This document shows, one piece after another, positions 1 to 64,000 of a stretch of DNA of 64,000 nt. Source of the DNA: Candidatus Omnitrophota bacterium. GTDB taxonomy: Bacteria; Omnitrophota; Omnitrophia; Omnitrophales; Aquincolibacteriaceae. Below the pieces are notes generated by a model that was given only the letters and a program-made list of their open reading frames with translations, searched no databases and had not been told where the DNA came from. A program made the translations under genes and the position numbers. The stretch spans positions 22,958 through 86,957 of the forward strand of contig CAISGE010000015.1 of assembly GCA_903884815.1 (NCBI GenBank). Direction: 5' to 3'. Position 1 is the first letter of the stretch, and each line of letters begins with the position of its first letter.

Positions 1-1042
1 TTCCGGTCTGTTCTCCCACGAATGTGACGACCGCGAAGGCACCGAGATTCGAGAAGAGATAAGCCAGCAGGTAGATCAAGACCGCGTCTCTTCCGAGAAC
101 CGAGAAGACGGCCAGGCCCATCAGGATATAGCCGGCCTGAGCGATGCTGGAATAAGCAAGGAAGCGCTTGATGTTGGTCTGGGAGACAGCGGTGATATTG
201 CCGATCGTCATGGTCAGGATGGAAAGAATCACAAGGACGGGACTCCAGACACCCTGAAAGTGCCAGAACGCCAGGTCCAGAACGCGTGTCAGGACCGCGA
301 AGCCGAGCGCCTTGGGCGCGACGGTGAGGAAAGCCGTGACGGGCGTGGGGGCGCCTTCATAAACATCCGGAGCCCACATATGGAACGGGGCCATGGAGAT
401 CTTGAAACCCAGACCGACAAAAAAGAAAAGAACGGCCGTAGCCGCAAGCGGCTTGAGTGACGCCGTAAAAAGGGCGTCTCCGATGACCTTGAGTTCCAGG
501 GATCCCGTCGCTCCGAAGAGTAGCGACATGCCGTAAAGCATGATGGCAGAGCAGACGCTCCCGAAAAGTAGATACTTGATCGCCGCTTCCTTGGACTTCG
601 GGTCATTCTTCAGGAAGCCCACAAGCAGATACGAAAGCAGGGAGACGAACTCCACGCCCAGAAAGATCATAAGGAGGTTGTTGGCGGCCGCGACGGTAAT
701 CAGCGCGAACGCCATAAAAAGGAACATGCCGTAGAATTCGCCTTCATAGCGGTTCCGGAGCGGGGTGTAACCCATCGCGAGGAGAAGCGTGATGCCCGTT
801 GCGGTTAGCGCGATGCACCGGAAAAAATAGGTGAAGGTGTCCAGTTCGAACATGCCAAAGAAAAGGGACATGGGTTTGGCCGGGATCTTGGCCAGACACA
901 GCGCGAGCACGAGGACCAGAAGGCAGAATTCACCGACCAGTTTCTTCTGTTTGACGAAGAAATCCAGAGTCAGCGCCGCGAACGCGCCGCCCAGCAAAAC
1001 CAGTTCGGGGATAAAATGTTTCAAGCTTTCGATAGCGTTCAT
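1..1042 (-). CDS. nuoN: NADH-quinone oxidoreductase subunit N (partial, C-terminus beyond window edge)
   Basis: Own minus-strand translation from ATG near 1042: MNAIESLKHFIPELVLLGGAF...FHMWAPDVYEGAPTPVTAFL, the antiporter-like NuoN signature. Absent from the ORF track because it runs off the window edge. Lies 5 nt after the nuoM stop. Confidence 0.85.
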   Translation of the reverse strand, partial: MNAIESLKHFIPELVLLGGAFAALTLDFFVKQKKLVGEFCLLVLVLALCLAKIPAKPMSLFFGMFELDTFTYFFRCIALTATGITLLLAMGYTPLRNRYEGEFYGMFLFMAFALITVAAANNLLMIFLGVEFVSLLSYLLVGFLKNDPKSKEAAIKYLLFGSVCSAIMLYGMSLLFGATGSLELKVIGDALFTASLKPLAATAVLFFFVGLGFKISMAPFHMWAPDVYEGAPTPVTAFLTVAPKALGFAVLTRVLDLAFWHFQGVWSPVLVILSILTMTIGNITAVSQTNIKRFLAYSSIAQAGYILMGLAVFSVLGRDAVLIYLLAYLFSNLGAFAVVTFVGEQTG

Positions 1043-1047
1043 TCGTT

Positions 1048-2511
1048 TTAAACTTTCAGGGTTTTAAGAAGCGCATCAAGCGTCGGGATCATGTAGTTCA
1101 GGATCATGCTCGGGTAAACGCCGATTACCACGATGAGCACCATCAGAGGCGCGAGCGTTAGGATTTCGACGAACTTGATATCGGTAAGCGAGGCCCATTT
1201 TGGGTTTAGTTTCCCGAGCAGGACGCGCTGGACCATGTAAAGAAGATAGGCCGCCGCGAGGATGATCCCCAGGGTTGAGAGACCGGTCGCCAGTTTTGAG
1301 TATTGGTAAGAGCCGAGCAGGACCAGAAATTCGCTCACGAATCCGCTTAACGCGGGAAGGCCTAGCGAAGCGAGTGCGAAAAAGGTCAGGATGCCCGCGT
1401 AACCCGGCATCTTGGCGCCGAGGCCGCCGAAGCCGTTCATGTCGCGGCTGTGAGAGCGGTCATAAAGGACGCCGACCAGCAAAAAGAGGCCTCCGGTGAT
1501 AGTGCCGTGCGTGAACATCTGGAGCATGGCGCCGCGAAAGCCATTCGCATTCAGGGCGGCGAGCCCCAGCAGGACAAATCCCATGTGGCTGACGCTGGAG
1601 TAGGCGACCATCTTTTTGAAATCTGTTTGGGCGAGAGCGACGAATCCGCCGTAGACGATGCCGATGATGGCCAGAGTTGCCATGGTCGGTTGGAACCAAT
1701 GCGTGGCTTCAGGGAACAACGGATAGCTGAACCGGAAGAACCCGTAGGTACCCATTTTAAGAAGGATGCCGGCCAGGATCACACTGATCGGGGTCGGGGC
1801 TTCGACGTGGGCGTCGGGAAGCCACGTGTGGAACGGGAAGATCGGGACTTTGACGGCGAAGCCAAGGAAAAACGCCATGAAAACGACCTGTTGGAAGATC
1901 AGGCTCCGGGGCATGCCCACGAGCTGGGTGATGTCGAAGGTGTGCGGGGTGGCGGCAAAATAAACGCTAAGGATGCCGAGCAGCATGAAAAGACCGCCCG
2001 CGAGCGTGAAAAGGAAGAACTTGATCGCGGCATATTCGCGTCTCGGGCCGCCCCAGATACCGATCAGAAAATACATGGGAACGAGCACCACTTCCCATAC
2101 CACGTAAAAGAGAAAGAGGTCGAGTGCCAGGAAGCTTGCCATCATGCCGGTCTCAAGCAAGAGGTAAAGGAAAAAATATTCCTTGTGGCGTTCCTTGATA
2201 CTGCCGGAAGCGAGGCACGCGAGGAGTGAAATGATCGCGGTGAGGCCGACCATGGGAAAACTGATCCCGTCCGTGCCGAGAAGGTACTGGACGTTGAATT
2301 GGGGGATCCAGGAGGTCCGTTCCATCATCTGGAATCCGGAGAGTCCCGGTTGGAAGAGCGTCAGGGCGTGACAAACGAGGCCCAGGACGACCGCGGTGGT
2401 CGCGAGGGCGATCCACTTAATGAGCGGAGCGGAGCTTTTCGGCACGAAAAGAATCGTGAACGCGCCGATGAGCGGCGTAAAGATGATCCAGGACAGGATA
2501 TGAGAAGTCAT
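1048..2511 (-). CDS. nuoM: NADH-quinone oxidoreductase subunit M
   Basis: 487 aa, polytopic. WLPDAHVEAPTP motif of complex I antiporter-like subunits. Operon context. Confidence 0.9.
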   Translation of the reverse strand: MTSHILSWIIFTPLIGAFTILFVPKSSAPLIKWIALATTAVVLGLVCHALTLFQPGLSGFQMMERTSWIPQFNVQYLLGTDGISFPMVGLTAIISLLACLASGSIKERHKEYFFLYLLLETGMMASFLALDLFLFYVVWEVVLVPMYFLIGIWGGPRREYAAIKFFLFTLAGGLFMLLGILSVYFAATPHTFDITQLVGMPRSLIFQQVVFMAFFLGFAVKVPIFPFHTWLPDAHVEAPTPISVILAGILLKMGTYGFFRFSYPLFPEATHWFQPTMATLAIIGIVYGGFVALAQTDFKKMVAYSSVSHMGFVLLGLAALNANGFRGAMLQMFTHGTITGGLFLLVGVLYDRSHSRDMNGFGGLGAKMPGYAGILTFFALASLGLPALSGFVSEFLVLLGSYQYSKLATGLSTLGIILAAAYLLYMVQRVLLGKLNPKWASLTDIKFVEILTLAPLMVLIVVIGVYPSMILNYMIPTLDALLKTLKV

Positions 2512-2651
2512 TTAATTCTCCTTTTGAGTGCCATGTGTCATTCTGAGGCCTGATTCTTGCTCTCGCAAGAAAGCATCAGGCCGAAGAATCTCATAGCGAG
2601 ATCCTTCGCCCTAAAGGGCTCAGGATGACCTGAAATAACAAACTCGCTATT
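2512..2651 (-). other. structured nuoL-nuoM intergenic spacer with two or more stable hairpins (one perfect 11-bp stem GACCTGAAATA...TATTTCAGGTC)
   Basis: Read directly. 140 nt inside the operon. Confidence 0.45.
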
Positions 2652-4598
2652 TCAGGTCAGTTTCAATTCCAAAATGATAAAAACAAGAAAACCCAGGAAC
2701 GCGAGCAGAAGATAATTCTGCACCACTCCTGTCTGGAAGCGCTTTGTGACCGAATTCAGGAAGTAGACCGCGGTCCCGAGAAAATTCATGAAGCCGTCCA
2801 CGATATAAGTGTCGATCCACTGTTTGACGCCGCTCAGGAACATCGTGACGCTGGCCGTGCCGTTCACGCCGCCGTCGACCACATTCGCGTCAAAGCCGAA
2901 GAGCAGGCGTCCGAGCGCGTGGAAAGGCTTGATGAGATACGTTACGTAGAACTCGTCAAAATAGAATTTGTTAAATGAAAGACGGTAAAAGGAGGGGAAT
3001 TTCTTCGCGACAGCCGGCGCCCAGGTCGTTTTTTTCAGATACATGACAAAGGCGAGCGTGATTCCGAGCACCGCGACGGCGATCGAGCAGGCCATGACCA
3101 CGGCGGAAGGTTCATATTCCGGATAATGGACCATCTCTGCCATGAATTTCTGGAACCAGTGATGCATGAAAGGAGAGCCGGGGATGCCGATCACCACCGA
3201 GCCGACGGCCAGGCACCAAAGGGGCAAGGTCATCAGGGCCGGAGATTCGTGGGCGTGGACGTCGTGATTGCGCGCCTGGCCGAAGAAGGTCAGGAAAATC
3301 AGACGGAACATATAGAACGCGGTCATGAAAGCGGTGAGAAGCAGGACCCCGAAGACCAGATAATTGCCGGAGCCGAACGCCGAGAGCAGGATCTCATCTT
3401 TGGACCAGAAGCCGGAAAGCGGCGGGATACCTGCCAGGGCGAGGCTCGCGATGATGAACGTGACGGCGGTGTGGGGCATCTTCTTGAAAAGGCCGCCCAT
3501 CTCGCGGATATCTTGAACGTGCGTGCCGTGGATCACGCTGCCCGCGCCAAGGAAGAGCAGGGCCTTAAAGAAAGCGTGCGTGATCAAATGGAAGGTGCCG
3601 GCGCCGAGGCCTGAAAGCCCCATGGCGGTCACCATGTAACCGAGTTGGGAGATCGTCGAGTAGGCGAGGACGCGCTTGATGTCGTTTTGGGTCAGCGCGA
3701 TAAAAGCCGCCATGAATGCCGTGATCGTGCCGATCGCGGTGACGATGGGCAGTACGTTCGGGACCAGCATAAAAAGAGAGAAGGAACGTGCCACGAGGAA
3801 AACGCCGGCCGCCACCATGGTCGCGGCATGGATGAGCGCACTGACAGGCGTCGGACCTTCCATGGCGTCGGGAAGCCACACGTGAAGCGGGAATTGCGCC
3901 GACTTGCCGATAGTGCCGCAGAAAATGAAAAGTGCCGCCATCGAGAGTAGCCCGGTGTTTAAGGCCGTATGGCCGACGTGTCCCGCGAGCAGCGTGTTCA
4001 TTTGAGCGAAGTCGAGCGTGCCGATCGCCGTGAAAAGGGTAAGGAAGCCGAGAAGAAAGCCGATGTCACCGACGCGCGTGGTGAGAAATGCTTTCTTGGA
4101 GGCGTTCGCGGCGGAATCCTTCTCGAAATAGAACCCGATCAAAAGATACGAGCAAAGCCCCATGATCTCCCACGCCATGAAAAAGAGCAGGTAGTTATTC
4201 GAGATCACAAGCGTGAGCATGGCGGACATGAAAAGCGAGACGTAAGCAAAGAACCGGCTGAAGCGCGGGTCGCCGTGCATATAGCCGGTGGCGTAAACCT
4301 GGATCAGGGTGCCGACGATCGTGACCATGAAAAGAAGCGTCGCGGACAGAGGATCCATCAGGTAACCGAACTTGAGAGGTGTGGTGCCGAGCATGAGCCA
4401 GGTAAAATCATTGGCGAAATGCGCGCCGCGGAACACCGCCCAACAGATGGGAAGCGCGATCACGCAGGCCACGGTACTCGTGGCCACCGAGAGCCACGCC
4501 GCGCGCTCTTTTAAGAAACGGGCGCCGAAGAAGATATTCACCACAAATGCGATGAAGGGAAGCACCGGAACCCAGATAAGATGATTGGCGGTTACCAT
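2652..4598 (-). CDS. nuoL: NADH-quinone oxidoreductase subunit L
   Basis: 648 aa. WLPDAMEGPTPVSALIHAATMV motif. Length typical of NuoL. Confidence 0.9.
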   Translation of the reverse strand: MVTANHLIWVPVLPFIAFVVNIFFGARFLKERAAWLSVATSTVACVIALPICWAVFRGAHFANDFTWLMLGTTPLKFGYLMDPLSATLLFMVTIVGTLIQVYATGYMHGDPRFSRFFAYVSLFMSAMLTLVISNNYLLFFMAWEIMGLCSYLLIGFYFEKDSAANASKKAFLTTRVGDIGFLLGFLTLFTAIGTLDFAQMNTLLAGHVGHTALNTGLLSMAALFIFCGTIGKSAQFPLHVWLPDAMEGPTPVSALIHAATMVAAGVFLVARSFSLFMLVPNVLPIVTAIGTITAFMAAFIALTQNDIKRVLAYSTISQLGYMVTAMGLSGLGAGTFHLITHAFFKALLFLGAGSVIHGTHVQDIREMGGLFKKMPHTAVTFIIASLALAGIPPLSGFWSKDEILLSAFGSGNYLVFGVLLLTAFMTAFYMFRLIFLTFFGQARNHDVHAHESPALMTLPLWCLAVGSVVIGIPGSPFMHHWFQKFMAEMVHYPEYEPSAVVMACSIAVAVLGITLAFVMYLKKTTWAPAVAKKFPSFYRLSFNKFYFDEFYVTYLIKPFHALGRLLFGFDANVVDGGVNGTASVTMFLSGVKQWIDTYIVDGFMNFLGTAVYFLNSVTKRFQTGVVQNYLLLAFLGFLVFIILELKLT

Positions 4599-4906
4599 TT
4601 CAGTAAATGAACCTCATCGGCTTGAACAGTTTTGCGGATCCGGTAAAGGGCCAGGACGATCGCGAGGCCCACGGCCGCCGCGGTCGCGGCAAGGGCGATC
4701 ACAAAAAGAGCGAAGATTTGCCCCGTTTCCGGCGAGAGAGACGTGTATTTGGAAAAGGCGATCAGGTTGATATTGGAGGCGTTCACCATGAGCTCGATCG
4801 AGATCAGAATGCCGATGATGTTGCGGCGCACGAGTGCCCCATAGAGACCGATCGCGAAAAGGAGCAAGGAAAAGATCAGAATGTGTTGCAAGGGGATCGC
4901 GATCAT
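4592..4906 (-). CDS. nuoK: NADH-quinone oxidoreductase subunit K
   Basis: 104 aa, 3-TM protein. LISIELMVNASNINLIAF matches NuoK. Overlaps the nuoL start by 7 nt. Confidence 0.85.
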   Translation of the reverse strand: MIAIPLQHILIFSLLLFAIGLYGALVRRNIIGILISIELMVNASNINLIAFSKYTSLSPETGQIFALFVIALAATAAAVGLAIVLALYRIRKTVQADEVHLLKW

Positions 4907-5427
4907 GGCCGTTCCTCCGGAGCATCTTTTTTCGCGATGACCACGGTGCCGATCAGCGCCGCGAGGAGAACAATCGAAATGACCTCAAACGGGAACACAT
5001 ATGTTCCCATCAAGGCTTCGCCGAGGCCCATTGCCGAAGTTTTGGCCTTGAGAGCTGCCTCGGTTACCGGCCAGGGCGTCTTCAGGATCAGGGCGATGAG
5101 TGCCGTCACAAATCCCGCGAGGCCCACGATCGCCGGAAGGCTTTGAGCATTGTTCTGGCGGACGGTCTTGCCCGCGAGATGTTCGGTGAGCATGATCGCG
5201 AAGACCACCAGAGTGATCACACCGCCGACATAGAGCAGGATCTGCACCCCGGCGAGGAATTCCGCCTGAAGTGCGATGTAAATGCCGGCCGTCCCGATCA
5301 GCGCCGCCGCGAGACAAAGCGCGCAGTGGAACAAGTTCCGGAACGTGACAACTCCCAGGGCGAAGACAAGGATTGCTGCCATCACGGCATAAATCCCGAA
5401 TTTTGCGCCAAGTTGTAATAGTTCCAT
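4903..5427 (-). CDS. nuoJ: NADH-quinone oxidoreductase subunit J
   Basis: 174 aa membrane protein between nuoK and nuoH. 4-nt overlap with nuoK. Confidence 0.8.
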   Translation of the reverse strand: MELLQLGAKFGIYAVMAAILVFALGVVTFRNLFHCALCLAAALIGTAGIYIALQAEFLAGVQILLYVGGVITLVVFAIMLTEHLAGKTVRQNNAQSLPAIVGLAGFVTALIALILKTPWPVTEAALKAKTSAMGLGEALMGTYVFPFEVISIVLLAALIGTVVIAKKDAPEERP

Positions 5428-5480
5428 AGCATTTCTTTCTGGAGTTATCCCCGTTTCAAGCGGCGGGGATGACGGTAATA

Positions 5481-6650
5481 CTAATCGGCTAATACGTAAT
5501 TACGTTTTTCTGGGACAAAGACACGATTGAGCTTGACCAGCATATAAAGCATCGCGGCCAGGATCATGATCGAAAAAAGCCATGCCGCGGAAGCCGAAGT
5601 GAACTGCCAGAGCGCTGTCAGCAGAATATTGACCAGCGTCAGCGGCAAAAGGAATTTCCAGGCGAAGGCCATCAAGTGGTCCACGCGAAAGCGGGGGAAC
5701 GTGCCCCGGAACCAGATCATGATACAGATGAGCGCAAGCGTCTTGCCGAAGAACCAGACCCATGACGGAAGGAAGGGACCTTGCCAGCCGCCTAGAAAAA
5801 GGGTCGCGGCGATCCCGCAAAGGGTGAACGCGTTCATGTATTCGGCCATATAAAAGAGCGCGAATTTCATGCCGCTGTATTCCGTGTGAAAACCCGCGAC
5901 GAGTTCGGATTCCGCTTCCGGGAGGTCGAAGGGCGGGCGATTGCACTCAGCGGTGGCGCAAAGGAAAAAGACAATGAATCCCACGATACCCCACGGCGTG
6001 AAGATAAACCAGTTGAGGCCGAAACTTCCGGCCTGGGTCAGGACGATCGTGTTGGTCGAAAGGCTCTGGCTCATCATGATCGCCGGAACGGCGGCCAGGG
6101 TCATGGGGACTTCGTAGGAGATCAACTGCGCGGCGGTGCGCATGCCGCCCAATAGGGAATACTTGTTTCGCGAGGACCAGCTGGCCATAAAGATAGGCAG
6201 AATGGTGATCGAAGAAACGGCAATAAAATAAAGAAAACCAATATTGAGATCGGCGGCCGTCATCTGGCGGCCGAAGGGGACGACGACAAAGATCATAAGG
6301 GCCGGGACCACGGTCATGATCGGGGCGAGGAGATGGATGAGCTTATCCGCGTTCGCGGGCACGATATCTTCTTTCGTGAACATCTTGATGCCGTCGGCGA
6401 TCGGCTGGAGAAGACCCCATATCCCGACGCGGTTCGGGCCGTAGCGGTTCTGGATGCGGCCGATCACTTTGCGTTCGAGAAGCGTCAGATACATCATGAT
6501 CACCGGACCGAGGCAGAGGATCGCGACGCCGCTGATCACGATAGACGCGAGCACGACGATCCAGACCGGCAGGAATTGCCCCAAAAGGGCAAGGATCCAG
6601 GCCTTCGCGGTCACGAAGATCATATCGATGAACGATCCGATGTTTTCCAT
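5481..6650 (-). CDS. nuoH: NADH-quinone oxidoreductase subunit H
   Basis: LLERKVIGRIQNRYGPNRVGIWGLLQPIADGIKMF signature of NuoH. The N-terminus is possibly over-extended; an alternative start is near M10. Confidence 0.9.
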   Translation of the reverse strand: MENIGSFIDMIFVTAKAWILALLGQFLPVWIVVLASIVISGVAILCLGPVIMMYLTLLERKVIGRIQNRYGPNRVGIWGLLQPIADGIKMFTKEDIVPANADKLIHLLAPIMTVVPALMIFVVVPFGRQMTAADLNIGFLYFIAVSSITILPIFMASWSSRNKYSLLGGMRTAAQLISYEVPMTLAAVPAIMMSQSLSTNTIVLTQAGSFGLNWFIFTPWGIVGFIVFFLCATAECNRPPFDLPEAESELVAGFHTEYSGMKFALFYMAEYMNAFTLCGIAATLFLGGWQGPFLPSWVWFFGKTLALICIMIWFRGTFPRFRVDHLMAFAWKFLLPLTLVNILLTALWQFTSASAAWLFSIMILAAMLYMLVKLNRVFVPEKRNYVLAD

Positions 6651-7210
6651 TATTTTATTTCCTGGGGCGGGGGCGGTGTGGCAGCTGCCTTTTTCTTGTC
6701 TTCCGCGGTTTTCCGTTTTTGATCCACGGCCGCGGCCATTGCCGGACGGATCTTTCTGAAATAATCGTTGGAGCGCGCCAGGGCCTCTTTGCCGCGGATC
6801 AGGCTCCGGGGTCCCGCCTGCGAAGTGATCTCAAAGGTATGGTCCATATAGATCGAATCGAAGGGACAGACCTCTTCGCAGATCCCGCAATTCATGCAGA
6901 GACTGTAATCGATGTCAAAGACGGCGGGCTTTCGCGCGGGCTTTCCGGCCGCGTCGGTGGCCATTTCAATATGAATGCACTTGGGCGGGCATTCCCGCTC
7001 ACAGATCCCGCAGGCCACACAGCGGATCTGGTCCGGCGCGCCGTCATAGACAAGAAAGGGGAGGTTGCGGTAATTCTCGGCTAGCTTTTCGCGCTCTTCG
7101 GGATACTGGACGGTGAAGATGCCGCCATTGTCCCGGTCGCGGTAATAAGAAGTCAGGAAATTCTTGAGCGTGACCATCATGCCTTTGAAAACGCCTGCGC
7201 CGAAAATCAT
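6650..7210 (-). CDS. nuoI: NADH-quinone oxidoreductase subunit I (2x[4Fe-4S] ferredoxin-type)
   Basis: Two CxxCxxCxxxCP motifs: [12 protein letters not shown] and [12 protein letters not shown]. Lys-rich C-terminal tail. Confidence 0.9.
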
Positions 7211-8355
7211 CGGTCCGTCTCCCCGAGCACAATGTCAATGCTCCCCAGGATGATGATGGCATCGGCGATCTTTTGGCCGAGGCACATCTCTTCCAAAACG
7301 GTCAGGTTGATGAGGGACGGGGCGCGCACGTGATAGCGCCAGGGTTGCGGCGTGCCGTCGCTGACGACATAAAACCCGAGCTCGCCTTTGGGGGATTCCA
7401 CGCGGCCATAGGCCTCGCCCACCGGCGGCTTGAAATTGCGCGGCATTTTGATGAAAGGGACTGTCTTTTTGTTCAGGATCTCGCCCTGAGGGATCTTGGC
7501 CAGGGCCTGTTCAAGGATCTTCAGACTTTCGCGAATCTCGAGGATGCGGACATAATACCGGTCGTAGACATCGCCCTTTTTCCCGAGCGGGATCTTGAAA
7601 TCAAAACGGTGGTAAATGCTGTAGCCGTCCACTTTGCGAATGTCGTAATTGACGCCGGAGGCGCGAAGCACCGGGCCCGTGATGCCGGCATTGGTCGCGG
7701 TTTCGGGGGAAAGCACGCCGACATTCTGGCAGCGCATGCAGAGGATCTCATTTTTCGAGAGTAGGGTCTCGAATTCTTCGAGGAAGGCCGGGAATTTCGC
7801 GACGATCTGATGGATCGTCGCGAGGTGGAGCGCCGTAAGATCGCGCTTCACGCCGCCGAAGCGGAAATAATTATTCATGAGGCGCGAGCCGGTGACCTCT
7901 TCAAAAAGGTCGAGGATCCTTTCCCGCTCGCGGAATGCATAAAGAAGCGGCGTGAAAAAAGCGCCGAGGTCATTCAACATAAACCCGATCACGGTGATGT
8001 GGTTCACGATACGGGCGAGTTCCGCCATGATGACGCGGAGATATTCCGCCCGTTCCGGGACTTCGAGGCTGGCGAGCTTTTCGACCGTGAGCGCGTAGCC
8101 AAAGTTATTGGCTAGGGCGTTCACGTAATCCAGCCGGTCCGTATAGGGCATGATCGCCGCATAGGGGAGATTCTCCGCGATCTGTTCGTGATTGCGGTGA
8201 AGGTACCCGAAGATCGGCCTCAGGCCCCGGATCTTTTCGCCCTCGGTCTGCACGATCATGCGGAACACGCCGTGGGTAGACGGATGCTGTGGCCCGAAAT
8301 TGATCTCGAGGATATCCGAGCCGTCTAATTTTTTTGTTTCGATGATATTTGGCAT
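7207..8355 (-). CDS. nuoD: NADH-quinone oxidoreductase subunit D (49 kDa)
   Basis: [18 protein letters not shown]-terminal signature, 382 aa. Directly adjacent to nuoI/nuoH with no nuoEFG in between. Confidence 0.9.
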
Positions 8356-8386
8356 AATTTATCTAAGAAATTAACGCTTCCTTGGG

Positions 8387-8462
8387 CACAACGCGCAACG
8401 GTCAACGTTCAACGTCAGGACTCAAATTAAGTACGTTGTGCGTTGCGCGTAGTGCGTTGTGC
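8387..8462. repeat. heptamer-periodic palindromic element (HPE) copy 1, intra-operon nuoC|nuoD
   Basis: Left arm CACAACG CGCAACG GTCAACG TTCAACG, a loop, then right arm CGTTGTG CGTTGCG CGTAGTG CGTTGTGC. Confidence 0.75.
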
Positions 8463-9049
8463 TAGTTTCTTGGTTTTTCCGGCTTTCCAACCAAAGCCCG
8501 TTTTCCTGCAGCGGCGAGTTCTGCCGCTTTTGCCTTCATGTCCTCCGGGATCGCGATCCCCCTGGAGGCTAGCCATGTGATGTCCGCAGCTTCCAGGACG
8601 TCCACATCCTCCTGCTGATAATCTTTGCGCAAAGGGTAGCCTTCGAATCCTTCCCACATGAACAGGCGGCGTGGGTCGGGATGACCTTTATAAATGATGC
8701 CGAAGGTGTCAAAGGCTTCGCGTTCCTGGAGGTTCGCGCTACGGTAAATTGGTACAAGCGACGGGATCTCCGGGTGATTCTTGGGAACGCGGACGCGCAG
8801 CGTGAGGGGCCCACGCTTCAGGGCCATTGAATAAAGGTGATAAACCGATTCCAGAGAGTCCAGATAATCCGCGCCGGTCACCGAGGAAAGATAGTCCAGC
8901 CGGAATTTCGGACTTTGCTTCAGGAAAAGGGCGACGCGCGGCAGATCCTTCGGGTTCTCGAGCAGAAGGGAATTCAGGACGCGGCGGAGTTTCACGTCCG
9001 GCAGTCCCGCATGGAGTTCTTTTTGAACTTCTTCCATAAAGAGAGGCAT
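8462..9049 (-). CDS. nuoC: NADH-quinone oxidoreductase subunit C (30 kDa)
   Basis: FDTFGIIYKGHPDPRRLFMWEGFEGYPLRKDY motif. Start trimmed to internal ATG (MPLFMEEV), 1 nt after the nuoB stop. The track start at 9097 would overlap nuoB by 46 nt. Confidence 0.85.
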   Translation of the reverse strand: MPLFMEEVQKELHAGLPDVKLRRVLNSLLLENPKDLPRVALFLKQSPKFRLDYLSSVTGADYLDSLESVYHLYSMALKRGPLTLRVRVPKNHPEIPSLVPIYRSANLQEREAFDTFGIIYKGHPDPRRLFMWEGFEGYPLRKDYQQEDVDVLEAADITWLASRGIAIPEDMKAKAAELAAAGKRALVGKPEKPRN

Positions 9050-9050
9050 G

Positions 9051-9779
9051 TTAGACGGCTCCCGGAGCGGCGGGCTTGACGGCGGCCGCATGTTCAAGGT
9101 CCGGGGCTTTCAGTTTCTTCCCGATGAGTATCGTGGCACCGTAATGCTCCCGGCGTGGGTCCTTCTTTGCAGGCTGCCACACCTCGGGATTGAATTTCGG
9201 AACGAGCCCATGAGGTCCAAGCTCAGGGATCGGAAATTCCCGCTTGAGGCCCTTTTGATACCATTCTGCTTTCAGAATCTCCTGGGATGCGATCTTTTTT
9301 TGAAGTTCCATGAGTCCGTGAAGCAGCGCCTCGGGCCGCGGGGGACACCCGGGCAAATGAACGTCGACGGGGATGTAGCGGTCGATCCCGCGAAGGACAT
9401 TGTAACCGTCAATAAAAGGACCGCCGGAAATCGCGCAGGCGCCCATGGTAAGAACATATTTTGGTTCGGGCATCTGATTGAAGAGGCGGACGACCTGAGG
9501 AGCCATCTTTTTGGTGACGGTTCCGGAAATGATCATGAGGTCGGCCTGGCGGGGTGAGGCACGGAAGAGCTCGGCGCCGAAGCGGGCAATATCGTAACGG
9601 GCGCAGGCCGCCGCGATCATCTCGAACGCACAGCAGGCCAGCCCGAACTGCATGGGCCATACGGACGATCGGCGTCCCCAATTGTAGAGGAAATCGAGCG
9701 ACGTCCAGATCACGCCTTTTGAGGCGAGTTCGGCGCGCAGCGTTTCATCGACTTCGGTCTTATTTTCTGTGAAGGCCAT
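9051..9779 (-). CDS. nuoB: NADH-quinone oxidoreductase subunit B (20 kDa, Fe-S) with ~70-aa C-terminal extension
   Basis: [12 protein letters not shown]...[10 protein letters not shown]...LPGCPPRPE cysteine motifs. 242 aa versus about 170 typical. Confidence 0.9.
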
Positions 9780-9796
9780 TTTTAGTAAGGAGTCTT

Positions 9797-9858
9797 GAGT
9801 ACGGAGTACGGCGTTTTTTCGTTGCGCGGACCGCCGGTCGCCTTACGCCGTACGAGGT
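9797..9858. repeat. HPE variant (GAGTACG GAGTACG GCG ... CGCCGTACGAG), intra-operon nuoB|nuoA
   Basis: Read directly. Confidence 0.65.
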
Positions 9859-9861
9859 TCA

Positions 9862-10233
9862 TTAATCCCACTCGAGCATTTTCTTTTTCCAGGCGTAGAT
9901 CAGGCCGAACGCGAGGATGGCTATAAAAAGGGCCATTTCCACGAAAGCAAAGAGCCCCAGGCGTTTGAAGGCCACGGCCCAGGGATAGATAAAGATTGTT
10001 TCAATGTCAAAAATGACGAAGATCAGGGCGTAAAGGTAATACTGGACGTGATACTGCATCCAGGGATCACCTTTGGAGGCCAGACCGCACTCATAAGTCG
10101 CCTGTTTGTCGGACGAGGGCTTCTTTGGGGCCATAAGCCAGGCCAATGCCAGAGGCGCAACGGCGAAGATCAGGGCAAAAATGAAAAAAAGGCCCACAAA
10201 TAGGTACTGATAGGAATAGGAGGCACTCGACAT
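9862..10233 (-). CDS. nuoA: NADH-quinone oxidoreductase subunit A
   Basis: 123 aa, 3-TM protein. YECGL...YLYALIFVIFDIE motif. First gene of the operon. Confidence 0.85.
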   Translation of the reverse strand: MSSASYSYQYLFVGLFFIFALIFAVAPLALAWLMAPKKPSSDKQATYECGLASKGDPWMQYHVQYYLYALIFVIFDIETIFIYPWAVAFKRLGLFAFVEMALFIAILAFGLIYAWKKKMLEWD

Positions 10234-10293
10234 AGGGCGGGATTATAGGCAAATCCAGGTCGGGTGTCCAGCAAAGAGGCGGTGCCTGGCCAA

Positions 10294-10404
10294 GCGGGAA
10301 ACGTGGAACCGGGAACGTTGAACGTTTAAAAGGACGGAAAAGGGGACTGTCCCCGTTTTACTTTGTTGATTTGTTTTCCGTTTGTCGTTACCCGTTCCCC
10401 GGTT
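10294..10404. repeat. HPE copy 3 with an embedded terminator-like central hairpin
   Basis: GCGGGAAACG TGGAACC GGGAACG TTGAACG, then AAAAGGGGAC-TGT-CCCCGTTTT, then CCGTTTGTCGTTACCCGTTCCCCGGTT. Confidence 0.7.
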
Positions 10405-10409
10405 TTAAT

Positions 10410-10919
10410 TTAAATTGTGCAGCCTTTCGAGGAGGTTATATCGCCAGGGTTGGCGGGTTCTATCGGTTTGAAGACCATTTGGCATTGCCAATTTATATCA
10501 ACGGAACCATCAAATCCGCCGGAATCATAGCTAACATAATCCCCGGTGTGATCGTTTCTTCCCTCGACCTGGAAGGTAGAGCCAGACACGCTCGCATAGT
10601 ACCGGTACTTCCAATTTTTTGATTTATCAATGCCCGTGAGCCCAAGATCCTGCCAACTCGACTCGTTTTTGTCAAAACCCTCGTCCCAAGGATCCGAACA
10701 AACCTCGAAGACATCTCCCGGGAGTATGTAAGTTCCTTGGAAGTCGTAGTATCTTTCTGCGGCGCGTTTAATGGCGCCGACCATTTGAAGGGCTTCGGCG
10801 GCTTTGGCTTTTTCAGTCTGCATGAGCATGCGGGGTACGATGAGTGACGCCAAAATGGCAATAATGACGACCACGATCAATACTTCAACGAGCGTAAAAC
10901 CTCTCTTCGGATTTTTCAC
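10410..10919 (-). CDS. type IV pilin-like protein (prepilin-type N-terminal cleavage/methylation domain), paralog 1
   Basis: Leader VKNPKRG then FTLVEVLIVVVIIAILASLIVPRM. GTG start with an AGGAG RBS 7 nt upstream. C-terminus ends KGCTI like paralog 6. Confidence 0.75.
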   Translation of the reverse strand: MKNPKRGFTLVEVLIVVVIIAILASLIVPRMLMQTEKAKAAEALQMVGAIKRAAERYYDFQGTYILPGDVFEVCSDPWDEGFDKNESSWQDLGLTGIDKSKNWKYRYYASVSGSTFQVEGRNDHTGDYVSYDSGGFDGSVDINWQCQMVFKPIEPANPGDITSSKGCTI

Positions 10920-11012
10920 AAGATTTCTCCTGAGGAATGACGCGAAACCCCTGTCTGGTGATTCGTCATCCACCTGCTAAAACTGTAGCACGAATTCAGA
11001 AAGGGGGGAGAC

Positions 11013-11091
11013 GGGCGGGAAACGTGGAAGGGTGAACGTTGAACGATTGAAAGAAGCGGGTGATGCCTCCGTTAACCGTTCCCCTTTTTTT
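11013..11091. repeat. HPE copy 4 in the divergent region between pilin paralog 1 and the GT-C-like gene
   Basis: GGGCGGGAAACG TGGAAGG GTGAACG TTGAACG ... CCGTTAACCGTTCCCC T7. Confidence 0.7.
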
Positions 11092-11169
11092 ATAAAAGTA
11101 TTCCCCCCGCGGAAGCTCTTGAGTACAATACCCGCGATTTTCTTTTTCTTAAGGTCACGAAAGGCTCTT

Positions 11170-12726
11170 GTGAAAACCCGACATTTGTTTTTATCTTTAA
11201 TGGCTGCTCTGGTTTACGCCTTCGGTCTCACCCCGACTCTCGACCCGGACATGGGGTGGCATTTGGGGACCGGGGAGTGGATTCTCCAACACGGGTTTCC
11301 GAGGACGGATCCTTTTTCCTTCACCGTGGCCGGCCATTTTTGGACTGCTCACGAATGGCTTTCCGAGGTGATCATGCGTCGCCTGTATGGTTTGGGGGGA
11401 TATCCGGCGATGATGATCTCTTTCGCTCTTGTGGGTGTGCTGGTCTTTGGCCTTGTCTACTGGACCTGTCCCCGGAGGCCGTACATTGCCGGGGCCCTTG
11501 CTTTTTTCGCCCTTCTGACGTCCCGTTTTCTCTGGGGTGCCCGCCCGCAGATCTTCAATGTCCTGATGATGGCCGCCTTTCTTCTGCTGATCCAGGGCGT
11601 GAGAATGCGTCGTTTCCACTGGAAGTTCCTCTACACGCTTCCTTTGCTCGTCATGATCTGGGTAAACCTTCACAGCGGGTACCTGCTTGGGCTTGTGGTG
11701 ATGGTCGCTTTTTTGACGGGAGACCTCTTCCAGATCTTTGTACTCCATTCAGAAGAAGGGACCTTGGGAGAAAAAGGTTTGGCGCATTTTTCGGGAATTT
11801 TAATTTTGTGTCTGGCCGCAGTGGGGATGAACCCTACGGGCTATAAGATCCTTCTCTATCCTTTCGAGACCCTTTCCAGCAAGATCATGCAAACGACCAT
11901 TTTGGAGTGGCAGTCGCCGATCTTTCAGCATTGGAACTACTGGCCTTTTCTCGGCGTGATGTCGCTTGGGGCAGCCGCATTTTTACTTTTTCCGCCCAAA
12001 CGCAATATCGCCAATTTTCTGATCTACGCGGGATCCATGGCTATGGGGCTTTTCGCCCGCAGGCACATCCCTTTTTTCGCGGTCGCTGCGATCCCGATGA
12101 TCGCGCTGGCCGTGAGCGAGGGGTTTCCCGTTCCTGCCTGGGTGAACCGGGGGAGTGATGTTGCTCTGACGCAGACCGCAAGAACGTTCCGCTATCTTTT
12201 GAACGTGTTTTTTGCGATGGTCATTTTGGTGGGTGTCTTTTCCTGGACGGGGTATCGCTTGAATCATAATCCATCCGCGATGGAAAAATCATTTCCGGTC
12301 AAGGCGTTCCAATTTATCAAGGGCAATGGGGCTATTGCCCGGCTCAGGATCTATAATGAGTACGTCTGGGGTGGGTACCTGATCTGGAACGGTTTCCCGG
12401 TTTTCATGGATGGGCGCGCGGACCTTTACGGGGGTAAATTCTTTTTCGATTACCTTTTCGCGCATGATCTGCGGGGAGGGGCGGTAGGCATTACGCGCTA
12501 TCTCGACAGCTATGGTGTCGACGGGATCCTCGTTCCTCCGGGAGGAATTTTGGGGAATGCTTTTCTCTCGAATCCGGAATGGCGGCTTGCCTACCGGGAT
12601 TCCACCGCCGTTTTATTTCTTCGCAAGGTGCCTTTTTCCGTACCTCCCGTGACCCAGAGTCCGGAGCGTTTCTATTCGCCGCTGAAAAGTAATAATCTTG
12701 AGGGGCCGAGGCGCCCTCATTCATGA
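11170..12726 (+). CDS. polytopic membrane protein, GT-C-like (unknown function), paralog A
   Basis: GTG start chosen to align with paralog B (24 aa before the DPDMGWHL loop). Many TM helices. C-terminal soluble domain with NEYVWGGYLIWNGFPVFMDGR. Confidence 0.55.
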   Translation: MKTRHLFLSLMAALVYAFGLTPTLDPDMGWHLGTGEWILQHGFPRTDPFSFTVAGHFWTAHEWLSEVIMRRLYGLGGYPAMMISFALVGVLVFGLVYWTCPRRPYIAGALAFFALLTSRFLWGARPQIFNVLMMAAFLLLIQGVRMRRFHWKFLYTLPLLVMIWVNLHSGYLLGLVVMVAFLTGDLFQIFVLHSEEGTLGEKGLAHFSGILILCLAAVGMNPTGYKILLYPFETLSSKIMQTTILEWQSPIFQHWNYWPFLGVMSLGAAAFLLFPPKRNIANFLIYAGSMAMGLFARRHIPFFAVAAIPMIALAVSEGFPVPAWVNRGSDVALTQTARTFRYLLNVFFAMVILVGVFSWTGYRLNHNPSAMEKSFPVKAFQFIKGNGAIARLRIYNEYVWGGYLIWNGFPVFMDGRADLYGGKFFFDYLFAHDLRGGAVGITRYLDSYGVDGILVPPGGILGNAFLSNPEWRLAYRDSTAVLFLRKVPFSVPPVTQSPERFYSPLKSNNLEGPRRPHS

Positions 12727-12741
12727 GATCCCATTAAATCT

Positions 12742-14241
12742 ATGACGAAGCGATCGATCTTATTCCTGTTTTTCGTGACGGTTCTCTTCTGCCTGGGGTT
12801 GGTGGAGACGGTGGATTCGGACCTTTGGTGGCATTTGAAGGTGGGTGAATCCGTTTTTACCCACGGGATCCCTCGCGTGGATATTTTTTCATTTACGGCG
12901 GTGGGGCAGCGTTTCATTGATCAGGAGTGGTTGTCTGAAGTGCTCCTTTATTTGATGAACGCCTGGGCCGGAATGCCGGGGCTGATGATCTCTTTCGCGT
13001 TTCTTTCGGTGATCACGTTTGGATGCGTCTATTTCACACGGGCCGGTCTCCCGCTAGTGGGGATCCCGATGACGATCCTCGCGTGTTATTCCTCCAAATT
13101 TCTATGGCAAGCCCGGCCGCAGATCTTCAATATTCTCATGCTCGCCGCGTTGCTCTGGCTCCTTCAAGGCGTTCGGGACCGGAAAAGATCCTGGAGATGG
13201 CTTTACGTGCTTCCGGTCTTGTCGCTTTTTTGGGTCAATATGCACAGCGGGAACTTGATGGGGATCGTGGTGATGGCTCTGGTGCTTGCCTGCGATGCTT
13301 TCCAGGGGGGAGTGCTTCATTCGCGGGCTGAAGGTATCCTCCGGGGCGTCGAAATCAAACATTTTGCCGTCGTTTTTTCTCTCTCCGTGCTGGCATCTCT
13401 TTGCAATCCGGTGGGGTATAAGATCTTCGTTTTTCCTCTTCAGACCCTAAGCACTAAAGAGATACAGTCTTTTATCATGGAATGGCAGTCCCATGATTTT
13501 CACAATCCGTTCGCGTGGGGATTCCTGGTGATGCTCGTGGCCGGTGCGATGAGCCTCATGTTATTTCCGAAGAGGTTGGACCTGGCCACCGCGTTTCTGT
13601 ATGCCGGCTCCATGGCCGGAGCGCTCATGTCGCGCCGTCATTCGCCTTTCTTTTCCGTGGTTGCGACTCCCGTGATGATCCAGATGATCTCAAGCGGGAT
13701 CACTTCCGCCCGGTGGCGGGCATTTCTCTCTCTTGAATTCAGTTGGAATTTCCCAAGAGGGGTGCGCTATGGGGTCTTTTCGCTTCTCGCGGGTTTGATC
13801 TTCGTCGGTTCCTTTGTCTGGAGCCAGCACAAGATCGCGGGATATCATCGCTCGATCTCGCAGTATTTTCCCGTGAAGGCGGTGGAGTTGCTCAAGGGGA
13901 GAGGGTACTCCCCAAAAAGGGTCCTCAACGAATATGCCTGGGGCGGGTATTTGATCTGGAACGGTTTTCCTGTTTTTATTGACGGGCGCACGGAGGTCTA
14001 TGGCGCGCAATTTTTCAAGGATTATTTGGACACGATGGGTTCAAGGGAGTTCTCACCCAAGGTTCGGGGACAGTTGGACCGTTGGGGGATTGAGTATTGC
14101 CTTCTCAATGCACGAAGCCCGCTGCGCAATGCCTTGAAAATGACCGGCGAGTGGCAGGAAGTGTATCAAGATGGCTTGTCCAGCATCGTGATCCGAAAAC
14201 CTCTTCCGCCGGGTTCTGCGGTCAAGCCGGAGGGAAAATGA
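12742..14241 (+). CDS. polytopic membrane protein, GT-C-like (unknown function), paralog B
   Basis: Clear paralog of the preceding gene. Shared blocks: DSDLWWHL, QEWLSEV, FLWQARPQIFN, HSGNLMG, NEYAWGGYLIWNGFPVFIDGR. Confidence 0.55.
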   Translation: MTKRSILFLFFVTVLFCLGLVETVDSDLWWHLKVGESVFTHGIPRVDIFSFTAVGQRFIDQEWLSEVLLYLMNAWAGMPGLMISFAFLSVITFGCVYFTRAGLPLVGIPMTILACYSSKFLWQARPQIFNILMLAALLWLLQGVRDRKRSWRWLYVLPVLSLFWVNMHSGNLMGIVVMALVLACDAFQGGVLHSRAEGILRGVEIKHFAVVFSLSVLASLCNPVGYKIFVFPLQTLSTKEIQSFIMEWQSHDFHNPFAWGFLVMLVAGAMSLMLFPKRLDLATAFLYAGSMAGALMSRRHSPFFSVVATPVMIQMISSGITSARWRAFLSLEFSWNFPRGVRYGVFSLLAGLIFVGSFVWSQHKIAGYHRSISQYFPVKAVELLKGRGYSPKRVLNEYAWGGYLIWNGFPVFIDGRTEVYGAQFFKDYLDTMGSREFSPKVRGQLDRWGIEYCLLNARSPLRNALKMTGEWQEVYQDGLSSIVIRKPLPPGSAVKPEGK

Positions 14242-14660
14242 GGGTGGTCGAAGTCGGTTGTGCGATCATTCACAAGAACGGACGGATTTTGATCGCGCAG
14301 AGACATTTACAGGATAGTTTCGGAGGCCTCTGGGAATTCCCGGGAGGCAAGCGGGAAGAGGGCGAAACGATCGAGGCGTGTTTGTCCCGTGAAGCCCAGG
14401 AGGAATTGGGCGTGGGAGTTTATCCCGAGCGCTTGCTGTGCCGGAGAGAGCATGGGAATGAGGACCGCAGGATCTCGCTCTTCTTTTTTTTCTGTAAATG
14501 GGAGAACGGGGCGCCACGGGCGATCGATTGCAAGGATTTCCGCTGGGTGGGTCCGGAGGAGATCCGAAGTTATACTTTCCTTCCCGGGGATCTGGAAGTC
14601 GTGGAGGATCTGATCCTTCACTGGGAAGAGTATTTCAAAACGGCGGAAATGGGCCGATAA
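14238..14660 (+). CDS. NUDIX hydrolase (MutT-like)
   Basis: Nudix box GGKREEGETIEACLSREAQEELGV. ATG overlaps the upstream stop (ATGA). Confidence 0.8.
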   Translation: MRVVEVGCAIIHKNGRILIAQRHLQDSFGGLWEFPGGKREEGETIEACLSREAQEELGVGVYPERLLCRREHGNEDRRISLFFFFCKWENGAPRAIDCKDFRWVGPEEIRSYTFLPGDLEVVEDLILHWEEYFKTAEMGR

Positions 14661-14743
14661 TAGGGAAGTCTCTTGCGCTGAGGGACTGGAGATCTGAAAA
14701 GAAACGCGTTCGATATCAAGTGAAAACTGAGTCCCGGAGAAAA

Positions 14744-16591
14744 ATGCCGCTAAGCAAAATGGTGAAAGATCCAAAAAGTTCAGGGGTGTCGCTCAGGAGG
14801 CACGCCTGGCGCCTGCCGCTTCGCTACAAACTAGCGCTTCCGACGCTTGTGCTGATGCTCGGGGTTGTTATCTTTGTTCTTTTTACCACCTTCTCTGTTT
14901 TTCATGAGATGACGGTGAAATACAAGGAGGCGCGTCTCCAGGCGGTCGCCGAGATCTTCGCGGAGACCCTCAAGATTCCGATGGCCGTGGAGGACCAGTC
15001 CTCTCTCCGGGCTTATATCCAGCTGTTGGCCGAGCAGACCGGGGCCGACGAGGTTTGCCTCCGGCGTGCGGACGGAGAGAAGATCAGCGCCGGCCGTTCC
15101 GGGACAACCCACTTCTCCGACATCTCTTACGCTCAGGATTTCTTCGGAGTCAAAAAAGTCGGAGAAGGCGTTTACGCATCGGTGGTCCCCATTCTGAGTG
15201 AGAAAGAGATCCTCGGGCAGCTCATCATTGTTTTTTCGCGAGGCGATTTCGAACGGGAGCTCCGGGAACTTTTTATCGAGAAATTCTTCATCTCTTTCCT
15301 TTTGGTGACGCTGGTGGCGTTCGCCATCGCTGGCTTTACCTGGCTGGCGATGAAACCGCTCACGGCCCTTCAAAAAACGGCACGTAATATTTTGGCCGGG
15401 GATCTTGAGGCGCGCGCCGATATCCATTCCGCGGATGAGATTCAGGAGCTCGGCGAGGCGTTCAATAAAGTGGTCAGCCGCCTTGTGCAAAGCTTTGAAC
15501 ATTTGCGGGCGCGCACGCAGGCCCTTGAGGAATCCGAGGAGAAATACCGTTCGATCGTCAATAACGTGAGCGATATCATTTTTTCGATCACTCCGGAAGG
15601 TGAGCTTTTGATCTTGAATCGCGGGTTCTCCGGGTATTCGCGCGAAGAGATCCTCGCAGAAGGCCTCCCCCTCTTTTTTTCCATGCATGCCCCTGGCGAG
15701 GCGCAGAAATTCCAGGACGCCCTCGAGACGATCATGCGGACCAAGAAACCCGTGGAGCATTTGAGCACCCAGCAGTTCCACCGACTTCACCACGCCGAGA
15801 TCTATTACCAGACCAATCTCACGCCGGTCGTGGATTATGAAGGGAGCCTGCGCTTGATCCAGGGCGTCATGCGCGACGTCACGGACCTGCGGCATGTGGA
15901 AATGATGAAAGAAACCCTGGTCCGCGATGTGGCCCATGAGCTCAAAACCCCCACCGCGAAATTTATCATGACGCTTCCGTGGCTTGAAAAGCAAATGGAA
16001 AACAATTCCGAAAAAGAGAAATTCATGCCGATCATCAAAATGCTCAGCGAGAACGCCGACCGTCTTATGAGGACCATTTCAAGCATCATGGACCTGTCCA
16101 AAGTCGAGTCCGGCATGTCGGATATCCGAAAGCAGGAGATCGATCTCAACGAAGTGTTACGGCTTGTGGTCGATGATATGAGGCCTTTGATCGAACAGCA
16201 TCATCTGAAGCTCGAGACCCGGTTGAGTTCCGGGCCGCTGAAGATGCTCGGTGATCCGGATATGCTTTACCGGGTTTTTGTCAATCTGATCACGAATGCC
16301 GCGAAGTTCACCCCGGACGGGAGCATCACCGTGACGTCCTCGCTCCGCGGAAATGATCTTTGCGCGGAAGTGACGGATACGGGGATCGGGATTGAACCGG
16401 AGAACCTGCAAAAGATCTTCGAAGCGTTTTTCCAAAAAACGCCTTCGACCCTGGGCATAGGGGTCGGGCTGACGATCTCCAAGGAGATCGTGGCGTTGCA
16501 TGAAGGGGAGATCTGGGCCGAAAGCGGCGGTGCGGGCCAGGGGAGTATTTTCAGGGTTATTTTTCCCTCGTATCCGATGTCCGGCAAATAA
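14744..16591 (+). CDS. sensor histidine kinase (TM, HAMP, PAS, HisKA, HATPase)
   Basis: H-box VAHELKTP. HATPase N/G boxes (ITNAAKFT, DTGIGIEPE, GLGVGL). N-terminal TM segment. Start trimmed to ATG after a GGAG RBS. Confidence 0.85.
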   Translation: MPLSKMVKDPKSSGVSLRRHAWRLPLRYKLALPTLVLMLGVVIFVLFTTFSVFHEMTVKYKEARLQAVAEIFAETLKIPMAVEDQSSLRAYIQLLAEQTGADEVCLRRADGEKISAGRSGTTHFSDISYAQDFFGVKKVGEGVYASVVPILSEKEILGQLIIVFSRGDFERELRELFIEKFFISFLLVTLVAFAIAGFTWLAMKPLTALQKTARNILAGDLEARADIHSADEIQELGEAFNKVVSRLVQSFEHLRARTQALEESEEKYRSIVNNVSDIIFSITPEGELLILNRGFSGYSREEILAEGLPLFFSMHAPGEAQKFQDALETIMRTKKPVEHLSTQQFHRLHHAEIYYQTNLTPVVDYEGSLRLIQGVMRDVTDLRHVEMMKETLVRDVAHELKTPTAKFIMTLPWLEKQMENNSEKEKFMPIIKMLSENADRLMRTISSIMDLSKVESGMSDIRKQEIDLNEVLRLVVDDMRPLIEQHHLKLETRLSSGPLKMLGDPDMLYRVFVNLITNAAKFTPDGSITVTSSLRGNDLCAEVTDTGIGIEPENLQKIFEAFFQKTPSTLGIGVGLTISKEIVALHEGEIWAESGGAGQGSIFRVIFPSYPMSGK

Positions 16592-16622
16592 CGAGGATTG
16601 TCTTTTTTATAGGGGAGGCAGC

Positions 16623-16988
16623 ATGAGCAAGAAAATTTTAATCGTCGAGGATGACAGTGATTTTCAGGATATCTATTCTCTCTTTCTCCGGGGGGAGTCC
16701 TATCAGGTGCTGACGGCAGGTAACGGTCAGGAGGGTCTGGAGGCCCTTGAAAAGGAAACGCCCGATCTGATCATCCTGGACCTTATTATGCCCGTGATGG
16801 ATGGAGAAACCTTTTATGTACGCCTCCGCGAACAGTCCAAGTGGAAATCCATCCCGGTTCTTATCGCCAGCGTGAATGACAAGATGCCTGCCCGCATTAC
16901 AGAACTTGGCGGCATTGCCGGCAATCTCAGGAAGCCTTTCCATATCGATACCCTGCTTGGCAAGATCCATGAGTGTTTGAAAGTGTAG
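16623..16988 (+). CDS. response regulator, stand-alone receiver domain
   Basis: MSKKILIVEDD...DLIILDLIMPVMDG receiver motifs. 121 aa with no output domain. Confidence 0.8.
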   Translation: MSKKILIVEDDSDFQDIYSLFLRGESYQVLTAGNGQEGLEALEKETPDLIILDLIMPVMDGETFYVRLREQSKWKSIPVLIASVNDKMPARITELGGIAGNLRKPFHIDTLLGKIHECLKV

Positions 16989-16995
16989 GGCGAGA

Positions 16996-17066
16996 GGCGT
17001 ACGGAGTACGGCACTACGGCTCACGGGATTTTCGCCGTACACCTTACACCGCACTCCTTACGCGGA
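16996..17066. repeat. HPE variant (GGCGTACG GAGTACG GCACTACG GCTCACG ... CGCCGTACACCTTACACCGCACTCCTTACGCG)
   Basis: Read directly after the response-regulator stop. Confidence 0.65.
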
Positions 17067-17164
17067 TAGACAAATCCCGCGCCCTCGGTTATCATGACTT
17101 CGTGTTTTAATTGTGCGCCTTCCGGAGAGTTCCTTGTCCTATCCCAACTTTGCATTTTAAAAGA

Positions 17165-17391
17165 TAAGGGGTAGTTGGGACGGTCCTGATTTATATTTTA
17201 TTTTTCATAATGGTAATCAGGACAGCCCCAATCACAGCTTCACCTTGATTGATTGGAATTGGGACTGCCCCAATTCCAATTTCGTTAAAATTGATAGGTA
17301 TTGGGACTATCCTTGTCTTTGATTTGTTTCTGGAGGGTGACAAGGATTGCCCCAATTTCCGCTTTGCGGAAATTAATAGGAATTGGGACTA
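17165..17391 (+). promoter_or_regulatory. array of at least 6 ATTGGGAC / GCCCCAAT half-sites forming 3-4 inverted-repeat operators plus other hairpins, upstream of the tandem AsnC-like gene
   Basis: Includes TTGGAATTGGGAC-T-GCCCCAATTCCAA, ATTGGGACTATCCTTGTC...GACAAGGATTGCCCCAAT, ATTTCCGC-TTT-GCGGAAAT, and GGAATTGGGACTATGG at the start codon. Confidence 0.5.
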
Positions 17392-18485
17392 TGGATGAGA
17401 AAGATCGTCTTTTATTGACCCATCTTCAGAGCGGGCTCCCGCTAACGCCCCGGCCTTTTGCCACTTGGGCGGCGAAGCTCGGGACAGACAGCGCCGACCT
17501 GCTGGTGCGCATTCAGCGCCTTAAAAAAGAAGGGACTTTGGGGGGGGTGAAGGCGGTTCTCGACGCGCGCATCTTCCATTACCAAAGCGCTTGGGTTGCG
17601 CTACGGTTTGGCACAGAAGATCTCGCGAGCCGCACAGAAGTCCTTTGGCAGCATCCGGGGGTGACCTACGGCTGCGAGAGGGAGCACGAGTTCAACGTCT
17701 GGCTCTTTATTTCGGCTCCCGAGAATCATGATCTTGAGCTTCATGTCCGTTGCCTTGCAAAGATCTCCGGTGCGGAGAAAGTTCTGTTCCTGCCCGTGCG
17801 GCGTGTGTACAAAGGAACGGATCTTCTCAGTTCTCTGGGCCCCGAAACATTTTCTGAGATGGACGAGCGCTTCGAAAAACGTCAGCCGGGTCATGGGGCG
17901 GAGTTGACGACCGAGGACATCGATATGATACGGCGGCTTCAAGAGCCGTTTCCGCTCACGGATGAACCTTATCAAAAGATCGCTGCGGATCTCGGGATCA
18001 CGGAGTTTCAGGCGATTGAGCAGATGAAGTCTCTTGTCGCGAAAAAATGTCTCAAGAGGATTGGAAGTTTCTTGAAACCTGTTGGGCGGATCGGACAGGA
18101 GCATCAAGCTCCTGCCGAAGCCGTGCTGAAGGATTGGCCTTCAGTGAAAGTCCCGGGAGCCGGGAACCTGGTGGTCTGGCAGATCCCCGAGGAAAAACTG
18201 GAGCGAAGCGGGCCCGAGATCGCCGCATTCCGCGAGGTGATTTACGCGGACCGTCGGCCGGCCTATCCGGAATTCCCGTACTCGCTTTATACGACGATCC
18301 GGGCTGAAACACCCGAGGCCCTTGAATTGATCACAAGACGCATGCAGGACCGGATCGGGAAATGGCCGCACCGGGTGATGGTGACGACCCGGGAGCTTAA
18401 GAAAACCGGGATGAAATACTTTCCGAAAGAATTGGACGCGTGGTGGCAGCAAAACCGGCATATAAATGAGACCGCATTTAACTGA
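17392..18485 (+). CDS. tandem AsnC/Lrp-type HTH domain protein (NirDL/AhbAB-like two-repeat architecture)
   Basis: Two repeats with the D..D..LL..LQ..PL...PF...A..LG pattern: DEKDRLLLTHLQSGLPLTPRPFATWAAKLG, then EDIDMIRRLQEPFPLTDEPYQKIAADLG. Confidence 0.55.
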
Positions 18486-18554
18486 GCGCAACGGTCAACG
18501 CTCAACGTGAAACATTTTTTTAATCGTTGTGCGTTGTGCGTCGTGCGTTGAGCC
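18485..18554. repeat. HPE copy between the AsnC-like gene and thiC
   Basis: GAGCGCAACG GTCAACG CTCAACG TG ... CGTTGTG CGTTGTG CGTCGTG CGTTGAGC. Confidence 0.75.
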
Positions 18555-18570
18555 TGCTTTAAGGAGTATC

Positions 18571-19932
18571 ATGGCTTTTCGAGACGAGTGGTTAGCAAAA
18601 CGAGAAAAAGACACGAACCGTTCGCAGATGCATTATGCCCGGCGGGGGATCGTGACGGAAGAGATGGCTTTTGTGGCGGCCGACGAGAAGCTCTCACCGG
18701 AATTTATCCGCTCCGAGGTTGCGGCGGGGAGGCTCGTGATTTGCGCGAACGTGAATCACCGTGATCTCCGGCCCATGGGGATCGGGATTGGCGTTCGCTG
18801 CAAGATCAACGCGAATCTTGGGAATTCGGCGCTGGGTTCGGACATTCAGGCGGAAGTCGAGAAGGTCGGGCTCGCGGTCCGGTTCGGTGCGGATACAGTC
18901 ATGGATCTTTCGACCGGGAAACAGCTGGATGAGACCCGCGAAGCGATCATTCGCGCGACCATTGTGCCGGTGGGGACGGTGCCGATCTATGAAGCGCTGG
19001 AGCGCGTGAACGGAAAGCCGGAGGCTTTGACCCCCGAGATCATGTTCGAAGTAATCGAGCATCAGGCAAAACAGGGTGTGGATTTCATGACAATCCACGC
19101 TGGGGTGCTCCTGGAACATTTGCCGATGATCGAAACCCGGGTGACGGGCGTCGTGAGCCGGGGCGGGGCAATCCTCGCGAGGTGGTGCAAATTCCATCAG
19201 AAGCAAAATTTTCTTTTCAGCCATTACGATCGTTTGCTTGAGATCTGCAAAAAATACGACGTTACGATCAGCCTCGGGGACGGGATGCGGCCGGGTTGCC
19301 TCGCGGACGCGAGCGACAAGGCTCAGTTCGCGGAGCTTGATGCGCTTGGGGTGCTGACGCTAAAGGCCTGGGAGCAGGACGTGCAGGTGATGGTGGAAGG
19401 TCCGGGGCATGTGCCGATGGACCAGATCCCGATGAATATAGAGCGCCAGATCAAGGTCTGCCACGGAGCGCCTTTTTATGTGCTCGGGCCTCTTGTGACT
19501 GATATTGGAGCCGGCTACGATCACATTACTTCCGCGATCGGTGCTGCGATCGCTGCTCAGGCCGGTGCGGCGATGCTGTGTTACGTGACGCCGTGCGAGC
19601 ATCTGTGTTTGCCGAATCTCGATGATGTGAAGCAAGGCGTGATTGCCTACAAGATCGCAGCGCACGCAGCGGATATTGCGCGGCACCGTCCCGGCGCGCG
19701 CGACCGGGATGACGAAATGGCCCGGGCTCGGTTCGCCTTTGATTGGGAAAAACAGTTTGCTTTGACGCTTGATCCGGAGAATGCGAAAAAAAGGCACGAC
19801 GAAGCGCTTCCCGAGGGCGAGGCAAGGAATGCCGAATACTGTTCTATGTGCGGTGAGGGCTTTTGCGCCATGAATCTTTCGCAATGCCTGACCGATGCCG
19901 GGAAAAAGAAACAGGCTCTGAAGAAAAAATAA
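18571..19932 (+). CDS. thiC: phosphomethylpyrimidine synthase
   Basis: [16 protein letters not shown] and C-terminal [11 protein letters not shown] motifs are diagnostic for ThiC. Confidence 0.9.
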
Positions 19933-19937
19933 CCCCG

Positions 19938-19959
19938 GACACACCGGGTGTGGACAAGG
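19938..19959. repeat. GGACACACCGGGTGTGGACAAGG palindromic motif (copy 1), thiC|ispG
   Basis: Also occurs at 24195 and twice at 33601..33648. Confidence 0.65.
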
Positions 19960-19971
19960 GATGATCGGAAA

Positions 19972-21045
19972 ATGAAAAAACAAAATACGATCCTCAGGAA
20001 AAAAACGCGGGCGGTCAAGGTCGGAAAATTGATCTTGGGGGAGGGTCACCCCATTCGTATCCAGTCCATGACCAAAGTCCACACCAAGGACATTCGCGCG
20101 GTTTTGGAGCAGATCGCGCGGCTGGAGCAAGCGGGTTGCGAGATCGTGCGCTGCGCGTGCCCCGGCGAAGAAGACGTCAAGGCGCTGGGGAAGATCAAGG
20201 CGAAAATCAAGATCCCTCTCGTGGCGGACATTCATTTCAATTACCGGTTCGCCCTGATGGCGATCGATGAAGGTGTGGATAAACTCCGCCTCAATCCCGG
20301 CAATATCGGCGACAAGGATCGCGTGGCCGAAGTCGTGGAAAAAGCAAAGCGTCACCACATCCCGATCCGGATCGGGGTCAATTCCGGCTCGCTTGAAAAA
20401 GATCTGATGGAAAAATACGGGCCCACGCCCGAAGCCTTAGTCGAGAGCGCGCGGCGGCATGTTGCGATCCTTGAGGCGCTGGATTTCCATGACACCGTGA
20501 TCTCGCTCAAGGCGACCGATGTTCCGACCATGATCGAGGCCTATCGTCTCGCGAGCCAAAAATTTGATTATCCTCTTCATCTTGGCGTCACCGAAGCCGG
20601 GACTCTGATGCGGGGCAGTATCTATAACGCGATCGGTGTGGGGACGCTTTTGCAAGAGGGGATCGGTGATACGATCCGCGTGTCACTCACGGCGGATCCG
20701 GTCGAAGAAGTGAGGGTTGCGCGGATGATTCTGGAGTCACTCGACCTTCGCGAAGGCGTGCGCGTCATCTCCTGTCCGACTTGTGGGCGCACCGAGATCG
20801 ATACCGCGAAGCTGGCTCAGGAAGTGGAGGCTCGCGCCATGCGGCTCAAAGGGCCGCTTACGATCGCCGTGATGGGATGCGCGGTCAATGGTCCCGGCGA
20901 AGCCCAGGGTGCGGATTTCGCGATCACCGGCGGCCAGAAAAAGGGCATGATCTACGTCGCCGGGAAACAAGAACGCGTGGTCGACGAAGCGCATCTTGTT
21001 GATGAATTGTTTAAAGAGATCGAGAAAAGACAGGGCAACGGGTAA
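19972..21045 (+). CDS. ispG: 4-hydroxy-3-methylbut-2-enyl diphosphate synthase
   Basis: ISCPTCGRTEID and MGCAVNGPGEA Fe-S motifs. About 357 aa. Confidence 0.9.
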   Translation: MKKQNTILRKKTRAVKVGKLILGEGHPIRIQSMTKVHTKDIRAVLEQIARLEQAGCEIVRCACPGEEDVKALGKIKAKIKIPLVADIHFNYRFALMAIDEGVDKLRLNPGNIGDKDRVAEVVEKAKRHHIPIRIGVNSGSLEKDLMEKYGPTPEALVESARRHVAILEALDFHDTVISLKATDVPTMIEAYRLASQKFDYPLHLGVTEAGTLMRGSIYNAIGVGTLLQEGIGDTIRVSLTADPVEEVRVARMILESLDLREGVRVISCPTCGRTEIDTAKLAQEVEARAMRLKGPLTIAVMGCAVNGPGEAQGADFAITGGQKKGMIYVAGKQERVVDEAHLVDELFKEIEKRQGNG

Positions 21046-21100
21046 CGGGGAATGCAAAACCCGGAATGGCCTTTCGTCCTTCCACGATAGGAATGCTCAA

Positions 21101-22171
21101 ATGGTTACCCTCCAGGATATCCAGCAAAAATTAAAAGCCGGAGAGCGTCTGTCTCTTGAGGACGGGCGCGCGCTTTTTGAAAGCACGGATATCCTCACGA
21201 TCGGCCGGATGGCGCAGGACGTACGGGAGCGTCTGCACGGACGTCGCGCGTTTTATGCTGTGAACCTTCATCTGAATCCCACGAACATTTGTTCCACCCG
21301 CTGCGAATTCTGCGCCTTTTCCCGCGATGCCGGTGCGCTGGATGCTTACGCCTTGACGCTGGACGAGATCGAAAAGAAAGTCCGGACGGCGGTCGAACAA
21401 TTCCAGATCAACGAGGTCCATATCGTCGGCGGTCACAACCCCGCGCTCGGGTTTGACTACTATCTGGAGATGTTGCGCCGGCTAAGGCGTATCGACTCAA
21501 AGATCTTCATCAAAGCCTTCAGCGCGCCGGAGATCGATGATATGGCAAAGCGCGCGGGAATTTCATGGGAGGAAGTTCTGACGCAACTTAAGGGCGCTGG
21601 ATTGAGCGGAATGCCGGGCGGTGGAGCGGAAATTTTTGATCCCGAAGTGCGCGCGAAGCTGTGCCCCGGGAAGATCTCCGGTGAAGAGTGGCTGGGCGTG
21701 CACCGGACCGCACACGGGTTGGGGATCAAAACCAACGCGACTCTGCTTTACGGGCATATCGAAACTGCCGTACATCGTGTGGCCCATCTTTTGAAGTTAC
21801 GGGATCTCCAGGACGAGACCGGTGGGTTTAGCGCCTTTGTGCCGCTTGCCTACCATCCTCAAAACAATGCGCTCAAAGGGGCCCGGGAGACAACCGGTTT
21901 TCTGGATCTAAAAATGATTTCCATTTCGAGGCTTCTTCTTGATAATATCCCTCATATCAAGGCCCACGGATCGGCGACCAATCTCAAATTTATCCAAGCC
22001 GCACTTTCGTTCGGCGCGGATGACATGGGAGGCACCAATCTTCAGGAGCGGGTGATGCATGAAGCGGGGAGCCGTTCGCCGGAGGGATTAGGCGCGGCGG
22101 ACCTTGTTCGGTGTATCCGTGACGCGGGGTACACGCCTTGCCGGGTCGATAGTTCTTATTCAATCGCATAA
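21101..22171 (+). CDS. radical SAM enzyme, MqnE/MqnC/CofH family (futalosine-pathway type)
   Basis: NLHLNPTNICSTRCEFCAFSR CxxxCxxC block typical of the MqnC/MqnE/CofH family. Confidence 0.7.
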   Translation: MVTLQDIQQKLKAGERLSLEDGRALFESTDILTIGRMAQDVRERLHGRRAFYAVNLHLNPTNICSTRCEFCAFSRDAGALDAYALTLDEIEKKVRTAVEQFQINEVHIVGGHNPALGFDYYLEMLRRLRRIDSKIFIKAFSAPEIDDMAKRAGISWEEVLTQLKGAGLSGMPGGGAEIFDPEVRAKLCPGKISGEEWLGVHRTAHGLGIKTNATLLYGHIETAVHRVAHLLKLRDLQDETGGFSAFVPLAYHPQNNALKGARETTGFLDLKMISISRLLLDNIPHIKAHGSATNLKFIQAALSFGADDMGGTNLQERVMHEAGSRSPEGLGAADLVRCIRDAGYTPCRVDSSYSIA

Positions 22172-22189
22172 ACAAAGGACCTTACAACC

Positions 22190-22666
22190 ATGTCCGACAA
22201 AGTGATCTTGACGCAAGAAGGCTACGACAAACTTTATGAGGATCTGATGTTCCTCAAGACGAAGAAGCGCCGCGAGGTCGCGGACCAGCTTGAGAAGGCG
22301 CGGGCTCACGGGGACCTCAGCGAAAACGCCGACTGGGAGACCGCCAAAGAGACGAAGCATCAACTGGAAATCCGTATCGGCCAGTTGGAGCATCGGCTCG
22401 CGAGCGCGCAGATCGTCGCAAAAGGGGATATCGCGCAGGACAAGGTTTATCTGACGGCGAAGGTCAAGGTGAAGAATCTGAAAAGCGGCGATACCTTTGA
22501 TTACATCCTTGTTTCTCAGGACGAGGCGAATTTTGACGAGGGCAAGATCTCGGTCACCTCACCCATTGGCCGTGGACTTCTTGGGAAGTCTCTGAACGAG
22601 GTTGCTGAGATTCAGGTTCCTGTCGGTAAAATCCAACTCAAAATCATGGAGATAAACTATGAATAA
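22190..22666 (+). CDS. greA: transcription elongation factor GreA
   Basis: LTQEGYDKL...DLSENADWETAKE coiled-coil N-terminal domain plus FKBP-like C-terminal domain. 158 aa. Confidence 0.9.
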   Translation: MSDKVILTQEGYDKLYEDLMFLKTKKRREVADQLEKARAHGDLSENADWETAKETKHQLEIRIGQLEHRLASAQIVAKGDIAQDKVYLTAKVKVKNLKSGDTFDYILVSQDEANFDEGKISVTSPIGRGLLGKSLNEVAEIQVPVGKIQLKIMEINYE

Positions 22667-23474
22667 AATGCTGACGTTCTTTACCGCGCCCATCACCGCT
22701 CTTTTTTCTCCGTCCGTTTACCGGGATGCCGCCAAGAGTTCTCCGGCGCGCGGCGTGCTTTATTCGCTTTATCTCGCAGGCCTTTCGTGTGTTCTCGTCA
22801 TGATGGTGGTTTCGGTGAAGATCATGCCCCAGGCGGACGCGTTCGCGGGTTGGATCAAAACAAGTATGCCGGCTCTTCTCTGGACACCTGCGGGACTCAG
22901 CCTCGAGAATGGTAAGACCACCGCCGAGCTCCAACACCCCAAGTACGGCATGATCGCACTTTTTGATATGACGAAGACCTCGGCGACGGAAGCGGACATG
23001 GGAAAAGCCTATCTCCTCGTGACGTCGCAAAAAGTTTATATCCGGAAGGCACCGGGGCAGGTCGAGGAGCGGGACATTACGGGCGCCGGTATGCGTTCAA
23101 ATCAGTCGCTTCCGCCCAAGGTTCGTATTGACGGAGGGATCGCGGAGAAGCTTTATCAGAATCTTAAGAAGGCGCTGGCGTTCGCGCTGCCGTTCATGAT
23201 CCTGATTTTGTCGCTCGTGTTTTTCCTCGTCATGAATCTCTTTTACTCCTTGGCGGGACTTCTTTTCAACAAGATGCGCAAGGACAAGCTTGGCTACGGG
23301 GCGATCTTTAATCTCACCTGCTTCGCGATGACGGCATCGTTCACGCTGACCTGGCTCAAAGTCCTGATCCCTGTGCCGGCTTTCCCCGGGACATTTGGCT
23401 TGAATGTTCTTGTGACGCTCCTCTATATGTACTTCGCCTTCAAGATCACGGATTCAAAGCCCGAAGTCATTTAA
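22659..23474 (+). CDS. hypothetical membrane protein
   Basis: 271 aa with several TM segments and no recognised motif. 8-nt overlap with greA. Confidence 0.5.
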   Translation: MNKMLTFFTAPITALFSPSVYRDAAKSSPARGVLYSLYLAGLSCVLVMMVVSVKIMPQADAFAGWIKTSMPALLWTPAGLSLENGKTTAELQHPKYGMIALFDMTKTSATEADMGKAYLLVTSQKVYIRKAPGQVEERDITGAGMRSNQSLPPKVRIDGGIAEKLYQNLKKALAFALPFMILILSLVFFLVMNLFYSLAGLLFNKMRKDKLGYGAIFNLTCFAMTASFTLTWLKVLIPVPAFPGTFGLNVLVTLLYMYFAFKITDSKPEVI

Positions 23475-23483
23475 ACAAAATAA

Positions 23484-23525
23484 AAGGGGACAGGCAGTTA
23501 TTTGATGCCTGTCCTCTTTTATTAT
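23484..23525 (+). terminator. rho-independent terminator (GGGGACAGGCA hairpin family)
   Basis: AAAAGGGGACAGGCAGTTATTTGATGCCTGTCCTCTTTTATT, 9 nt after the stop. Confidence 0.7.
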
Positions 23526-23725
23526 TTCAACAGACTACCTACCCCGTACTACCTACCGTTTTTCAAATCGTGCAACCTGTCGCAGATTTGTCTCCATCTA
23601 TAACAGGGGGTATGGGCTTAAATGTGTTCCAACATTGCCAAAGGTCATCCCCTGAGTAGTATTGCAGATAAGGATAAGGCGAGGGGTCTGTGTCGATTTT
23701 TGCGGTAACTTTGAACGTTTCGTCG

Positions 23726-24070
23726 TTAAAGGCCGCATACCGATACGTCCAAACTTATTGTCTTTTCTATGCCGGTAAGCCCAAGATCGGCCCAACTAGC
23801 CTCATTAGAGTCTTGAGAATCATCCGTGGGATGCGAAACAATTATTGTTGCTCCATCTTGAAGTATATTGGGAAGCAGATAGGTTCCATGGAAGTCGTAG
23901 TATCTTTCCGCTGCGCGCTTCATGGCGCCCACCATTTGAAATGCTTCGGCGGCTTTGGCTTTTTCGGTTTGCATCAGCATGCGCGGCACGATAAGCGATG
24001 CCAGGATAGCGATGATCACGACCACGATCAATACCTCGACAAGCGTGAATCCTCTTTGCCTGTTTTTCAT
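23726..24070 (-). CDS. type IV pilin-like protein, paralog 2 (C-terminally truncated, probably frameshifted)
   Basis: MKNRQRG then FTLVEVLIVVVIIAILASLIVPRM. Only 114 aa versus 166-187 for the paralogs. A +2-frame ORF (23598..23795) continues downstream. Confidence 0.6.
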   Translation of the reverse strand: MKNRQRGFTLVEVLIVVVIIAILASLIVPRMLMQTEKAKAAEAFQMVGAMKRAAERYYDFHGTYLLPNILQDGATIIVSHPTDDSQDSNEASWADLGLTGIEKTISLDVSVCGL

Positions 24071-24194
24071 AAGCTTCCTCCTTGGGAATGACGCAAAATT
24101 ACTATCTAGAGATTCGTCATTTACCCAAGAAAACTATAGCATATGTTCGGAGGGTGGGGGCCGGAAGGCGAGGACGCCAGGGACGTTCTCCCTA

Positions 24195-24210
24195 TACACA
24201 CCGGGTGTGG
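24195..24210. repeat. TACACACCGGGTGTGG palindromic motif (copy 2)
   Basis: Read directly. Confidence 0.6.
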
Positions 24211-24220
24211 CAATGCTGTA

Positions 24221-25114
24221 CTACAAGCTGGATTCGCTGGCAAGGGTGGCGGGGAGTTTTATTTCGCGCCGGGTTTCGAAGTAGGAAATGAGCGAGCCGC
24301 TTCCCACGATCAGGACAATGCCGGTCGCCGTGACCCAGGTGATGGCATCCCCCCAGAGCATCCATCCGTAAAAGAACGATAGCACCGGATGAAGATACGA
24401 GAACGGCGTGACGAGATAGGCGGGCGCCCGTCGCAGGGCCGTGGTCATCCAGATCTGTCCGAAAAAGGAAAAGATCACCACGCCTGCCACAAGCCCCCAG
24501 GTCCCAAGATCCGGCCACTTCCATCCTTGGAGAAAGAAAAGCGATCCCGCGGTCGAGATCAGCGTAAAATAAAAGATCACCGTGTAGGGCGATTCTCGGT
24601 GGCGGATGGTGCGGATCGAAAGGTACGCGAAGGCCGCGAAAATGGAGGAGAGGAGCGCCAGCCACATGGCGGGGCTCCACGCCACGTTGGAGTGCGCGTT
24701 TAGCAGCACCACTCCCGCGAAAGACAGCAGGATCAAAAAACAAAGCGAGAGGCTCGGACGTTCCTTCAGGATGAAGATCGAGAAGATCACGGTGAAGATC
24801 GGGGCTGTGTAGTTGAGCATGATCGCGAGGCCGAGGTCGAGTTTCGAGATCGTATAGAAATGCAGGATCAGGGCCGCGAAGCCGCAGAGGCCTCGCGCCG
24901 TCAGCTTGAAGCGCTCGGAGCCCCAAAGGGACACTTTTTTATTCCATATGACGGGAAGCACCATCAGAAGGCCGAAGAAGCTCCGGAAGAAAACGATCTG
25001 GAAAGGGGAGATGGACGCGCTGGCATATTTGACGCAAAGCGCCATCCCGGAAAAGCAGAGCGCGCTCTGGGTCATGAGCCGGATGCCGGAGAGATAAAGT
25101 TTAGAGCGTTTCAT
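24221..25114 (-). CDS. EamA/DMT-family transporter
   Basis: 10-TM protein with two EamA-like halves. Start trimmed to MKRSKLY. Confidence 0.7.
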   Translation of the reverse strand: MKRSKLYLSGIRLMTQSALCFSGMALCVKYASASISPFQIVFFRSFFGLLMVLPVIWNKKVSLWGSERFKLTARGLCGFAALILHFYTISKLDLGLAIMLNYTAPIFTVIFSIFILKERPSLSLCFLILLSFAGVVLLNAHSNVAWSPAMWLALLSSIFAAFAYLSIRTIRHRESPYTVIFYFTLISTAGSLFFLQGWKWPDLGTWGLVAGVVIFSFFGQIWMTTALRRAPAYLVTPFSYLHPVLSFFYGWMLWGDAITWVTATGIVLIVGSGSLISYFETRREIKLPATLASESSL

Positions 25115-25120
25115 TTTTTT

Positions 25121-25196
25121 CGTACAACGAGAAACGGGCAACGTGCAACGTTAAAGCCGAAGCTTTTTCGTTGTCCGTTGAACATCGTACGTTGAC
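25121..25196. repeat. HPE copy between the ADH stop and the EamA start
   Basis: CGTACAACG AGAAACG GGCAACG TGCAACG ... CGTTGTC CGTTGAA CATCGTA CGTTGAC. Confidence 0.75.
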
Positions 25197-26234
25197 CTAG
25201 GTTTTTAGAATGATTTTGCCGAAATTTTCGCGAGCGGCCATGCGGTTAAGGGCCTTGCGCGCTTCCCGGAGAGGGAACACTTGATCGAGCACGGGTTTCA
25301 GACGGCCGTCCTGGATGCGGCGGACAACCCGCTTGAGTTCGTCGATGCCGCCCATGTAGGAACCCGTGATCGAGATCTGATGGGTGTAAAGATAACGCAG
25401 GTCAAAGCTGACGGTACGCCCGGCGGTGGCGCCGCAGGTCACGATCCGTCCCCGTTTTTTAAGGCACAGAACGCTTTTGGTGAAGGTCTCCCCGCCGATA
25501 TGCTCAAAGAGGACGTCGACTCCCTGGCTTTTCGTGAAGCGCATGACCTCACTGTGGAAATCCTTCAGCCGATAGTTGATCACGTGATCCGCGCCGAGGG
25601 CTTTGGCGCGCTGGACTTTTTCCTCGCTTCCCACGGTGGTGATGACGTGGGCGCCGAGAAGCTTTGCGATCTGGATCGCCGCGCTTCCGATGCCACTTCC
25701 GGCGGCATGGATCAGGACGGTTTCCTTTTTCTGGAGCGCCGCGTGCGTGACGAGGATATGCCAGGCCGTGAGGAAGACAAGCGGTACCGCGGCCCAGGAT
25801 TCCATGCCGAGTTTTCCGGGGACGGGGATAATGTTCCGTGCCGGGACTTTGACGTATTCAGCGAAGCCGCCGTTATTCTGGAACCCGATGATCTCATACT
25901 TTGCGCAGAGGCTGTCCCATCCCGATTCGCAGTAGGCGCATGTCCCGCATGAAATACCGGGTGCAACGATGACAGGCTGGTGGAGCGGGATGCCGTGAGC
26001 TTTCTTGCCTTTTTCGACGACTTCGCCCGCGATATCACAGCCGAGTATATGGGGCATGCTGATCTTGATGCCGGGCATGCCCCCGAGTACCCAAAGGTCC
26101 AAATGATTCAGCGCGCAGGCCTTGACCTTGACCAGAACATCTTTTTTCCCAAGCTCCGGGATCGGGACATAAGCTTCTTCAAGCTCTGCCGTCGTGCCGT
26201 GTTTTTTAAAAATGACCGCTTTCATTTTTGCCAT
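25197..26234 (-). CDS. Zn-dependent alcohol dehydrogenase / MDR-family oxidoreductase
   Basis: GCDIAGEVV, CGTCAYCESG and GxGxxG (HAAGSGIGS) motifs. Confidence 0.85.
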   Translation of the reverse strand: MAKMKAVIFKKHGTTAELEEAYVPIPELGKKDVLVKVKACALNHLDLWVLGGMPGIKISMPHILGCDIAGEVVEKGKKAHGIPLHQPVIVAPGISCGTCAYCESGWDSLCAKYEIIGFQNNGGFAEYVKVPARNIIPVPGKLGMESWAAVPLVFLTAWHILVTHAALQKKETVLIHAAGSGIGSAAIQIAKLLGAHVITTVGSEEKVQRAKALGADHVINYRLKDFHSEVMRFTKSQGVDVLFEHIGGETFTKSVLCLKKRGRIVTCGATAGRTVSFDLRYLYTHQISITGSYMGGIDELKRVVRRIQDGRLKPVLDQVFPLREARKALNRMAARENFGKIILKT

Positions 26235-26379
26235 GAGAGGTCACCTGATTGGATCTGTAGGGCAGGTTTAAACCTTCCCTAGGGTTTTCAAAAAAATCAT
26301 AAATTACTTATTGGATCGGATTATAGCGGAAAGCGAGAAGGCTTACAATGTCGGGCGCGGGGCTGTTATAATCCACGCT

Positions 26380-27039
26380 ATGCGAGAGACATTACGTTCG
26401 AAAAAGAAACGCGTGCGCGCCATTTTTAGAATCCTGGGAAAGACCTATCCGGACTCTCAATGTGCCCTTTATTTTAAGACGCCGTGGGAACTCCTCGTCG
26501 CGACGATTCTTTCCGCCCAGTGTACGGACAAGCGAGTGAATCAGGTGACGCCGGCGCTTTTCAAGAGATATCCCGACATCCGTGCCTTCGTGGCCGCCGA
26601 TCTCTTCGGAGTCGAGGAGATCGTTCGCAGTACGGGTTTTTACAGGAACAAGACCAAGAACATCTTAGGAGCGGCACGGGCGGTGCTCGCGCGATTCGGT
26701 GGGGAAGTGCCGTCCCGCATGGAGGATCTGGTGACGATCCCGGGCGTCGGCCGGAAGACGGCCAATGTGATCTTGGGGAACGCGTATGGCATTCCCGGGA
26801 TCCCGGTGGACACACATATGATCCGTATCAACCGGCTCTTGGGCCTGACGCTTCACAAGGATCCCGTAAAGATCGAGCGGAATCTGATGGAGCTTGTGCC
26901 TCGCAAGGACTGGACCGTTTACTCGCATCGCATTATCCACCATGGCCGCGCCTGCTGTGTCGCCCGGCGCCCCGATTGTATAAAGTGCGAGATCCGGAAA
27001 TTGTGTCCTTCAGCAAAAAAAGTGGACGGAAAAACCTAA
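26380..27039 (+). CDS. nth: endonuclease III
   Basis: HhH-GPD motif (LVTIPGVGRKTANVIL) plus the C-terminal 4Cys cluster CxxxxxxCxxC..C. Confidence 0.9.
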   Translation: MRETLRSKKKRVRAIFRILGKTYPDSQCALYFKTPWELLVATILSAQCTDKRVNQVTPALFKRYPDIRAFVAADLFGVEEIVRSTGFYRNKTKNILGAARAVLARFGGEVPSRMEDLVTIPGVGRKTANVILGNAYGIPGIPVDTHMIRINRLLGLTLHKDPVKIERNLMELVPRKDWTVYSHRIIHHGRACCVARRPDCIKCEIRKLCPSAKKVDGKT

Positions 27040-27188
27040 AGGAAAGTGCTCGAGGTTCCGAAAATCTGTAGGAGACCACAAGAGAGGAGCGCTTCGGAAA
27101 AGAAAAGCGTGAGCTTCTATTGCGCTTTTCATTCCTGGCGACTTAGGCTATCATGACTGCACATTTTATTTTTGAGGGAGAAAAAAAT

Positions 27189-27560
27189 ATGGCCCAGAAA
27201 AAGATCCTGTTCATAGACGACGAGCCGGTGGTGCTGACGCTGATGAAGAACCGTCTCGTGTCGAGGGATTTTCTAGTCGAGACCGCGGCGGACGGCGCGA
27301 CTGGTTTGGCCAAGGCCAAAACGTGGCAACCCGACCTTATTTTATTGGATATTGCCATGCCGGGTTTGGATGGCTATGAGATCTGCCGCTCCCTCAAAGA
27401 AATGAACGCGACAGCAGACATCCCGGTGATCCTCTTTACCGCGATGCAGGACGCCCAGCTTGACGTTCTCGCCAAATCAGCCGGTGCCGCGCGAGTGATA
27501 CGCAAACCTTTCGTCGATCAGGTTTTTCAGGCTATCGACCAGATCCTTGGCCCTCAATAA
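27189..27560 (+). CDS. response regulator, stand-alone receiver domain
   Basis: KILFIDDEP...DLILLDIAMPGLDG receiver motifs. 123 aa. Confidence 0.8.
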   Translation: MAQKKILFIDDEPVVLTLMKNRLVSRDFLVETAADGATGLAKAKTWQPDLILLDIAMPGLDGYEICRSLKEMNATADIPVILFTAMQDAQLDVLAKSAGAARVIRKPFVDQVFQAIDQILGPQ

Positions 27561-27725
27561 CAAAAGGGCGACACCCTTTTTGTCCTTCGGCACACAGATT
27601 CTATTGATCGCCGATATCCCTCTTTTTTCCTTTCCCGGCCTTATGGACACAGGCCTGTGTTCAGTGTATATTACAGCTCCGTTGCGACACGATTTTCACC
27701 GCCATCTTCCAGAAGGAGCCATTTC

Positions 27726-28055
27726 ATGAGCAAAGAAAAAGTTCTGACCGACGCAAACTTCCAGAAAGAAGTACTTGAGTCCCCACTGCCCGTCCTTCTT
27801 GATTTCTGGGCGGAGTGGTGCGGTCCCTGCCGGATGCTCGGTCCCGTGATTGAAAAGATCGCCGCCGCGAACGCCGGGCGCATCGTTGTCGGAAAAATGA
27901 ACGTGGATGAGAATCCGGCCACGCCGCAGAAGTACGGGGTGCAGGGCATCCCCACGGTGATTTTCTTCAAAGGTGGGGAAGTCGCGAAGCAACTGGTAGG
28001 CTACCAGGCCCAAGACAAGATCCAGAAGGCCATCGACGAGCTTTTCCCGAAATAA
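27726..28055 (+). CDS. trxA: thioredoxin
   Basis: WAEWCGPCRM active site. 109 aa. Confidence 0.9.
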   Translation: MSKEKVLTDANFQKEVLESPLPVLLDFWAEWCGPCRMLGPVIEKIAAANAGRIVVGKMNVDENPATPQKYGVQGIPTVIFFKGGEVAKQLVGYQAQDKIQKAIDELFPK

Positions 28056-28068
28056 GGTGACGGTCACT

Positions 28069-28114
28069 AAAAGGGGGACAGGCAGTCACTTAATGCCTGT
28101 CCCCTTTTTTTTAT
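28069..28114 (+). terminator. rho-independent terminator (GGGGACAGGCA hairpin family)
   Basis: AAAAGGGGGACAGGCAGTCACTTAATGCCTGTCCCC followed by T10. Confidence 0.8.
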
Positions 28115-28150
28115 TTGAAAGTCATTTCAGATGAGAATCTCCTCCCCTTT

Positions 28151-29113
28151 ATGAAAGAACGCCGCATCGGAAAAACAAACCTGCGCGTTTCGGAGATTGG
28201 CTTTGGCGGCTGGCCCATCGGCGGCGGCAGTTACGGCCCGGTCGATGATGCCGCTTCCCTTGATGCCCTCGACGCGGCTTGGGATTCCGGGATTAATTTT
28301 TTCGATACGGCGGACGTGTACGGCGAAGGCCACAGCGAAGAACTTCTCGGGACGTTCCTCAAGACCAAACGCCGCGAACAGGCCGTGATCGCCACCAAGG
28401 GCGGCTGGGACTTTTACCACGGCGCCCACGTCAAGAATTTCACTCCGGAGCATCTCCGGAACGCTTGCGAAAATAGTCTGAAACGCCTCGGGGTCGAGAC
28501 GATCGATCTCTATCAGCTGCATAATCCCTCGCTGGAAATGATCCGCAAAAAAGAGATCGTGAACGTGCTTTCATTGCTGAAAAAAGAAGGCAAGATCCGC
28601 TATATCGGGATGTCGGTCCACACAGAAGTCGAGGCCTTTGCGGCGCTGCAAGACCCCCGGGTCTCCGCGATCCAGATCATTTTCAATCTTATGGACCAGC
28701 GCATGGTGGAGCGTGTTTTTCCAGAGGCCGACAAGCAGAATGCGGGGATCATCGTCCGTGAGCCGCTTGCTTCGGGGATGCTGAGCGGGGACTATTTGCC
28801 TTCCCATGAGTTTCCTAAAGATGATCATCGCCGTCGCTGGCTTCCAGCCAAGAGAGAAGCGGATTGGCAGAAGGTTAAGTGTCTTCAGAATGCTCTGAAA
28901 GACAAAAAGATCCCGCTCACGCAGGCGGCGCTGGAGTTTATTCTCTCATTCGATGTGGTCTCTTCGGCGATCCCCGGCGCGAAAACACGGACTCAGGTTC
29001 TTGCGAACGCCGCGGCTTCGCTCGCTCCGGAGCTTGAACGGGAGGATATCGACCGTTTGGAGACCCTTTACGCGCAGGAGCAGATCTTCCGGCAAGGTAT
29101 GAACCCGAAATGA
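28151..29113 (+). CDS. aldo/keto reductase
   Basis: IGFGGW...FFDTADVYGEG...LYQLHNP AKR motifs. Confidence 0.85.
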   Translation: MKERRIGKTNLRVSEIGFGGWPIGGGSYGPVDDAASLDALDAAWDSGINFFDTADVYGEGHSEELLGTFLKTKRREQAVIATKGGWDFYHGAHVKNFTPEHLRNACENSLKRLGVETIDLYQLHNPSLEMIRKKEIVNVLSLLKKEGKIRYIGMSVHTEVEAFAALQDPRVSAIQIIFNLMDQRMVERVFPEADKQNAGIIVREPLASGMLSGDYLPSHEFPKDDHRRRWLPAKREADWQKVKCLQNALKDKKIPLTQAALEFILSFDVVSSAIPGAKTRTQVLANAAASLAPELEREDIDRLETLYAQEQIFRQGMNPK

Positions 29114-30324
29114 AAAAATTTCGTATCCTTTTTATTTTCCTTATTTTTATCGGCGTCCTGGCCCTCACGTATGGCCGTCTTCTCGGAATGGCCGCGGAAC
29201 CTTTTCTGGAAAAGCTCATGACCGATGCTTTTGACATGCCGGTGGATGTCGATGGCATGCGGATCTATCCTTTGACCGGTATCGTGAAAATTTCGAAGAT
29301 CGAATTTTTGAATCCCGCGGGATTCCGTCGCAAGGATCAGTTCACTGCCAGAGGGATCACTCTTTTGTTGGATCTCTCGGTACTCAAGAACAAATTAATC
29401 CGGATCCGCAAGGCCCATTTCAAAGAAATCGTGTTCGCGATCGAAAGCTACATGACCCCGAAGGGCTCCCGGAACAATGTTTGGCTCTGGTATCATCACA
29501 TGGGTCTGGACAAGGACGATCCGCCGATCCCCCCACGCGCGATGCCGCATCCTGATAATGTGGGCGAGGATTCCTGGCGCGTTCAGATCAACCGTCTGGA
29601 TATGGATAACGGAACGGTCATTTTTGATGACCGACGCGAGCCTGAAGAGCAGCAATGGATCTTTGAGCATCTCCGCGGTTACTGGACCGGCTTTGATTTT
29701 CTTTCGGACTACACCAGTCCGACCTTCACTGAGACCATCCAGTTGGAAGGTACGTTCGGGTCCAATCCTCCGGCCCGTTTCACCGGAGGAGGTCCTTGTC
29801 AATTTGCGGACGGGGACAATTTTAATGTTGATGTCGCGATCACCGGCGGTTCCATCTCGGAATACGAGTTTCTGATGGCGGGGATCCCCGGCGAAGTGAC
29901 CCGCGGGACTTTTGATCTCAAATCGCATCTTCTTGTTGTGGAAAGCGATCTGAAGTCCGAGCATCGGCTGACGCTCAAGGATATGAAACTGGCGTCCCCG
30001 ACTACGACCCAGAAGCTCTTGAAGTATCCCTTTGGAGCACTGCAGCTTTTCTTGGAGGAGCAAAAGGCGGTGGAGCTGGATATTCGTGTCGATGGTTATA
30101 TCGGGGATCCCAAATTCCGCATGGGCCGCGCTTTCACAAAGGCATTCCAAAAGGCCCTGCTTGCCAAAGCCAAGGCGGGGGTTAAGGGCACGGTCAAGAT
30201 CGCCACAGACACGCCTTTCCAGGTCGCGAACGGTCTGACGAAGATCGGTTCGATCCTGGCGGAGCCGTTCACACGCAAAGATAAGGCGGCCGTTCCTGCC
30301 GCCGGAGGGAAATCCAATGGTTGA
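29110..30324 (+). CDS. hypothetical protein with N-terminal signal anchor (AsmA-like?)
   Basis: 404 aa. N-terminal TM segment then a mostly beta/soluble body. 4-nt overlap with the AKR gene. Confidence 0.4.
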   Translation: MKKFRILFIFLIFIGVLALTYGRLLGMAAEPFLEKLMTDAFDMPVDVDGMRIYPLTGIVKISKIEFLNPAGFRRKDQFTARGITLLLDLSVLKNKLIRIRKAHFKEIVFAIESYMTPKGSRNNVWLWYHHMGLDKDDPPIPPRAMPHPDNVGEDSWRVQINRLDMDNGTVIFDDRREPEEQQWIFEHLRGYWTGFDFLSDYTSPTFTETIQLEGTFGSNPPARFTGGGPCQFADGDNFNVDVAITGGSISEYEFLMAGIPGEVTRGTFDLKSHLLVVESDLKSEHRLTLKDMKLASPTTTQKLLKYPFGALQLFLEEQKAVELDIRVDGYIGDPKFRMGRAFTKAFQKALLAKAKAGVKGTVKIATDTPFQVANGLTKIGSILAEPFTRKDKAAVPAAGGKSNG

Positions 30325-31228
30325 AACTAAAGTGGGTCATGTTGCGATTATCGGAAGGCCCAATGTCGGGAAATCCACACTCTTGAATTATCTGGTGGGA
30401 GAGAAACTGGCCGGGACTTCCGCCAAGCCGCAGACCACACGCGACGTGATCCGCGGGATCCTCACTGTTCCCGACGGTAGCGCGTACCAAAGCCCTTACG
30501 CGGGGCAGATCATCTTTCTCGATACCCCCGGTGTTCACCGGCCGAAGGACGCTCTGGGCGAGGGGATGGTGCGCGAAGTCCATCAGTCGCTTTCCGACGC
30601 CGAGCTTCTTTACTGGATGGCGTACCCGAAGCCCCTGGGGGACGTGGAACGGGCGATCCTGGAATGGGTCAAGGATCTTTCCATCCCCGTCTTCTGTGTG
30701 ATCAATCAGATTGATCGTTTCCCCAAGGACGATCTTCTCCGGGCGCTGGATTCCTTCCAGCAAGCCTATGCCTTTAAGGAATATATCCCGATCAGCGCGA
30801 AGACCGGCGAGAATGTCAAGGTGTTGGTCCAGCAGACGCTTCAGTATCTTCCCGCGGGGGAGTTCATTTATCCGGAGGACCAGCTCTCCGACCAAAATAT
30901 CCGCTTTCATGTCCAGGAGTTGATCCGCGAAAAACTTTATCATTTCCTAGGCGAGGAATTGCCTTACGACGGAGCGGTGCGCATCGATGAATTCAACGAA
31001 GAGGCGAAGATCACCCGCATTCACGCGACGATCGTCGTTGAGCGCGATTCCCAGAAAGCGATCGTGATCGGCGCGGGCGGCGAGAAGATCAAGCAGATCG
31101 GCACGGCCGCGCGCATCGATATCGAGAGATTCCTGGGAAAAAAGGTTTTCCTCGAGCTTTGGTGCAAGCCGATCCCCGGGTGGAAAAGCAATATCCGCTT
31201 TCTCCGCGAGAATCAGCAGCGCTCCTAA
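30317..31228 (+). CDS. era: GTPase Era
   Basis: G1 GRPNVGKST, G3 DTPG, G4 NQID, plus C-terminal KH domain. 303 aa. Confidence 0.9.
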   Translation: MVETKVGHVAIIGRPNVGKSTLLNYLVGEKLAGTSAKPQTTRDVIRGILTVPDGSAYQSPYAGQIIFLDTPGVHRPKDALGEGMVREVHQSLSDAELLYWMAYPKPLGDVERAILEWVKDLSIPVFCVINQIDRFPKDDLLRALDSFQQAYAFKEYIPISAKTGENVKVLVQQTLQYLPAGEFIYPEDQLSDQNIRFHVQELIREKLYHFLGEELPYDGAVRIDEFNEEAKITRIHATIVVERDSQKAIVIGAGGEKIKQIGTAARIDIERFLGKKVFLELWCKPIPGWKSNIRFLRENQQRS

Positions 31229-31237
31229 CCCGCAACA

Positions 31238-31262
31238 ATTCCGGGAATTCAATTCCCGGAAT
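31238..31262. repeat. perfect palindrome ATTCCGGGAATT-C-AATTCCCGGAAT (copy 1 of 3), between convergent era and pfk
   Basis: Read directly. The same palindrome occurs at 51956 and 61508. Confidence 0.8.
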
Positions 31263-31274
31263 GAGTCGGGTGCT

Positions 31275-32468
31275 TTAAAGGGAAGCGAATTCCGGCAGGT
31301 TCTTTCCGAGAAGGGGAAGGGCGTATTCGGCGAAGGCGGGGCGGATCATGGTCTTGGCCGCGTCGAAATATTCTTCGGTGAGATAACGTTCCCGGTTGGG
31401 AATCTTTTCAAGCGGCACCGGTGCGTAGGTGATCGCGTACTTCTTTCCCGGTTTTCTTTTAAATCCCACCATGACTCGGGACATTCCCTCAAGCGCCCAC
31501 TTCACCGCGTAAGCTCCCGCCTGATAGGCTTCTTGCTGATCCGTTTTTGAAATATAGCCCATGGACATGCGCTGGATGGTGCCGGGTTTGTCAAAGCGGG
31601 CGCGAACGCCGAGATGTTTTTCCAGGATCGCGGCGAGGCGCGCGGCTGTCCCTTCCACGTATTTGTGGCCGAAGGGGTCGGTGGTGATGCCTCCGACTTT
31701 CCGTCCGATCCTGTTCCCGCCGTGGTCGCGTATGGTTTCCGAAATGACGATAATGCAGTAGCCGACGGATTGCAGGACAGCCTCGGTCCTTTTGAGGAAG
31801 GCGGTCTCGTTGAAAGGTACTTCCGGGATTAGCAGGATATGCGGCGCGTCCTCGGGGGATTTTTTAAGGAGCGCGGAGGCCGCGACGATCCATCCGGAGT
31901 TTCGGCCCATAAGCTCGATGATCTTGACGGGGTCCACGTTTTTCATGGCCTTGGTGTCCAGGGCCGCTTCCTGCGTGCTGATCGCCGCGAATCGAGCCAC
32001 CGAGCCGAAGCCGGGGCAGTGGTCGGTTTCCATTAAGTCATTGTCGATGGTCTTCGGGATATGGATCACGCGAAGCGGATAGTGGTCCTTTTCCGCTGCG
32101 TTCGCGATCTGGAGGCTGGTGTTGGCCGTGTCATTCCCGCCGATCAGAAACAGATAGCGGACATTGTTTTTTTTGAGCGCCAGGAGCACGCGCTTTTCAT
32201 CGCCCGGTTTCATTTTGTAGCGGGAGGAGCCGAGCGCGGCAGAGGGAGAATTCGCAACGGCCTTCATGAACTTTGAGGATTTGGCTTTGAGGTCAATGAA
32301 CGAGCCGCTCAGGATTCCTTCGATGCCGTTCCGGGAGCCGAGGATGCCCGTGATCTGGGGACAGGCACGGGCCGTTTCCACGACGCCGGCGAGGCTCTGA
32401 TTGATGACCGCCGTACATCCTCCCGATTGAGCAACGACCGCTTTTCCTTTAAGAGATGGATTTATCAT
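31275..32468 (-). CDS. pfk: 6-phosphofructokinase (PfkA family, likely PPi-dependent type)
   Basis: AVVAQSGGCTAVINQSL N-terminus, GGNDT, and PKTIDND catalytic motif. Confidence 0.85.
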   Translation of the reverse strand: MINPSLKGKAVVAQSGGCTAVINQSLAGVVETARACPQITGILGSRNGIEGILSGSFIDLKAKSSKFMKAVANSPSAALGSSRYKMKPGDEKRVLLALKKNNVRYLFLIGGNDTANTSLQIANAAEKDHYPLRVIHIPKTIDNDLMETDHCPGFGSVARFAAISTQEAALDTKAMKNVDPVKIIELMGRNSGWIVAASALLKKSPEDAPHILLIPEVPFNETAFLKRTEAVLQSVGYCIIVISETIRDHGGNRIGRKVGGITTDPFGHKYVEGTAARLAAILEKHLGVRARFDKPGTIQRMSMGYISKTDQQEAYQAGAYAVKWALEGMSRVMVGFKRKPGKKYAITYAPVPLEKIPNRERYLTEEYFDAAKTMIRPAFAEYALPLLGKNLPEFASL

Positions 32469-32528
32469 AAGATTTGGTTAGTATAACCCGAAGCAAAATC
32501 GAAGACTAGGATAAACCTTTGGGAGTAG

Positions 32529-33665
32529 ATGATGAAAACGAGCGTGATCCGAAAATCGGACGCGAAGATATGGCGGGCAAAGCTCACGGCGCCTTTCCGC
32601 ACGGCCAAGGGTCAGCATGACCTGCTTGAGAACGTCCTTTTCTCGATCGAACTTTCGGATGGCGTCCGGGGATACGGTGAGGCCGCGGTCGCGACGCATA
32701 TCACCGGGGAAACCGTTCCGGAAACGCTCCGGAATTTAAAGGAAGCTGCCCGTGCAATGCCGGGGCGGAGTCTCACGGGATTTCCGGAGATCGCTGAAGC
32801 GTTCCGGGAGAAGTTCGGGAAAAACAAATGCGCGCTAGCGGCGCTGGAGATGGCGCTTCTTGACGCGGCGGCTCGAGTCAAAAAGATGCCGCTTTGGCGG
32901 GTTTTCGGGAGTCGGCTCAGAACGCTTCGCACCGATATGACGGTGGTGCTCGGTTCTGTTCCGGAAGCGGAGGCAGCCGTTCAGGATATTTTGCGCCGGG
33001 GGATACGGTCGTTTAAAGTCAAGATCGGCCGGGATTTTGATTTGGACCTCAAGAGGGTTGTCGCGATCACGACGATCGCAAAACGCTTCCCGATTTATCT
33101 CGATGCGAATCAGGGGTTCACGGCGGTTCAGACGCTGAAATTCCTGAAAGAACTCACGAAGCTCAAGATCCAGCCGGCTTTGATTGAACAGCCGGTGCCG
33201 AAGGGCGATTGGGACGGTCTCAAGAAGGTGACGCGAGAAGGCGGAGTGCTGGTTTGCGCCGATGAAAGTGCGGGTTCCCTCGAGGATGCGAAGCGGATTA
33301 TCCTGGAGAAGGCTGCCGGAGCTATCAATATCAAATTTACGAAGACGGGCCTGCTTGAGGCCTATGAGATCGCGCATCTCGCGAAACGCCACGGGATCAA
33401 GTTGATGATCGGGACGATGATGGAAACGCCGCTCGCGGTCACGGCGGCGGCGCATCTGGCGGCGGGCCTCGGGGGTTTCGATTTTATCGATCTCGATGCG
33501 CCATTCTTTATGGCCGAGGCCGTGACACGTGGTCATTTCGTCACGCGCTCGGGCGTTTATGATCTTGGCAAGGTCAAAGCCGGGATCGGTGTTACTCCTC
33601 TGTACACACCGGGTGTGTGCATCGTGGGACACACCCGGTGTGTACAAGGGGCGAGCAAGACATGA
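32529..33665 (+). CDS. enolase-superfamily enzyme (MR/MLE; dipeptide epimerase / o-succinylbenzoate synthase-like)
   Basis: KVKIG...DANQG...EQP...ADES...MIGTMMET metal-ligand pattern. The 3' end reads through two tandem palindromes. Confidence 0.75.
   Translation: MMKTSVIRKSDAKIWRAKLTAPFRTAKGQHDLLENVLFSIELSDGVRGYGEAAVATHITGETVPETLRNLKEAARAMPGRSLTGFPEIAEAFREKFGKNKCALAALEMALLDAAARVKKMPLWRVFGSRLRTLRTDMTVVLGSVPEAEAAVQDILRRGIRSFKVKIGRDFDLDLKRVVAITTIAKRFPIYLDANQGFTAVQTLKFLKELTKLKIQPALIEQPVPKGDWDGLKKVTREGGVLVCADESAGSLEDAKRIILEKAAGAINIKFTKTGLLEAYEIAHLAKRHGIKLMIGTMMETPLAVTAAAHLAAGLGGFDFIDLDAPFFMAEAVTRGHFVTRSGVYDLGKVKAGIGVTPLYTPGVCIVGHTRCVQGASKT
33601..33648. repeat. two tandem ACACACCGGGTGTG-type palindromes forming a 17-bp-stem hairpin at the 3' end of the enolase-family gene
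   Basis: TGTACACACCGGGTGTGTGCATCGTGGGACACACCCGGTGTGTACAAGG. Confidence 0.65.
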
Positions 33666-34810
33666 TTCAGAATCCTTGGGCCATTCTCCTGGTTCTGATC
33701 CTGATCGAGGGGCTTATCCTTTTCCTTTCCGAGGGTACCCGGACGAAAAAGTTCTTCAAGTTCCCGCCGCCGCTTTTCTGGATCTATTTCCTGCCGATGA
33801 TTGTTTCGAGTCTTGGTCTTATCCCTCAGCAGCACGCCATTTATCCGAAGATCACCGCCGCCGTCCTTCCCGCGGGACTCATCCTACTTTTGATCGCGAC
33901 CGACTTTAAGGCGATTCTGAAGCTCGGGCGGCCGGCGCTTCTCATGATGTTCACGGGATCGGCGGGGATCATGATCGGCGCGCCGCTCGTGGTGGCGTTT
34001 TTCAAACCCTGGCTGCCCGCGGACGCGTGGTCGGGATTCGGGGCACTCTCGGCCTCCTGGATTGGCGGCAGCGCGAACATGGTGGCGGTGAGAGAAGCGA
34101 TCCACACGCCTGACGCCGTCTTTTTCCCGATGATCGTGGTGGATACCGTGGTGGCTTATTCGTGGATGGGCGTTTTGATCCTGCTGGAAGGTTTTCAGAA
34201 GAAATATGATACATGGAACCGTTCGGACTGCGGCATGGTGGAAGAACTTGCCCGGAAAACCGCGCTGGCGGAAGCGGGTTCCCAGAAATCTGACGCGCGA
34301 TACCTGCCGCTTATTGTGGCCGTGGCGTTCGGCGGAGCGTGGATCTCAAACGCTCTCGCGGGGATTCTCGGGGATGGGTCTTTTGCGTGGACGATCATTC
34401 TGGCCTCGACGATTGGAATCCTTCTTTCGTTCACACGCTTAAGGAAACTCGAACGCCACGGGGCTTCACGGATCGGTTATTTATTCCTTTTCCTGGTTCT
34501 GACCTCAATCGGTGCGCGGGCGAGTCTCTCGGGGATTTGGTCTGCTCCGGTACTGATCCTGGCTGGGGTGGTGCTGGTTCTCATTCACGCGTCATTCCTC
34601 TTTATCGTTTCTCGTGTCGCGCGTATCCCGCTTTGCCTCGCCGCGACCGCGAGCCAAGCGAATATCGGGGGCCCCGCCTCAGCGCCGATCGTCGCTGCGG
34701 CTTATGTGCCCGCGCTCGCGCCGGTCGGATTGCTTCTGGGGATACTCGGGAATGTGATGGGAACGTATCTGGGGCTTGTGACAAGTTGGCTTTGCAAGTG
34801 GGTTGGATGA
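33662..34810 (+). CDS. DUF819-like polytopic membrane protein
   Basis: 382 aa, ~10 TM segments. Start trimmed to MIQNPWAILL. Confidence 0.5.
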   Translation: MIQNPWAILLVLILIEGLILFLSEGTRTKKFFKFPPPLFWIYFLPMIVSSLGLIPQQHAIYPKITAAVLPAGLILLLIATDFKAILKLGRPALLMMFTGSAGIMIGAPLVVAFFKPWLPADAWSGFGALSASWIGGSANMVAVREAIHTPDAVFFPMIVVDTVVAYSWMGVLILLEGFQKKYDTWNRSDCGMVEELARKTALAEAGSQKSDARYLPLIVAVAFGGAWISNALAGILGDGSFAWTIILASTIGILLSFTRLRKLERHGASRIGYLFLFLVLTSIGARASLSGIWSAPVLILAGVVLVLIHASFLFIVSRVARIPLCLAATASQANIGGPASAPIVAAAYVPALAPVGLLLGILGNVMGTYLGLVTSWLCKWVG

Positions 34811-34813
34811 AAC

Positions 34814-34890
34814 CGCGGGCAAGGGGGAACGGGGAACGCCAAACGTTTTAGATATTGTTCACAGTTTGCCGTTGCCCTTCGTTTTTTATT
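34814..34890. repeat. HPE copy between convergent genes
   Basis: GCGGGCAAGG GGGAACG GGGAACG CCAAACG ... GTTTGCCGTTGCCCTTCG T6. Confidence 0.65.
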
Positions 34891-35659
34891 TCTTCTTCGA
34901 TTTCGTGTGAACCGCTTCCGCGATTATCTTGTGTATCGCCTGCCGGTTCCTTTGCTGGATTTCCCTCACGTTCTTCTGAGCTTTTTTGAGCGCGGCCTGT
35001 TTCTCTCTGCGCTCCTGAGGATCTTTGGCGGCTTTCAGATCTGTCTGAAGCTGGAGGATATCCCTTTTGAGGCTGCTTACGGTCATGGAGATCGTTCCGC
35101 CTTCCGTGATCACCGCGGTGGAGGCGGAAGTCATCGATGAGCCGACGCCTGCCGGAAGATCACCCGCTGTAAGATCTCCCAGAACCAGGGATACATTCTC
35201 GCTGATGTTGATCGTGACCCCTTCGGGGATGCGTAGGGTATCAGAAGCCAGGACGCCTTGTCCCTTGATCTCTAAAATGCCGTTCGCAGGGAGCTTGTCG
35301 AGAGCGCTCTGGATGTCGTCGTGGATATCGATGACAGTATGAGGAGAAAGGGTTTCAATTCCTTTTGGCCCGACCGTGGGGGTCGACTTTACGGCATATT
35401 CCATCCCAATGCTTGGGGTTTCAGCCTGCTCAGGTCTGACCATCTCCGTGCCTTCTATTGTGGAAGGTGAAAGAGGGGATTCCTGGGTATCATAATTGGA
35501 TGTAGACGGCCCCGCCTTCTTTTCCGCAGCCGGAACGGCTCGGAGCATTGAATCTCCCTTCGCGGGTGCGGGTGATGTATCCGCCGCCCAGCCGGTAAGG
35601 CTGAGGCTCGTCGAGAGCATTGCCGTCATTATCACAGCCAAAAAAACGATTTTTTTCAT
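34886..35659 (-). CDS. secreted hypothetical protein
   Basis: Signal peptide MKKIVFLAVIMTAMLSTSLSLTGWA. Lys-rich, coiled-coil-like C-terminus. Confidence 0.5.
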   Translation of the reverse strand: MKKIVFLAVIMTAMLSTSLSLTGWAADTSPAPAKGDSMLRAVPAAEKKAGPSTSNYDTQESPLSPSTIEGTEMVRPEQAETPSIGMEYAVKSTPTVGPKGIETLSPHTVIDIHDDIQSALDKLPANGILEIKGQGVLASDTLRIPEGVTINISENVSLVLGDLTAGDLPAGVGSSMTSASTAVITEGGTISMTVSSLKRDILQLQTDLKAAKDPQERREKQAALKKAQKNVREIQQRNRQAIHKIIAEAVHTKSKKK

Positions 35660-36094
35660 TCGAAACTCCTTTTACTTATATCTTATAAAGAATATCTTAA
35701 GTCAAGGCTAACCCATGGAACGGTTTATTGCAAGGCCTCGATGTGATTTTTTTGGGGGGGTATAGCTGAGATATACGCATTTTAAAGTGGTTTAAGGAGC
35801 GGGACTTTCGTGGATATGGGTCAGGTGCGTCATCTGGGCGCAACGGGGGGGCTGGCTTGAGATTCTTCCGCAAAATACGCTTCAAGATGACAACCGGTAC
35901 TTGGAAGGTTAAATTTTTGCAAGGCCACTGTCTGAACGAGAGGGAAGGAACGCGTGGCTGAATGAGAGGCCCCGGTATGAGACCTGGGAGCTATCGGGAT
36001 GCGGTCCTCTAAAACAACGCCCCGGAGTTTTCTTTAAAATCCGAAGGAAACGAAAACTCCACAAGAGTTCATAGAAATGTCGGCCGTCTGCTTA

Positions 36095-36592
36095 TTAATC
36101 AACCCGGCAGGGATTTGAAGCATTGTCGGTTGCAAGAAGCCCTAAACAAGAATAGGAGGGGGCATTAGAACCGACAACACTCAAAGACATGTAAGCATAC
36201 GTTAAAGGGTCGCTGCTCGGATATGACATGAATACGAGGGTATAGGCGGTCGACGTAGAAGTGAGAGAATAGTAAAAATCTCTCGATTGTTGCATGTCAC
36301 TGTTAGAGATTCCGGCGGGCTGGAAGTCACCGGAGATTTGACCAGCACTGTTCGAACTATAACTTATGAACGGCGGAAAATACCACGCGCTGGCGGTCGG
36401 AAACTGGCCTGTTCTGTCATATTTACCGTCCAGGGTTCGTCTCATGAGGCCGATCATTTGGAAGGCGGCCCCGATTTTGGCCCTTCCAATTTGGCTGGTC
36501 ATGCGCGGCACGATCACCACGGCGAGAGTGGTAATGATGACGAGCACGATCAATATCTCCACCAGAGTGAAACCCTTTTTCATGTCTCTCAT
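36095..36592 (-). CDS. type IV pilin-like protein, paralog 3
   Basis: MRDMKKG then FTLVEILIVLVIITTLAVVIVPRM. Track start 36610 is a TTG artefact; the ATG follows a GGGAGAG RBS. Confidence 0.75.
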   Translation of the reverse strand: MRDMKKGFTLVEILIVLVIITTLAVVIVPRMTSQIGRAKIGAAFQMIGLMRRTLDGKYDRTGQFPTASAWYFPPFISYSSNSAGQISGDFQPAGISNSDMQQSRDFYYSLTSTSTAYTLVFMSYPSSDPLTYAYMSLSVVGSNAPSYSCLGLLATDNASNPCRVD

Positions 36593-36761
36593 GTCTCTCT
36601 CCCTTTTCAAAAGAAGTCTCTCGGCCCGCTCAAATCATCGCCGTGGTCCCACTAGAACTGTAACACATATCCGCGGAATTGGGGGCGGCGACTGTCCTTA
36701 AATCAAGACGGGGAATCGGCGCTTTAATGTTCCAATACCCACGATTTGAAGCACGGCTTGA

Positions 36762-36989
36762 TCACCTCGCCAGGCGCTGTCTCTCTTTCAGGAGCATTTC
36801 CTTCATCTCCTGAGGCAATTTTTCAAAATCCGGAGGAAGGGGCGGCAGGCCTTTCGCGATCTCCTCGCGCGTTCTCGGGTCCCGGTGCTTCGCCGTGAAA
36901 TGCGGCATAAGCGCGAAGAGCAGCGCGCAAACGCAGACACCCAGGATCACCCATTTTTTTACGGAAACTCCCTCAAAGTTCTCAGTCAT
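36762..36989 (-). CDS. small single-TM membrane protein (75 aa) between pilin paralogs
   Basis: MTENFEGVSVKKWVILGVCVCALLFALMPHF. A degenerate copy lies after the next pilin. Confidence 0.4.
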   Translation of the reverse strand: MTENFEGVSVKKWVILGVCVCALLFALMPHFTAKHRDPRTREEIAKGLPPLPPDFEKLPQEMKEMLLKERQRLAR

Positions 36990-37005
36990 GACCGTCGTCT
37001 CCTGT

Positions 37006-37518
37006 TTAGCTGAGGTCGCATGGATTTGCAGAGCTCGAGTAAGTAACAAGCCCGCTACACATATAGGTGGTAACGATATTGCCGCTCGAAAAAACCGACC
37101 CGGCGCCCACGGAAGCATACGTTGAAGGGTCGTATGAGCCCGCGGTGGAGAAGGAGATCGAACTGCTTGAGGTGGTAGACGAAAAATTAAAGTTAAAATT
37201 TTTGATTTGCTGAACGTCGTAGTTCGACACCCCCAGGACTAGAAAGTTGCCCGAGCTGGAGCTGGCATGATCAATCCCGCCCGAATCCGTGTATGCCGGA
37301 AACCAAGTCGCGGCGCCGGAAGGTGGATAGTACCCATGCGTGCTGGCATAGTTTGCAAGGTTGCGTCTCATGATCCCGAATAGCTGCATGGGTTGCGCGA
37401 GTTTGGCCCTTGCGATTTGGCTGGTCATGTGCGGTACGATCATCGCTGCGAGAGTGGAAATGATGACGATCACGATCAATACCTCCACCAGAGTGAAACC
37501 CTTTTTCATGTCTCTCAT
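37006..37518 (-). CDS. type IV pilin-like protein, paralog 4
   Basis: MRDMKKG then FTLVEVLIVIVIISTLAAMIVPHM. Ser/Thr-rich C-terminal half. Confidence 0.75.
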   Translation of the reverse strand: MRDMKKGFTLVEVLIVIVIISTLAAMIVPHMTSQIARAKLAQPMQLFGIMRRNLANYASTHGYYPPSGAATWFPAYTDSGGIDHASSSSGNFLVLGVSNYDVQQIKNFNFNFSSTTSSSSISFSTAGSYDPSTYASVGAGSVFSSGNIVTTYMCSGLVTYSSSANPCDLS

Positions 37519-37689
37519 GTCTTTCTCCCTTTTCAAAAAAGGCTTTCCGCCTTCTCAAATCATCGTCGTGCTCCCATTAAAACTGTAACACATATCCGCG
37601 GAATTGGGGGCGTCGGCTCTCCTTAAATTAAGACGGAGGATCGGCGCTTTGATGCCCCCATTCCTATCAGCCGAAGCATTGCTTGATCG

Positions 37690-37800
37690 GTTTGCTACGT
37701 GGTGAACTGCGGCATAGGCGCGAAGACCAGCGTGCAAACGCAGACACCCAGGATTACCCATTTTTTCACGAAAACTCCCTCAAAGTTCTCAGGCTTGACC
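37690..37800 (-). pseudogene. decayed duplicate of the 75-aa small membrane protein gene (start ATG->AAG, premature stop)
   Basis: About 90% nucleotide identity with 36880..37000. Translates VKPENFEGVFVKKWVILGVCVCTLVFAPMPQFTT then stop. Confidence 0.45.
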
Positions 37801-37812
37801 GCCGTCTCCTGT

Positions 37813-38334
37813 TTAGATAATCTCGCAGCGAGAAGAATCATTTTTGGCGTAAGTAAAAAGCCCGCTACACATAGCGGAAGTGTTCATGCTACTGGTAATG
37901 GGGTTAAACCAAGTTGAGACGCCCATGTAAGCGTATGCTGGATCACCCCACGGGGCTACGGAATAGAAGGAGAGCCAGCTGGATGTGGAGGAACTGGAAA
38001 AAGAAAAGTTAAAATCGTTGATTTTCTGCATGTCGTTGTTGGAAACCCCCAGGACTAGAAAGTTGCCCGAGCTGGAGCTGCCATGATAAGTCCCGCCCGA
38101 ATCCGTGTACGCCGCAGAATAAGACGCGGAGCCGGAAGTCGGATAGTACCCATGCGCCGTGTAATAGGTTTCAAGGTTGCGTTTCATGATGCCGAATAGC
38201 TGTGTGGGTTCCGCGAGTTTGGCCTTTGCGATTTGGCCGGTCATGCGCGGCACGATCGCTGCGGCGAGAATGGCAATGATGACGAGCACGACCAATACCT
38301 CCACAAGCGTGAAACCCTTCTTCATGTTTTTCAT
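37813..38334 (-). CDS. type IV pilin-like protein, paralog 5
   Basis: MKNMKKG then FTLVEVLVVLVIIAILAAAIVPRM. Track start 38667 is an over-extension; ATG at 38334 follows a GGAG RBS. Confidence 0.75.
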   Translation of the reverse strand: MKNMKKGFTLVEVLVVLVIIAILAAAIVPRMTGQIAKAKLAEPTQLFGIMKRNLETYYTAHGYYPTSGSASYSAAYTDSGGTYHGSSSSGNFLVLGVSNNDMQKINDFNFSFSSSSTSSWLSFYSVAPWGDPAYAYMGVSTWFNPITSSMNTSAMCSGLFTYAKNDSSRCEII

Positions 38335-38617
38335 AGCACTTCTCCTTTCAAAAGAAGACCAGACTGCTCTTCCGATCATCATCGTCAACCACCCGCAATA
38401 ACTATAGCACATATCCGGAGAATGGGGGGGGAGGCGGGTAACGGAATCAAGGGGGTTATTCGGCTCCCCCGGGCCTCGATCCTTCCAGTACCGGACACTC
38501 TCCGGAGTCCCTGGCACTGGAACTTCTTCGGAAGACGGGGTATTGCGAAGGGGGTTATTCCGCATTTCCCGTTTCCCGTTCACCCTTCGTTTCGATTGTG
38601 CTACAATCCCGCTCCTT

Positions 38618-39238
38618 ATGAAGAAAAAACATCCCGCAATCAAAGCCGTGATTTTCGACCTCGGCAACGTGCTTGTGAATTACGACGTCGAAAAGGCGGC
38701 GAAGCGGTTTTCGGCCGCGTCCGGGCTTTCGACTCGTGAGATATGGAAGCGTTTCTTCCTTTCCCGGTTCGAGCAGGCCTTTACGCGTGGCGATATTTCG
38801 ACCCGCGAGTTCCATCGGAGCGCCTGCGAAACGCTCGGCGTTTCCATTCCGCTGAAGGTCTTCAGCCATTACTGGAACGATATCTTCTGGGAGAATCCGG
38901 GGATGGAGAGGCTGCTCGTCCGGATCAAGAAGCATTACCCGCTTTATCTGATCTCAAATACGAACGCTCTTCACTATAACCACATCAAGAAGCATTTTAA
39001 ACTGCTCCGCCATTTCGACCGGAAATTCCCATCGCATGAAGTCGGTGCGCGCAAGCCCGATCTTCGGATCTACCGACGTGTCCTCAAAAAAATCGGTCTC
39101 CGCCCCGAAGAAACCGTTTTTATCGACGACATGAAAAGCTTTATCCTCGGCGCCCGCAAGGTTGGCATGCACGCCATCCGCTTCAAGGGCCGTCTGGCCC
39201 TCCTCAAGTCCCTTCGCAAGCTCGGCATACGTTTTTAA
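38618..39238 (+). CDS. HAD-superfamily hydrolase (subfamily IA)
   Basis: Motif I VIFDLGNV. Motif II LISNT. C-terminal FIDD. Confidence 0.8.
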   Translation: MKKKHPAIKAVIFDLGNVLVNYDVEKAAKRFSAASGLSTREIWKRFFLSRFEQAFTRGDISTREFHRSACETLGVSIPLKVFSHYWNDIFWENPGMERLLVRIKKHYPLYLISNTNALHYNHIKKHFKLLRHFDRKFPSHEVGARKPDLRIYRRVLKKIGLRPEETVFIDDMKSFILGARKVGMHAIRFKGRLALLKSLRKLGIRF

Positions 39239-39334
39239 TCTCTCTCTTCTTTGATAGGGAAAGGTTTCGATCAGAATATAAAATATAATGATAATAATAT
39301 TGATTATAAATGAATTTTGTGGTATTCTTTCGAA

Positions 39335-39859
39335 ATGGAGAGACAGCCGCTGACAACCCAGAAAATAGCCGCCTCGATTTATCTGATCCGGGGATGCAAA
39401 GTTATGTTGGATTCCGACCTGGCGGTCCTCTACGGTGTAGAGACGAAATATCTTAAAAGGCAGGTGAAGCGGAATCTGGAGAGATTTCCTCCAGATTTTT
39501 TGTATCGCTTGACTAAAAAAGAAGTGGCGGCTCTAAGGTGCCAAATTGGCACCTTAGACAGTCCTGGGCGTGGTCAATACAGCAAGTATCTTCCTTATGC
39601 CTTCACGGAGCATGGGATTCTGATGCTCTCCAGCGTCTTGAGTAGCCAGAAGGCCATTCAGGTCAATATCGCGATCATGAGGGTGTTCGCGCGGATCCGG
39701 CAGGTGCTGATTGAAAATAAAGATCTGGCACTACACATGGAAAGGCTGGAGCGCCATGTCGAGCGGCACGGAAAAGATATCCGCTCTCTGTTTGATTTTG
39801 TGGAACGCATCCTCGCGATCGACGAGAAGCCCAAGGGGCCCATTGGTTTTCACCCTTAG
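39335..39859 (+). CDS. ORF6N-domain protein (KilA-N-related, phage/antirepressor-associated domain)
   Basis: IRGCKVMLDSDLAVLYGVETKYLKRQVKRNLERFPPDF matches the ORF6N domain. Preceded by an AT-rich ~80-nt stretch. Confidence 0.65.
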   Translation: MERQPLTTQKIAASIYLIRGCKVMLDSDLAVLYGVETKYLKRQVKRNLERFPPDFLYRLTKKEVAALRCQIGTLDSPGRGQYSKYLPYAFTEHGILMLSSVLSSQKAIQVNIAIMRVFARIRQVLIENKDLALHMERLERHVERHGKDIRSLFDFVERILAIDEKPKGPIGFHP

Positions 39860-39874
39860 CTGCAGGGAATCCAA

Positions 39875-40720
39875 ATGGCAAACCTGTTGAGGACCGCACT
39901 GCTTCTGACGATTCTGATCGTTCTTGTGGTGGTCATAGGCTACGCTTTAGGTGGAAACAGTGGGATCCTTGTGGGCCTTGGTCTGGCGTGTCTGATGAAT
40001 CTGAGCCTCTTCTGCGCGAGCGGCAGGATCGTGTTGGCGATGCACCGGGCGCTGCCCTTGACGGAGGATGAGGCACCGGAGGTTTTTGAGATCGTCAAAC
40101 AGCTTTCTGCGAAGGCGGGTATTCTGGGACCGCGCCTTTTTCTGTTGCCGTCCGCTTCCGCGAATGTTTTTGCGACAGGGCGCGATGCCAAGCATTCTGT
40201 CATCGCGGTGACGCACGGACTTGTGGGCCTCCTCAACAGGGAAGAATTGTCCGGTGTTCTGGGACATGAACTGTCCCATATTCTGAACCGGGACAGCCTG
40301 CTGGCTTCCGTTGTGGCGACTCTGGCCGGCGCGCTTAGTCTGATCGCCTCGATGTTTCGGGGTTCTTTTTCCTGGGGTGGGGAGAGGGACGAGAGAGACC
40401 ATGATAACCCGTTGCCGCTTCTTTTCTTCGCAGTTGTCATGCCTTTCGTCGCGATCTTGATCCGGCTTGCGATCTCGCGTGCGCGAGAATACCAAGCCGA
40501 CGAGTGCGGAGCGCGGCTCTGCGGAAATCCGCTTTATCTTGCGAGTGCGCTGAGAAAAATGGAAGCCTTCTCTTCTCGATTTCCTTTGCGCGATGTTTCG
40601 CCCGCCACGGCGCATCTTTTTATTCTGACTCCGCTTCCCCGTAAACGATGGGCCTCTCTTTTCAATACGCATCCTCCCTTGGAAGAGCGCATGGCCCGCC
40701 TTGAGGGACTGTCACTTTAA
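39875..40720 (+). CDS. htpX: HtpX-family M48 Zn metalloprotease
   Basis: HEXXH = HELSHI. TM segments. 281 aa. Confidence 0.85.
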   Translation: MANLLRTALLLTILIVLVVVIGYALGGNSGILVGLGLACLMNLSLFCASGRIVLAMHRALPLTEDEAPEVFEIVKQLSAKAGILGPRLFLLPSASANVFATGRDAKHSVIAVTHGLVGLLNREELSGVLGHELSHILNRDSLLASVVATLAGALSLIASMFRGSFSWGGERDERDHDNPLPLLFFAVVMPFVAILIRLAISRAREYQADECGARLCGNPLYLASALRKMEAFSSRFPLRDVSPATAHLFILTPLPRKRWASLFNTHPPLEERMARLEGLSL

Positions 40721-40851
40721 AATCTTCGGGGGTCACGTCTATACTTGACAGAAATAAAAGACCGTGGAGAATACCCGCTTCTCAGATCTCGTTTTTGGCG
40801 TCAAATGCACTCCTGTTCTTTTATGTTCCATTTTCTCAGAGGGAAAAATAA

Positions 40852-41397
40852 ATGATACCCACCAACAAGTTTTTGAAGCTTACGGGAATTTTGCTCCTTT
40901 TGGGGGGTGTGGTTCTGGCCAGCGGTTGCGGGCAGGTTGCTTCCGAGAAGGCCCTGGAGGATGGAGCGGTTCTTGAGAAAAATGGAAAGCTTGCCGCGGC
41001 CATGGCCGAATACAACCGAGCGGCCGAGTTGAGTCCCGACAACACGAACGCTTATTATTACCGGGCGATGCTCTATCAAAAGCAAGGGAATCTGGATGCC
41101 GCGCTCGCGGATTATAACAAGATCATTGAGCTTAAGCCCGATTACAGTGATCCTTATTACGGTCGCGGCACTATCTACGACAGTAAGGGACAAAGAGACA
41201 AGGCCATTGCTGAGTACACCAAGGCTCTGGAGAATAATGTCAATAACACCCTGGCTTATTTCAAGCGCGCGAAGGCCTATGAGGCTAAGGGGGAGTACCG
41301 GAAGGCGCTCGAGGACGCTCAAAAAGCCAAGGTGCTTGGAGCTGCTGTAAAGGACGACTTCCTAAGACAACTCGAAGCGGGTGCGGCAGGACGGTGA
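40852..41397 (+). CDS. TPR-repeat lipoprotein
   Basis: Lipobox LLLGGVVLASGC. Four or more TPR units (AYYYRAMLYQKQGNLDAALADYNKIIEL...). Confidence 0.7.
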   Translation: MIPTNKFLKLTGILLLLGGVVLASGCGQVASEKALEDGAVLEKNGKLAAAMAEYNRAAELSPDNTNAYYYRAMLYQKQGNLDAALADYNKIIELKPDYSDPYYGRGTIYDSKGQRDKAIAEYTKALENNVNNTLAYFKRAKAYEAKGEYRKALEDAQKAKVLGAAVKDDFLRQLEAGAAGR

Positions 41398-41454
41398 GCT
41401 AGGGTCCCACCTCATTGTAGAGCGCCCGAGTCTCTCAAGGGGGATGAAGGGCGC

Positions 41455-41526
41455 TGGGGAAGGGGAAACAGCCAACGTGGAACGCCGGGCGGGAAACAAA
41501 TTATTTATCGTCACCCGTTCTCCGAT
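41455..41526. repeat. HPE copy between the TPR gene and pilin paralog 6 (convergent)
   Basis: GGGGAAGG GGAAACA GCCAACG TGGAACG CCGGGCG GGAAAC ... CGTCACCCGTTCTCCG. Confidence 0.6.
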
Positions 41527-41533
41527 ATCAGTT

Positions 41534-42007
41534 TTAAATCGTGCAGCCTTTTGTGGACATGTTAGGATCGCTGTCGGGCTCAACGGCTTTGAATACTTCA
41601 AAGCAAATCCAGATCCCGGAGCCGTTGGCATCCACGTAAGCTAGCCAATTGGTAGCGGTCTCGTCGTACGCTTGGACTGAGAGGTAGCTATGAAAACCAT
41701 AGTACACATATTTCCACGCTTTTGATTTCTCAATACCCGTAAGCCCCAGATCCGCCCAATCGCCCAGAGGAGTCCCCCAAGGGTCCGACTGAATATAAGT
41801 TCCGCTGGGAGCGTCATAACTTCCGTGAAAGTCGTAGTATCTTTCCGCGGCGCGCTTGATGGCGCCGATCATCTGGATAGCCTCGGCGGCTTTTGCTTTT
41901 TCGGTCTGCATGAGCATGCGCGGGACGATAAGCGAGGCGAGGATGGCGATAATAACGACCACGATCAGAACCTCAACGAGGGTGAAGCCCTTTTTTTGAT
42001 TTTTCAC
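41534..42007 (-). CDS. type IV pilin-like protein, paralog 6
   Basis: VKNQKKG then FTLVEVLIVVVIIAILASLIVPRM. GTG start after an AGGAG RBS. Ends KGCTI. Confidence 0.75.
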   Translation of the reverse strand: MKNQKKGFTLVEVLIVVVIIAILASLIVPRMLMQTEKAKAAEAIQMIGAIKRAAERYYDFHGSYDAPSGTYIQSDPWGTPLGDWADLGLTGIEKSKAWKYVYYGFHSYLSVQAYDETATNWLAYVDANGSGIWICFEVFKAVEPDSDPNMSTKGCTI

Positions 42008-42064
42008 AGTTCCTCTCCTTATTCGGGATGATACAGTAACACCTGATATTGCTTCGTCATTCAC

Positions 42065-42105
42065 TTGAAAAAACTATAGCATATATTCGGAGAGTTGGGG
42101 GTGGC
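42065..42105 (-). promoter_or_regulatory. conserved pilin promoter/leader element with extended -10 (TGCTATAGT), copy at paralog 6
   Basis: Gene orientation: CCCCCAACTCTCCGAATATATGCTATAGTTTTTTCAA. Near-identical elements at ~10977, 24092, 36640, 37565 and 38385. Confidence 0.5.
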
Positions 42106-42198
42106 AGCGAAGCGGGAGCTGAAAGCATTGACGGTAAGGGGGGGAGCGGTTAAAATACGGCCGCTTTTAAAACCATCACCCATTAAGGAGAAATAAAA

Positions 42199-42510
42199 AT
42201 GGCTTATGTTATTACAGAGAAATGCCACGGCGAACGTTACGGTCTTTGCGCCGGGGTTTGCCCCGTCGAAGCGATCTTCCCGGGGACTTATCAGGGGAAA
42301 GATTTCATGGTGATCGATCCGGCGCTTTGTATTTCCTGCGGCGCGTGCGCGGCGGAATGTCCCGTGGGCTCGATCGTTGAGTCTGAAGATATGGATGCGG
42401 CCTACGCCAAGATCAACGCCGAACTTGCTGACAAGTTCCGGTCCAATCCCAAGGTGACGCCTCGCTCGAAGGATGAGGCCCCCAAGAAAGCCGGAAATAC
42501 GCTGAAATAA
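42199..42510 (+). CDS. 2x[4Fe-4S] ferredoxin
   Basis: CAGVCPVEA and CISCGACAAECP. 103 aa. Confidence 0.8.
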   Translation: MAYVITEKCHGERYGLCAGVCPVEAIFPGTYQGKDFMVIDPALCISCGACAAECPVGSIVESEDMDAAYAKINAELADKFRSNPKVTPRSKDEAPKKAGNTLK

Positions 42511-42609
42511 AAAAATACGTTGGAGTATTCCTTGCTTGCCTCCCCCGGGACCCGGGGGAGGCAAGCTTGTCTTTGAAGGTTCATCACCGTTATCGATAAG
42601 GAACTCGAG

Positions 42610-43197
42610 ATGTCCTCCGCTTCCGGCTGCAAAGATCCCACCATCCTGGAACAGGCTCTCAAGGAATATGCCGCAGATCTTGCCGCCGAGAACTCCGCCA
42701 TCCGGGTCGTGATGCGAGGCTTGTCTTTGGTCGGAATCGGCATTCGCCCTGTCTTGGACCACCTGATCTTCCGCACTGTTCACCTCAAGGAAAGAGCGCG
42801 TGAATTTATGGAGTTGGGGTATGAGAGGGATCTTACGGCCAAAGTTCTTGAGCATCGGGGACACGGCGTCGAGGTCCTTCGGCGAGGATGCGCGCCGGCG
42901 ATCCTGGTTGAACATCCCCGTGAAAAGGCTGGATTAGATTGGGTGTCCCATTTCGGGGATAAAACCCCCTATGTGATGGCCATTCGGGTGGACGATATCG
43001 AAGATGCGGCGTTCCATCTAGAGAAGCAGGCGGTGGCTTTTTTAAGGCCTCCGGCCGGGAAACACGGGGACATTCTTCGTGAGATCGCCACAGTTCCCAA
43101 TATGAAGGACGCCCGTCCCGCAAGTTATCTTGTTTTGGTCGAACGGCACGCCGGCGATTCGCGTTTTTACGCGCCGGATTTTTGGATCAACGCTTAA
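42610..43197 (+). CDS. hypothetical protein, VOC/glyoxalase-like fold suspected
   Basis: DHLIFRT...YVMAIRVDDIEDAAFHL resembles VOC beta-alpha-beta-beta-beta modules. Weak. Confidence 0.35.
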   Translation: MSSASGCKDPTILEQALKEYAADLAAENSAIRVVMRGLSLVGIGIRPVLDHLIFRTVHLKERAREFMELGYERDLTAKVLEHRGHGVEVLRRGCAPAILVEHPREKAGLDWVSHFGDKTPYVMAIRVDDIEDAAFHLEKQAVAFLRPPAGKHGDILREIATVPNMKDARPASYLVLVERHAGDSRFYAPDFWINA

Positions 43198-43215
43198 GGT
43201 TTCAAGGGGTACATC

Positions 43216-44217
43216 ATGATCATCGGACTGACAGGGAAGAATGGATCCGGAAAAGGGGAGGTCGCGGCTTTTCTGAAAGATCGCGGTTTTCACTATTACT
43301 CGCTCTCCGACGCGATACGAGATGAGGCCAAGAAACGCGGGCTGGAGATCACGCGCGATGTGCTCATCGCTCTGGGCAACGAGCTCCGTGAAAAAGAAGG
43401 ACCGGGCTCCCTGGCCGAGCGCATCTTCGCGAAATTGGATCCTGAAAAACACTATGTGATCGATTCCATCCGCCATCCTTCCGAGATCCAGGCTTTTCGT
43501 CGCCGTAATGATTTCACGCTCTTTCGCGTCTATGCTCCCGAAAGGTTGCGCTTTGAGCGTCTCAAGCAGCGCGGCCGCGAGAACGACCCCAAGGTGTGGG
43601 AAGATTTTCTGGCGCTTGAGGCCAAGGAAGCCAAAAGCGAAAGTAAAACCGACCAGCAACTCGATCAGGCGATCGCGCTCGCCGACATTCAGATCGATAA
43701 CAACGGTCCTCTGAAAGATATCCATGAGAAAGTAAAGAAGATCCTCCTGGAGCTTTCCCAAAAGGCGCCGCGGCCGGGTTGGGACGAATATTTCATGAAT
43801 ATCGCGAAGGTCGTGGCGATGCGCTCCAATTGCATGAAGCGGCGTATTGCGGCGGTGATCGTGAAGGACAAGCGCATCATCTCGACCGGCTACAACGGAA
43901 CGCCCCGCGGGATCAAGAACTGCAGCGACGGCGGCTGTCCGCGCTGCAACGCGATCGACGCGTCCGGCAAGGATCTCGGAGAATGCCTTTGCTCGCATGG
44001 GGAGGAGAACGCGATCGTGCAGGCGGCCTATCACGGTGTGAGTCTCAAGGGCGCCACGCTTTATACGACTTTTTCACCCTGTCTCATGTGCACCAAGATG
44101 ATCATCAATGCCGGGATTGCCGAATTGGTTTACCAGGGGAATTACCCCTTCCTGGAGCTTTCTCTCAAACTGCTTGAGCAGGCCAGTGTGACGGTCCGCA
44201 AGATCCCTTCCTCCTGA
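43216..44217 (+). CDS. fusion protein: N-terminal P-loop nucleotide kinase domain + C-terminal dCMP/cytidine deaminase domain
   Basis: Walker A GLTGKNGSGKGE. Deaminase zinc motifs CSHGEENAI (H/C-A-E) and PCLMC. Confidence 0.7.
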   Translation: MIIGLTGKNGSGKGEVAAFLKDRGFHYYSLSDAIRDEAKKRGLEITRDVLIALGNELREKEGPGSLAERIFAKLDPEKHYVIDSIRHPSEIQAFRRRNDFTLFRVYAPERLRFERLKQRGRENDPKVWEDFLALEAKEAKSESKTDQQLDQAIALADIQIDNNGPLKDIHEKVKKILLELSQKAPRPGWDEYFMNIAKVVAMRSNCMKRRIAAVIVKDKRIISTGYNGTPRGIKNCSDGGCPRCNAIDASGKDLGECLCSHGEENAIVQAAYHGVSLKGATLYTTFSPCLMCTKMIINAGIAELVYQGNYPFLELSLKLLEQASVTVRKIPSS

Positions 44218-44228
44218 CAGGAACCCCC

Positions 44229-45395
44229 ATGACCCTTCCCGAAAAGATCGTTCGCGCAAGTTTCGGGCTCAAGGGCATCGTTCAGCACCAACTCGATCAG
44301 AGCTATCACAGCCCTCTCATCGACAAGATCCGCGCTGAAGGATTTTCGATGAAGATGGGCCGCCTTGAGATCCATCTCGCGAAGGAATTCGGATTTTGTT
44401 ACGGCGTGGAACGCGCGGTGCAGTATGCCTACGAAACGCGGGCGCGTTTTCCTGATCGCCGTATCTTTCTCACCAATGAGATCATCCACAACCCCCGTGT
44501 GAACGCAGAGCTTCAGGGAATGGGCGTCCAGATCCTAAAGGATGACGCCTCCCATGCCGGGATCACGGAAAAGGATGTGGTGATCATGCCGGCCTTTGGC
44601 GTTACGGTCGAGGCGCTGCGGGAATTCCAGAAAAAGAACTGCGTCATCGTGGACACCACCTGCGGGTCGGTGATGAGCGTCTGGCGCCGGGTGGAGGCCT
44701 ACAGCGGTGACGGTTTCACCTCTGTCATTCACGGGAAATACGATCACGAGGAGACGCGGGCGACTTGTTCGCGGGCGGCGAAATATGTGGTGGTGAAGGA
44801 TAAAGCGCAGGCGGAGTTAGTTTGCCAAACGATCAAGGGGCTCGTCGCTCGGGGCTCATTCCTTGAAAGCTTCAAAGATGCCTGCTCGCCGGATTTTGAT
44901 CCGGACAAGGATCTCGGAAAGATCGGTTTCGCGAATCAGACGACGATGCTTTCGCGCGAATCGATCGAGATCTCGGATCTTCTTCGCGCCGCGCTCCGGG
45001 CCCGCTACGGCGAGACCGGGCTTGAGTCTCGTTTTCGCCATTTTGATACGATCTGCTCGGCAACGCAGGACCGGCAGGACGCCATTCGCGAACTCGGCGA
45101 GAAGCATATGGATGTGATCCTTGTGATCGGCGGTTACCGGTCGAGCAATACCGGGCATCTGGTCGAGCTTGCCTCCGAGTTCTGCCCTGCCTTTCATGTT
45201 GAAGACGCATCCTCGCTCATTTCAAGTGACAAGATCCGGCACAAGAAGACGGGGGCGCAGGATATTCTCGAGACCGTGAGTTGGCTTCAGAAAAAGGGGA
45301 TGGACCCACTCAGGGTCGGCGTCACCGCCGGGGCGTCCACGCCGAACCGGGTGGTTGAGGAAGTTATCCAGCGCCTGATCGACATTGCGAACTGA
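44229..45395 (+). CDS. ispH: 4-hydroxy-3-methylbut-2-enyl diphosphate reductase
   Basis: GFCYGVERAV, IIHN, DTTCGSV, NQTTM, ICSATQDRQ, SSNTGHL, GVTAGASTP blocks. Confidence 0.85.
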   Translation: MTLPEKIVRASFGLKGIVQHQLDQSYHSPLIDKIRAEGFSMKMGRLEIHLAKEFGFCYGVERAVQYAYETRARFPDRRIFLTNEIIHNPRVNAELQGMGVQILKDDASHAGITEKDVVIMPAFGVTVEALREFQKKNCVIVDTTCGSVMSVWRRVEAYSGDGFTSVIHGKYDHEETRATCSRAAKYVVVKDKAQAELVCQTIKGLVARGSFLESFKDACSPDFDPDKDLGKIGFANQTTMLSRESIEISDLLRAALRARYGETGLESRFRHFDTICSATQDRQDAIRELGEKHMDVILVIGGYRSSNTGHLVELASEFCPAFHVEDASSLISSDKIRHKKTGAQDILETVSWLQKKGMDPLRVGVTAGASTPNRVVEEVIQRLIDIAN

Positions 45396-45416
45396 ATAGA
45401 CCTCTCGGAGAACCCC

Positions 45417-45962
45417 ATGGCACTCATTGAACTTATGCAGAGAAGGCGGAGCGTTCGGAGATATTCGGCCCGGCCGGTATCGCGCGAAGATGTTCTGAAA
45501 TGCCTGGAAGCGGCGCGGCTTGCCCCGTCGGCGTGCAATTCCCAGCCGTGGCATTTTATCGTGATCGATGAACCGGCGCTTAAAGACCGTATCTCGGAAC
45601 GGATCTTTTCCGGTCTTTATTCGATGAATAAATTCGCTGGAGAAGCGCCGGTGCTCGTTGCGGTGGTCTCGGAAAAAGAGAATTTTCTTGCTTCGTTCGG
45701 AGGGCAGGTCCGGGACACGAGTTATTGCCTCGTGGATATCGGTATCGCCTGCGAGCATTTCATCCTGCAAGCTCAAGAGCTTGGAATCGGCAGCTGCTGG
45801 ATCGGCTGGTTTGATGAAGGGGCTTTAAAAAAGGAGCTCAAAATTCCCAAGAATAAAAAGATCGATATCGTAATCTCGCTGGGCTACCCCGCGGAGGATA
45901 AGATCGTGCCCAAACAGAGGCGATCCACAGAAGAGATGAGCTCTTTCAATAAGTATCGTTAG
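45417..45962 (+). CDS. nitroreductase-family protein
   Basis: RRSVRRY...APSACNSQPWHFIVI motif. Confidence 0.8.
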   Translation: MALIELMQRRRSVRRYSARPVSREDVLKCLEAARLAPSACNSQPWHFIVIDEPALKDRISERIFSGLYSMNKFAGEAPVLVAVVSEKENFLASFGGQVRDTSYCLVDIGIACEHFILQAQELGIGSCWIGWFDEGALKKELKIPKNKKIDIVISLGYPAEDKIVPKQRRSTEEMSSFNKYR

Positions 45963-45985
45963 TCATTTTTAAAAAGGAGAAATTT

Positions 45986-46198
45986 GTGAAAAAAAAGATG
46001 ATTTATTTTTTCTTGGTTCTTTTCGTTTTGGTTTTGGTCGGGACGCCGGTGCTTTTTGCCAAAGGAGATGATTCCTTGATCTCCGAAGAGGGATCGGGAC
46101 CTACGCTTGACCCAGGCACCGGTGGTTGGATCTTCAAGCCCTGCGGGAGTGGTGGTCGATCAGGACGATACGGGGGAAGCAGATCCTTCGGCTTTTGA
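45986..46198 (+). CDS. small secreted Gly-rich peptide (frame uncertain after residue ~50)
   Basis: Signal peptide MKKKMIYFFLVLFVLVLVGTPVLFA. An alternative acidic frame continues to 46289. Confidence 0.3.
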   Translation: MKKKMIYFFLVLFVLVLVGTPVLFAKGDDSLISEEGSGPTLDPGTGGWIFKPCGSGGRSGRYGGSRSFGF

Positions 46199-46308
46199 AG
46201 GCGATTCAGGAGCAACCCCTGGGGAACGGGCTCCGGAGGAGGTTCCGATGTCGGATTCGCCCGTCGATGCCGGAATGGCCGTTCGGTAGAATTTAATTAC
46301 AAGGGACA

Positions 46309-46354
46309 AAAAAAGGGGGACAGGCATTAAGTGACTGCTTGTCCCCTTTTTTTT
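46309..46354. terminator. bidirectional rho-independent terminator (GGGGACAGGCA family; inverted copy of the 28069 hairpin)
   Basis: A7 GGGGGACAGGCATTAAGTGACTGCTTGTCCCC T8. Its loop is the reverse complement of the 28069 loop. Abuts the efp stop. Confidence 0.75.
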
Positions 46355-46925
46355 AAGCGCGGCCGTCAACTTCTCCGGTTTCAGTGTTGACGCGCAGCAC
46401 TGTTCCGATGTCGGCATAAAGAGGTGCGTTGACTTCCATTCCGGTCTCGAGAGTTGCCTTTTTGGTCGAGCGGCCTGAGATCGAAGCTCCTTTGAGCGAA
46501 GGATCGGTTTCCGTGATGGCAAGCTCCACATAGACTGGAAGTTCCAGGGAAACGACGGTCCCGTTAAGTTTCAGCGCCAGCATTTCCTGATTTTCTTTCA
46601 GATAGAGCTTTTGTTCCCCGAGTTTCTCCGCCGTTAGCATGAACTCCTCGTAGGCGACGTTGTCCATGAAGTGATATTCATTCCCGGTGATGTATTGGAA
46701 TACGGCCGGGACTTTCTCCACGTCGGGCACATTGAATTTTTCGCTCGTCTTGAAGGTTTTGTCGAGCACTGCGCCATTCAGCAGATTCCGGACCTTGGCC
46801 TTGCACATGGTGGAGGCTCCCCGCGCCGAGGGTGTCGCGAAGGTGACATCGATGACGTAAAAAGGCTGTCCGTCGACTTCAATGTAAAGTTTCTTTTCCA
46901 GTTCGTTGGCCGAGATCTGCGCCAT
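46353..46925 (-). CDS. efp: elongation factor P
   Basis: About 190 aa, three beta-domains. KAKVRNLLNGAVLDKTF block. Start trimmed to MAQISANEL. Confidence 0.9.
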   Translation of the reverse strand: MAQISANELEKKLYIEVDGQPFYVIDVTFATPSARGASTMCKAKVRNLLNGAVLDKTFKTSEKFNVPDVEKVPAVFQYITGNEYHFMDNVAYEEFMLTAEKLGEQKLYLKENQEMLALKLNGTVVSLELPVYVELAITETDPSLKGASISGRSTKKATLETGMEVNAPLYADIGTVLRVNTETGEVDGRA

Positions 46926-47348
46926 AACCTTCCTTTCCGGATAGGGGTGCCATGGTTTGAATGAAGTGTGCGGCATTCTATACGATAACTTCCCTCCGTG
47001 AAAGTCCTTCTCTTGTGCGTTAACGACCGCTGAAAGCTAGAAATCTCGTCGGATCTTTTGCGGGATCGCACGCGTAAAGCAATGTTGGGCGCCAGTTTTC
47101 GCGCGCAAAAGGCGAAAGATTTTTTTAGTGATTTTCGGGCGCGCTCATAATTTGTATAGGGAGAAAAGTTTCTTCAGCTTTTTAGTATCTCAGAGGGGCA
47201 TAAAAGTTCATGGATGGGTACATGTGTTCAAAGAAGTTGACGGAAAATATAAATGACAAAGATTGCTATATTTTTTCTGGCCTAAGGCTCTTGTAAATGC
47301 TTGATAAGAATGTTAGGCGTTTTAGTGGACGGCAGAACGAAATTAATA

Positions 47349-47546
47349 ATGGAACAGAAAATTATGAAAAACAGAAAAACGCAGATCGAAGCAAGCAATG
47401 GAAGCTACAACCCGGAAATGTTTCCTTGCCGCTCAGGGGACGCCGCGAAAAAATATCTGACGAACTCATCTCTTAGCTGGAGCCCCGCAAACGCATCCGC
47501 CGTTTCGGGGCAATTCAAATTCTCAAAGGGGGCTCGAAAAAAATGA
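47349..47546 (+). CDS. small basic ORF (65 aa) translationally coupled (ATGA) to the giant gene; may not be real
   Basis: MEQKIMKNRKTQIEASNGSYNPEMF... Stop overlaps the start of the 1394-aa gene. AT-rich codon usage. Confidence 0.25.
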   Translation: MEQKIMKNRKTQIEASNGSYNPEMFPCRSGDAAKKYLTNSSLSWSPANASAVSGQFKFSKGARKK

Positions 47547-50500
47547 AGACCATCCAGGCAAATAAAGTCATCGCGATCACGGTCGCGCTCAGTCTGGCAT
47601 TTTTCCAGATCGTCCCTGCCGGACTTGCCGCGGGGAAGACTAATCCCAGCGATTTGACTGCCCAGACGGGTGTGTCCGGTTCCGTTGATCCACTGGCCAA
47701 AACACAGGTGACGACACCGGCCGTGATTCCCGCCAATTTTTTGATGCACACAGGAGGGATTACTAAGGCGACCCCAACGACGATCCCGACGGCTGCCACC
47801 GTTGCCACGAATCTGTCGAGCAGGATCCCGGCTACGATCCGGGATTATGTCACGAAAGTTCAGGCCTTAGGATTCAAGGTAGAGGTAAGCGCGATCGCTA
47901 AAACTCAACCTCCGCAATATATCGTCAAGATGACTGATACGAAAAACTATGCCGTCACGCCGGTGGGGAACGTGAAAAGCGCCAGCATCACTCTGTTTGC
48001 CGACAGCACAGGGACTCTGCAGGTCCTTACGGAAAAGATCACCGTGACTTGCTACAGCGCCAAAGGCGGAGACACCCAGGTGAATGGCGAGCTTCTCTAT
48101 GAGGGCCTCCGGCAAATATCGGCCCAGCCCGCGTTCACCATGCTTCAGGTCAAAGTATCCAATAGCACAACCTCGGGCATGATGGTGACTTACCAGGGCT
48201 ATCAATACACGATCCAGCAGAGCAAGGACAAAAAGGTCACGACGGTCACTCCGATGATGCCCCTCGCCGTGACGAATCATATTACCTCGCTTCAGAATGC
48301 TGCGACCGGTTATACCGTGACCGCGGCTTACATCCCGGGGACTCATCCGCCGCAGTACCAGGTCGATGTCTCGGATAACAAGGCGTACTATGTTGCCCCG
48401 GTAGGGCCACTTTATGCGATGAGCTATATCCTCAGAGGCGACGGAATCGTGGACTCGAAATCCGTTTCGGCTGCGTATTACGGAATCCAGGATGACGCGA
48501 AAGTCGTCGGCCCGCTGCTTTACGAGGCGATGGGCGTCTGCCCCGAGGGACAGATATGCAAGATGGTGGCGACGAGTCCGATCGACCTTCTGAAGACACT
48601 GACGACGATCAGCGTTACAAAGGTCGAGACAAGCCCGATCTACACGGTCCATTTCACAACCACAGACGGAAAGTATTACAAGACCTACCGCGACGCGGCC
48701 GGGAAAGTGATCGTGATTGATGAAGTGGAGGCTTTACGCGCCCAGATTATGGCAAGCACCACGGCGGAGATCGTAAAGGTCATGGCCGAGCTCGCGGATC
48801 ATGAGGCAAAGCTTGCGCTTCAGCTTGCGGAATGGGAAAAGAATGTCACCCAACTGAAAGCGGATCTTGCGGCGGGGCGGGGGAACGCGGACGCAATCAG
48901 CGGGGCGGTCACGAGCTATCTGGATCAGGCAGGCGTCAGCGATGCTCTGAAAAATGAGATTCAGGGATATCTGACAAGGAGCGGAAGCTTGCTTGACGGG
49001 CTTAATGCCGCTGAAGAACAGTACGCGGCCTTTTTGAAGACGGGGGCCCGGACGACCGGGCTCGCGATAGACAACGCGAAGGCCTATCTTGCGGCTCTCC
49101 AGAATCACGAGGGGAAGGTCTCGGCCGCAAAAACAACCGAGGAATTAGCGTTGCTGACAGACCTGCCCGCCCGGAGGGCGCGGATGCCCAAAACAGTGAT
49201 GCCTCCTCCGGTGGAGGACCCGCGACTTGCTCTGAATGCGCTCGTCGAGGAAGGGAAGCTGTTAAAAGAAAAGCTGGAGGCCCTTCCGCCTCTCGCGGTC
49301 CGGGTGTTTTCGGCCCAGCTGAATACACTGCTGAACCCGGCCGGTGCAAAGAGCTTCAATATCACGGAACCGGCATTGCAGGCTGACGGGACTTATCTCG
49401 TAACCGTCAGCGACGACATTTCTCACTTGATCACGCCAACAAGTGGTTTTGAGAAAATGAGTTTCAACGTTGACGTGACGGGCAAGCTCATCCCCGCTTC
49501 GCTCGATGCTTCCTATTACGGCATCAAGCAAGTGGTCGACGGACAGCTGCTTTATGAAGGGATGAAGCTTATGGAAGAAACAGGAACCCCGGAGGGTGCG
49601 GAGGTCCGTGTCCTGGCCCGGATGGCGGCAGTCAGTGTCATCGCGGTGGTTGGTGACGCGATCTCTTTTTCTCTGACTGGAAAATATTACAAAATTTTCC
49701 GAGATGCGAATGAGCAGGTGAAGCTTGAAGCGGTGCAGACTCCGGTTACCCCGAAAATCTCTGATCAGCCCACTGGAAATCCAGAGCCGCCTCCCGCTCC
49801 GCCCGAGAGTAGTGTGGATGTTGCCACGATGCCTTTTGGGGACGGGGCAGTGGCGATCGTCAAGATCACCGATTTCCCAAGCAACAATGTTTCTTATTTC
49901 GCGAAGATCAGGGACACGAATGGCGTGGTGATCAAACAATATCAGATCGATCGCGGGGACTATACGCCTTCCGTCAGTAATTCTTCTTACGGAACTTATT
50001 ACACCTTGGCATTCAAAACCGTGGATGGAACCAGGGTCACGGTCCAACAGCTCTCAACAAGCACACCGAGCAGCACCATCGATGAAATGACCGTCGTCAA
50101 TTTCACAGGGATCGGGGATGTGTACGTCACGCAAAGTTATTCGCTCTCCCCTCAAGGACAGTGGGTCGAAACCTCTTACTCCCCAAGTTATTTTAAGACA
50201 GAAAGTGTCTGGAGTTCCAGATATAGCAGTTTGGTAAGCGTGCAATCGACTTACGTCATGGGGCCCAACGGTCTCGTCGTGAGGAACAAGAGCATCTATC
50301 CTTATTCCTATCCGGGCGGTGTTTTCACGTATCCGTTTATTCAGGAGATTACCTATGTGAATGGAGTCGCAGCCCGCGCCTCTATTTACGGATCGAATGC
50401 AACTTCGCCGGCCAATTACCTTTATTTCGACGGGTCGAAGGTCTCCGTGACCCTGGCAAGCGGTGCGCGGCAAGACTATCTCCTGAGTTCGCCGTCCATA

Positions 50501-51727
50501 GTGGAGGATTCCGAAGGTTTTGTGACGATCTCCGCGGACACAACGGTGAACGGCAAGAATTACAAGATTCAATTTGATAATGCCGGCGAGATTACGCTTT
50601 ACGAATACCCGGTTTTCGGGATTTCGGCATCCACCAAGCTCGGAGGAGCGGCCAATCTTTGGGTGAATGTCGGCGGGGATGGGAACGCAACCGTAGTCCT
50701 GGACGGCAACACCTACGCAGGGATCTTTGATCCGGTCACTAGATCGGTCTTTCTCTCCATCCCCGTCACTGGTGATGTACCCGCGCGCGAAATTTTCTTT
50801 GATTTCGAGAATGTGGACGGCGTGTACAGTCTGGTTTCTCTCTGGGATGCGACACTTTATTCAGCTTCCCTTGAAAGTGATCATGTTTATATGTTTAGGA
50901 GGGGTGAGGTGGTCCAGACGGTAGAGACGGAGGAATATTATTGGTACTTGTACACAAACAGCGTCCTGGAAGGCCAAGTTCTCCCATTGGGCGCGTATAA
51001 GTATGTGGATTCGATCACAGGCCGGAATGTATCCGGATCCATATTGTTGGTAAGTTCCGGAGACATCGCGCTGCCCCCCCCGACACTTCCCGATCAGGAG
51101 AACCTCCAGATCGTTCCGGACCCCTCGGGAGAAGGCTACCAGATCGAAGGGTCGGGTGTCATGGCCGGAGAGTCTTACGAGATCACGGGCCACGCCAGCG
51201 GAACGGATCCGGAAATGATCGGTATCCTGCTGACTTTTCGAGATGCCCAGGGACGTGTTGATCGGGAGGTCATGGAAATGCGAAGGCGAAGTGATGCGTC
51301 ATCCGAAGTGAACTATAATGAGATAATTTACTCGTTACCTACGGATATGACTTTCGAAGCAAGGCCCGCGACTGTCCCTTCCCCTGGCACAATTTCCCAG
51401 GATTATTCCGGAAATGTGCCTGTGTCAACCTGCGCTATATGTACGATTTCCACCGAAATACACGTCGCGGGCGGCTTTTGGGATCCCGTGGATGACTCAG
51501 TGCCAAAACATTCGAGACTTCCGTTTGGGATGCGTAATCCTCTTACCCCGGAACAAAGGCGTGCGGGCCGGGAAGAGTTTTACAAACTGCCCCTCAGAGT
51601 AGTGGCCGGACCTGTCGTCACCGTTGTCGAAGCCTGTCAAGCCGTAAAATCCGGATATAAACAAGCTGCATCGTTTTTTATGAGTGTATTGAAAGAAGCT
51701 GTGCAGAGCCCCACGCTCATTCCCTAA
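47543..51727 (+). CDS. giant secreted protein (1394 aa) with a novel ~90-aa module repeated three times, a central coiled coil, and Ser/Thr/Tyr-rich beta C-terminal half
   Basis: Signal peptide MKTIQANKVIAITVALSLAFFQIVPAGLAA. Repeat signature PPQY...YYG...G.LLYEGM at aa ~101-190, 247-330 and ~585-671. AAGGGGG RBS. Confidence 0.7.
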   Translation: MKTIQANKVIAITVALSLAFFQIVPAGLAAGKTNPSDLTAQTGVSGSVDPLAKTQVTTPAVIPANFLMHTGGITKATPTTIPTAATVATNLSSRIPATIRDYVTKVQALGFKVEVSAIAKTQPPQYIVKMTDTKNYAVTPVGNVKSASITLFADSTGTLQVLTEKITVTCYSAKGGDTQVNGELLYEGLRQISAQPAFTMLQVKVSNSTTSGMMVTYQGYQYTIQQSKDKKVTTVTPMMPLAVTNHITSLQNAATGYTVTAAYIPGTHPPQYQVDVSDNKAYYVAPVGPLYAMSYILRGDGIVDSKSVSAAYYGIQDDAKVVGPLLYEAMGVCPEGQICKMVATSPIDLLKTLTTISVTKVETSPIYTVHFTTTDGKYYKTYRDAAGKVIVIDEVEALRAQIMASTTAEIVKVMAELADHEAKLALQLAEWEKNVTQLKADLAAGRGNADAISGAVTSYLDQAGVSDALKNEIQGYLTRSGSLLDGLNAAEEQYAAFLKTGARTTGLAIDNAKAYLAALQNHEGKVSAAKTTEELALLTDLPARRARMPKTVMPPPVEDPRLALNALVEEGKLLKEKLEALPPLAVRVFSAQLNTLLNPAGAKSFNITEPALQADGTYLVTVSDDISHLITPTSGFEKMSFNVDVTGKLIPASLDASYYGIKQVVDGQLLYEGMKLMEETGTPEGAEVRVLARMAAVSVIAVVGDAISFSLTGKYYKIFRDANEQVKLEAVQTPVTPKISDQPTGNPEPPPAPPESSVDVATMPFGDGAVAIVKITDFPSNNVSYFAKIRDTNGVVIKQYQIDRGDYTPSVSNSSYGTYYTLAFKTVDGTRVTVQQLSTSTPSSTIDEMTVVNFTGIGDVYVTQSYSLSPQGQWVETSYSPSYFKTESVWSSRYSSLVSVQSTYVMGPNGLVVRNKSIYPYSYPGGVFTYPFIQEITYVNGVAARASIYGSNATSPANYLYFDGSKVSVTLASGARQDYLLSSPSIVEDSEGFVTISADTTVNGKNYKIQFDNAGEITLYEYPVFGISASTKLGGAANLWVNVGGDGNATVVLDGNTYAGIFDPVTRSVFLSIPVTGDVPAREIFFDFENVDGVYSLVSLWDATLYSASLESDHVYMFRRGEVVQTVETEEYYWYLYTNSVLEGQVLPLGAYKYVDSITGRNVSGSILLVSSGDIALPPPTLPDQENLQIVPDPSGEGYQIEGSGVMAGESYEITGHASGTDPEMIGILLTFRDAQGRVDREVMEMRRRSDASSEVNYNEIIYSLPTDMTFEARPATVPSPGTISQDYSGNVPVSTCAICTISTEIHVAGGFWDPVDDSVPKHSRLPFGMRNPLTPEQRRAGREEFYKLPLRVVAGPVVTVVEACQAVKSGYKQAASFFMSVLKEAVQSPTLIP

Positions 51728-51955
51728 CAGCCGAGCGTGAATTAACAGAACTCCGTCGGGGAAGTTCTGCGCAGCGTCGCACAGAGTTGATTTATAAGCA
51801 CCCTCAAACGATGGTCCCAAACAGAGAGCGCCCAGAGCGGCTGCCAGCCCCATGGCAAGCGTCCCCCAGGACGTTACTCGCGCCCGGGGCTCTTGCCACC
51901 GGCGAACTCAAGGCCTTCCAATCCGAAATCCTCCGCTTCTCCGGTGCACCCCGCC

Positions 51956-51982
51956 AATTCCGGGAATTGAATTCCCGGAATT
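51956..51982. repeat. perfect palindrome AATTCCGGGAATTGAATTCCCGGAATT (copy 2 of 3)
   Basis: Read directly. Flanked by CCAAT/ATTGG. Confidence 0.8.
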
Positions 51983-52053
51983 GATTGGTGGAGGGGATGG
52001 GGTTATAATGCGCGCGGATTCAAAACCACATTCATCCACGAAAGGAAAATATC

Positions 52054-52323
52054 ATGCGTAAACTTGTGATCGCGTTTTTTTCTTTAACGCTTATGGCGGG
52101 CAGTACGATGGCCTATGCCGCCGTTGATTGTACGAAAGATAACCCGGTCGATCAGGCGGGGGATTGGTTCGCGACGCTCGGCAAGAAGGGGATCGAGAAG
52201 GATCAGGTCCTGTCCGCGCGCAAAGGCGATCGCGTCATCGCCTGTACCAAGCGGGAAGCGGATAAGGCCATGAAGGCCGCTGGAAAAGCCGGCAATGGCA
52301 TGAAAAAGAAGCTCGGGTTCTAA
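52054..52323 (+). CDS. small secreted protein (89 aa)
   Basis: Signal peptide MRKLVIAFFSLTLMAGSTMAYA. Two Cys. Lys-rich. Confidence 0.45.
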   Translation: MRKLVIAFFSLTLMAGSTMAYAAVDCTKDNPVDQAGDWFATLGKKGIEKDQVLSARKGDRVIACTKREADKAMKAAGKAGNGMKKKLGF

Positions 52324-52415
52324 AGCCGAGGATCTCGTCTCCGATAAGTCCTTAAAAATGGCCTGGTCCAAAAGACCGGGCCATTTTTGTGAGCGGCGCC
52401 TGTCAGGCGGAAGTG

Positions 52416-55145
52416 CTATTTGCAACTCGGATTTTTTCTCTCAGTCATCGGGTCGCCGGTTTTTTCAATGGGGCCCTTGAGATCCGTGACTTGCGCGGGC
52501 GCTAGAAGGAGCGACCCCAGCTCGAAGTCCGCGTAAGGGTCAGAGACAGCGATATAGTTGAAGGTGTAGCGGATATAGGGAGGGATGGGGATCTCGTAGA
52601 TATGCCACTCCCGGTCCGGGGGGATAACGAGCGGGATCTTTTCCCCGAGGAGTTGGTCGGATTCATGTTTTAGTTCGATATGGAAGCATTGGCAGGCATT
52701 GTCCGTGGCGTTGCGGACTTTGATATAGATATACCGGAATTTCGAAAGATTCGTGTAAGGAATATACCCGCCGCGCCATCCCGAGCCGCCCGAAAAGCGG
52801 TAGGTCCCACGCAGCGCGTCCCTCTGGAAGGGAAGGTCGCCGTGGCTTAAGCGCCAGTACCGGATCAATTCCAGTTCCGTGTCATCCTGGGGATTATTCT
52901 TGTAGGGCGGTTCCGGAACGTCCGTGAACGGGAATTTTTTATAGAGGGCGATCTCTTTGAGAACGATCGTCCCTTCGCGGCCGCCCCGGCTCATTTCACC
53001 CAACAGGTAGCGCGGATCATGGATCGCCACCGAAATATAGTTGAAAGGCTTGTCATCCGATTCCGGGATTGGCGTGATTCTCTCTACGAAAGTCTTCCAT
53101 TTTCCATCCTGAGAGATTCGTCCCGGTTTGGCGGTATTCACGACCACGGTGGCAAGGGTGATGTCGTCACTTTTGATCTCAAGCTCGTAGATGCCAGGGG
53201 GATTGAGAAGCGGCAGAGTGAGCATCACATAGCGCATGTCCGCGATGCGAACGGCCTTGTCCACATAGGTTCCCCGGAAAGCCCACTGGTCAAAGTAGGC
53301 GTAATAAGCCGGGATCTCGAATTCGAATTGAAAGGGTTGGCCCGGCTGGATATCCTGCTCGAGCGTTTTCTGGCCGACGGAGCGGACATTTTTTCCGTGC
53401 AAATGTCCCGGCTGAAGATGGGCGATCACATCATAGATCTCGCCAGCATCGGGTGGTTTCTGGAAATTGACCTGGATCACCTCTTCGGGAGGCGCGGGAA
53501 ATGGCTTGGAGGGGAAAAAAATCGGCCGATTATCGCGCGTCGCCATCATTTGCTTGTACTTCGCGTGCATGAGATCGATCAGCTTGACGTTCATGGGGAT
53601 CCCGGTTCCGGGAACGGTGCGTTCGCGGAGGTATTTATTGATCTCGTCGACCACGCCTCCGCTGGAGGCCAGGAGGGTCATGCCCTTGGCGTCGGCGGTG
53701 AAAATGTCCGCATAGCCGTCCCGGCCCACGGATTCATAACCGCCGTACGGCGTGAGGAAATTTTTAAAAGCGTAGAACTTGATCAGCCAGGACGCACCCA
53801 CGGAAGGGGAGATCAGCATTGCCATGGCGGTCGCGAAAAGCACGGCCACGTCGGTCCTGTCCACTTTTTCATACGCGATCGAGTCGATCCCCATCTGTCG
53901 ATAGATCCCTTTGGGGTCATAAGCCGTGCTGATGAAACCCGGGAGGTGGTTTCTGTGGGCGTGGTCCGCTTGGGCGTAGAGATAATTTTGATAAAGCGGT
54001 GCAAGGGCCGATTCCATGAAAGGAAGGTAAGCGAGGGCCCAGTGCTCATGGAAGGAGGCCCGGAATCCCGCGAGGGTCGTGATCTTTTCCCCCGATTCGG
54101 TGATGTATTCGATCGTGGGGATTTCCAAGTTGTCCCAGGCCTCTTCCGGGATTTGGCCGTGAAGCACACCCCACAGCACGGCGAGGGTTCCCTCGAACAT
54201 GTCGTTTAGGTAGTAAGTCTTATCCCCGCTCCATTCGCGCGCTTCGGTGTCATATTGAATGGTGCCGTGAAGTAGCTTGAGCTTTGGATCGTAGAATTTT
54301 TTGTAGCTTTGCCCGTGAAGGAACTTTTGGGCCATGCTCGCGATCTTGCGGAGCTCCGGGTCACTTGAGTCCTCAAAAGCGGCGACGACGGCGGCCAGCG
54401 CCCAGGTCATTTGGCCGTTATCAAGCGAAGGGACTTTGGTGGAGGCCGGCGCAATCGTTCCGTTCGGACGGATGTCGACCCAAGGGAGAAATCCGCCGTA
54501 GTCGGGATATTTTTCGGAATAGTTCAAAAGAGTTCTGAGGGTCTGTCTCAACTTGACGGTAGCTTCTTCGGGGGTGATCTTTACCTGGCGAAGATAGGGA
54601 TTTTTCTGAATGATCTTCATAAGAAAAGGGATCATGAGAGAAAGCTTTGAGGCAGCGGTATAATTGCCGACCTCGCTGAGCAGGTTCTCCTTAAGCCGTA
54701 TCCGGATATGGTCATAAGGCATCCCGGTATGAGAGTCCATGCCGATACCCGCCTGAAAGTAAGCGGCCTCGGAGGGGATCAGTGTTTCTTCCAGAAAAAG
54801 ACGCGCGACATCGGAAAGCGGCTGGGTCTGGCTAAGGGTGTAAAAGTCTGGCTCCGAGACAATATAATCGGGCTCTCCCGTCAAGACCTCTTGCGGGCCC
54901 CGGATCATATTGGGCGGTAAGGGGCCTCGCAGCACGAGGGAGCCGGGTTTGTAATAGAGGGGCGCTGGTTTTTTCTCAGATGGCGCTCCGGGGGCTTCCT
55001 GTGTTGAGGGCTTGGGCAAGGGGATCTCCGGAGGTACGTCCAGGGTTGTATCCTTGGAGGGGGCGGCCCATCCGGTGGGAACATTCAATAGGAGGCTTGC
55101 GACAATCCAAAGACAGATTATTTTTTTTGGGTGTTTTTGGGCCAT
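52416..55145 (-). CDS. large secreted protein (909 aa), possible (alpha/alpha)6 glycoside-hydrolase-like domain
   Basis: Signal peptide MAQKHPKKIICLWIVASLLLNVPTGWA. Central region rich in W/Y, reminiscent of six-hairpin glycosidases. Weak. Confidence 0.45.
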   Translation of the reverse strand: MAQKHPKKIICLWIVASLLLNVPTGWAAPSKDTTLDVPPEIPLPKPSTQEAPGAPSEKKPAPLYYKPGSLVLRGPLPPNMIRGPQEVLTGEPDYIVSEPDFYTLSQTQPLSDVARLFLEETLIPSEAAYFQAGIGMDSHTGMPYDHIRIRLKENLLSEVGNYTAASKLSLMIPFLMKIIQKNPYLRQVKITPEEATVKLRQTLRTLLNYSEKYPDYGGFLPWVDIRPNGTIAPASTKVPSLDNGQMTWALAAVVAAFEDSSDPELRKIASMAQKFLHGQSYKKFYDPKLKLLHGTIQYDTEAREWSGDKTYYLNDMFEGTLAVLWGVLHGQIPEEAWDNLEIPTIEYITESGEKITTLAGFRASFHEHWALAYLPFMESALAPLYQNYLYAQADHAHRNHLPGFISTAYDPKGIYRQMGIDSIAYEKVDRTDVAVLFATAMAMLISPSVGASWLIKFYAFKNFLTPYGGYESVGRDGYADIFTADAKGMTLLASSGGVVDEINKYLRERTVPGTGIPMNVKLIDLMHAKYKQMMATRDNRPIFFPSKPFPAPPEEVIQVNFQKPPDAGEIYDVIAHLQPGHLHGKNVRSVGQKTLEQDIQPGQPFQFEFEIPAYYAYFDQWAFRGTYVDKAVRIADMRYVMLTLPLLNPPGIYELEIKSDDITLATVVVNTAKPGRISQDGKWKTFVERITPIPESDDKPFNYISVAIHDPRYLLGEMSRGGREGTIVLKEIALYKKFPFTDVPEPPYKNNPQDDTELELIRYWRLSHGDLPFQRDALRGTYRFSGGSGWRGGYIPYTNLSKFRYIYIKVRNATDNACQCFHIELKHESDQLLGEKIPLVIPPDREWHIYEIPIPPYIRYTFNYIAVSDPYADFELGSLLLAPAQVTDLKGPIEKTGDPMTERKNPSCK

Positions 55146-55258
55146 GAAAGTCCGTTTCCCTATGTTGAGAGATTCGAATTTTATCATGAGGCAAAGATCC
55201 GCGGGGGAAAACAATTTTTTCAGAATAAACCTCTCGATGGGGTAGAATCCATGGGCGC

Positions 55259-55287
55259 GGAACTTTTTGAGAGATGTTGAGGTCTAA
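55259..55287 (+). promoter_or_regulatory. ECF-type promoter GGAACTT-N17-TCTAA upstream of the ECF sigma gene (autoregulatory)
   Basis: Read directly. ATG 25 nt downstream. Confidence 0.6.
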
Positions 55288-55311
55288 GTTTTCAAGATCG
55301 GGAGAATATCC

Positions 55312-55959
55312 ATGCAAGAGATCGAGCGGGAACTGATCGTCAGGGCGGGGGAGGGGGACGCGGGAGCATTCCGGGAGATTTACCGGCGGGCGGCTGGGTA
55401 TGTCTACACCTTGGCGTACCGGGTCGTGAATACCAAGCCTGACGCGGAGGAAGTGACGCAAGATGTGTTCCTGAAGATACACCGGAGTCTTGGTTCTTTC
55501 AAGTTTGAGGCAGCGTTCAAAACCTGGCTTTACCGGATTACGCTCAATACGGCGCTGAATCACGCGAAGAAAAGAAGTCGCGTGACGCAACGCGAAGTCG
55601 AAGAAGTGTTTGAGGATCCGGCTACCGTGACCCAAGCCGATGCCAGGAAAGGTCTCGAAGCGGATGATACGGGGGTGCAATTGAAGGCTCTGCTTGATCA
55701 GCTGAATCCCGACCAAAGGGCTTGCATTGTTTCGCGGGAGATCGAAGGGATGGATTATCAGGGGATTGCCCGAAGTCTTGGGATCAACATCAATACGGTC
55801 CGTTCGAGGCTCAAAAGAGCCCGCGAGACCTTGATGGCCCTCGGGCAGACCCAATTCTCCATCGAAAAAAATGAAGGTCAATTGGGTCAGCCCTGGCAAC
55901 CTTCAGTGAAAAGAAGAGAGAAGCCAGGACAAAAGGAGGTAGTGAGTCATGGACTGTAA
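55312..55959 (+). CDS. ECF (RpoE-like) sigma-70 family sigma factor
   Basis: Region 2 DVTQDVFLKIHRSLGSF...WLYRITLN. Region 4 HTH. 215 aa. Confidence 0.85.
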   Translation: MQEIERELIVRAGEGDAGAFREIYRRAAGYVYTLAYRVVNTKPDAEEVTQDVFLKIHRSLGSFKFEAAFKTWLYRITLNTALNHAKKRSRVTQREVEEVFEDPATVTQADARKGLEADDTGVQLKALLDQLNPDQRACIVSREIEGMDYQGIARSLGININTVRSRLKRARETLMALGQTQFSIEKNEGQLGQPWQPSVKRREKPGQKEVVSHGL

Positions 55960-56446
55960 AAAATTGAAGGACCGTCTTTTGACGGATTATCTCGACAAGG
56001 AGCTTGGAGCGATTGAGCGCGCGAGTGTGGACGGACACCTGGCCGGATGCTCGGCGTGCCGGGGGTTCTTTCGGAATCTTCAAGAGAGTGCTGTTGCGCC
56101 GTTTAAAGGGGTTCCAGAGATCCAACCGGATGAGATCGTTTGGCGCCGCATCCAAGAACAGATTGCGGCGGAAAGTGCGCATGCTTCGGGTGGATTTTGG
56201 GGACTTGTGGATCTTTTAGTATCCCGCTTTCCGTTACCCGTTCCCATGATGCGTGTGGCTTTCGTTACAGCGCTTGTTCTGGTGACTGTGGTGCTCGCGA
56301 GGTGGCCGTCCGGGTCTATACATCCGGCTTATGCCTACGTGGAAGAGCAGATGACGTTCATGAACGAATTGGGTGCCGGCAATACCGAGCTCATGAACGG
56401 AGAGCTGAAGGATTACGAGACTACTTATGAAGAAATAGGCCGTTAA
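55949..56446 (+). CDS. anti-sigma factor (ZAS-type, single TM)
   Basis: HLAGCSACRGFF zinc-binding anti-sigma motif. TM at ~aa 85-105. 11-nt overlap with the sigma gene. Confidence 0.7.
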   Translation: MDCKKLKDRLLTDYLDKELGAIERASVDGHLAGCSACRGFFRNLQESAVAPFKGVPEIQPDEIVWRRIQEQIAAESAHASGGFWGLVDLLVSRFPLPVPMMRVAFVTALVLVTVVLARWPSGSIHPAYAYVEEQMTFMNELGAGNTELMNGELKDYETTYEEIGR

Positions 56447-56447
56447 A

Positions 56448-56476
56448 GGAACTTTTGAATTTAATCTGGGGTCTAA
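56448..56476 (+). promoter_or_regulatory. second ECF-type promoter GGAACTT-N17-TCTAA upstream of the Spy/CpxP-like gene
   Basis: Identical -35/-10 and spacer length as at 55259. Confidence 0.6.
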
Positions 56477-56500
56477 CCAAGTAAAAGGGAGGGAATCAAA

Positions 56501-57016
56501 ATGGAAAACAAACTCACGAAGCTCATAGCGGTTTTAGCAGTTCTTGGGTTGATGGCGACGGGGCCTTTGGCCTATGCCGGATCCGAGGGAGAAGGTCAGA
56601 CGAGTGGAAAAAGCTGGGGACACGGTAAGGGGCAGAGCCCGGATTTTTTCAAGGAATTGAATCTGACCGCGGAGCAGAAGGAAAAGTTGAAGGCCCAGCG
56701 CGAAGGGAAAAAAGATGAGCGTAAGGCACTGCGCGAGCAGATGAAGACGAAAATGCAGGCGCTTCACGAAGCCATCTCCAAGCCGGCGACGAAACGCGCA
56801 GATGTGAACGGGCTTGTCGGCGAGGTGAACGCGATCAAGGGGCAGATGTTCGCCCAGAAGATCGACGGTATTTTCGCGATGAAAGAGGTTTTGACGCCCG
56901 AGCAGTTCGCGAAAATGCAGGCGCAGCACAAGGCTCGGATGGACAAGATGCAAGACGGGAAGGGCAGGCATCAAGGGGGATCTGAAGGCGAGGAACCCGA
57001 GATGGAGAAAAACTAG
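56501..57016 (+). CDS. periplasmic Spy/CpxP-family (LTXXQ motif) protein
   Basis: Signal peptide. Two LTxxQ motifs (LTAEQKEKL, LTPEQFAKM). Confidence 0.7.
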   Translation: MENKLTKLIAVLAVLGLMATGPLAYAGSEGEGQTSGKSWGHGKGQSPDFFKELNLTAEQKEKLKAQREGKKDERKALREQMKTKMQALHEAISKPATKRADVNGLVGEVNAIKGQMFAQKIDGIFAMKEVLTPEQFAKMQAQHKARMDKMQDGKGRHQGGSEGEEPEMEKN

Positions 57017-57030
57017 ATCCGGATCTTGCG

Positions 57031-57067
57031 TTTGACACCCGGCGGCGAGCATGGCCCCGGGTGTCAA
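57031..57067 (+). terminator. hairpin TTGACACCCGG-N14-CCGGGTGTCAA after the Spy-like gene
   Basis: Perfect 11-bp inverted repeat. Related to the ACACCGGGTGT palindromes. Confidence 0.5.
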
Positions 57068-57137
57068 CCCGTGTTTTAGGATGCTTTCTGAAGGGCTTTC
57101 CCGGTGAATTCCAAACAAATCTTTTTTGTCATGCCTC

Positions 57138-58829
57138 ATGGAGAAACCCGTGTTCAAACTTAAGCCTGTCCCTGAGGACCTGCTGTTTCTTTCGTTGATC
57201 TTGGGTGCCGCGGTCCTCATGGCGTGGCCGTTGTTTAGCAATAGCCTCCTCGATGCTCACGATTCGATCGCTTATTATTCAAAAGCTGTCGCCGTCCATC
57301 AGTCCTGGCGAGAGGGCGATTTCCTGGCACGCTGGTCCCCCCATATCAACCAGGGGTACGGCTACCCCAACCTCAATTTCTACTCGCCTCTTTTTTTCTA
57401 CATTGCGGCAAGCTGCATGTTCTTTTTTCCTTTGGTTCTGGGTTTCCACGTTGCGATCTTTGTCTGCCTTTTCCTTTCAGGCGTTTCGATGTATTTCTTT
57501 GCCCGGGAGCTATGGGGCAGACAGGGAGGGTTGTTGTCTTCGGTCGCGTATCTTTTTGCGCCCTATCATGCGTTAGATATTTATATGCGCGCTGCAGTGG
57601 GAGAGGCGACAGCCTTTATTTTTTTTCCGCTGATCTTGTTGGCTTTTTACCGTCTTTCCCGGGGCGTCGTGCTGCGCGATATCCTGATCGGGGTGTTCGG
57701 CGTTGCAGGGCTTTTTCTTTCTCATCCGCTGGCCACTTTCATTTTTCTCCCGTGGGCCGTCGGTTACGGCCTTTTCCTTTGGGCGGCGGCGGGGCGTTTT
57801 GAGGTACGGAAGCTGATGGCGATGGGTTTTGTTTTTGGAGGAGCTCTTTGGGTGACTGCCTATTTTGTACTTCCCTCCATGCTTGAGCAGCCATTCGTTC
57901 ATATTGAAAGATTTCTTAACATTGATTATCGGGAAAATTTTCTTCGTCTGGGGCATGTCTTCTATGCTCCGTGGAAGTTCCGGGGAGCAAGTGCTCGGGA
58001 AGCAATCGTTCCCGGCGAGGTCCATTTATTGGCGGTGTTGGTTCTTCTCCTGTTCTGGAGGAGGATCGTCCTGACAGTGAAAGGAGCCGGACGGCAGATG
58101 CTTTTTTTCCTTGCACTTTTTATCCTGGCGATCTTTTTTACCTTACCCGTGTCTGCCCCGTGCTGGAGGATCATCCCGAAGCTGGCTTATGTGCAATTCC
58201 CATGGCGATTTATGATGCTGGCGGCGCTCTCGCTCTCTTTTTTGTCAGGAGGTGTTATTTGCTTGTTCTCGCCTCGCTTGCGCAAGGTCGCCTTGTTTCT
58301 TGGCTGCATTCTGTTCATTTGTTTCAATCTTTCTTACTGCAGGGTTTTTTATTTGAAGATCCATGAAACGAGATCCACGGAGGCGTATGTCAGGACATTG
58401 AAATCTCATGAATCGGGTGGATTTGTACCGAAGTGGGTTGAAAATGGCAGGATCCTGTCTCCCGCTAAAAAAGTGCAGGTCACCCGCGGGGAGGCGCAGG
58501 TCGTGGAGGAGGGGGGCAGCCCTCTTGACAGACGCTTTCATGTGACCGCCGCGACGCTCGCAACCTTGTGTTTTTATTCCTATTATTTCCCGGGGTGGGA
58601 GGTTTTTGTGAATGGCAGGGCCACAGAGATCTATCCGTCGAATCCTTTTGGCTTGATCCTTTTCAAGGTGCCCCCTGGAGATTCCTCCGTGAGGGTGCAT
58701 TTTGGGACCACTCCTGTCAGGCAATGGGGCGAGATCCTCTCGCTATCTTCGGTGCTCTTCCTGGCGCTGATCATGATCTTCCGGAAAAGAGTCGATGCCT
58801 GGCTGGCCGGCGGCGCCCCTCCTATGTAA
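57138..58829 (+). CDS. polytopic membrane protein, GT-C-like (unknown function)
   Basis: About 13 TM segments, a C-terminal periplasmic beta-domain, then a final TM. Track start 57126 is TTG; ATG at 57138. Confidence 0.5.
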   Translation: MEKPVFKLKPVPEDLLFLSLILGAAVLMAWPLFSNSLLDAHDSIAYYSKAVAVHQSWREGDFLARWSPHINQGYGYPNLNFYSPLFFYIAASCMFFFPLVLGFHVAIFVCLFLSGVSMYFFARELWGRQGGLLSSVAYLFAPYHALDIYMRAAVGEATAFIFFPLILLAFYRLSRGVVLRDILIGVFGVAGLFLSHPLATFIFLPWAVGYGLFLWAAAGRFEVRKLMAMGFVFGGALWVTAYFVLPSMLEQPFVHIERFLNIDYRENFLRLGHVFYAPWKFRGASAREAIVPGEVHLLAVLVLLLFWRRIVLTVKGAGRQMLFFLALFILAIFFTLPVSAPCWRIIPKLAYVQFPWRFMMLAALSLSFLSGGVICLFSPRLRKVALFLGCILFICFNLSYCRVFYLKIHETRSTEAYVRTLKSHESGGFVPKWVENGRILSPAKKVQVTRGEAQVVEEGGSPLDRRFHVTAATLATLCFYSYYFPGWEVFVNGRATEIYPSNPFGLILFKVPPGDSSVRVHFGTTPVRQWGEILSLSSVLFLALIMIFRKRVDAWLAGGAPPM

Positions 58830-58842
58830 GCGCGTTCGTAAC

Positions 58843-58872
58843 GCCCGCTTCTCATTGTGGGCGTTTTTTGTT
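58843..58872 (+). terminator. rho-independent terminator AACGCCCGC-loop-GTGGGCGTT-T6
   Basis: Read directly, 14 nt after the stop. Confidence 0.7.
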
Positions 58873-58886
58873 ATGATACGCCCCCT

Positions 58887-59669
58887 ATGCAGACCTTATC
58901 CCTCAGACAGAACAATATTTTGCGTGGTGTCATCGAAACGCATATCGAAACGACCCAACCCGTGGGGTCCCGTTCGATCGCCGAGAAATATGCCACCTCC
59001 TTTTCTCCCGCGACCATCCGGAACGAAATGGGAGCCCTGGAAGAAATGGGTTATCTTTCACATCCCCACACTTCGTCCGGCCGCCTTCCCACAGACTGCG
59101 GCTATCGTTATTATCTGGATCATACGCCTTTCGAAGATCATTCCGAGGAGTCCCTCAGCCGTCTCAAAAAAGAGCTCGTCCCCGCGGCAAGCCCTCAAAT
59201 GTTGGAGGAGTTCCTCGACCATGTTTCTCTGCTTTTGTCCTCTTTATCCCAGGAAGTTGGATTGACCCTGATGCCCGGCGCGGAAGCGAAGACGTCTTCA
59301 AAGTCGGGCAGGACCCGGCTTGCTTTACAGGGACTCCCTTATATCCTTGAAAAGCCTGAATTCCAGGATGTTCGGAAAGTCCGGAATTTGCTGGGCGTGT
59401 TCGAGGAAAAAGTGACGCTTACCCAATGGGTGCTGACGCACGTTGATTCCGAGCATGTTTCGGTCTCGGTAGGCCACGAGCACTCGCAAGAGGCTTTGGA
59501 AGATTGCTCGATCGTGGCGGCGCGTTATGACGCCGGGGAAAACCGCCGCGGCGTGATCGCGATCCTGGGGCCCAAGCGCATGGCGTACCGGCAGATCATC
59601 CCGCTGGTTTCGCGCATGGCAGTTGTGGTAGGCCATATGTTTGAACGAATGGAGCCCGAAATCTTATGA
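58887..59669 (+). CDS. hrcA: heat-inducible transcription repressor HrcA (short form)
   Basis: N-terminal wHTH LRGVIETHIETTQPVGSRSI. Followed by grpE and dnaJ. Confidence 0.75.
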   Translation: MQTLSLRQNNILRGVIETHIETTQPVGSRSIAEKYATSFSPATIRNEMGALEEMGYLSHPHTSSGRLPTDCGYRYYLDHTPFEDHSEESLSRLKKELVPAASPQMLEEFLDHVSLLLSSLSQEVGLTLMPGAEAKTSSKSGRTRLALQGLPYILEKPEFQDVRKVRNLLGVFEEKVTLTQWVLTHVDSEHVSVSVGHEHSQEALEDCSIVAARYDAGENRRGVIAILGPKRMAYRQIIPLVSRMAVVVGHMFERMEPEIL

Positions 59670-60325
59670 GTCATCACCACAAGAAAAATCATCACGAAAA
59701 ACAGGACGAAGGGAAAAAGATGGCGGAGGACGGCAAGGTCGAGGATGCCGCGGCTTCGCAAAATGGCGGAAAAGTAGAAGTTCCGGCGCAGGAATACGAG
59801 GCGCTTAAGAAGAAGGTCGAAGAGCTTGAAGGCTTGCGAGAAAAATTCTTACTTGCGGCGGCGGATTTCGAGAACGCGAAGAAACGGAACGCGCGCGACA
59901 AAGAAGATTTTATCAAGTTCAGCCAGGAACGGATCCTGAGGGAACTGATCCCCGTTCTGGATAATTTTGAAAGGGCGGTCGGTCACGCGACGACGGCTTC
60001 CGCGAGCGCGACCTCGTATGAGGCGCTGCTGCAGAATTTGAAGACGCTGCTTTCGGGGGTAGAGAGAGTGCAGAAGCAGTTTACCGATGCTCTCAAGTTG
60101 CACGGTCTCAAAAGGGTCGAGACTGCCGGGCAGATGTTCAACCCGCATTTCCACGAAGTGGTTGCCCATGTGCCTGAGGAAGGACCGGAAGATCAGATCG
60201 TCGATGAACTTGAACCGGGCTACACCCTTCATGACCGTCTCCTCCGGGCCGCCAAGGTCCGCGTTCGTGTATCGCCCCAGCCTCAAACGCCCGCTTCCGA
60301 GGAGAAGCAGGAAGAAATCACTTAA
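59666..60325 (+). CDS. grpE: nucleotide exchange factor GrpE
   Basis: FENAKKRNARDKED...ILRELIPVLDNFERA...HEVVAHVP GrpE blocks. Confidence 0.85.
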   Translation: MSHHHKKNHHEKQDEGKKMAEDGKVEDAAASQNGGKVEVPAQEYEALKKKVEELEGLREKFLLAAADFENAKKRNARDKEDFIKFSQERILRELIPVLDNFERAVGHATTASASATSYEALLQNLKTLLSGVERVQKQFTDALKLHGLKRVETAGQMFNPHFHEVVAHVPEEGPEDQIVDELEPGYTLHDRLLRAAKVRVRVSPQPQTPASEEKQEEIT

Positions 60326-60328
60326 AAC

Positions 60329-60396
60329 GCGCTCAACGTGCAACGGGCAACGCACAAAAAAAGAATGTTGCGCGCAGATCGTTGAGCGTTGCGCGA
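60329..60396. repeat. HPE copy between grpE and dnaJ (where dnaK usually sits)
   Basis: GCGCTCAACG TGCAACG GGCAACG CAC ... GTTGCGCGCAGATCGTTGAGCGTTGCGCG. Confidence 0.75.
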
Positions 60397-60409
60397 TTCC
60401 GAAGGAATT

Positions 60410-61501
60410 ATGGCAAAACGCGATTACTATGAAGTGTTGGGTGTGACCAAGGCGTCGGACAGCGAGACGATCAAGAAAAGCTACCGCAAGCTTGCCTTGC
60501 AGCATCATCCTGACCGCAATCCCGGAAATCACGCCGCGGAAGAGAAATTTAAGGAAGCCGCGGAAGCCTACGCCGTCCTCAGCGATCCGGACAAGCGAGC
60601 CCGCTACGACCAGTACGGGCACAGCCTGGGAGGTCAGGGCTTCTCCGGTTTCGAAGGTTTCGAGGATGCCTTTGGCGGCTTCAGCGATATCTTCGGCGAT
60701 CTTTTTGAGGGTTTTTTCGGAGGCGATGGCGGAAGACGCCGCGGTCGCGGGCAGCGGGGTGCCGATCTGGAATACACGGTGGAGCTCGAGCTCGCCGAAG
60801 TTCTCACGGGAAAGACCTTTGATCTGGAAATTCCGCGCAAGGAAACCTGCATTGAATGCCAGGGCACGGGCGCGGAAAAAGGTTCTCGGAAAACGACATG
60901 CTCCGATTGCGGGGGGCGCGGCGAGGTTCGGGTTTCCCAAGGGTTTTTCACGATCCGCAGGACCTGCCCGAGATGCCACGGGGAGGGAGAGTCGATCGAG
61001 AAACCCTGCCAGACTTGTCGCGGAGAAGGTCGCGTCCGGAAAACACGCAAGCTTCAGGTGAAGATCCCAGCCGGGATCGAGCACGGTTCCAAACTTCGTG
61101 TGACGGGAGAGGGCGAGGCGGGACAGGGCGGCGGATCACGCGGCGATCTTTACATCCCGGTGTTGATCAAAAAGAATAAGACCTTCGAGCGGCAGGGGCA
61201 TGACATTTATTGTGAGGTGCTGATCCCGTACACGGTGGCGGTGTTGGGCGGCGAAGTGGAAGTTCCGACACTGACCGGGAAAACGCGGCTTGAGGTTTCA
61301 AGTGGAACTCCGGCCGGCAAGGTGCTTAAGATCAAGGGCGAGGGTGTTCCGGCCTTCGGCATGGAGGAGCGCCGCGGGGACCAATATGTGAAAGTGGATA
61401 TTGAGATCCCGACCAAACCCAGCAAGATCGAGCGCGAGCTCCTGGAGAAATTGGCAGCCGAGCGCAAAGAAAAGATCAGCGGCAAAAAAAGTTTCTTTTA
61501 A
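60410..61501 (+). CDS. dnaJ: chaperone DnaJ
   Basis: J-domain with HPD ([12 protein letters not shown]). G/F region. Four CxxCxGxG repeats. Confidence 0.9.
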
Positions 61502-61507
61502 CCCGAT

Positions 61508-61537
61508 CAATTCCGGGAATTGAATTCCCGGAATTAG
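61508..61537. repeat. perfect palindrome CAATTCCGGGAATTGAATTCCCGGAATTAG (copy 3 of 3) after the dnaJ stop
   Basis: Read directly. Confidence 0.8.
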
Positions 61538-61558
61538 TAGGGTGGGGGAGGATGTGCT

Positions 61559-61990
61559 ATGGAATATTTTGATTATAAATATCGGGTGATTTACGCGGAT
61601 ACGGACCAGATGGGGATCACCTATTACGCGAACTACCTCAAGTGGTTCGAGGCGGGTCGCAATGAATATTTCCGGACGCTGGGATTTCCCTACACGGAAT
61701 GCGAGAAAAAGGGGATCTACCTGCCGGTCGCGGAAGCGCATGTGAATTATCTTTCGCCGTCCACCTACGACGATGACATTATCGTGAGGACCAGTGTCGC
61801 GGAGATCGGGAACAGCACGCTGCGCTTTGAATACCAGGTGATGAACGCGAAGACCCATGTCGTGGTCGCGACGGGATCGACGCTCCATGTGTTCGTGAAC
61901 AAGGCGATGAAACCCTGCCGCGTTCCCGAGGAGATCAAGGCGGTCGTGAAAGAGCACGTGCTTCTCAAAAAGAGATGCCGGTGTAAATGA
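61559..61990 (+). CDS. acyl-CoA thioesterase, YbgC/4HBT family
   Basis: YRVIYADTDQMGITYYANYLKWFEAGRNEYF hotdog-fold thioesterase motif. Confidence 0.8.
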   Translation: MEYFDYKYRVIYADTDQMGITYYANYLKWFEAGRNEYFRTLGFPYTECEKKGIYLPVAEAHVNYLSPSTYDDDIIVRTSVAEIGNSTLRFEYQVMNAKTHVVVATGSTLHVFVNKAMKPCRVPEEIKAVVKEHVLLKKRCRCK

Positions 61991-62063
61991 GACGCGTTCA
62001 ACGCGCAACGCACAACGTGAAAGCTTGAAAAAGCCGTTGAGCGTTGACCGTTGCGCGTTGTGC
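61991..62063. repeat. HPE copy between the thioesterase and gpsA
   Basis: GACGCGTTCAACG CGCAACG CACAACG TG ... CGTTGAG CGTTGAC CGTTGCG CGTTGTGC. Confidence 0.75.
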
Positions 62064-62101
62064 CAGTGAATGTGAGAATGCCTCGAAAAGGAAAGACCAA
62101 G

Positions 62102-63139
62102 ATGCCTAAGAATATAAGAGTATCCGTGATCGGCGATGGCGGTTGGGGGACGGCGCTTGCGCTCGTGAATCTTCGACGCGGGAATGACGTCATGATCTGG
62201 TCTGCCTTCCCAGAATACGCCAAAGTTCTCATGAAAAAACGCGAGAACGTCAAATTTCTGCCCGGCGTGAAACTGCCGAAAGCCCTGTGCGTGACGTCCG
62301 ATCTTAAAGAAGCCGTGGTATTCGGCGATGTGCTGGTGCTGGCCGTGCCGTCGCAATTCCTCCGGCATGTCCTCCTGAAACTGAAAGGTCTTCCGTATCA
62401 GAAAAAGATCCTGGTCAGCACTGCCAAGGGGATCGAGAAAAAAACGTGCCTGCGGCCCTCCCAGATTATCCGTGAGGTGCTTGGGCAAAAGGTTCGGATC
62501 GTCGCGCTCTCCGGTCCTTCTCACGCCGAAGAAGTCGCGCGGAATATCCCGACGCTCGTGGTCGCGGCCTCAGACGATGCCGCCAGCGCAAAATGCGTTC
62601 AGGAATATTTCCGTGATCCGAAATTCCGTGTCTATGTCCAGAAGGATGTGACGGGCGTGGAGCTCGGAGGCGCGCTCAAGAACGTGATCGCGATCGCCGC
62701 GGGGGTCTGTGACGGCCTCCAGTTCGGGGACAACACCAAGTCAGGACTTCTCACGCGCGGCATTTATGAAATGGTGCGCCTCGGCGTTAAAATGGGCGCG
62801 AGCCCGGATACCTTCTTCGGGCTTTCCGGGATCGGCGATCTGATCACGACCTGTTTCTCCAAGCACGGCCGCAACCTTTTTGTCGGCCGCGAGCTCGGGA
62901 AAGGCCGCAAGATCAAAAAGATCCTGGGCGGGATGGAAATGGTCGCGGAAGGTGTCGATACGGCTTTAAGCGCGCATCAGCTCTGCGAACGTGTGGGGCT
63001 CGACCTGCCGATCCTGCGTGAAGTTCACAGTATGCTCTACAAGCACAAGACCCCGGCCGCAGCCGTTGCCTCGCTTCTTTCCCGAACGCCTTACGACGAG
63101 TGGAAGGCGTTCGACCTCACCTCTCCCAAGCGGAAATAA
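62102..63139 (+). CDS. gpsA: NAD(P)H-dependent glycerol-3-phosphate dehydrogenase
   Basis: VIGDGGWGTALA Rossmann fold. GLSGIGDLITTC and KNVIAIAAG blocks. Confidence 0.9.
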   Translation: MPKNIRVSVIGDGGWGTALALVNLRRGNDVMIWSAFPEYAKVLMKKRENVKFLPGVKLPKALCVTSDLKEAVVFGDVLVLAVPSQFLRHVLLKLKGLPYQKKILVSTAKGIEKKTCLRPSQIIREVLGQKVRIVALSGPSHAEEVARNIPTLVVAASDDAASAKCVQEYFRDPKFRVYVQKDVTGVELGGALKNVIAIAAGVCDGLQFGDNTKSGLLTRGIYEMVRLGVKMGASPDTFFGLSGIGDLITTCFSKHGRNLFVGRELGKGRKIKKILGGMEMVAEGVDTALSAHQLCERVGLDLPILREVHSMLYKHKTPAAAVASLLSRTPYDEWKAFDLTSPKRK

Positions 63140-63184
63140 AAAAGGCCGATTCCTTTTCACATCGAAGGAACGGCCTTTTTTTAT
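63140..63184 (+). terminator. rho-independent terminator AAGGCCGATTCCTT-loop-AAGGAACGGCC-T7
   Basis: Read directly after the gpsA stop. Confidence 0.75.
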
Positions 63185-63244
63185 GTTGCCTATCGCAAAG
63201 CTAGCTTTATCCACCTACCACATACTACCGACTGTGTGAGGCTT

Positions 63245-64000
63245 TTACGCCACCTTCGGCATCTCGATCGACGGTCCTTCGTCGACCTTGCCGCCCACGC
63301 GCGGGAACAGATCATCCCACTTGAGTGTTAAGCTGATCGTGAATCCCTGAGAGTACGTTGTGTACGTTCCGTCTACCGAAGAATTAGAGAGCGAAGGGTT
63401 CTCAGCGATGCTGTTATTGATGCGTCGTCTGAAATAGAACGAGTTGTAATAGCAGAGGTCCAGGACAAGATATTTGTTGATGTTGTAACCAGCTCCCATG
63501 GATAGAGCTAAATGGTTAGCGTCCGGGACTGCGGGAGTGAAATGGTCTTTCGGTATTGGCGTCCAATAGAACCAGCTTCCACCCCTCAGCGTTAAATTCT
63601 TTGTCAGCTTATGGCTTGCGCCCAATTGTAGGCCGTAGCCATCCCTCCAGTCTTTATCCGAGCCGGAGGAATTTCCAACACCATCCAGGATCGTATTGTT
63701 CCAGACTCCAGGCGCCGGATCAGCCGGAACTCTAAGGCGTTTGTGCACCGACCAGTGTGTCCAGGTGAAATCTGCCTCATAATGCGTTTTTTCTGTTGGC
63801 TGGAAGGCATAAGCCCAGGTCATATTCATGGGCAGATTGACTTTGGTGTGAACGCCTGTCTCGAAATCACTGGGTCCCCACAATGTGCTGGCCCCTTCGA
63901 CCTTTACCTGGCCTCTCGCCTTCACAACCACCGGGCCTCGGACGTAATAGCCGAGGCGATGTTTCGGAGTGAGCTTGAGCAGCGTGCCGAGTTGCCATCC
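63245..64000 (-). CDS. outer-membrane beta-barrel protein, FadL/OmpP1-like (5' partial, continues past window end)
   Basis: The frame stays open to 64000 upstream of the annotated M. Alternating aromatic beta-strand pattern. Ends with a C-terminal aromatic residue region. Confidence 0.5.
   Translation of the reverse strand, partial: GWQLGTLLKLTPKHRLGYYVRGPVVVKARGQVKVEGASTLWGPSDFETGVHTKVNLPMNMTWAYAFQPTEKTHYEADFTWTHWSVHKRLRVPADPAPGVWNNTILDGVGNSSGSDKDWRDGYGLQLGASHKLTKNLTLRGGSWFYWTPIPKDHFTPAVPDANHLALSMGAGYNINKYLVLDLCYYNSFYFRRRINNSIAENPSLSNSSVDGTYTTYSQGFTISLTLKWDDLFPRVGGKVDEGPSIEMPKVA

Follow-up and report, generated by a model that had tools for sequence, protein, structure and literature searches.

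An eleven-subunit complex I without N-module genes and with extended Q-module subunits in Candidatus Omnitrophota

The eleven-gene nuo operon of this Candidatus Omnitrophota bacterium is real and intact. It lies at one end of the 64-kb stretch of DNA that we analysed (the window) and, judged by its sequence, the enzyme it encodes is a complex I-like quinone reductase of the known 11-subunit type, not a new system. We consider it probable, at roughly 60%, that this is an N-module-less enzyme taking electrons from a soluble low-potential donor, with the C-terminal tail of NuoB serving as a strap.

The operon, its borders and its relatives

All eleven genes, NuoA, B, C, D, H, I, J, K, L, M and N, form one cluster on the minus strand, in the order nuoA-B-C-D-I-H-J-K-L-M-N, spanning positions 1-10233. 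The first, nuoA (123 aa; 9862..10233), matches the NCBIfam NuoA families, best NF005839 (E 2.5e-43), and the identical gene in contig L001 matches Pfam Oxidored_q4. It is followed by nuoB (242 aa; 9051..9779 with the stop; NF011394, 340.9 bits, cutoff 312) and nuoC (195 aa; 8462..9049; TIGR01961 and other NuoC families). The start of nuoC is most likely the ATG at 9049, one base past the nuoB stop, rather than an upstream TTG, and the gene call in L001, also 195 aa, agrees. Next come nuoD (382 aa; 7207..8355; NF004739, 447 bits, cutoff 360), nuoI (186 aa; 6650..7210; NuoI families and a motif scan) and nuoH (389 aa; 5481..6650; NF004741, 350 bits, cutoff 305). The membrane-arm genes continue with nuoJ (174 aa from the first ATG; 4903..5427; NuoJ families), which L001 calls as 159 aa starting at position 5382, nuoK (104 aa; 4592..4906; NF004322, 129.2 bits, cutoff 128), nuoL (648 aa; 2652..4598; NF005141, 686 bits, cutoff 556) and nuoM (487 aa; 1048..2511; TIGR01972, 600 bits, cutoff 263.8). 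NCBIfam assigned a nuo identity to each of the ten complete genes, with several scores exceeding the curated cut-offs.

The initial annotation had listed eleven nuo genes, and all were identified, but nuoN (1..1042, read from an ATG at 1042) breaks off at the window edge after 347 of its 468 codons. Contig L001, which is 100% identical, has the whole of nuoN at 18738-20144 and, after it, a gene for a pseudouridine synthase (PseudoU_synth_2). The same annotation had placed nuoH directly after nuoD. This was wrong: nuoI (7210-6650) adjoins nuoD, and nuoH (6650-5481) comes next. As nuoD (8355-7207) overlaps nuoI by 4 nt and nuoI overlaps nuoH by 1 nt, there is no room for a hidden gene here. The cluster contains no nuoE, nuoF or nuoG, as the initial annotation had stated. 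A decaying pseudogene cluster was rejected because every ORF is intact and under strong purifying selection.

A promoter-like site (TGGACA-17-TATAAT, 11 of 12 matches; 10242..10270, minus strand) lies 9 nt upstream of the nuoA ATG. It comes from a consensus scan that returned two sites against 1.1 expected in shuffled sequence, which does not speak for a working promoter. No Rfam RNA family was found in the 64-kb window.

The arrangement ABCDIHJKLMN without EFG recurs wherever the locus DNA covers the operon, in about 60 loci from genomes of related Omnitrophota species. The likeness to the architecture of anaerobes and cyanobacteria proposed in the initial annotation holds to this extent: the operon is of the N-module-less eleven-gene type, known as well from many other prokaryotes, and it is kept in these relatives. 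A sister lineage has the D-I-H order and no EFG in two operons, L071 and the P0206 locus, whose contigs measure 2.87 and 1.55 Mb. Here too NuoB has a C-terminal extension, with the related motif SEFPVP.YG.HDL.PP.N..VW. These operons differ in a shorter NuoB (~230 aa) and in a second NuoM-like gene, which brings them to 12 genes.

In one subclade, genes for a FIST-domain protein and for an FNR-like flavoprotein lie near the operon; neither occurs in the window. A 105-aa 'gene' between these two was rejected as an antisense shadow of a NUDIX gene.

Residues and class of the enzyme

The core of NuoB (residues 1-175) contains the N2 cluster cysteines C49, C50, C114 and C144, which are invariant in both homologue alignments (21 and 55 sequences). 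NuoI retains two CxxCxxCxxxCP motifs, with the eight ferredoxin-type cysteines that ligate N6a and N6b. In NuoD the motifs GPQHPSTHG and RLDY align with the quinone-site residues of Thermus thermophilus Nqo4, so that in an ungapped alignment His28 and Tyr77 correspond to H38 and Y87. NuoD has no cysteines of the NiFe-ligand kind; its C-terminus reads DIVLGETDR and has no Cys pairs. The N2 and NuoI cysteines and the quinone-site histidine and tyrosine are thus kept in the absence of NiFe ligands, which identifies a complex I-like quinone reductase.

Other classes of enzyme were also considered. A group 4 [NiFe] hydrogenase (Ech, Mbh or Hyf) is excluded by the lack of NiFe cysteines in NuoD, and the hydrogenase models scored far lower. 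An F420H2 dehydrogenase (Fpo) is excluded as the FpoC, D, H, I, J, K and L models all fell far under their cut-offs, and the cluster lacks an FpoF-like gene. Models for cyanobacterial-type NDH-1 scored under their own cut-offs and under the Nuo models; NdhH, for example, reached 375 against a cutoff of 583 on the same protein that gave 447 against 360 with the NuoD model. Genes for the oxygenic-specific subunits (NdhS, V, O and L-Q) were neither found flanking the operon nor seen in the window. The window does not encode a canonical 14-subunit NADH:quinone oxidoreductase, as NuoE, NuoF and NuoG are absent from both it and the operon.

The closest known counterparts are the 11-subunit enzymes of Desulfitobacterium hafniense, Dehalococcoides, the Bacillus cereus group, Chlorobi and Crenarchaeota, which have the same eleven subunits and lack nuoEFG (PMC3144371; PMC11238625). 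They share the complex I-type NuoD, with its quinone site and no NiFe site. The Omnitrophota operon differs from these (nuoABCDHIJKLMN) in that nuoI precedes nuoH, and its NuoB, NuoC and NuoI all have C-terminal extensions. The host, an uncultured PVC-group nanobacterium, is also unlike those described for 11-subunit enzymes. Cyanobacterial and chloroplast NDH-1, a ferredoxin:plastoquinone oxidoreductase, likewise combines an 11-subunit core without NuoEFG with ferredoxin as donor, and its NdhK, at 237 aa (200-212 of them modelled), is long too, but its gene organisation differs. Fpo and the Campylobacter-type Nuo pair a complex I core with other inputs, Fpo by way of FpoF and F420 and the Campylobacter type by way of substitute subunits and flavodoxin, whereas the Omnitrophota operon has no FpoF or FpoO and no substitute genes between nuoD and nuoI.

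The C-terminal extensions of NuoB, NuoC and NuoI

NuoB can be aligned with T. thermophilus Nqo6 and PSST as far as residue 175, where its WYQ corresponds to the C-terminal WYR of mitochondrial PSST. As alignments to solved structures stop there, the extension comprises about 67 aa (residues 176-242; 9054..9254, minus strand). The initial annotation, which put it at about 70 aa, had the length of NuoB (242 aa) and the tail exactly right. The tail is conserved at residues 176-226 in the alignments of both 21 and 55 homologues, while the final ~15 residues are Pro/Ala-rich, low-complexity and variable. With pN at 0.04-0.17 against pS at 0.57-0.90, the substitution pattern indicates that the tail is translated and under strong purifying selection. 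It is basic (net charge +5, pI 9.8) and matches no Pfam family.

A scan of GTDB species genomes with the tail alone returned 66 loci, which by title are 42 Omnitrophota or Omnitrophica, one Ca. Taenariivivens (Omnitrophota), 21 'uncultured bacterium' and two Planctomycetota MAGs. The tail thus appears to be lineage-specific, as the scan met it only in Omnitrophota-type genomes. A tail-only HMMER search of 1.8 billion 50%-identity representatives gave three matches, two fragments and one unrelated repeat protein. This says little about distribution, since long-tailed NuoBs are probably hidden behind tail-less cluster representatives.

NuoC has its own C-terminal extension of ~45 aa (DVLEAADITWL...GKRA...KPEKPRN), conserved in the class of 'long' loci and missing where NuoB is ~212 aa. 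Long NuoB (~243 aa) accompanies long NuoC (~195 aa) in 45 loci, and short NuoB accompanies short NuoC (~153 aa) in six, so that the distal part of the NuoB tail co-occurs with the NuoC extension. As the six short loci probably form a single clade, this pairing may go back to one event in evolution. NuoI extends ~35 aa beyond residue ~151, where its alignment to TYKY stops; the extension has a net charge of +5, and its motif IRPxxAxxIDxKRKxAEEKKKAA is kept in all loci examined.

In some genomes NuoB and NuoC are a single protein. One related locus (L068), backed by a fragment of another assembly (P0046), joins the end of the NuoB tail in frame to the N-terminus of NuoC. Fusions also occur in more distant relatives (P0125, P0127 and P0128), where a related motif forms the linker between NuoB and NuoC. 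In the sister lineage, some of whose members fuse the two proteins, the proximal tail motif has this linking role.

Structure prediction gave single-chain models of low to moderate confidence. With the 21-sequence alignment, AF2 returned a mean pLDDT of 51, the core being poor as well; the 55-sequence alignment raised it to 62.9, with residues 181-220 mostly coil with short helical turns (pLDDT 59-71) and the end dropping below 50. Foldseek matched the model to PDB entries only through the PSST/NuoB/NdhK core, and its long NdhK alignments had an rmsd of 8-12 A. The modelled coil-like tail seems to resemble the C-terminal extensions of Escherichia coli NuoB (25 aa) and NuoI (42 aa), whose extended chains form few helical turns and lend stability to the peripheral arm (PMC8357420). 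There they are ordered surface staples whose contacts with neighbouring subunits bury up to ~1100 A2, the NuoB extension lying chiefly on NuoI and reaching NuoF; the E. coli NuoC-NuoD linker also contacts NuoB (PMC8357420). The Omnitrophota NuoB tail has no sequence similarity to its E. coli counterpart, is longer (67 aa) and is paired with a NuoC extension.

By this analogy, the NuoB tail is most simply read as a surface strap on the Q-module. The pairing with the NuoC extension, the fusions, the B-C linker and the E. coli staples would all point first to a structural role. The tail would be a mostly extended strap that, together with the NuoC and NuoI extensions, crosses the Q-module surface towards NuoC and NuoI. 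The three extensions would stabilise or cap the face that lies beneath the N-module where an enzyme has all 14 subunits.

A part for the NuoB tail in donor docking, which the initial annotation had suggested, is possible and would be compatible with a strap. Lineage-specific extensions of the Q-module are already on record in the N-terminal extension of Bacillaceae NuoC, for which Moparthi and Hagerhall raised the possibility of a docking role of this kind (PMC3144371). In Omnitrophota the tail and the NuoC and NuoI extensions would together form a docking platform, in one variant a basic cap over the NuoI cluster that attracts and orients an acidic ferredoxin or flavodoxin. The charges fit: the NuoB tail and the NuoI extension, each at +5, would face an FdxA-like ferredoxin, encoded in the window, whose core has a net charge of -7. 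By analogy the geometry would fit as well, as the position of the E. coli NuoB extension near NuoI and NuoF and the contact of the T. thermophilus NuoC C-terminal loop with NuoG (PMC3144371) suggest that the extensions would converge on the face exposed without the N-module. However, comparable extensions occur in E. coli, which has an N-module and where they also contact NuoF, NuoG and NuoE (PMC8357420). The proximal motif is a plain NuoB-NuoC linker in relatives, and the variable, low-complexity end of the tail also counts against docking. Nor is a partner gene linked to the operon: a search of the 66 loci for a conserved neighbour turned up only genes for a histidine kinase, a response regulator and a NUDIX protein, all of them divergent. 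We think a docking platform unlikely.

A stronger form of the idea, that the extensions are an Omnitrophota-specific basic cap acting as a built-in ferredoxin or flavodoxin dock, an equivalent of NdhS, NdhV and NdhO that evolved independently, is by analogy conceivable and more doubtful still. If true, the cap would be a fused counterpart, in a non-photosynthetic lineage, of the ferredoxin-binding subunits of photosynthetic NDH-1.

Electron donor and direction of electron flow

What follows on the donor, on the way electrons run and on the type of quinone is, like the three-dimensional path of the tail given above, our inference. The operon supplies a complete Q-module, with NuoB (N2), NuoD (quinone site), NuoI (two [4Fe-4S] clusters) and NuoC, and a complete proton-pumping membrane arm of NuoA, H, J and K with the antiporter-like NuoL, M and N. 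A soluble low-potential carrier, with ferredoxin the leading candidate, would give electrons to the exposed cluster of NuoI, from which they would pass via N2 to menaquinone as protons are pumped. The window also has an MqnE-like gene, a hint that menaquinone is made.

Enzymes of the 11-subunit type are widely distributed, a dedicated partner has not been found for them, and ferredoxin is the favoured donor (PMC3144371; PMC11238625). For the respiratory classes of Omnitrophota the prediction is heterotrophy, with glycolysis and a pyruvate:ferredoxin oxidoreductase (PMC10066038), which favours ferredoxin oxidation. One sister-lineage genome has 2-oxoacid:ferredoxin oxidoreductase genes immediately upstream of nuoA and in the same orientation, a single case from a different lineage. 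No ferredoxin-reducing enzyme is linked to the operon in the window, whose sole ferredoxin (42199-42510, plus strand) lies 32 kb away. The initial annotation had called this a 2x[4Fe-4S] protein; the ORF is there, but its motifs (Cx7Cx3CP and CxxCxxCxxxCP) and best families (FdxA) make it a [3Fe-4S][4Fe-4S] (7Fe)-type ferredoxin. The window offers no support for an F420 or Hox-type input.

A split conventional complex I, with nuoEFG elsewhere in the genome and their products assembling on the 11-subunit core to give an NADH:quinone oxidoreductase, seems improbable. A published metabolic reconstruction of Omnitrophota did take NADH as the donor (PMC10066038), and a preprint on 176 other, complete Omnitrophota genomes gives KEGG matches for NuoE-like proteins in 24 and NuoF-like proteins in 43. 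In the same preprint nuoG occurs in none of the 176 and the full operon in no genome. Against a split enzyme, we found no N-module gene within 10 kb in the ~60 loci and none in the window, where ferredoxin-type cysteine motifs are confined to nuoI and the ferredoxin gene.

We give equally little credence to reverse operation, in which the proton-motive force would be spent on lifting electrons from menaquinol to ferredoxin, to serve biosynthesis. Such a role has been put forward for chemolithoautotrophs whose complex I lacks the N-module or has extra pumps; for unusual Nitrospirota forms it is proposed as a way to generate reduced ferredoxin (PMC9040806). It would suit the second NuoM-like gene of the sister lineage and the ferredoxin/flavodoxin-dependent IspG and IspH encoded in the window. 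The operon studied here, however, has the usual three antiporter-like subunits, we saw no genes for autotrophy in the window, and the predicted heterotrophy of the respiratory classes runs counter to it.

The donor used by the 11-subunit complex I of non-photosynthetic prokaryotes has yet to be settled, and reconstructions of Omnitrophota have taken it to be NADH. The Omnitrophota enzyme is of the N-module-less type, with conserved, lineage-specific tails on NuoB, NuoC and NuoI and a D-I-H gene order that is unusual yet stable. It reveals no new kind of machine. On the reading we favour, an N-module-less enzyme with a soluble low-potential donor, Omnitrophota energy metabolism would have to be redrawn, with ferredoxin or another carrier in place of NADH feeding electrons to menaquinone.

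Gene content and order of the nuo operon

Eleven contiguous nuo genes lie on the minus strand of the window at 1-10233: nuoA (10233-9862), nuoB (9779-9051), nuoC (9049-8462), nuoD (8355-7207), nuoI (7210-6650), nuoH (6650-5481), nuoJ (5427-4903), nuoK (4906-4592), nuoL (4598-2652), nuoM (2511-1048) and nuoN, which begins at 1042 and runs past the window start. The operon reported in the initial annotation is thus real, with corrections: nuoI precedes nuoH, nuoN is incomplete in the window and the ferredoxin encoded further along is of another type. In a 149-kb contig 100% identical to the window (L001) nuoN is complete (468 aa) and, as the next gene encodes a pseudouridine synthase, it closes the operon. 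Every complete protein fell into its expected Nuo family in NCBIfam, with NuoB, NuoD, NuoH, NuoK, NuoL and NuoM above the curated cut-offs. An Ndh-type or Fpo-type identity was rejected, as those models scored below both the Nuo models and their own cut-offs.

The gene coordinates do not support the earlier order, in which nuoD was followed directly by nuoH. Overlaps of 4 nt between nuoD and nuoI and of 1 nt between nuoI and nuoH leave no room for a missing gene, and the statement that the operon has no nuoE, nuoF or nuoG holds. The position of nuoI between nuoD and nuoH (window 5481-8355), unlike the usual D-H-I, recurred in related loci L003-L068, L070 and L071.

NuoB homologues with a named source were nearly all labelled Candidatus Omnitrophota or Omnitrophica. 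Scanning an alignment of the NuoB C-terminal tail alone against one genome per GTDB species gave 66 loci, 42 of them titled Omnitrophota or Omnitrophica and 21 just ‘uncultured bacterium’; one was Ca. Taenariivivens, within Omnitrophota according to NCBI, and two were MAGs labelled Planctomycetota. When the window’s 11 proteins were mapped onto the related loci, the order A-B-C-D-I-H-J-K-L-M-N was found, with no insertions, wherever the available sequence spanned the operon. On one short contig (L060) nuoI was undetectable, and in L064 1.8 kb separated nuoI from nuoH. A sister lineage, represented by contigs of 2.87 and 1.55 Mb, shares this order and has a second NuoM-like gene in addition. 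As D-I-H is constant, wherever the sequence spans the operon, in about 60 Omnitrophota loci and in the sister lineage, the A-B-C-D-I-H order looks like a clade signature. With the second NuoM-like gene the sister lineage encodes four antiporter-like subunits, in L071 and at the locus of protein P0206; two NuoM-like matches were also seen in L067. In L071 this feature and the oxidoreductase genes described below occupy 6235-9173 and 17429-20693.

Surrounding genes

A near-consensus promoter-like site, TGGACA-17-TATAAT, lies at 10242-10270 (-), 9 nt upstream of the nuoA ATG, and is preceded by a hairpin following the upstream pilin-like gene. It is a consensus match only; if real, it would make the nuoA transcript nearly leaderless. 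The pilin-like gene is one of five type IV pilin-like genes with the N-terminal methylation motif, all on the minus strand (10410-10973, 36095-36610, 37006-37536, 37813-38667 and 41534-42064). The products of the first and fifth are 54% identical overall, and a stretch of about 45 N-terminal residues (GFTLVEVL...EKAKAAEA) is almost identical, and residues 25-60 are identical.

Two adjacent membrane proteins of about 500 aa with no Pfam match (11032-14241, +) lie beside the operon in close relatives too. Genes for a NUDIX protein, a HAMP-PAS histidine kinase and a response regulator neighbour the operon and are divergently transcribed (14238-16988, +). They are operon neighbours in 24-32 related loci and may regulate it. 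In one Omnitrophota subclade nuoA is immediately preceded by a same-strand gene for a FIST-domain protein (FIST N and FIST_C, about 392 aa), at L034:7815-8990 (+) and in 12 further loci; in L057 the two genes overlap. The product might act as a sensor or belong to the operon as a twelfth member; its gene is absent from the window. Elsewhere in the window are large ORFs of 1394 aa (47543-51727, +) and 932 aa (52416-55214, -).

Enzyme type and candidate electron donors

The sequence evidence indicates that the operon encodes a working complex I-type enzyme. The four N2 cysteines of NuoB are invariant across 55 aligned homologues, and a motif scan found both CxxCxxCxxxCP motifs in NuoI. NuoD aligned without gaps to Thermus thermophilus Nqo4 across the quinone site, with His28 and Tyr77 matching H38 and Y87, and the same alignment showed no NiFe-ligand cysteines in NuoD. 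Together these features argue for a quinone reductase, and the lack of NiFe ligands rules out a membrane-bound hydrogenase. The quinone is probably menaquinone. The window encodes an MqnE-like radical SAM enzyme, which scored just below its cut-off (429.8 bits against 434.55) and suggests that menaquinone is made through the futalosine route. This putative aminofutalosine synthase, a fused AhbA/AhbB siroheme decarboxylase of the alternative haem pathway, IspG and IspH (17301-18485, 19948-22171 and 44229-45395, +) together hint at haem and menaquinone synthesis.

No genes of the NADH-oxidising N-module were found in the 64-kb window, nor within 10 kb of about 60 related operons, and a 2026 preprint reports nuoG absent from 176 of 176 complete Omnitrophota genomes. 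In the main Omnitrophota paper (PMC10066038), complex I was called from a single family, PF00346 (NuoD), and NADH was shown as its donor, an assignment that looks unsafe for this enzyme. Gene content upholds the earlier reading of a complex I-like enzyme lacking the N-module, an architecture that is already well known. Eleven-subunit complexes are widespread in bacteria and archaea with no dedicated partner found, and Moparthi and Hagerhall (2011) proposed that the Q-module is a docking platform for several donors (PMC3144371). Work on Desulfitobacterium favours ferredoxin (PMC11238625).

We suggest that electrons would enter at the exposed NuoI cluster from a soluble carrier of low potential, most likely ferredoxin, and pass via N6b and N2 to menaquinone at the NuoD/NuoB/NuoH site, with the three antiporter-like subunits pumping protons. 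Gene content, the residues at the cofactor and quinone sites and the patterns of conservation are observed, and the donor, the direction of electron flow, the type of quinone and the course of the NuoB tail in three dimensions are inferred. The neighbourhood evidence for ferredoxin is thin. In a single sister-lineage genome (L071), nuoA is directly preceded on its own strand by genes for the alpha and beta subunits of a 2-oxoacid:ferredoxin oxidoreductase. Nine loci of one Omnitrophota subclade encode an FNR-like flavoprotein (FAD_binding_6 and NAD_binding_1, 238 aa) upstream of nuoA on the same strand (L034:6627-7343, +, and eight other loci), a possible link between NAD(P)H and a carrier. 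The gene lies 1.5-2 kb from nuoA in most of these, and about 0.6 kb and about 5.4 kb away in two others, separated from it by an opposite-strand NUDIX gene. The window has neither the flavoprotein gene nor the oxidoreductase genes upstream of nuoA.

The ferredoxin noted earlier is a real ORF (42199-42510, +, 103 aa), but not of the 2x[4Fe-4S] type: its cysteine pattern, Cx7Cx3CP then CxxCxxCxxxCP, and its match to FdxA families (FdxA_fam, 66.7 bits against a cut-off of 65) make it 7Fe-type. It has an acidic core (net charge -7) and a Lys-rich C-terminal tail of about 25 aa. With unrelated genes around it and 32 kb between it and the operon, it is a donor candidate at most. A longer opposite-strand ORF over it (42061-42915) is probably spurious.

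C-terminal extensions of NuoB, NuoC and NuoI

Alignment to solved NuoB, PSST and NdhK chains ends at about residue 175, so residues 176-242 of NuoB are extra. The C-terminal extension recognised at first reading was therefore borne out. Conservation is strong over residues 176-226 ([28 protein letters not shown]...R.E.YG..I..GKK.KAP), and the last 15 or so residues are variable and Pro/Ala-rich. Against close relatives the tail has pS of 0.57-0.90, with synonymous sites near saturation, and pN of only 0.04-0.17, showing that it is translated and constrained. It matches no Pfam family. The 264-position NCBIfam NuoB family NF011394 spans its first 25 or so residues, and to that extent long-tailed NuoBs were already catalogued. 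By these sequence measures the tail is genuine, conserved and specific to the lineage.

The distal tail and the NuoC extension were gained or lost together. In 45 loci NuoB is about 243 aa and NuoC about 195 aa, with a conserved C-terminal extension of about 45 aa. In six (L058, L059, L061, L063, L064 and L066) NuoB, at about 212 aa, stops shortly after NPEVW and NuoC, at about 153 aa, lacks the extension; L056 is intermediate. The six short loci are probably one clade, so the split could amount to one event. NuoI has a conserved C-terminal extension in every locus examined.

An in-frame NuoB-NuoC fusion occurs in L068 (9506-10822) and is backed by a fragment from another assembly (P0046). More distant relatives also have NuoB-NuoC fusions (P0125, P0127, P0128, P0131 and P0133) or a NuoB-C-D fusion (P0130), with a related motif, SEFPVPEYG.HDL.PP.NP.VW, as the B-C linker. 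Given these in-frame fusions, the tail must end close to the N-terminus of NuoC. A further fusion, in L023, may be a frameshift artefact.

Similar extensions are known from E. coli complex I, where those of NuoB, NuoI and NuoF are ordered, extended surface staples; that of NuoB makes contact with NuoD and NuoF and buries 1095 A2 against NuoI (PMC8357420). The C-terminal loop of T. thermophilus NuoC is in contact with NuoG (PMC3144371). AF2 models of NuoB alone were weak (mean pLDDT 51 with 21 sequences, 62.9 with 55). In the 55-sequence single-chain model, residues 181-220 formed coil interrupted by short helical turns, at pLDDT 59-71, and values dropped below 50 at the end. This is consistent with, but not proof of, a segment that depends on partner subunits. 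In Foldseek only the core found matches. A structural role is the most economical reading. The NuoB tail would join the extensions of NuoC and NuoI in a strap or cap over the surface that is occupied by the N-module in 14-subunit enzymes.

Donor docking by the tail is a further possibility. The NuoB tail and NuoI extension are basic, each with a net charge of +5, and the core of the candidate ferredoxin is acidic, so these extensions may plausibly contribute to ferredoxin docking.

The D-I-H clade signature, the co-occurring NuoB, NuoC and NuoI extensions and the natural NuoB-NuoC fusions are new, being undescribed as far as we have searched the literature. They are variations inside a well-studied family.

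Follow-up and report, generated by a model that had tools for sequence, protein, structure and literature searches.

Hairpins built from tandem seven-base units as candidate small palindromic repeat elements in Omnitrophota

Short hairpins whose two arms are arrays of tandem seven-base units populate the gene spacers of the window, the 64-kb stretch of Omnitrophota DNA analysed here, at a density of about one per 6 kb. We give a probability of roughly one half to the reading that they form a superfamily of small non-autonomous palindromic repeat elements, each arm consisting of two to five such units, comparable to REP/REPIN sequences, MITEs and the Rickettsia palindromic elements (RPE). Across the members of this group the hairpin design is conserved, and the word from which the units are built is not.

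The original prediction had listed 12 sites, and reading the sequence at their coordinates confirmed 11 of them as hairpins with arms of tandem 7-mers, all 11 situated in spacers (Table 1). The twelfth, a "degenerate copy" at 47021–47110, was not supported, showing no period-7 signal and a folding z of about 0, and two half-elements absent from the earlier list were added. As had been supposed, heptamer arms are more frequent in the window than chance allows. Compared with Markov shuffles, runs of three or more tandem N4ACG units were observed six times (0.30 expected) and tandem CGTN4 units four times (0.22 expected), and the same unit scan returned zero tandem arrays at periods 5, 6, 8, 9 and 10. 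Overall, period-7 arrays were about 20 times commoner than chance; CAACGNNCAACGNNCAACG with at most one mismatch gave 13 matches versus 0.02 expected, and the two-arm pattern gave nine versus 0.00. A sequence-blind self-similarity test found 18 lag-7 segments versus 2.4 in shuffles. The only other raised lags were 6, 9 and 12, owing to coding periodicity; apart from multiples of 3, no period but 7 was enriched. At 16996, 7- and 8-nt units alternate. Folding was expressed as a z score of free energy against shuffled controls: the strong copies (8387, 16996, 61991 and 25121) fold well below the controls (z −3.5 to −6.2), and the weak or degenerate copies (9797, 10294, 11013 and 41455) range from +0.1 to −1.8.

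Table 1 Heptad hairpins and half-elements in the window.
Positions	Strand	Element	Folding or basis	Context
8387..8462	.	CAACG-type heptad hairpin, 4+4 units, 19-nt loop	−36.5 kcal/mol, z −5.2	begins at nuoC stop codon; ends 31 nt before nuoD ATG
9797..9858	.	GAGTACG/GCG-type heptad hairpin (weak)	z −0.2/−1.2	between nuoA and nuoB
10294..10404	.	GGGGAACG-type heptad hairpin, loop with small GGGGACAGTCCCC+TTTT hairpin		3′ of pseudopilin gene 10410–10973; directly upstream of nuoA promoter-like site 10270–10242
11013..11091	.	GGGGAACG-type heptad hairpin; paralogue of 10294–10404 (74% identity, same outer ends)		divergent spacer, 5′ of pseudopilin gene; T7 run on + strand
16996..17066	.	GTACG-type hairpin, alternating 7/8-nt units	−37.2 kcal/mol, z −6.2 (minus strand)	begins 8 nt past response-regulator stop codon; promoter-like site 17067–17095 next
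18485..18554	.	CAACG-type heptad hairpin, 3+4 units	unit scan and folding	from ahbAB stop codon to just short of thiC ribosome-binding site
21033..21054	+	half element, left arm only (GGGCAACG GGTAACG GGGAATG)		ispG 3′ end
25121..25196	.	CAACG-type heptad hairpin, 4+3 units, inner AAAGC-CGAA-GCTTT stem-loop	z −4.5 (minus strand)	between alcohol dehydrogenase stop codon (25197) and DMT transporter start
34814..34890	.	GGGAACG-type heptad hairpin filling convergent spacer	unit scan and folding	neighbours: DUF819 gene and gene of no assigned function; then T6 run, + strand
38557..38588	+	GGRAACG-type right-arm remnant (CGTTTCC CGTTCAC)		upstream of pseudopilin gene
41455..41526	.	degenerate GGRAACG-type hairpin; outer arm GGAGAACGGGTGACG paralogous to 10386–10400	z about −1	convergent spacer, 3′ of pseudopilin gene 41534–42064
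60329..60396	.	CAACG-type heptad hairpin	unit scan and folding	grpE/dnaJ spacer
61991..62063	.	CAACG-type heptad hairpin, 3+4 units	−34.9 kcal/mol, z −3.5	from thioesterase stop codon towards gpsA

Comparison of loci within the window and with relatives revealed that the elements are copied to new places. Arms resembling GGGGAACGGGTAACG lie at 10386, 11070 and 41509, with remnants at 21033, 38570 and 56232, and also at more than 12 loci in Omnitrophota MAGs; the same 15-nt arm sequence recurs at many unrelated loci and in many genomes. Elements are also gained, lost or replaced between close strains. An 803-nt block consisting of an element, a pseudopilin gene and a second element (10285–11087) is missing in strain L119, which has 96 unrelated nucleotides instead, and at dnaJ|thioesterase L146 has a heptad hairpin where the window has a different palindrome. 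The copy at 61991 is 98.7% identical in L146 and that at 8387 has a homologue in L122, and the copy at 9797 is 98.6% identical in L119, absent in L121 and represented in L122 by a right-arm remnant (TGTACTCCGTAC) only. At the ahbAB|thiC slot, relatives carry GTAC-, GTAGGTA- or CAGAGAC-type heptad hairpins or nothing, at grpE|dnaJ L147 has a GTCTC-type hairpin, and five of six lineages have a heptad hairpin of one word or another at nuoC|nuoD; many orthologous spacers in relatives contain no element. Arm length changes in whole 7-nt units, the orthologue of 8387 in L119 being exactly 14 nt (two units) shorter in one arm, and compensatory change preserves arm pairing, as in L146, where the same grpE|dnaJ element has undergone a G-C to A-T change in its innermost block. 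One protein gene of L107 carries a 69-nt CAACG hairpin inserted in-frame; of its homologues, three lack the insert and two carry another heptad insert in that position. The one near-identical pair within a genome (L052 and L085) shares at least 50 nt beyond the element and is therefore not a clean element-only copy.

A purely mutational by-product, arising through in-place polymerase slippage and intra-strand template switching onto the opposite arm, with neither mobility nor function, appears improbable to us. Many bacteria have an excess of heptameric simple repeats, for which an explanation by polymerase footprint and slippage has been put forward (PMC4692102); the 14-nt indel between strains, the greater likeness of units within an element than between elements and the rapid change of the spacer positions within units all fit this idea. 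However, in-place growth cannot account for one 15-nt arm sequence recurring in many genomes and at numerous unrelated loci, and it leaves unexplained both the complete 69-nt hairpin inside a gene where homologues have nothing and the finding that, in one slot, a palindrome family has been exchanged for another among near-identical strains. If the hairpins are instead dispersing palindromic elements, as we favor, their arrays may still evolve by replication slippage, with the unit length kept while the word drifts or is homogenised; such slippage would account for a design that stays constant while sequences diverge. Among the three suggestions made originally, that of a mobile miniature element fits best, given the dispersed near-identical arms, the strain-level gain and replacement and the in-frame insertion.

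The gene contexts were as claimed: the elements occupy nuoC|nuoD, nuoA|nuoB and grpE|dnaJ, the convergent spacers at 34814 and 41455 and the divergent spacer at 11013. They fill their spacers (median gap 6 nt on the stop-codon side and about 4 nt ahead of the following start codon), beginning 0–8 nt past stop codons and ending short of the next ribosome-binding site. Copies survive where insertion is harmless: in the gap that separates a stop codon from the following ribosome-binding site or, now and then, in-frame where a gene tolerates the extra sequence. A check of strand and position bias showed that the elements use each class of spacer about as often as it is available, divergent ones at the background rate, and that neither hairpin stability (42 vs 36, p = 0.40) nor G.U use (179 vs 167) favors the sense strand.

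Intrinsic (Rho-independent) terminators resemble these elements in being GC-rich hairpins directly after genes. Nevertheless, eight of the 11 copies in the window lie inside operons and lack a sense-direction T-run, a terminator scan called none of them, and canonical A-run/hairpin/T-run terminators, a different hairpin family, occur elsewhere in the genome, which upholds the view that these are not ordinary terminators. Short T-tracts accompany three window copies (34814, 41455 and 11013) and many of the Verrucomicrobia type, in which they are found at both ends in 47–60% versus 15% at random; the ends of Omnitrophota-type copies show no such enrichment. In transcripts, the hairpins probably serve as passive 3′ stem-loops that stabilise mRNA or attenuate weakly, and they would terminate transcription only where a T-run comes next; any effect on mRNA is probably secondary.

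It is possible, although we do not favor it, that the hairpins are instead selected by the host as RNA structures at cistron ends, where they would make the upstream mRNA more stable, define sites of processing or reduce read-through. If translation terminates 0–8 nt before a hairpin, the ribosome might melt the outer units and so couple the effect to translation, and the fold alone would be selected, so the word would be free to change. The placement between stop codon and ribosome-binding site, the filling of nuoC|nuoD in most lineages, the compensatory change at grpE|dnaJ, two elements directly before promoter-like sites, the T-runs at both convergent window sites and the T-tract enrichment in Verrucomicrobia-type copies are all consistent with such selection. 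Arguing against it are the lack of strand bias in stability and G.U use, pairing at only chance level at two of every seven stem positions, the many empty orthologous spacers, turnover between strains, occupation of divergent spacers at the background rate, the in-frame copy in L107, the Omnitrophota-type ends free of T-tract enrichment and the existence of separate canonical terminators.

The units themselves do not follow a single code. In the window, three word types are found, NNCAACG, GGRAACG and GAGTACG, and several word families coexist within one genome. The proposal of a fixed ACG core serving as a modular recognition code fails when orthologous spacers (ahbAB|thiC, nuoC|nuoD and grpE|dnaJ) are compared among related Omnitrophota, since these use GTAC, GTAGGTA, CAGAGAC/GTCTC or GGRAACG words, or have no hairpin. 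CAACG and GGGGAACG are the two widespread families; the strict CAACG pattern was detected at more than 117 loci, most of them in Verrucomicrobiota, Omnitrophota, Lentisphaerota and Planctomycetota (PVC phyla). Within units, the 2-nt spacer positions pair between arms at about chance level only. Change rates were 38.5% at these positions, 23% in loops and 4.4% in the 5-nt core, although the apparent conservation of the core is partly a product of how elements were found and aligned, and arrays identified without assuming a sequence showed no significant core/spacer partition (p = 0.9).

These data bear on the idea that the arms are iteron-like arrays of binding sites in which a protein reads one 7-bp or 7-nt unit per subunit, an idea we regard as unlikely, together with its conceivable roles in nucleoid organisation, DNA-uptake marking or control of hairpin melting. 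Such a protein would be akin to the omega repressor of pSM19035, a binder of double-stranded DNA heptads in direct or inverted order, or, if it acts on single strands, to cold-shock-domain proteins or HutP. The CAACG family, with its strict 7-nt phase, invariant 5-nt core and free 2-nt spacers, the symmetry of the arms on both strands without RNA-strand bias and the conservation of the words CAACG and GGGGAACG throughout a phylum or superphylum would suit such a protein, and each cold-shock protein binds about one heptamer (PMC4679880). Yet many unrelated words occur per genome and swap at the same site, so many cognate proteins would be required, the core/spacer partition is not significant in assumption-free arrays, and no candidate binder was associated with the elements. 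A single heptad-reading protein, as originally suggested, is therefore unlikely. The search for a co-occurring binding protein or RAYT likewise came back empty: no transposase, integrase or RAYT was found among about 50 window proteins, and no protein family recurred within 1.5 kb of the 138 elements examined.

The claim of novelty stands in part. Rfam gave no match at the gathering threshold in the window (sub-threshold hits were CsrC, at 26.5 versus 61 bits, and mir-249 only), and the heptad two-arm hairpin architecture is not described in the literature searched, including that on PVC-group carriers; intergenic heptamer arrays as such, on the other hand, are already known and over-represented. 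They include GGGAATC in Xanthomonas and GGGGAYT in Nostoc (PMC4692102), TAACTGA in Beggiatoaceae and cyanobacteria (PMC4679880) and elements with four GGACCGG or five MTYCTGA units in Geobacter metallireducens (PMC2700814). Like the present elements, these have a 7-nt unit, are intergenic (in Geobacter also inside genes) and vary in length and sequence between close relatives at the same gene pair; as in STRR-like repeats, tandem non-coding 7-nt units vary in number, here by the 14-nt arm difference between the window and L119. They are, however, mainly direct one-strand arrays of one word, with occasional inverted pairs in Xanthomonas, Nostoc and Geobacter (PMC4692102, PMC2700814) and one inverted set out of 170 in Beggiatoaceae, whereas here the inverted two-arm hairpin is the rule, unit positions vary at 2 nt, many words share one design and the carriers are PVC-group bacteria.

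REPINs (PMC3116915) and REPs are similarly short, imperfect, very abundant extragenic hairpin-forming repeats that lie beside stop codons and inside operons, form several sequence families per genome and vary in presence between strains. In contrast to a near-identical 20–40 nt palindrome with a GTAG/GTGG-type 5′ tetranucleotide head, the arms here are arrays of 7-nt units in three words, sequence similarity among the copies of a genome is far lower, two word families extend over whole phyla, and no RAYT was found in the window or beside the 138 elements. With MITEs they share presence/absence polymorphism and dispersed related copies, but the window copies are mostly dissimilar, unlike a recently active MITE burst; no target-site duplication was visible at the junctions examined, no transposase was seen in the window, and no clean pair of empty and filled sites was found. 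The R″/R′ core sites at the two ends of integron attC hairpins (RYYYAAC ... GTTRRRY) are matched by Verrucomicrobia GTTGRRC units but not by the window units GTTGCGC, GTTGTGC, GTTGACC and GGGGAAC; the units are in tandem at a 7-nt period rather than spacer-separated R/L boxes, and the flanking genes are housekeeping genes on both strands (nuo, grpE/dnaJ, thiC and gpsA), with no integrase in the window, unlike a cassette array. RPEs, which are 100–150 bp long, not heptad-built and confined to Rickettsia, are palindromic repeats able to insert in-frame into protein genes and be translated, as in L107, but have no sequence relationship to the heptad hairpins.

More tentatively, the hairpins might represent a new class of mobile or self-renewing element whose ends or arms are built or recognised in 7-nt steps by a putative enzyme shared among PVC bacteria, such as a structure-specific enzyme of the HUH or tyrosine kind, or an activity adding repeats from a template; we hold this to be doubtful. 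If true, it would explain the persistence of period 7 and the inverted design while the word changes, as well as the precise landing between stop codon and ribosome-binding site or in-frame.

Against the reading we favor, the occupancy of nuoC|nuoD in five of six lineages could mean that a hairpin is selected at that site rather than passively tolerated.

We inspected all 12 sites of the original prediction and found 11 to be true elements, that is, hairpin repeats in which both arms are tandem 7-nt units. A left arm of two to four units is followed by an A/T-rich centre of 12–54 nt and a complementary right arm, and the elements can be sorted by word, the sequence of the unit. The remaining site, at 47021–47110, had been put forward as a degenerate copy; periodicity was absent there and the sequence folded no better than its shuffled versions, and it is therefore not a copy.

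Repeat features of the window, by word type or layout
Feature	Position	Remarks
NNCAACG elements (starts)	8387, 18485, 25121, 60329, 61991	
GGRAACG elements (starts)	10294, 11013, 34814, 41455	
GAGTACG-like elements (starts)	9797, 16996	16996: 7-nt and 8-nt units alternate
Canonical bidirectional terminators	~23474-23526, 28066-28114, 46305-46357	A-run, GGGGACAGGCA-loop-TGCCTGTCCCC, T-run
Miniature terminator	within loop of element 10294-10404	GGGGACAGTCCCC+TTTT
Third palindromic repeat family	31237-31263, 51956-51982, 61509-61535	AATTCCGGGAATTSAATTCCCGGAATT
Long spacers 5′ of adjacent pseudopilin genes	36611-37005, 37537-37812	near-duplicates of one another

Within the window, runs of at least three tandem N4ACG units occurred six times against an expectation of 0.30, and no tandem N4ACG was found at periods of 5, 6, 8, 9 or 10 nt. 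Allowing one mismatch, CAACGNNCAACGNNCAACG matched 13 times against 0.02 expected. A sequence-blind self-similarity test returned 18 lag-7 segments versus 2.4 in shuffles, and apart from lags 6, 9 and 12, attributable to coding periodicity, no other lag was raised. The alternative considered at the outset, that heptamer arms are no commoner than expected, is thus contradicted in the window by a signal far above chance. The strong copies folded at −27 to −37 kcal/mol (z −2 to −6), and four window copies were weak.

The window belongs to a 149-kb metagenomic scaffold and to Candidatus Omnitrophota, the nearest named relatives of its NuoC and GrpE being Omnitrophota MAGs. Genes were called with a codon log-odds model, one being hand-corrected from an NCBIfam match. 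The elements neighbour ordinary genes: nuoA–D, ahbAB, thiC, grpE, dnaJ, gpsA, several pseudopilin genes, and those for a response regulator, an alcohol dehydrogenase, a DMT transporter, a DUF819 protein, a TPR protein and a thioesterase. The elements start 0–8 nt past a stop codon and end ahead of the next ribosome-binding site, so that nearly the entire spacer is element. Tandem, divergent and convergent spacers are used roughly in proportion to their availability. Elements 10294 and 16996 are each followed immediately by one of the two best promoter-like sites of the window. No tRNAs were found in the window, and none of the ~50 window proteins examined was a transposase, an integrase or a REP-associated transposase (RAYT). 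Upstream of thiC, an Rfam TPP riboswitch match is absent, and a heptad hairpin takes up the spacer, with AAGGAG and the ATG after it (18555–18572). GGRAACG-type elements or remnants lie alongside several of the five pseudopilin genes of the window, and the near-duplicate pseudopilin spacers suggest tandem duplication of a gene with its leader.

A sense-direction T-run is absent from 8 of the 11 window elements; T-runs are confined to the two convergent sites and the element at 11013. Because the canonical terminators of this genome also form a separate family, ordinary terminators were rejected for the window's lineage, and the view that the elements are not simply terminators stands. Verrucomicrobia-type elements differ somewhat: their outermost units are frequently GAAAACG/CGTTTTC, so that each end carries a short T-tract. 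A known RNA family was likewise rejected: an Rfam search of the window gave no match at gathering thresholds, and a permissive scan returned a sub-threshold CsrC match alone, on the non-coding strand. This match (10120–10372, + strand; 26.5 bits versus a gathering score of 61, E 2e-5) arises from GGA-rich arm units and, lying opposite the genes, is probably an artefact.

Comparison of orthologous spacers across relatives revealed that one slot can hold quite different words. Between ahbAB and thiC, loci of other genomes carry NNNGTAC/GTACNNN hairpins (L125, L127, L130 and L131), GTAGGTA/CTACCTA hairpins (L124 and L135), CAGAGAC/GTCTCTG hairpins (L132 and L142) or a plain small hairpin (L129), and seven relative loci have no element. 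At nuoC|nuoD, the CAACG elements of the window and L122 are homologous, L121 and L123 carry GGRAACG elements, and L120 is without one; the grpE|dnaJ element of L147 is of the GTCTC type. Several word families also coexist within single genomes. Judged from these slots, the two-arm heptad design is conserved and the word is not, which is the key result. Since words differ at orthologous slots and within genomes, the ACG ending is a property of this genome's families and not a code. The original prediction of a fixed ACG core forming a modular recognition code therefore fails, the slots of relatives carrying GTAC, GTAGGTA, CAGAGAC, GTCTC and GGRAACG words. The coexistence of many words also renders a heptad-reading protein that binds the arrays a less likely explanation. 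Clustering of 373 ORFs near elements yielded no recurrent gene family, so linkage to a neighbouring RAYT or transposase gene was not supported.

Turnover was evident between closely related strains. The nuoC|nuoD elements of the window and L119 (~93% nucleotide identity) differ in one arm by exactly 14 nt, or two units. The stretch at 10285–11087, comprising an element, a pseudopilin gene and a paralogous element, is replaced in L119 by 96 unrelated nt (L119 930–1025), with break points at the outer edges of both flanking elements. L146, from the same sample as L119, differs from the window by a compensatory G-C to A-T change in the grpE|dnaJ element, and its dnaJ|thioesterase slot (61509) holds a GGGGAACG heptad hairpin versus an unrelated CCGGGAATT palindrome in the window. 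In pairs that were similar or orthologous, per-site substitutions were fewest in the 5-nt cores (4.4%), intermediate in loops (23%) and most frequent at the 2-nt spacer positions (38.5%), a contrast that mis-registered repeat alignment could inflate.

Elements also occur inside genes. In Omnitrophica RIFOXYB12_FULL_50_7, a secreted-protein gene contains an entire 69-nt CAACG hairpin in its reading frame (L107 2566–2635), an arrangement reminiscent of Rickettsia palindromic elements, which can insert in-frame. The homologous proteins P0241, P0244 and P0251 lack the insert, their sequence running straight through, and at that position P0242 and P0246 bear another insert; its peptide, YRVRSTEYG, fits a translation of GAGTACG units. 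One pair from a single MAG (ADurb.Bin006), L052 1–145 and L085 6638–6782, was considered as a clean recent copy: identity is 99% across at least 145 nt and stops sharply where a CAACG hairpin ends on the right. The two remain alike beyond the element, into the flank, which weakens the case for a copy of the element alone, and their common left flank reappears ~180 nt downstream in L085; the stretch may represent the terminus of a larger repeated or mobile element.

The evidence is best explained by a superfamily of palindromic repeat elements that are non-autonomous and have arms evolving as arrays of heptamers. Such elements would be copied from site to site and survive only where they are harmless, and their arms would grow or shrink by slippage while pairing is kept. 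Slippage purely in place is less likely because identical arms are dispersed. The main rival, which is compatible with palindromic elements, is that the host uses the elements as RNA hairpins between cistrons, and both the compensatory change at grpE|dnaJ and the repeated occupation of nuoC|nuoD lend it weight; as the primary explanation, it is opposed by strain turnover, the intragenic copy, the absence of strand bias and the chance-level pairing of spacer positions. For 79 elements between same-strand genes, the sense strand was no more stable than the antisense (42 vs 36; p = 0.40) and G·U pairs were equal on both (179 vs 167), an absence of asymmetry that led us to reject RNA-level selection on the sense strand. 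At the two variable unit positions of the CAACG family, cross-arm pairing was about chance (47% vs 39% and 30% vs 28%), and the stems are clamps of 5 bp set in a 7-nt phase; they are not optimised for stability. In arrays found without sequence assumptions, the core/spacer partition was not significant (p = 0.9); hence we do not generalise it, and a fixed core with two free positions applies to the CAACG family only, subject to an ascertainment caveat. Overall, the original observation is confirmed and its interpretation supported in part.

Two further candidates were set aside. Leader peptides would involve ATG-initiated short ORFs running into an arm; these were modestly enriched in Verrucomicrobia-type copies (41% of sides vs 29% with shuffled flanks) and not in Omnitrophota-type copies (29% vs 30%). 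Many Verrucomicrobia-type copies have ATGAAR...AAACG just outside the arm (e.g., L002 4844, L004 2226, L054 1017 and L084 504), and their short ORFs (e.g., MKQTSNVQRPTSNTEYRI) enter the array and terminate in the loop or far arm. Integron attC sites were suggested by the resemblance of the GTTGRRC unit to GTTRRRY and by one gene flanked by two elements; they were rejected because the window units misfit, the neighbours are housekeeping genes and an integrase is absent.

A strict two-arm CAACG pattern, with a chance expectation far below 1, matched more than 117 stretches in a collection of species-representative genomes. Among the matches listed, carriers were mostly Verrucomicrobiota (Chthoniobacterales, Udaeobacter, Opitutaceae, Limisphaerales and MAGs labelled Akkermansia muciniphila), together with Omnitrophota, with many matches per MAG, Lentisphaerota/Victivallales, Kiritimatiellia, Planctomycetota and a few Gemmatimonadota, Vicinamibacterales and Nitrospirota MAGs. 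The pattern had no match in 2.9 million viral contigs, and phages were rejected as its vector. A second word family, GGGGAACG-GGTAACG, is scattered both through the window and across Omnitrophota MAGs, at more than 12 loci of the latter.

Heptameric repeats are over-represented in bacteria, for which polymerase slippage has been offered as a hypothesis, and some GGGAATC arrays of Xanthomonas and GGGGAYT arrays of Nostoc form inverted pairs (PMC4692102). TAACTGA direct repeats of Beggiatoaceae and cyanobacteria are inverted in 1 of 170 sets (PMC4679880), and heptanucleotide elements of Geobacter metallireducens lie between and within genes (PMC2700814). The claim that no repeat family of this architecture had been described is thus partly right: heptameric intergenic repeats were already known, but in the literature searched, of incomplete coverage, neither the two-arm heptad design nor any repeats of this kind from Omnitrophota or Verrucomicrobia were described. 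Repetitive extragenic palindromes (REP/REPIN) are the closest functional analogue, but their defining single palindrome and RAYT link were not found for heptad hairpins.

A regular two-arm heptad hairpin is very abundant in Omnitrophota and is found repeatedly in Verrucomicrobiota, among them MAGs labelled Akkermansia, and in related phyla. Its main interest is that conservation of the period of 7, combined with a free sequence, suggests some underlying mechanism; with many natural variants at the same gene slots, why the period is 7 and what copies the elements become askable. If a dedicated enzyme or binding protein were found, it would represent a new mobile-element or nucleic-acid-recognition system. 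The elements also break assemblies, insert peptides into proteins and could serve as strain markers. Read-through of elements probably causes annotation errors in carrier phyla: left arms without stop codons are read through in ORF calling (e.g., L014, L020, L024 and L118), resulting in fused ORFs or extended start codons, with read-through peptides such as NAQRSTLNAQRST and LSVERWTL.

Follow-up and report, generated by a model that had tools for sequence, protein, structure and literature searches.

The window, by which is meant the whole stretch of 64,000 nucleotides that was analysed, comes from a member of the Omnitrophota and carries six prepilin genes that probably belong to an expanded family of type IVa-like major pilins, organised as self-contained, co-regulated units that supply alternative pilus subunits. 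The family is a large but recognisable case of a known kind of gene family and brings no mechanism of a new kind to light. The initial annotation of this DNA had linked such a multiplicity of pilin genes to candidate-phylum lineages, and the host fits that expectation. Omnitrophota are uncultivated, mostly ultra-small bacteria, and it has been proposed that they live attached to other cells or prey on them, with type IVa pili among the cited traits (PMC10066038).

Six pilin genes in two subfamilies

Six-frame translation of the window gives six prepilin reading frames, all on the minus strand, and the pattern G[FMYW][TS]L[VIL]E has exactly six matches in this translation, all of them at these loci. 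All six proteins match Pfam N_methyl (E=1e-10 to 6e-7) as well as TIGR02532, the latter with scores above the cut-off. Reading frames, G|FTLVE pattern and both profiles thus agree with the six minus-strand paralogs described initially, and the loci given for them were right as well, only that the positions were those of the stop codons and not of the starts. Public gene calls back the gene starts used here, as does the GGAG that precedes each of them by 6-9 nt.

The six genes fall into two subfamilies, a distinction that is added here. Subfamily A consists of p1 (10410..10919; N_methyl 3e-9), p2 (23726..24070) and p6 (41534..42007), subfamily B of p3 (36095..36592), p4 (37006..37518) and p5 (37813..38334). 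Both p1 (169 residues) and p6 (157 residues, 100% identical to P0001) begin with GTG and end in KGCTI, the ending that had been noticed before. The gene p2 is frameshifted, and its product of 114 residues lacks the beta-sheet and disulfide part, the remnant of which is found by three-frame translation in the +1 frame (23563..23754, minus strand) as VWTYRYAAF...WQCWNTFKPIPP...SATGCTI*, with the end GCTI; the 114-residue product (P0026) is identical on 39 public contigs. The products of p3, p4 and p5 have 165, 170 and 173 residues, respectively, and their C-terminal domains, with two Cys in that of p3, are indeed rich in Ser, Thr and Tyr (36-40% vs 22-25%). All leader peptides are basic and seven residues long (MKNPKRG in p1, and MKNRQRG, MRDMKKG twice, MKNMKKG and MKNQKKG in the others), each followed by FTLVE, and the translations also confirm that a class III leader and a conserved helix are combined with variable C-terminal domains. 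Over the first 55 mature residues p1, p2 and p6 are 95% identical, p3-p5 share 49-71% identity with one another and with the p1/p2/p6 group, and the alpha-1 regions of the two subfamilies are about 55% identical. Near the C-terminus there is a pair of Cys, each at least 90% conserved in 25 family members, which is present in every copy of the window save the truncated p2.

The family extends beyond the window: a single scaffold has at least eight paralogs, and the population as a whole probably some 18. Three of the further loci, L086, L108 and L110, presumably come from the window's own genome, since they share its promoter motif and its (GGGGAAC)n repeat and their contigs have similar counts.

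Type IVa-like pilins and not pseudopilins

In a profile search against the PDB, the top matches are the type IVa major pilins Geobacter PilA, Neisseria PilE and Pseudomonas PilA, and for p6, the sole paralog that was modelled, AlphaFold2 gives a structure with a mean pLDDT of 93, in which an alpha-1 helix of 52 residues (10-61) is followed by four strands at residues 99-136. The best Foldseek match of this model is Thermus PilA4 (6xxd; probability 1.00, TM-score 0.61, normalised to the target). The proteins are like Pseudomonas PilA, Neisseria PilE, Thermus PilA4 and Geobacter PilA in the short basic leader that ends in Gly, and like type IVa major pilins in Phe +1, Glu +5, Pro +22, the C-terminal Cys pair, the long alpha-1 helix with the subsequent 4-stranded sheet, and a mature length of 150-166 residues. 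The proteins of the window are therefore type IVa-like major pilins and not GspG pseudopilins. It is very unlikely that they serve type II secretion as GspG-like pseudopilins rather than forming pilus subunits: TIGR01710 (GspG) is the best NCBIfam match by E-value, over the N-terminal helix, and one distant homolog carries the JGI name PulG, but TIGR01710 reaches only 38-52 bits, far under its cut-off of 88.85 bits, and covers residues 6-88 or less, the T2SSG domain PF08334 has no match in the pilins, type IVa major pilins rank above GspG in the profile search, the structural match is a type IV pilin, and a pair of Cys at the C-terminus is a usual mark of type IVa pilins. We also know of no precedent for a pseudopilin in about 18 copies.

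What distinguishes these pilins from typical type IVa pilins is their number, as genomes usually have one or two of them and not many paralogs, and their position, scattered among housekeeping genes and far from a pil cluster. A Pfam search found no PilB, PilC, PilD, PilM-Q or secretin-type domain in any reading frame of the window, in agreement with the initial annotation, and neither a prepilin peptidase nor assembly genes were found in the roughly 145 kb examined (window and fetched loci). A minor-pilin-like operon and genes with MshEN domains lie on the same scaffold as pilin paralogs. Most Omnitrophota encode type IVa pili (PMC10066038), and from this and from their family membership it can be assumed that the pilins are assembled into pili.

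A shared promoter and leader

Upstream of all six genes the same elements follow each other in the same order, which are a C-tract in the -35 slot, 14 nt, TGYTAYAGTT, a leader of 62-66 nt with an invariant G.CGA box, and a GGAG-type ribosome-binding site. TGYTAYAGTT has six matches in the window, where simple arithmetic gives about 0.5 by chance, and every match lies 71-75 nt ahead of one of the six pilin start codons; TGCTATAGT alone has three matches vs 0.08 expected. All copies are on the minus strand. For p1, promoter and leader span 10920..11012, with the -35 slot CTCCCC (11005-11010), the TG at 10990-10989, the -10 element TACAGT (10982-10987) and a leader of 62 nt that contains the GATGACGA box and a GGAG ribosome-binding site; a 52-nt matrix made from the block scores 53 bits here, and 42 bits with this site left out. 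The corresponding regions are 24071..24163 for p2 (TGCTATAGTT at 24132-24141; leader 62 nt; 60 bits), 36593..36687 for p3 (-35 slot CCCCCA; TGTTACAGTT at 36656-36665; leader 64 nt; 54.5 bits), 37519..37612 for p4 (TGTTACAGTT at 37581-37590; leader 63 nt; 61 bits), 38335..38431 for p5 (-35 slot covered by a run of 8 C; TGCTATAGTT at 38400-38409; leader 66 nt; 63 bits) and 42008..42103 for p6 (-35 slot CCCCCA; TGCTATAGTT at 42072-42081; leader 65 nt; 66 bits). The six copies align, so that the common upstream element with an extended -10, as first described, is real; the distance from the -10 to the start codon had been put at 55-65 nt, which is close to the 62-66 nt counted from the end of the -10.

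Outside the window, five further copies of the block are found, one each at L086, L097 and L108 and two at L109, and there the -10 is 60-66 nt from the start codon. In the 11 aligned copies, TG.TA.AG.T, the G.CGA of the leader and a CCC in the -35 slot are invariant. A twelfth copy, at L110, has the -10 and the leader box and has not kept the CCC, so that TG-Y-TAYAGT is present in 12/12 copies; in the wider family, the C-tract is not invariant as had been thought from the window; L109 and L110 are without it. In tandem arrays of pilin genes the promoter stands ahead of the first gene only.

By sequence criteria, the block is an extended -10 promoter of the sigma-70 type, with predicted activity and a predicted start site. 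TGYTAYAGT agrees with TGnTATAAT at 8/9 positions if Y is T and at 7/9 if Y is C, and the -35 slot matches TTGACA at 2-4/6 positions only. The combination of an extended -10 with a poor -35 is typical of -35-independent promoters. It is possible that a different sigma factor or an activator acts at the pilin promoters, and as the conserved CCC, the TTT after the -10 and the G.CGA some 15-20 nt downstream exceed what a sigma factor needs, an added factor is suggested. In several proteobacteria pilA is transcribed from a sigma-54 promoter under control of PilR/PilS; no GG-N10-GC element of the sigma-54 type is found at the pilin promoters here. A second extended -10, TGCTACAAT, lies ahead of a HAD hydrolase gene, and one relative has kept it as well.

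The motif is specific for pilin genes. Its 52-nt matrix scores 44-66 bits at the 10 pilin sites of the scanned sequences (28-60 bits in leave-one-out scoring), and its maximum elsewhere is 6.8 bits in about 125 kb of this organism on both strands, with a shuffle maximum of 12.7 bits. Among 39 upstream regions in the window only those of the pilins have TGnTAnnnT at -71 to -75, and the motif is absent from the minor-pilin-like operon of L109. A generic promoter, ubiquitous upstream of unrelated genes, had been named initially as the finding that would overturn the pilin reading, and it is ruled out, as nothing outside the pilins exceeds 7 bits in the 125 kb. A motif scan of a metagenome collection had poor recall and missed even the window's own promoters, and it therefore has little bearing on regulon members other than pilins.

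Could the shared block simply be a neutral leftover of recent duplication, without a regulatory role common to the copies? In two pairs of recent duplicates, p3/p4 and L109a/L109b, the similarity indeed runs past the block. Across the other pairs, however, the identity at fourfold-degenerate sites is 0.44 in the 50 codons of the conserved N-terminal part, the block itself has an identity of 0.61-0.62, alike within and between subfamilies, and identity is random (0.24-0.29) in the preceding 60 nt, which lie 23-82 nt ahead of the TG. Within the block, 15-20 positions show little or no change in the 11 copies, between subfamilies too. A fourfold-site identity of 44% means that the paralogs are old and that the promoter has been kept by selection, and the neutral reading, already disfavoured, is hardly tenable. 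Co-regulation, as proposed initially, is a reasonable reading of a promoter that stays conserved though synonymous sites are near saturation.

The leader RNA

The leader had initially been described as conserved, and of this the short 5' box and the ribosome-binding site stand, whereas no conserved RNA structure goes with them. The leaders may still fold individually, and one could think of a structured riboregulator (a thermosensor or a switch that masks the ribosome-binding site), perhaps on top of promoter control, in which a pyrimidine tract pairs either with the ribosome-binding site or with the 5' box. An AUGACG/CGUCAU hairpin forms in the predicted folds of the p1 and p2 leaders, in the folds of p3-p5 the pyrimidine tract CUUCUUUU, as in the 64-nt leader of p3, pairs with the ribosome-binding site, and the named helix pairs in 80% of cells, vs 24-55%, and at one offset 73%, with the partner shifted. 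But RNAalifold predicts no consensus structure for the 12 leaders (0 pairs), the folding z-scores range from -2.1 to +0.9, and only one pair of the helix shows a double change, in two closely related copies. There is also no Rfam match, even at E<=1. On alignment and folding predictions the leaders would thus not count as a conserved structured cis-regulatory RNA, and a riboregulator is unlikely.

An improbable reading, phase variation, and the preferred one

One conserved 5' module is joined to many different C-terminal domains, and a run of 5-8 C falls right in its -35 slot. Both are what one might expect of phase or antigenic variation, in which one paralog is expressed at a time and a switch comes about when the C-tract slips, the promoter inverts or the copies recombine. 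Such a sequential use had been proposed initially, and it is not borne out, as there are no signs of silent copies, conversion or inversion. There is no silent cassette among the six genes, each of which comes with promoter block, ribosome-binding site and start codon and codes for the leader peptide and the N-terminal part. The longest exact match between paralogs has a median of 15 nt, with a maximum for non-adjacent pairs of 41 nt, reached in recent duplicates only, and together with the near-saturated synonymous sites, the short matches speak against ongoing gene conversion. In this the family differs from pilE/pilS of Neisseria, with which it has in common that one conserved 5' part goes with many variable C-terminal coding versions per genome: the pilS copies are without promoter and N-terminal coding part and serve as donors in gene conversion, whereas here the units are complete and there are no long identical tracts. 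No inverted repeats bracketing the pilin promoters were found. The fim genes of Bordetella likewise have a homopolymer tract, a C-stretch, in the promoter, but the tracts of 5-8 nt in the -35 slot here are short, L109 and L110 lack them, and no length polymorphism is visible in two public copies, both identical to the window. Known homopolymer phase switches are longer. Phase or antigenic variation is thus quite improbable.

The reading that we prefer is that of alternative subunits from co-regulated units. Every locus that stands alone, and in a short tandem array the leading gene, would form an expression unit of about 0.65-0.7 kb, made up of the extended -10 (TGYTAYAGYT) with a C-rich, poor -35, a leader of 60-66 nt, in which only the 5'-proximal G.CGA box and the ribosome-binding site are invariant, the prepilin gene and usually a terminator hairpin. 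The housekeeping sigma factor would read the extended -10, and one shared regulator may contact the conserved C-tract and the leader box and in this way switch the paralogs on together. The products, with the same alpha-1 helix and differing exposed C-terminal domains, would then be alternative subunits for one type IV pilus machine that is encoded elsewhere.

Turnover of pilin loci

In three relatives (Era 88%, 87% and 78% identical) the gene order is kept, and p2, p3-p5 and an ORF6N gene are absent. The absence of p2 and p3-p5 at collinear sites in three related species means that the loci turn over. The family may well evolve by birth and death, with p3-p5 as tandem duplicates, p2 as a frameshifted copy, spacers left behind p1 and p6 as relics, and loci missing at the corresponding positions in relatives. 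Just after p4 there is a small reading frame of 75 residues with one predicted membrane helix (36762..36989, minus strand; public gene call and translation), a truncated copy of which stands behind p5, as part of a tandemly duplicated unit (direct repeats D1-D5).

The surroundings of the genes contain several repeats. After p1 and upstream of nuoA there is a terminator-like hairpin (ACGGGGAC/GTCCCC, then TTTT; 10338..10357, minus strand), and between p2 and the convergent DUF1189 gene an inverted repeat (23477..23523) with 18-nt arms of 94% complementarity and A/T runs on both sides, which looks like a bidirectional terminator. The G-rich element GGGGAACGGGTAACG follows directly after the p1 stop codon (10386..10400, minus strand), occurs again after p6 (41509-41523) and upstream of the p1 promoter (11070-11084), and in L086 and L108 it separates tandem pilin genes from one another. 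As it belongs to the genome-wide (GGGGAAC)n repeat, it is tied to the pilins only in part.

Compatible with the preferred reading is the idea that intergenic hairpin repeats serve as insertion sites for the units, which would be cassettes of a mobile or duplicative kind; this would account for the scattered, lineage-specific positions of the units. The absence of p2 and p3-p5 from otherwise collinear sites in three related species would fit, as would the insert sizes of about 620-690 nt, roughly one unit, and an element of 80-115 nt that stands as a direct repeat on both sides of p1, 684-721 nt apart (39 nt at 87% plus 24 nt at 83%), and the G-rich half of which is found after p1 and p6 and as the spacer of the tandem arrays. 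Yet no transposase or integrase adjoins any unit, the repeat is a general intergenic (GGGGAAC)n element of the genome, the relatives may have lost the loci differentially, and there is no link to viral contigs, so that insertion as cassettes is rather doubtful. A bolder version has about the same small chance, namely that cassettes of about 0.65-0.7 kb seeded at least 10 intergenic sites in one lineage of Omnitrophota after its split from the nearest sampled relatives, and that the shared promoter together with the leader box is the operator of a dedicated regulator that deploys combinatorial pilus surfaces for the recognition of host or prey.

Comparison with other pilin families

Notable in the family are the variable exposed domains, the selected promoter of its own, and the fast turnover of loci between related species, and it is a plausible determinant of the partner or surface that the cell binds. 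The 52-nt motif offers a handle for counting the family in complete genomes, for a search for the regulator and for following pilin expression in metatranscriptomes.

One close parallel is archaeal. The adhesion pilins PilA1-6 of Haloferax volcanii reportedly share an identical hydrophobic N-terminal domain (Esquivel and colleagues, 2013), and like the pilins described here they are dispersed paralogs with a near-identical N-terminal helix, differing exposed domains and one presumed machine. The family here is larger and its presence differs between close species, and for PilA1-6 we know of no report of a shared promoter and leader module. Among predatory and episymbiotic bacteria, which are likewise small and have several pilin genes thought to serve attachment, Bdellovibrio has multiple, differentially regulated type IVb pilins (PMC5430801) and Saccharibacteria have two type IV pili (PMC11623550). 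In these cases there are few genes, with different regulation or separate machineries, whereas in the present family one and the same module is found in at least 10 units.

Two subfamilies of type IV pilin-like paralogs

The six pilin ORFs that had been proposed in the initial annotation are indeed present on the minus strand and translate to prepilin-like proteins. On the basis of ribosome binding sites (RBS) and of the public gene calls for the same contig, with which the starts agree, they extend over 10410-10919 (p1), 23726-24070 (p2), 36095-36592 (p3), 37006-37518 (p4), 37813-38334 (p5) and 41534-42007 (p6). A GGAG-type RBS is found 6-9 nt 5' of the starts, which are ATG except for GTG in p1 and p6. 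N-terminally extended ORFs (187, 284 and 176 aa) were rejected, as RBS and public calls favour the short starts and as p2 has no such extension. Each prepilin has a 7-residue basic leader followed by FTLVE, and when the window is translated in six frames, the only matches to G[FMYW][TS]L[VIL]E are one in each of the six pilin ORFs. All six are matched by Pfam N_methyl and score above the cut-off of the NCBIfam prepilin cleavage/methylation domain.

The pilins form two subfamilies. Subfamily A (p1, p2 and p6) is 95% identical across the first 55 mature residues, and its intact members have the KGCTI ending that had been noticed before. In subfamily B (p3-p5), the identity in this region is 49-71%, mutually as well as to p1, p2 and p6, and Ser, Thr and Tyr make up 36-40% of the C-terminal domains, in agreement with the earlier description. 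Two conserved Cys lie close to the C-terminus in the pilin family. In a PDB profile search with 25 family members, type IVa major pilins rank first (Geobacter PilA, Neisseria PilE, Pseudomonas and Myxococcus PilA) and GspG ranks lower. An identity as GspG was rejected, as the TIGR01710 scores (38-52 bits) stay below the cut-off of 88.85 and no T2SSG domain was detected. The AlphaFold2 model of p6 (pLDDT 93) shows an alpha-1 helix of 52 residues with a sheet of four strands, and its sole confident Foldseek match is the Thermus pilin PilA4.

Multi-paralog pilins with a conserved N-terminus are known from Haloferax (PilA1-6). A bacterial example is Bdellovibrio (PMC5430801), and Synechocystis and Streptococcus sanguinis are further ones. 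The Omnitrophota papers searched discuss pili, but neither pilin multiplicity nor pilin promoters. New here are the scale of the family, its pilin-specific promoter block, and the differences in pilin presence between sister species.

Family size and genomic surroundings

The pilins have their named relatives in Candidatus Omnitrophota, as does the Era GTPase of the window (78-85% identical). The sequence of the window is found without differences in an ENA metagenome scaffold of 149 kb, on which there are two further paralogs, which makes eight pilins on one scaffold. About ten more paralogs are encoded on contigs that are found in a similar number of samples, and those with available DNA carry the same motif; it is likely that they belong to one genome. 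A (GGGGAAC)n repeat is present in the loci L086, L110 and L109, the last being on the same scaffold as the window, and not in L111, L112 and L083, which are loci of related species.

The pilins are interspersed among housekeeping genes: p1 lies directly 5' of nuoA with a terminator hairpin between them, p2 between convergent DUF1189 and EamA genes, p3-p5 between genes for DUF819 and a HAD hydrolase, and p6 between a TPR and a ferredoxin gene. The window had been said to contain no pilus assembly genes, and none of its ORFs has such a Pfam domain. The GC skew is positive on the plus strand all along the window (1-64000), which places the six pilins on the presumptive lagging strand; the idea that they lie on the leading strand, as might be expected from high expression, was rejected.

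The two further pilin paralogs on the scaffold, some 15 kb past the start of the window (L109:10532-13006 and L109:198-3012), are neighboured by genes for proteins with MshEN, a c-di-GMP-binding domain, and one of these neighbours is a receiver-GGDEF-MshEN protein. Near these pilins there is also a four-gene minor-pilin-like operon. The end of a giant gene (L108:1-3251; product >4193 aa; fn3, cadherin-like, Big_9) is found about 6 kb from the three-pilin array of L108, in line with published giant proteins of Omnitrophota that are encoded close to genes for secretion and pili.

A promoter block specific to pilin genes

The shared upstream block described in the initial annotation is seen in an alignment of the six upstream regions. 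The window has exactly six copies of the extended -10 sequence TGYTAYAGTT, each 71-75 nt 5' of a pilin start codon (chance expectation about 0.5 by our own arithmetic), with 62-66 nt between the -10 hexamer and this codon, and TGCTATAGT alone occurs three times versus 0.08 expected. Further copies were collected by exact-protein look-ups and a DNA pattern scan, and in 11 aligned copies the (near-)invariant elements are a CCC in the -35 slot with a 17-bp spacer, TG.TA.AG.T followed by TT, a GG near the expected transcription start, and A.G.CGA about 15-20 nt 3' of the -10. In a twelfth copy (L110), the -10 and the box are kept and the -35 slot reads TTTCAA. The tandem arrays, of two genes in L086 and of three in L108, have the block before the first gene only, and the later genes have a spacer of only about 20-45 nt in front. 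By inspection, the spacing is unlike the GG-N10-GC of sigma-54 promoters and there is no TAAA-N15-GCCGATAA of sigma-28 promoters, which is why both were rejected, as was a Bacteroidetes-type -7 motif, which the TACAG variants do not fit.

It had been considered that the block could be a generic promoter that also precedes unrelated genes. This is not the case: with a weight matrix of 52 positions, trained on 11 copies, ten pilin sites in the window, L086, L108 and L109 score 44-66 bits, whereas the best non-pilin site on both strands of about 125 kb of this organism reaches 6.8 bits. Leave-one-out scores of the training copies are 28-60 bits, and shuffled windows give at most 12.7 bits. Among 39 upstream regions of the window, TGnTAnnnT at a pilin-like distance is found with pilins only, and the minor-pilin-like operon on the same scaffold does not have the block. 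A separate TGCTACAAT precedes the HAD hydrolase gene (38618), 19 nt from its start (window 38597-38617, plus strand), ending 11 nt before the start codon and conserved in the relative L112; extended -10 promoters therefore occur elsewhere in the clade, but the full block does not. From the position of this element, the hydrolase transcript would be leaderless or have only a very short leader.

When metagenomes were scanned with a pattern of 28 nt from promoter and leader, recall was poor, as the window's own copies were missed; 3 of the 21 matches are real and each is followed by a pilin, with two of the three being one locus, and the remaining 18 look like chance. A scan of a genome collection with conserved alpha-1 patterns of the family alignment had, among the matches listed, unrelated pilins only, mostly of Proteobacteria.

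Similarity of the blocks could also be due to recent duplication. This was rejected, as over the 50 codons after the cleavage site, in which the proteins are nearly identical, fourfold-degenerate sites have only 44% identity across 11 copies, the longest exact match between paralogs has a median of 15 nt, and the 60 nt 5' of the block are 24-29% identical, which is random. The block itself is 61-62% identical within as well as between subfamilies. The paralogs are therefore old, no gene conversion homogenises them, and the block is under selection.

Leader RNA

The leaders have no Rfam match at the gathering score or at E<=1. Individual folds differ (z-scores -2.1 to +0.9), with a predicted AUGACG/CGUCAU hairpin in p1 and p2, a pyrimidine tract predicted to pair with the RBS in p3-p5, and nothing notable in p6 and L086; RNAalifold with 12 leaders gave no consensus pairs. 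For the named leader hairpin, 80% of the cells pair versus 24-55% when slid (73% at one offset), and a single pair covaries, in two copies that are closely related. On these results, the leader box is treated as a sequence element, and an RNA structure is unproven. A leader mini-ORF was rejected, as the ATG present in most leaders has three different offsets with 2-17 codons and, by inspection, the invariant bases are G.CGA and not ATG. Elsewhere in the window, a sub-threshold match to the Na+ riboswitch RF03071 (40324-40386, plus strand; 22.7 bits versus a gathering score of 40.5, E=0.2) lies inside a peptidase M48 gene and is probably due to chance.

Proposed co-regulation, and the alternative of switching

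With a poor -35 element, the housekeeping sigma factor needs a -10 with TG. The TG-extended -10 of the pilin units may be read by the housekeeping sigma factor, and the extra conserved positions (C-tract, TTT and G.CGA) suggest one shared factor that would contact them and act on all units. The simplest reading is that the pilins are co-regulated alternative subunits, which would have the polymerising helix in common and differ in the exposed surface. They would be assembled by a type IVa machine that is encoded elsewhere, and such a machine has been reported in most Omnitrophota (PMC10066038). The phase- or antigenic-like switching that had been proposed as an alternative found no support: there are no silent copies, no long identical tracts and no inverted repeats around the promoters, and the C-tracts have only 5-8 nt and show no variation in public copies, which are identical to the window.

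Turnover of pilin units

In three related species (Era 88%, 87% and 78% identical), the backbone order is kept, and p2, p3-p5 and an ORF6N gene are absent from all three contigs; blastn collinearity covers the two with DNA, L111 and L112. In one relative there is no pilin at the p6 site; in another, two different pilins are found there, and their upstream region is short, unrelated and without TGYTAYAGT. In the more distant pilin relatives of L083, the leader is longer and the extended -10 is another one, TGTGATAAT.

Within the window, p2 is frameshifted, with the rest of the domain, ending in GCTI*, intact in the +1 frame (23563-23754, minus strand). This is not an assembly error of the window, because the truncated 114-aa product is found on 39 public contigs. 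In p3-p5, a unit of promoter, pilin and small membrane ORF is tandemly triplicated; the ORF after p4 has 75 aa (36762-36989, minus strand) with one predicted membrane helix and no Pfam hit recorded, and the one after p5 is truncated (37740-37812, minus strand). Behind p1 and p6 follows the spacer element of the tandem arrays found elsewhere, which looks like the trace of a lost downstream copy. Frameshift, triplication and spacers are further signs of birth and death, besides the differences between species. No pilin remnant was found 5' of p1, and a phage origin was rejected, as viral contigs gave no match.

A direct repeat of a composite element brackets the p1 unit (10294-10409 and 11015-11093), with 39 nt at 87% and 24 nt at 83% identity, 684-721 nt apart; its G-rich half is GGGGAACGGKTAACG and its C-rich half CGTTCAACGTTC..TTCCACGTTTCCCGC. 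Intergenic heptamer repeats of the (GGGGAAC)n type are found at 21033, 34824, 38584 and 56246 of the window as well as at L109:15522, L110:14605-14645 and L110:17827-17848, and the 15-mer occurs six times in the window versus 0.25 expected. The ORF6N gene (KilA-N-like DNA-binding; 39335-39859, plus strand) lies between p5 and p6 and is missing from this site in the P0128 contig and in L111, the two related contigs that extend over it. A paralog with 49% identity directly follows the three-pilin array (L108:11188-11709, minus strand), and the gene could be a regulator or a mobile passenger.
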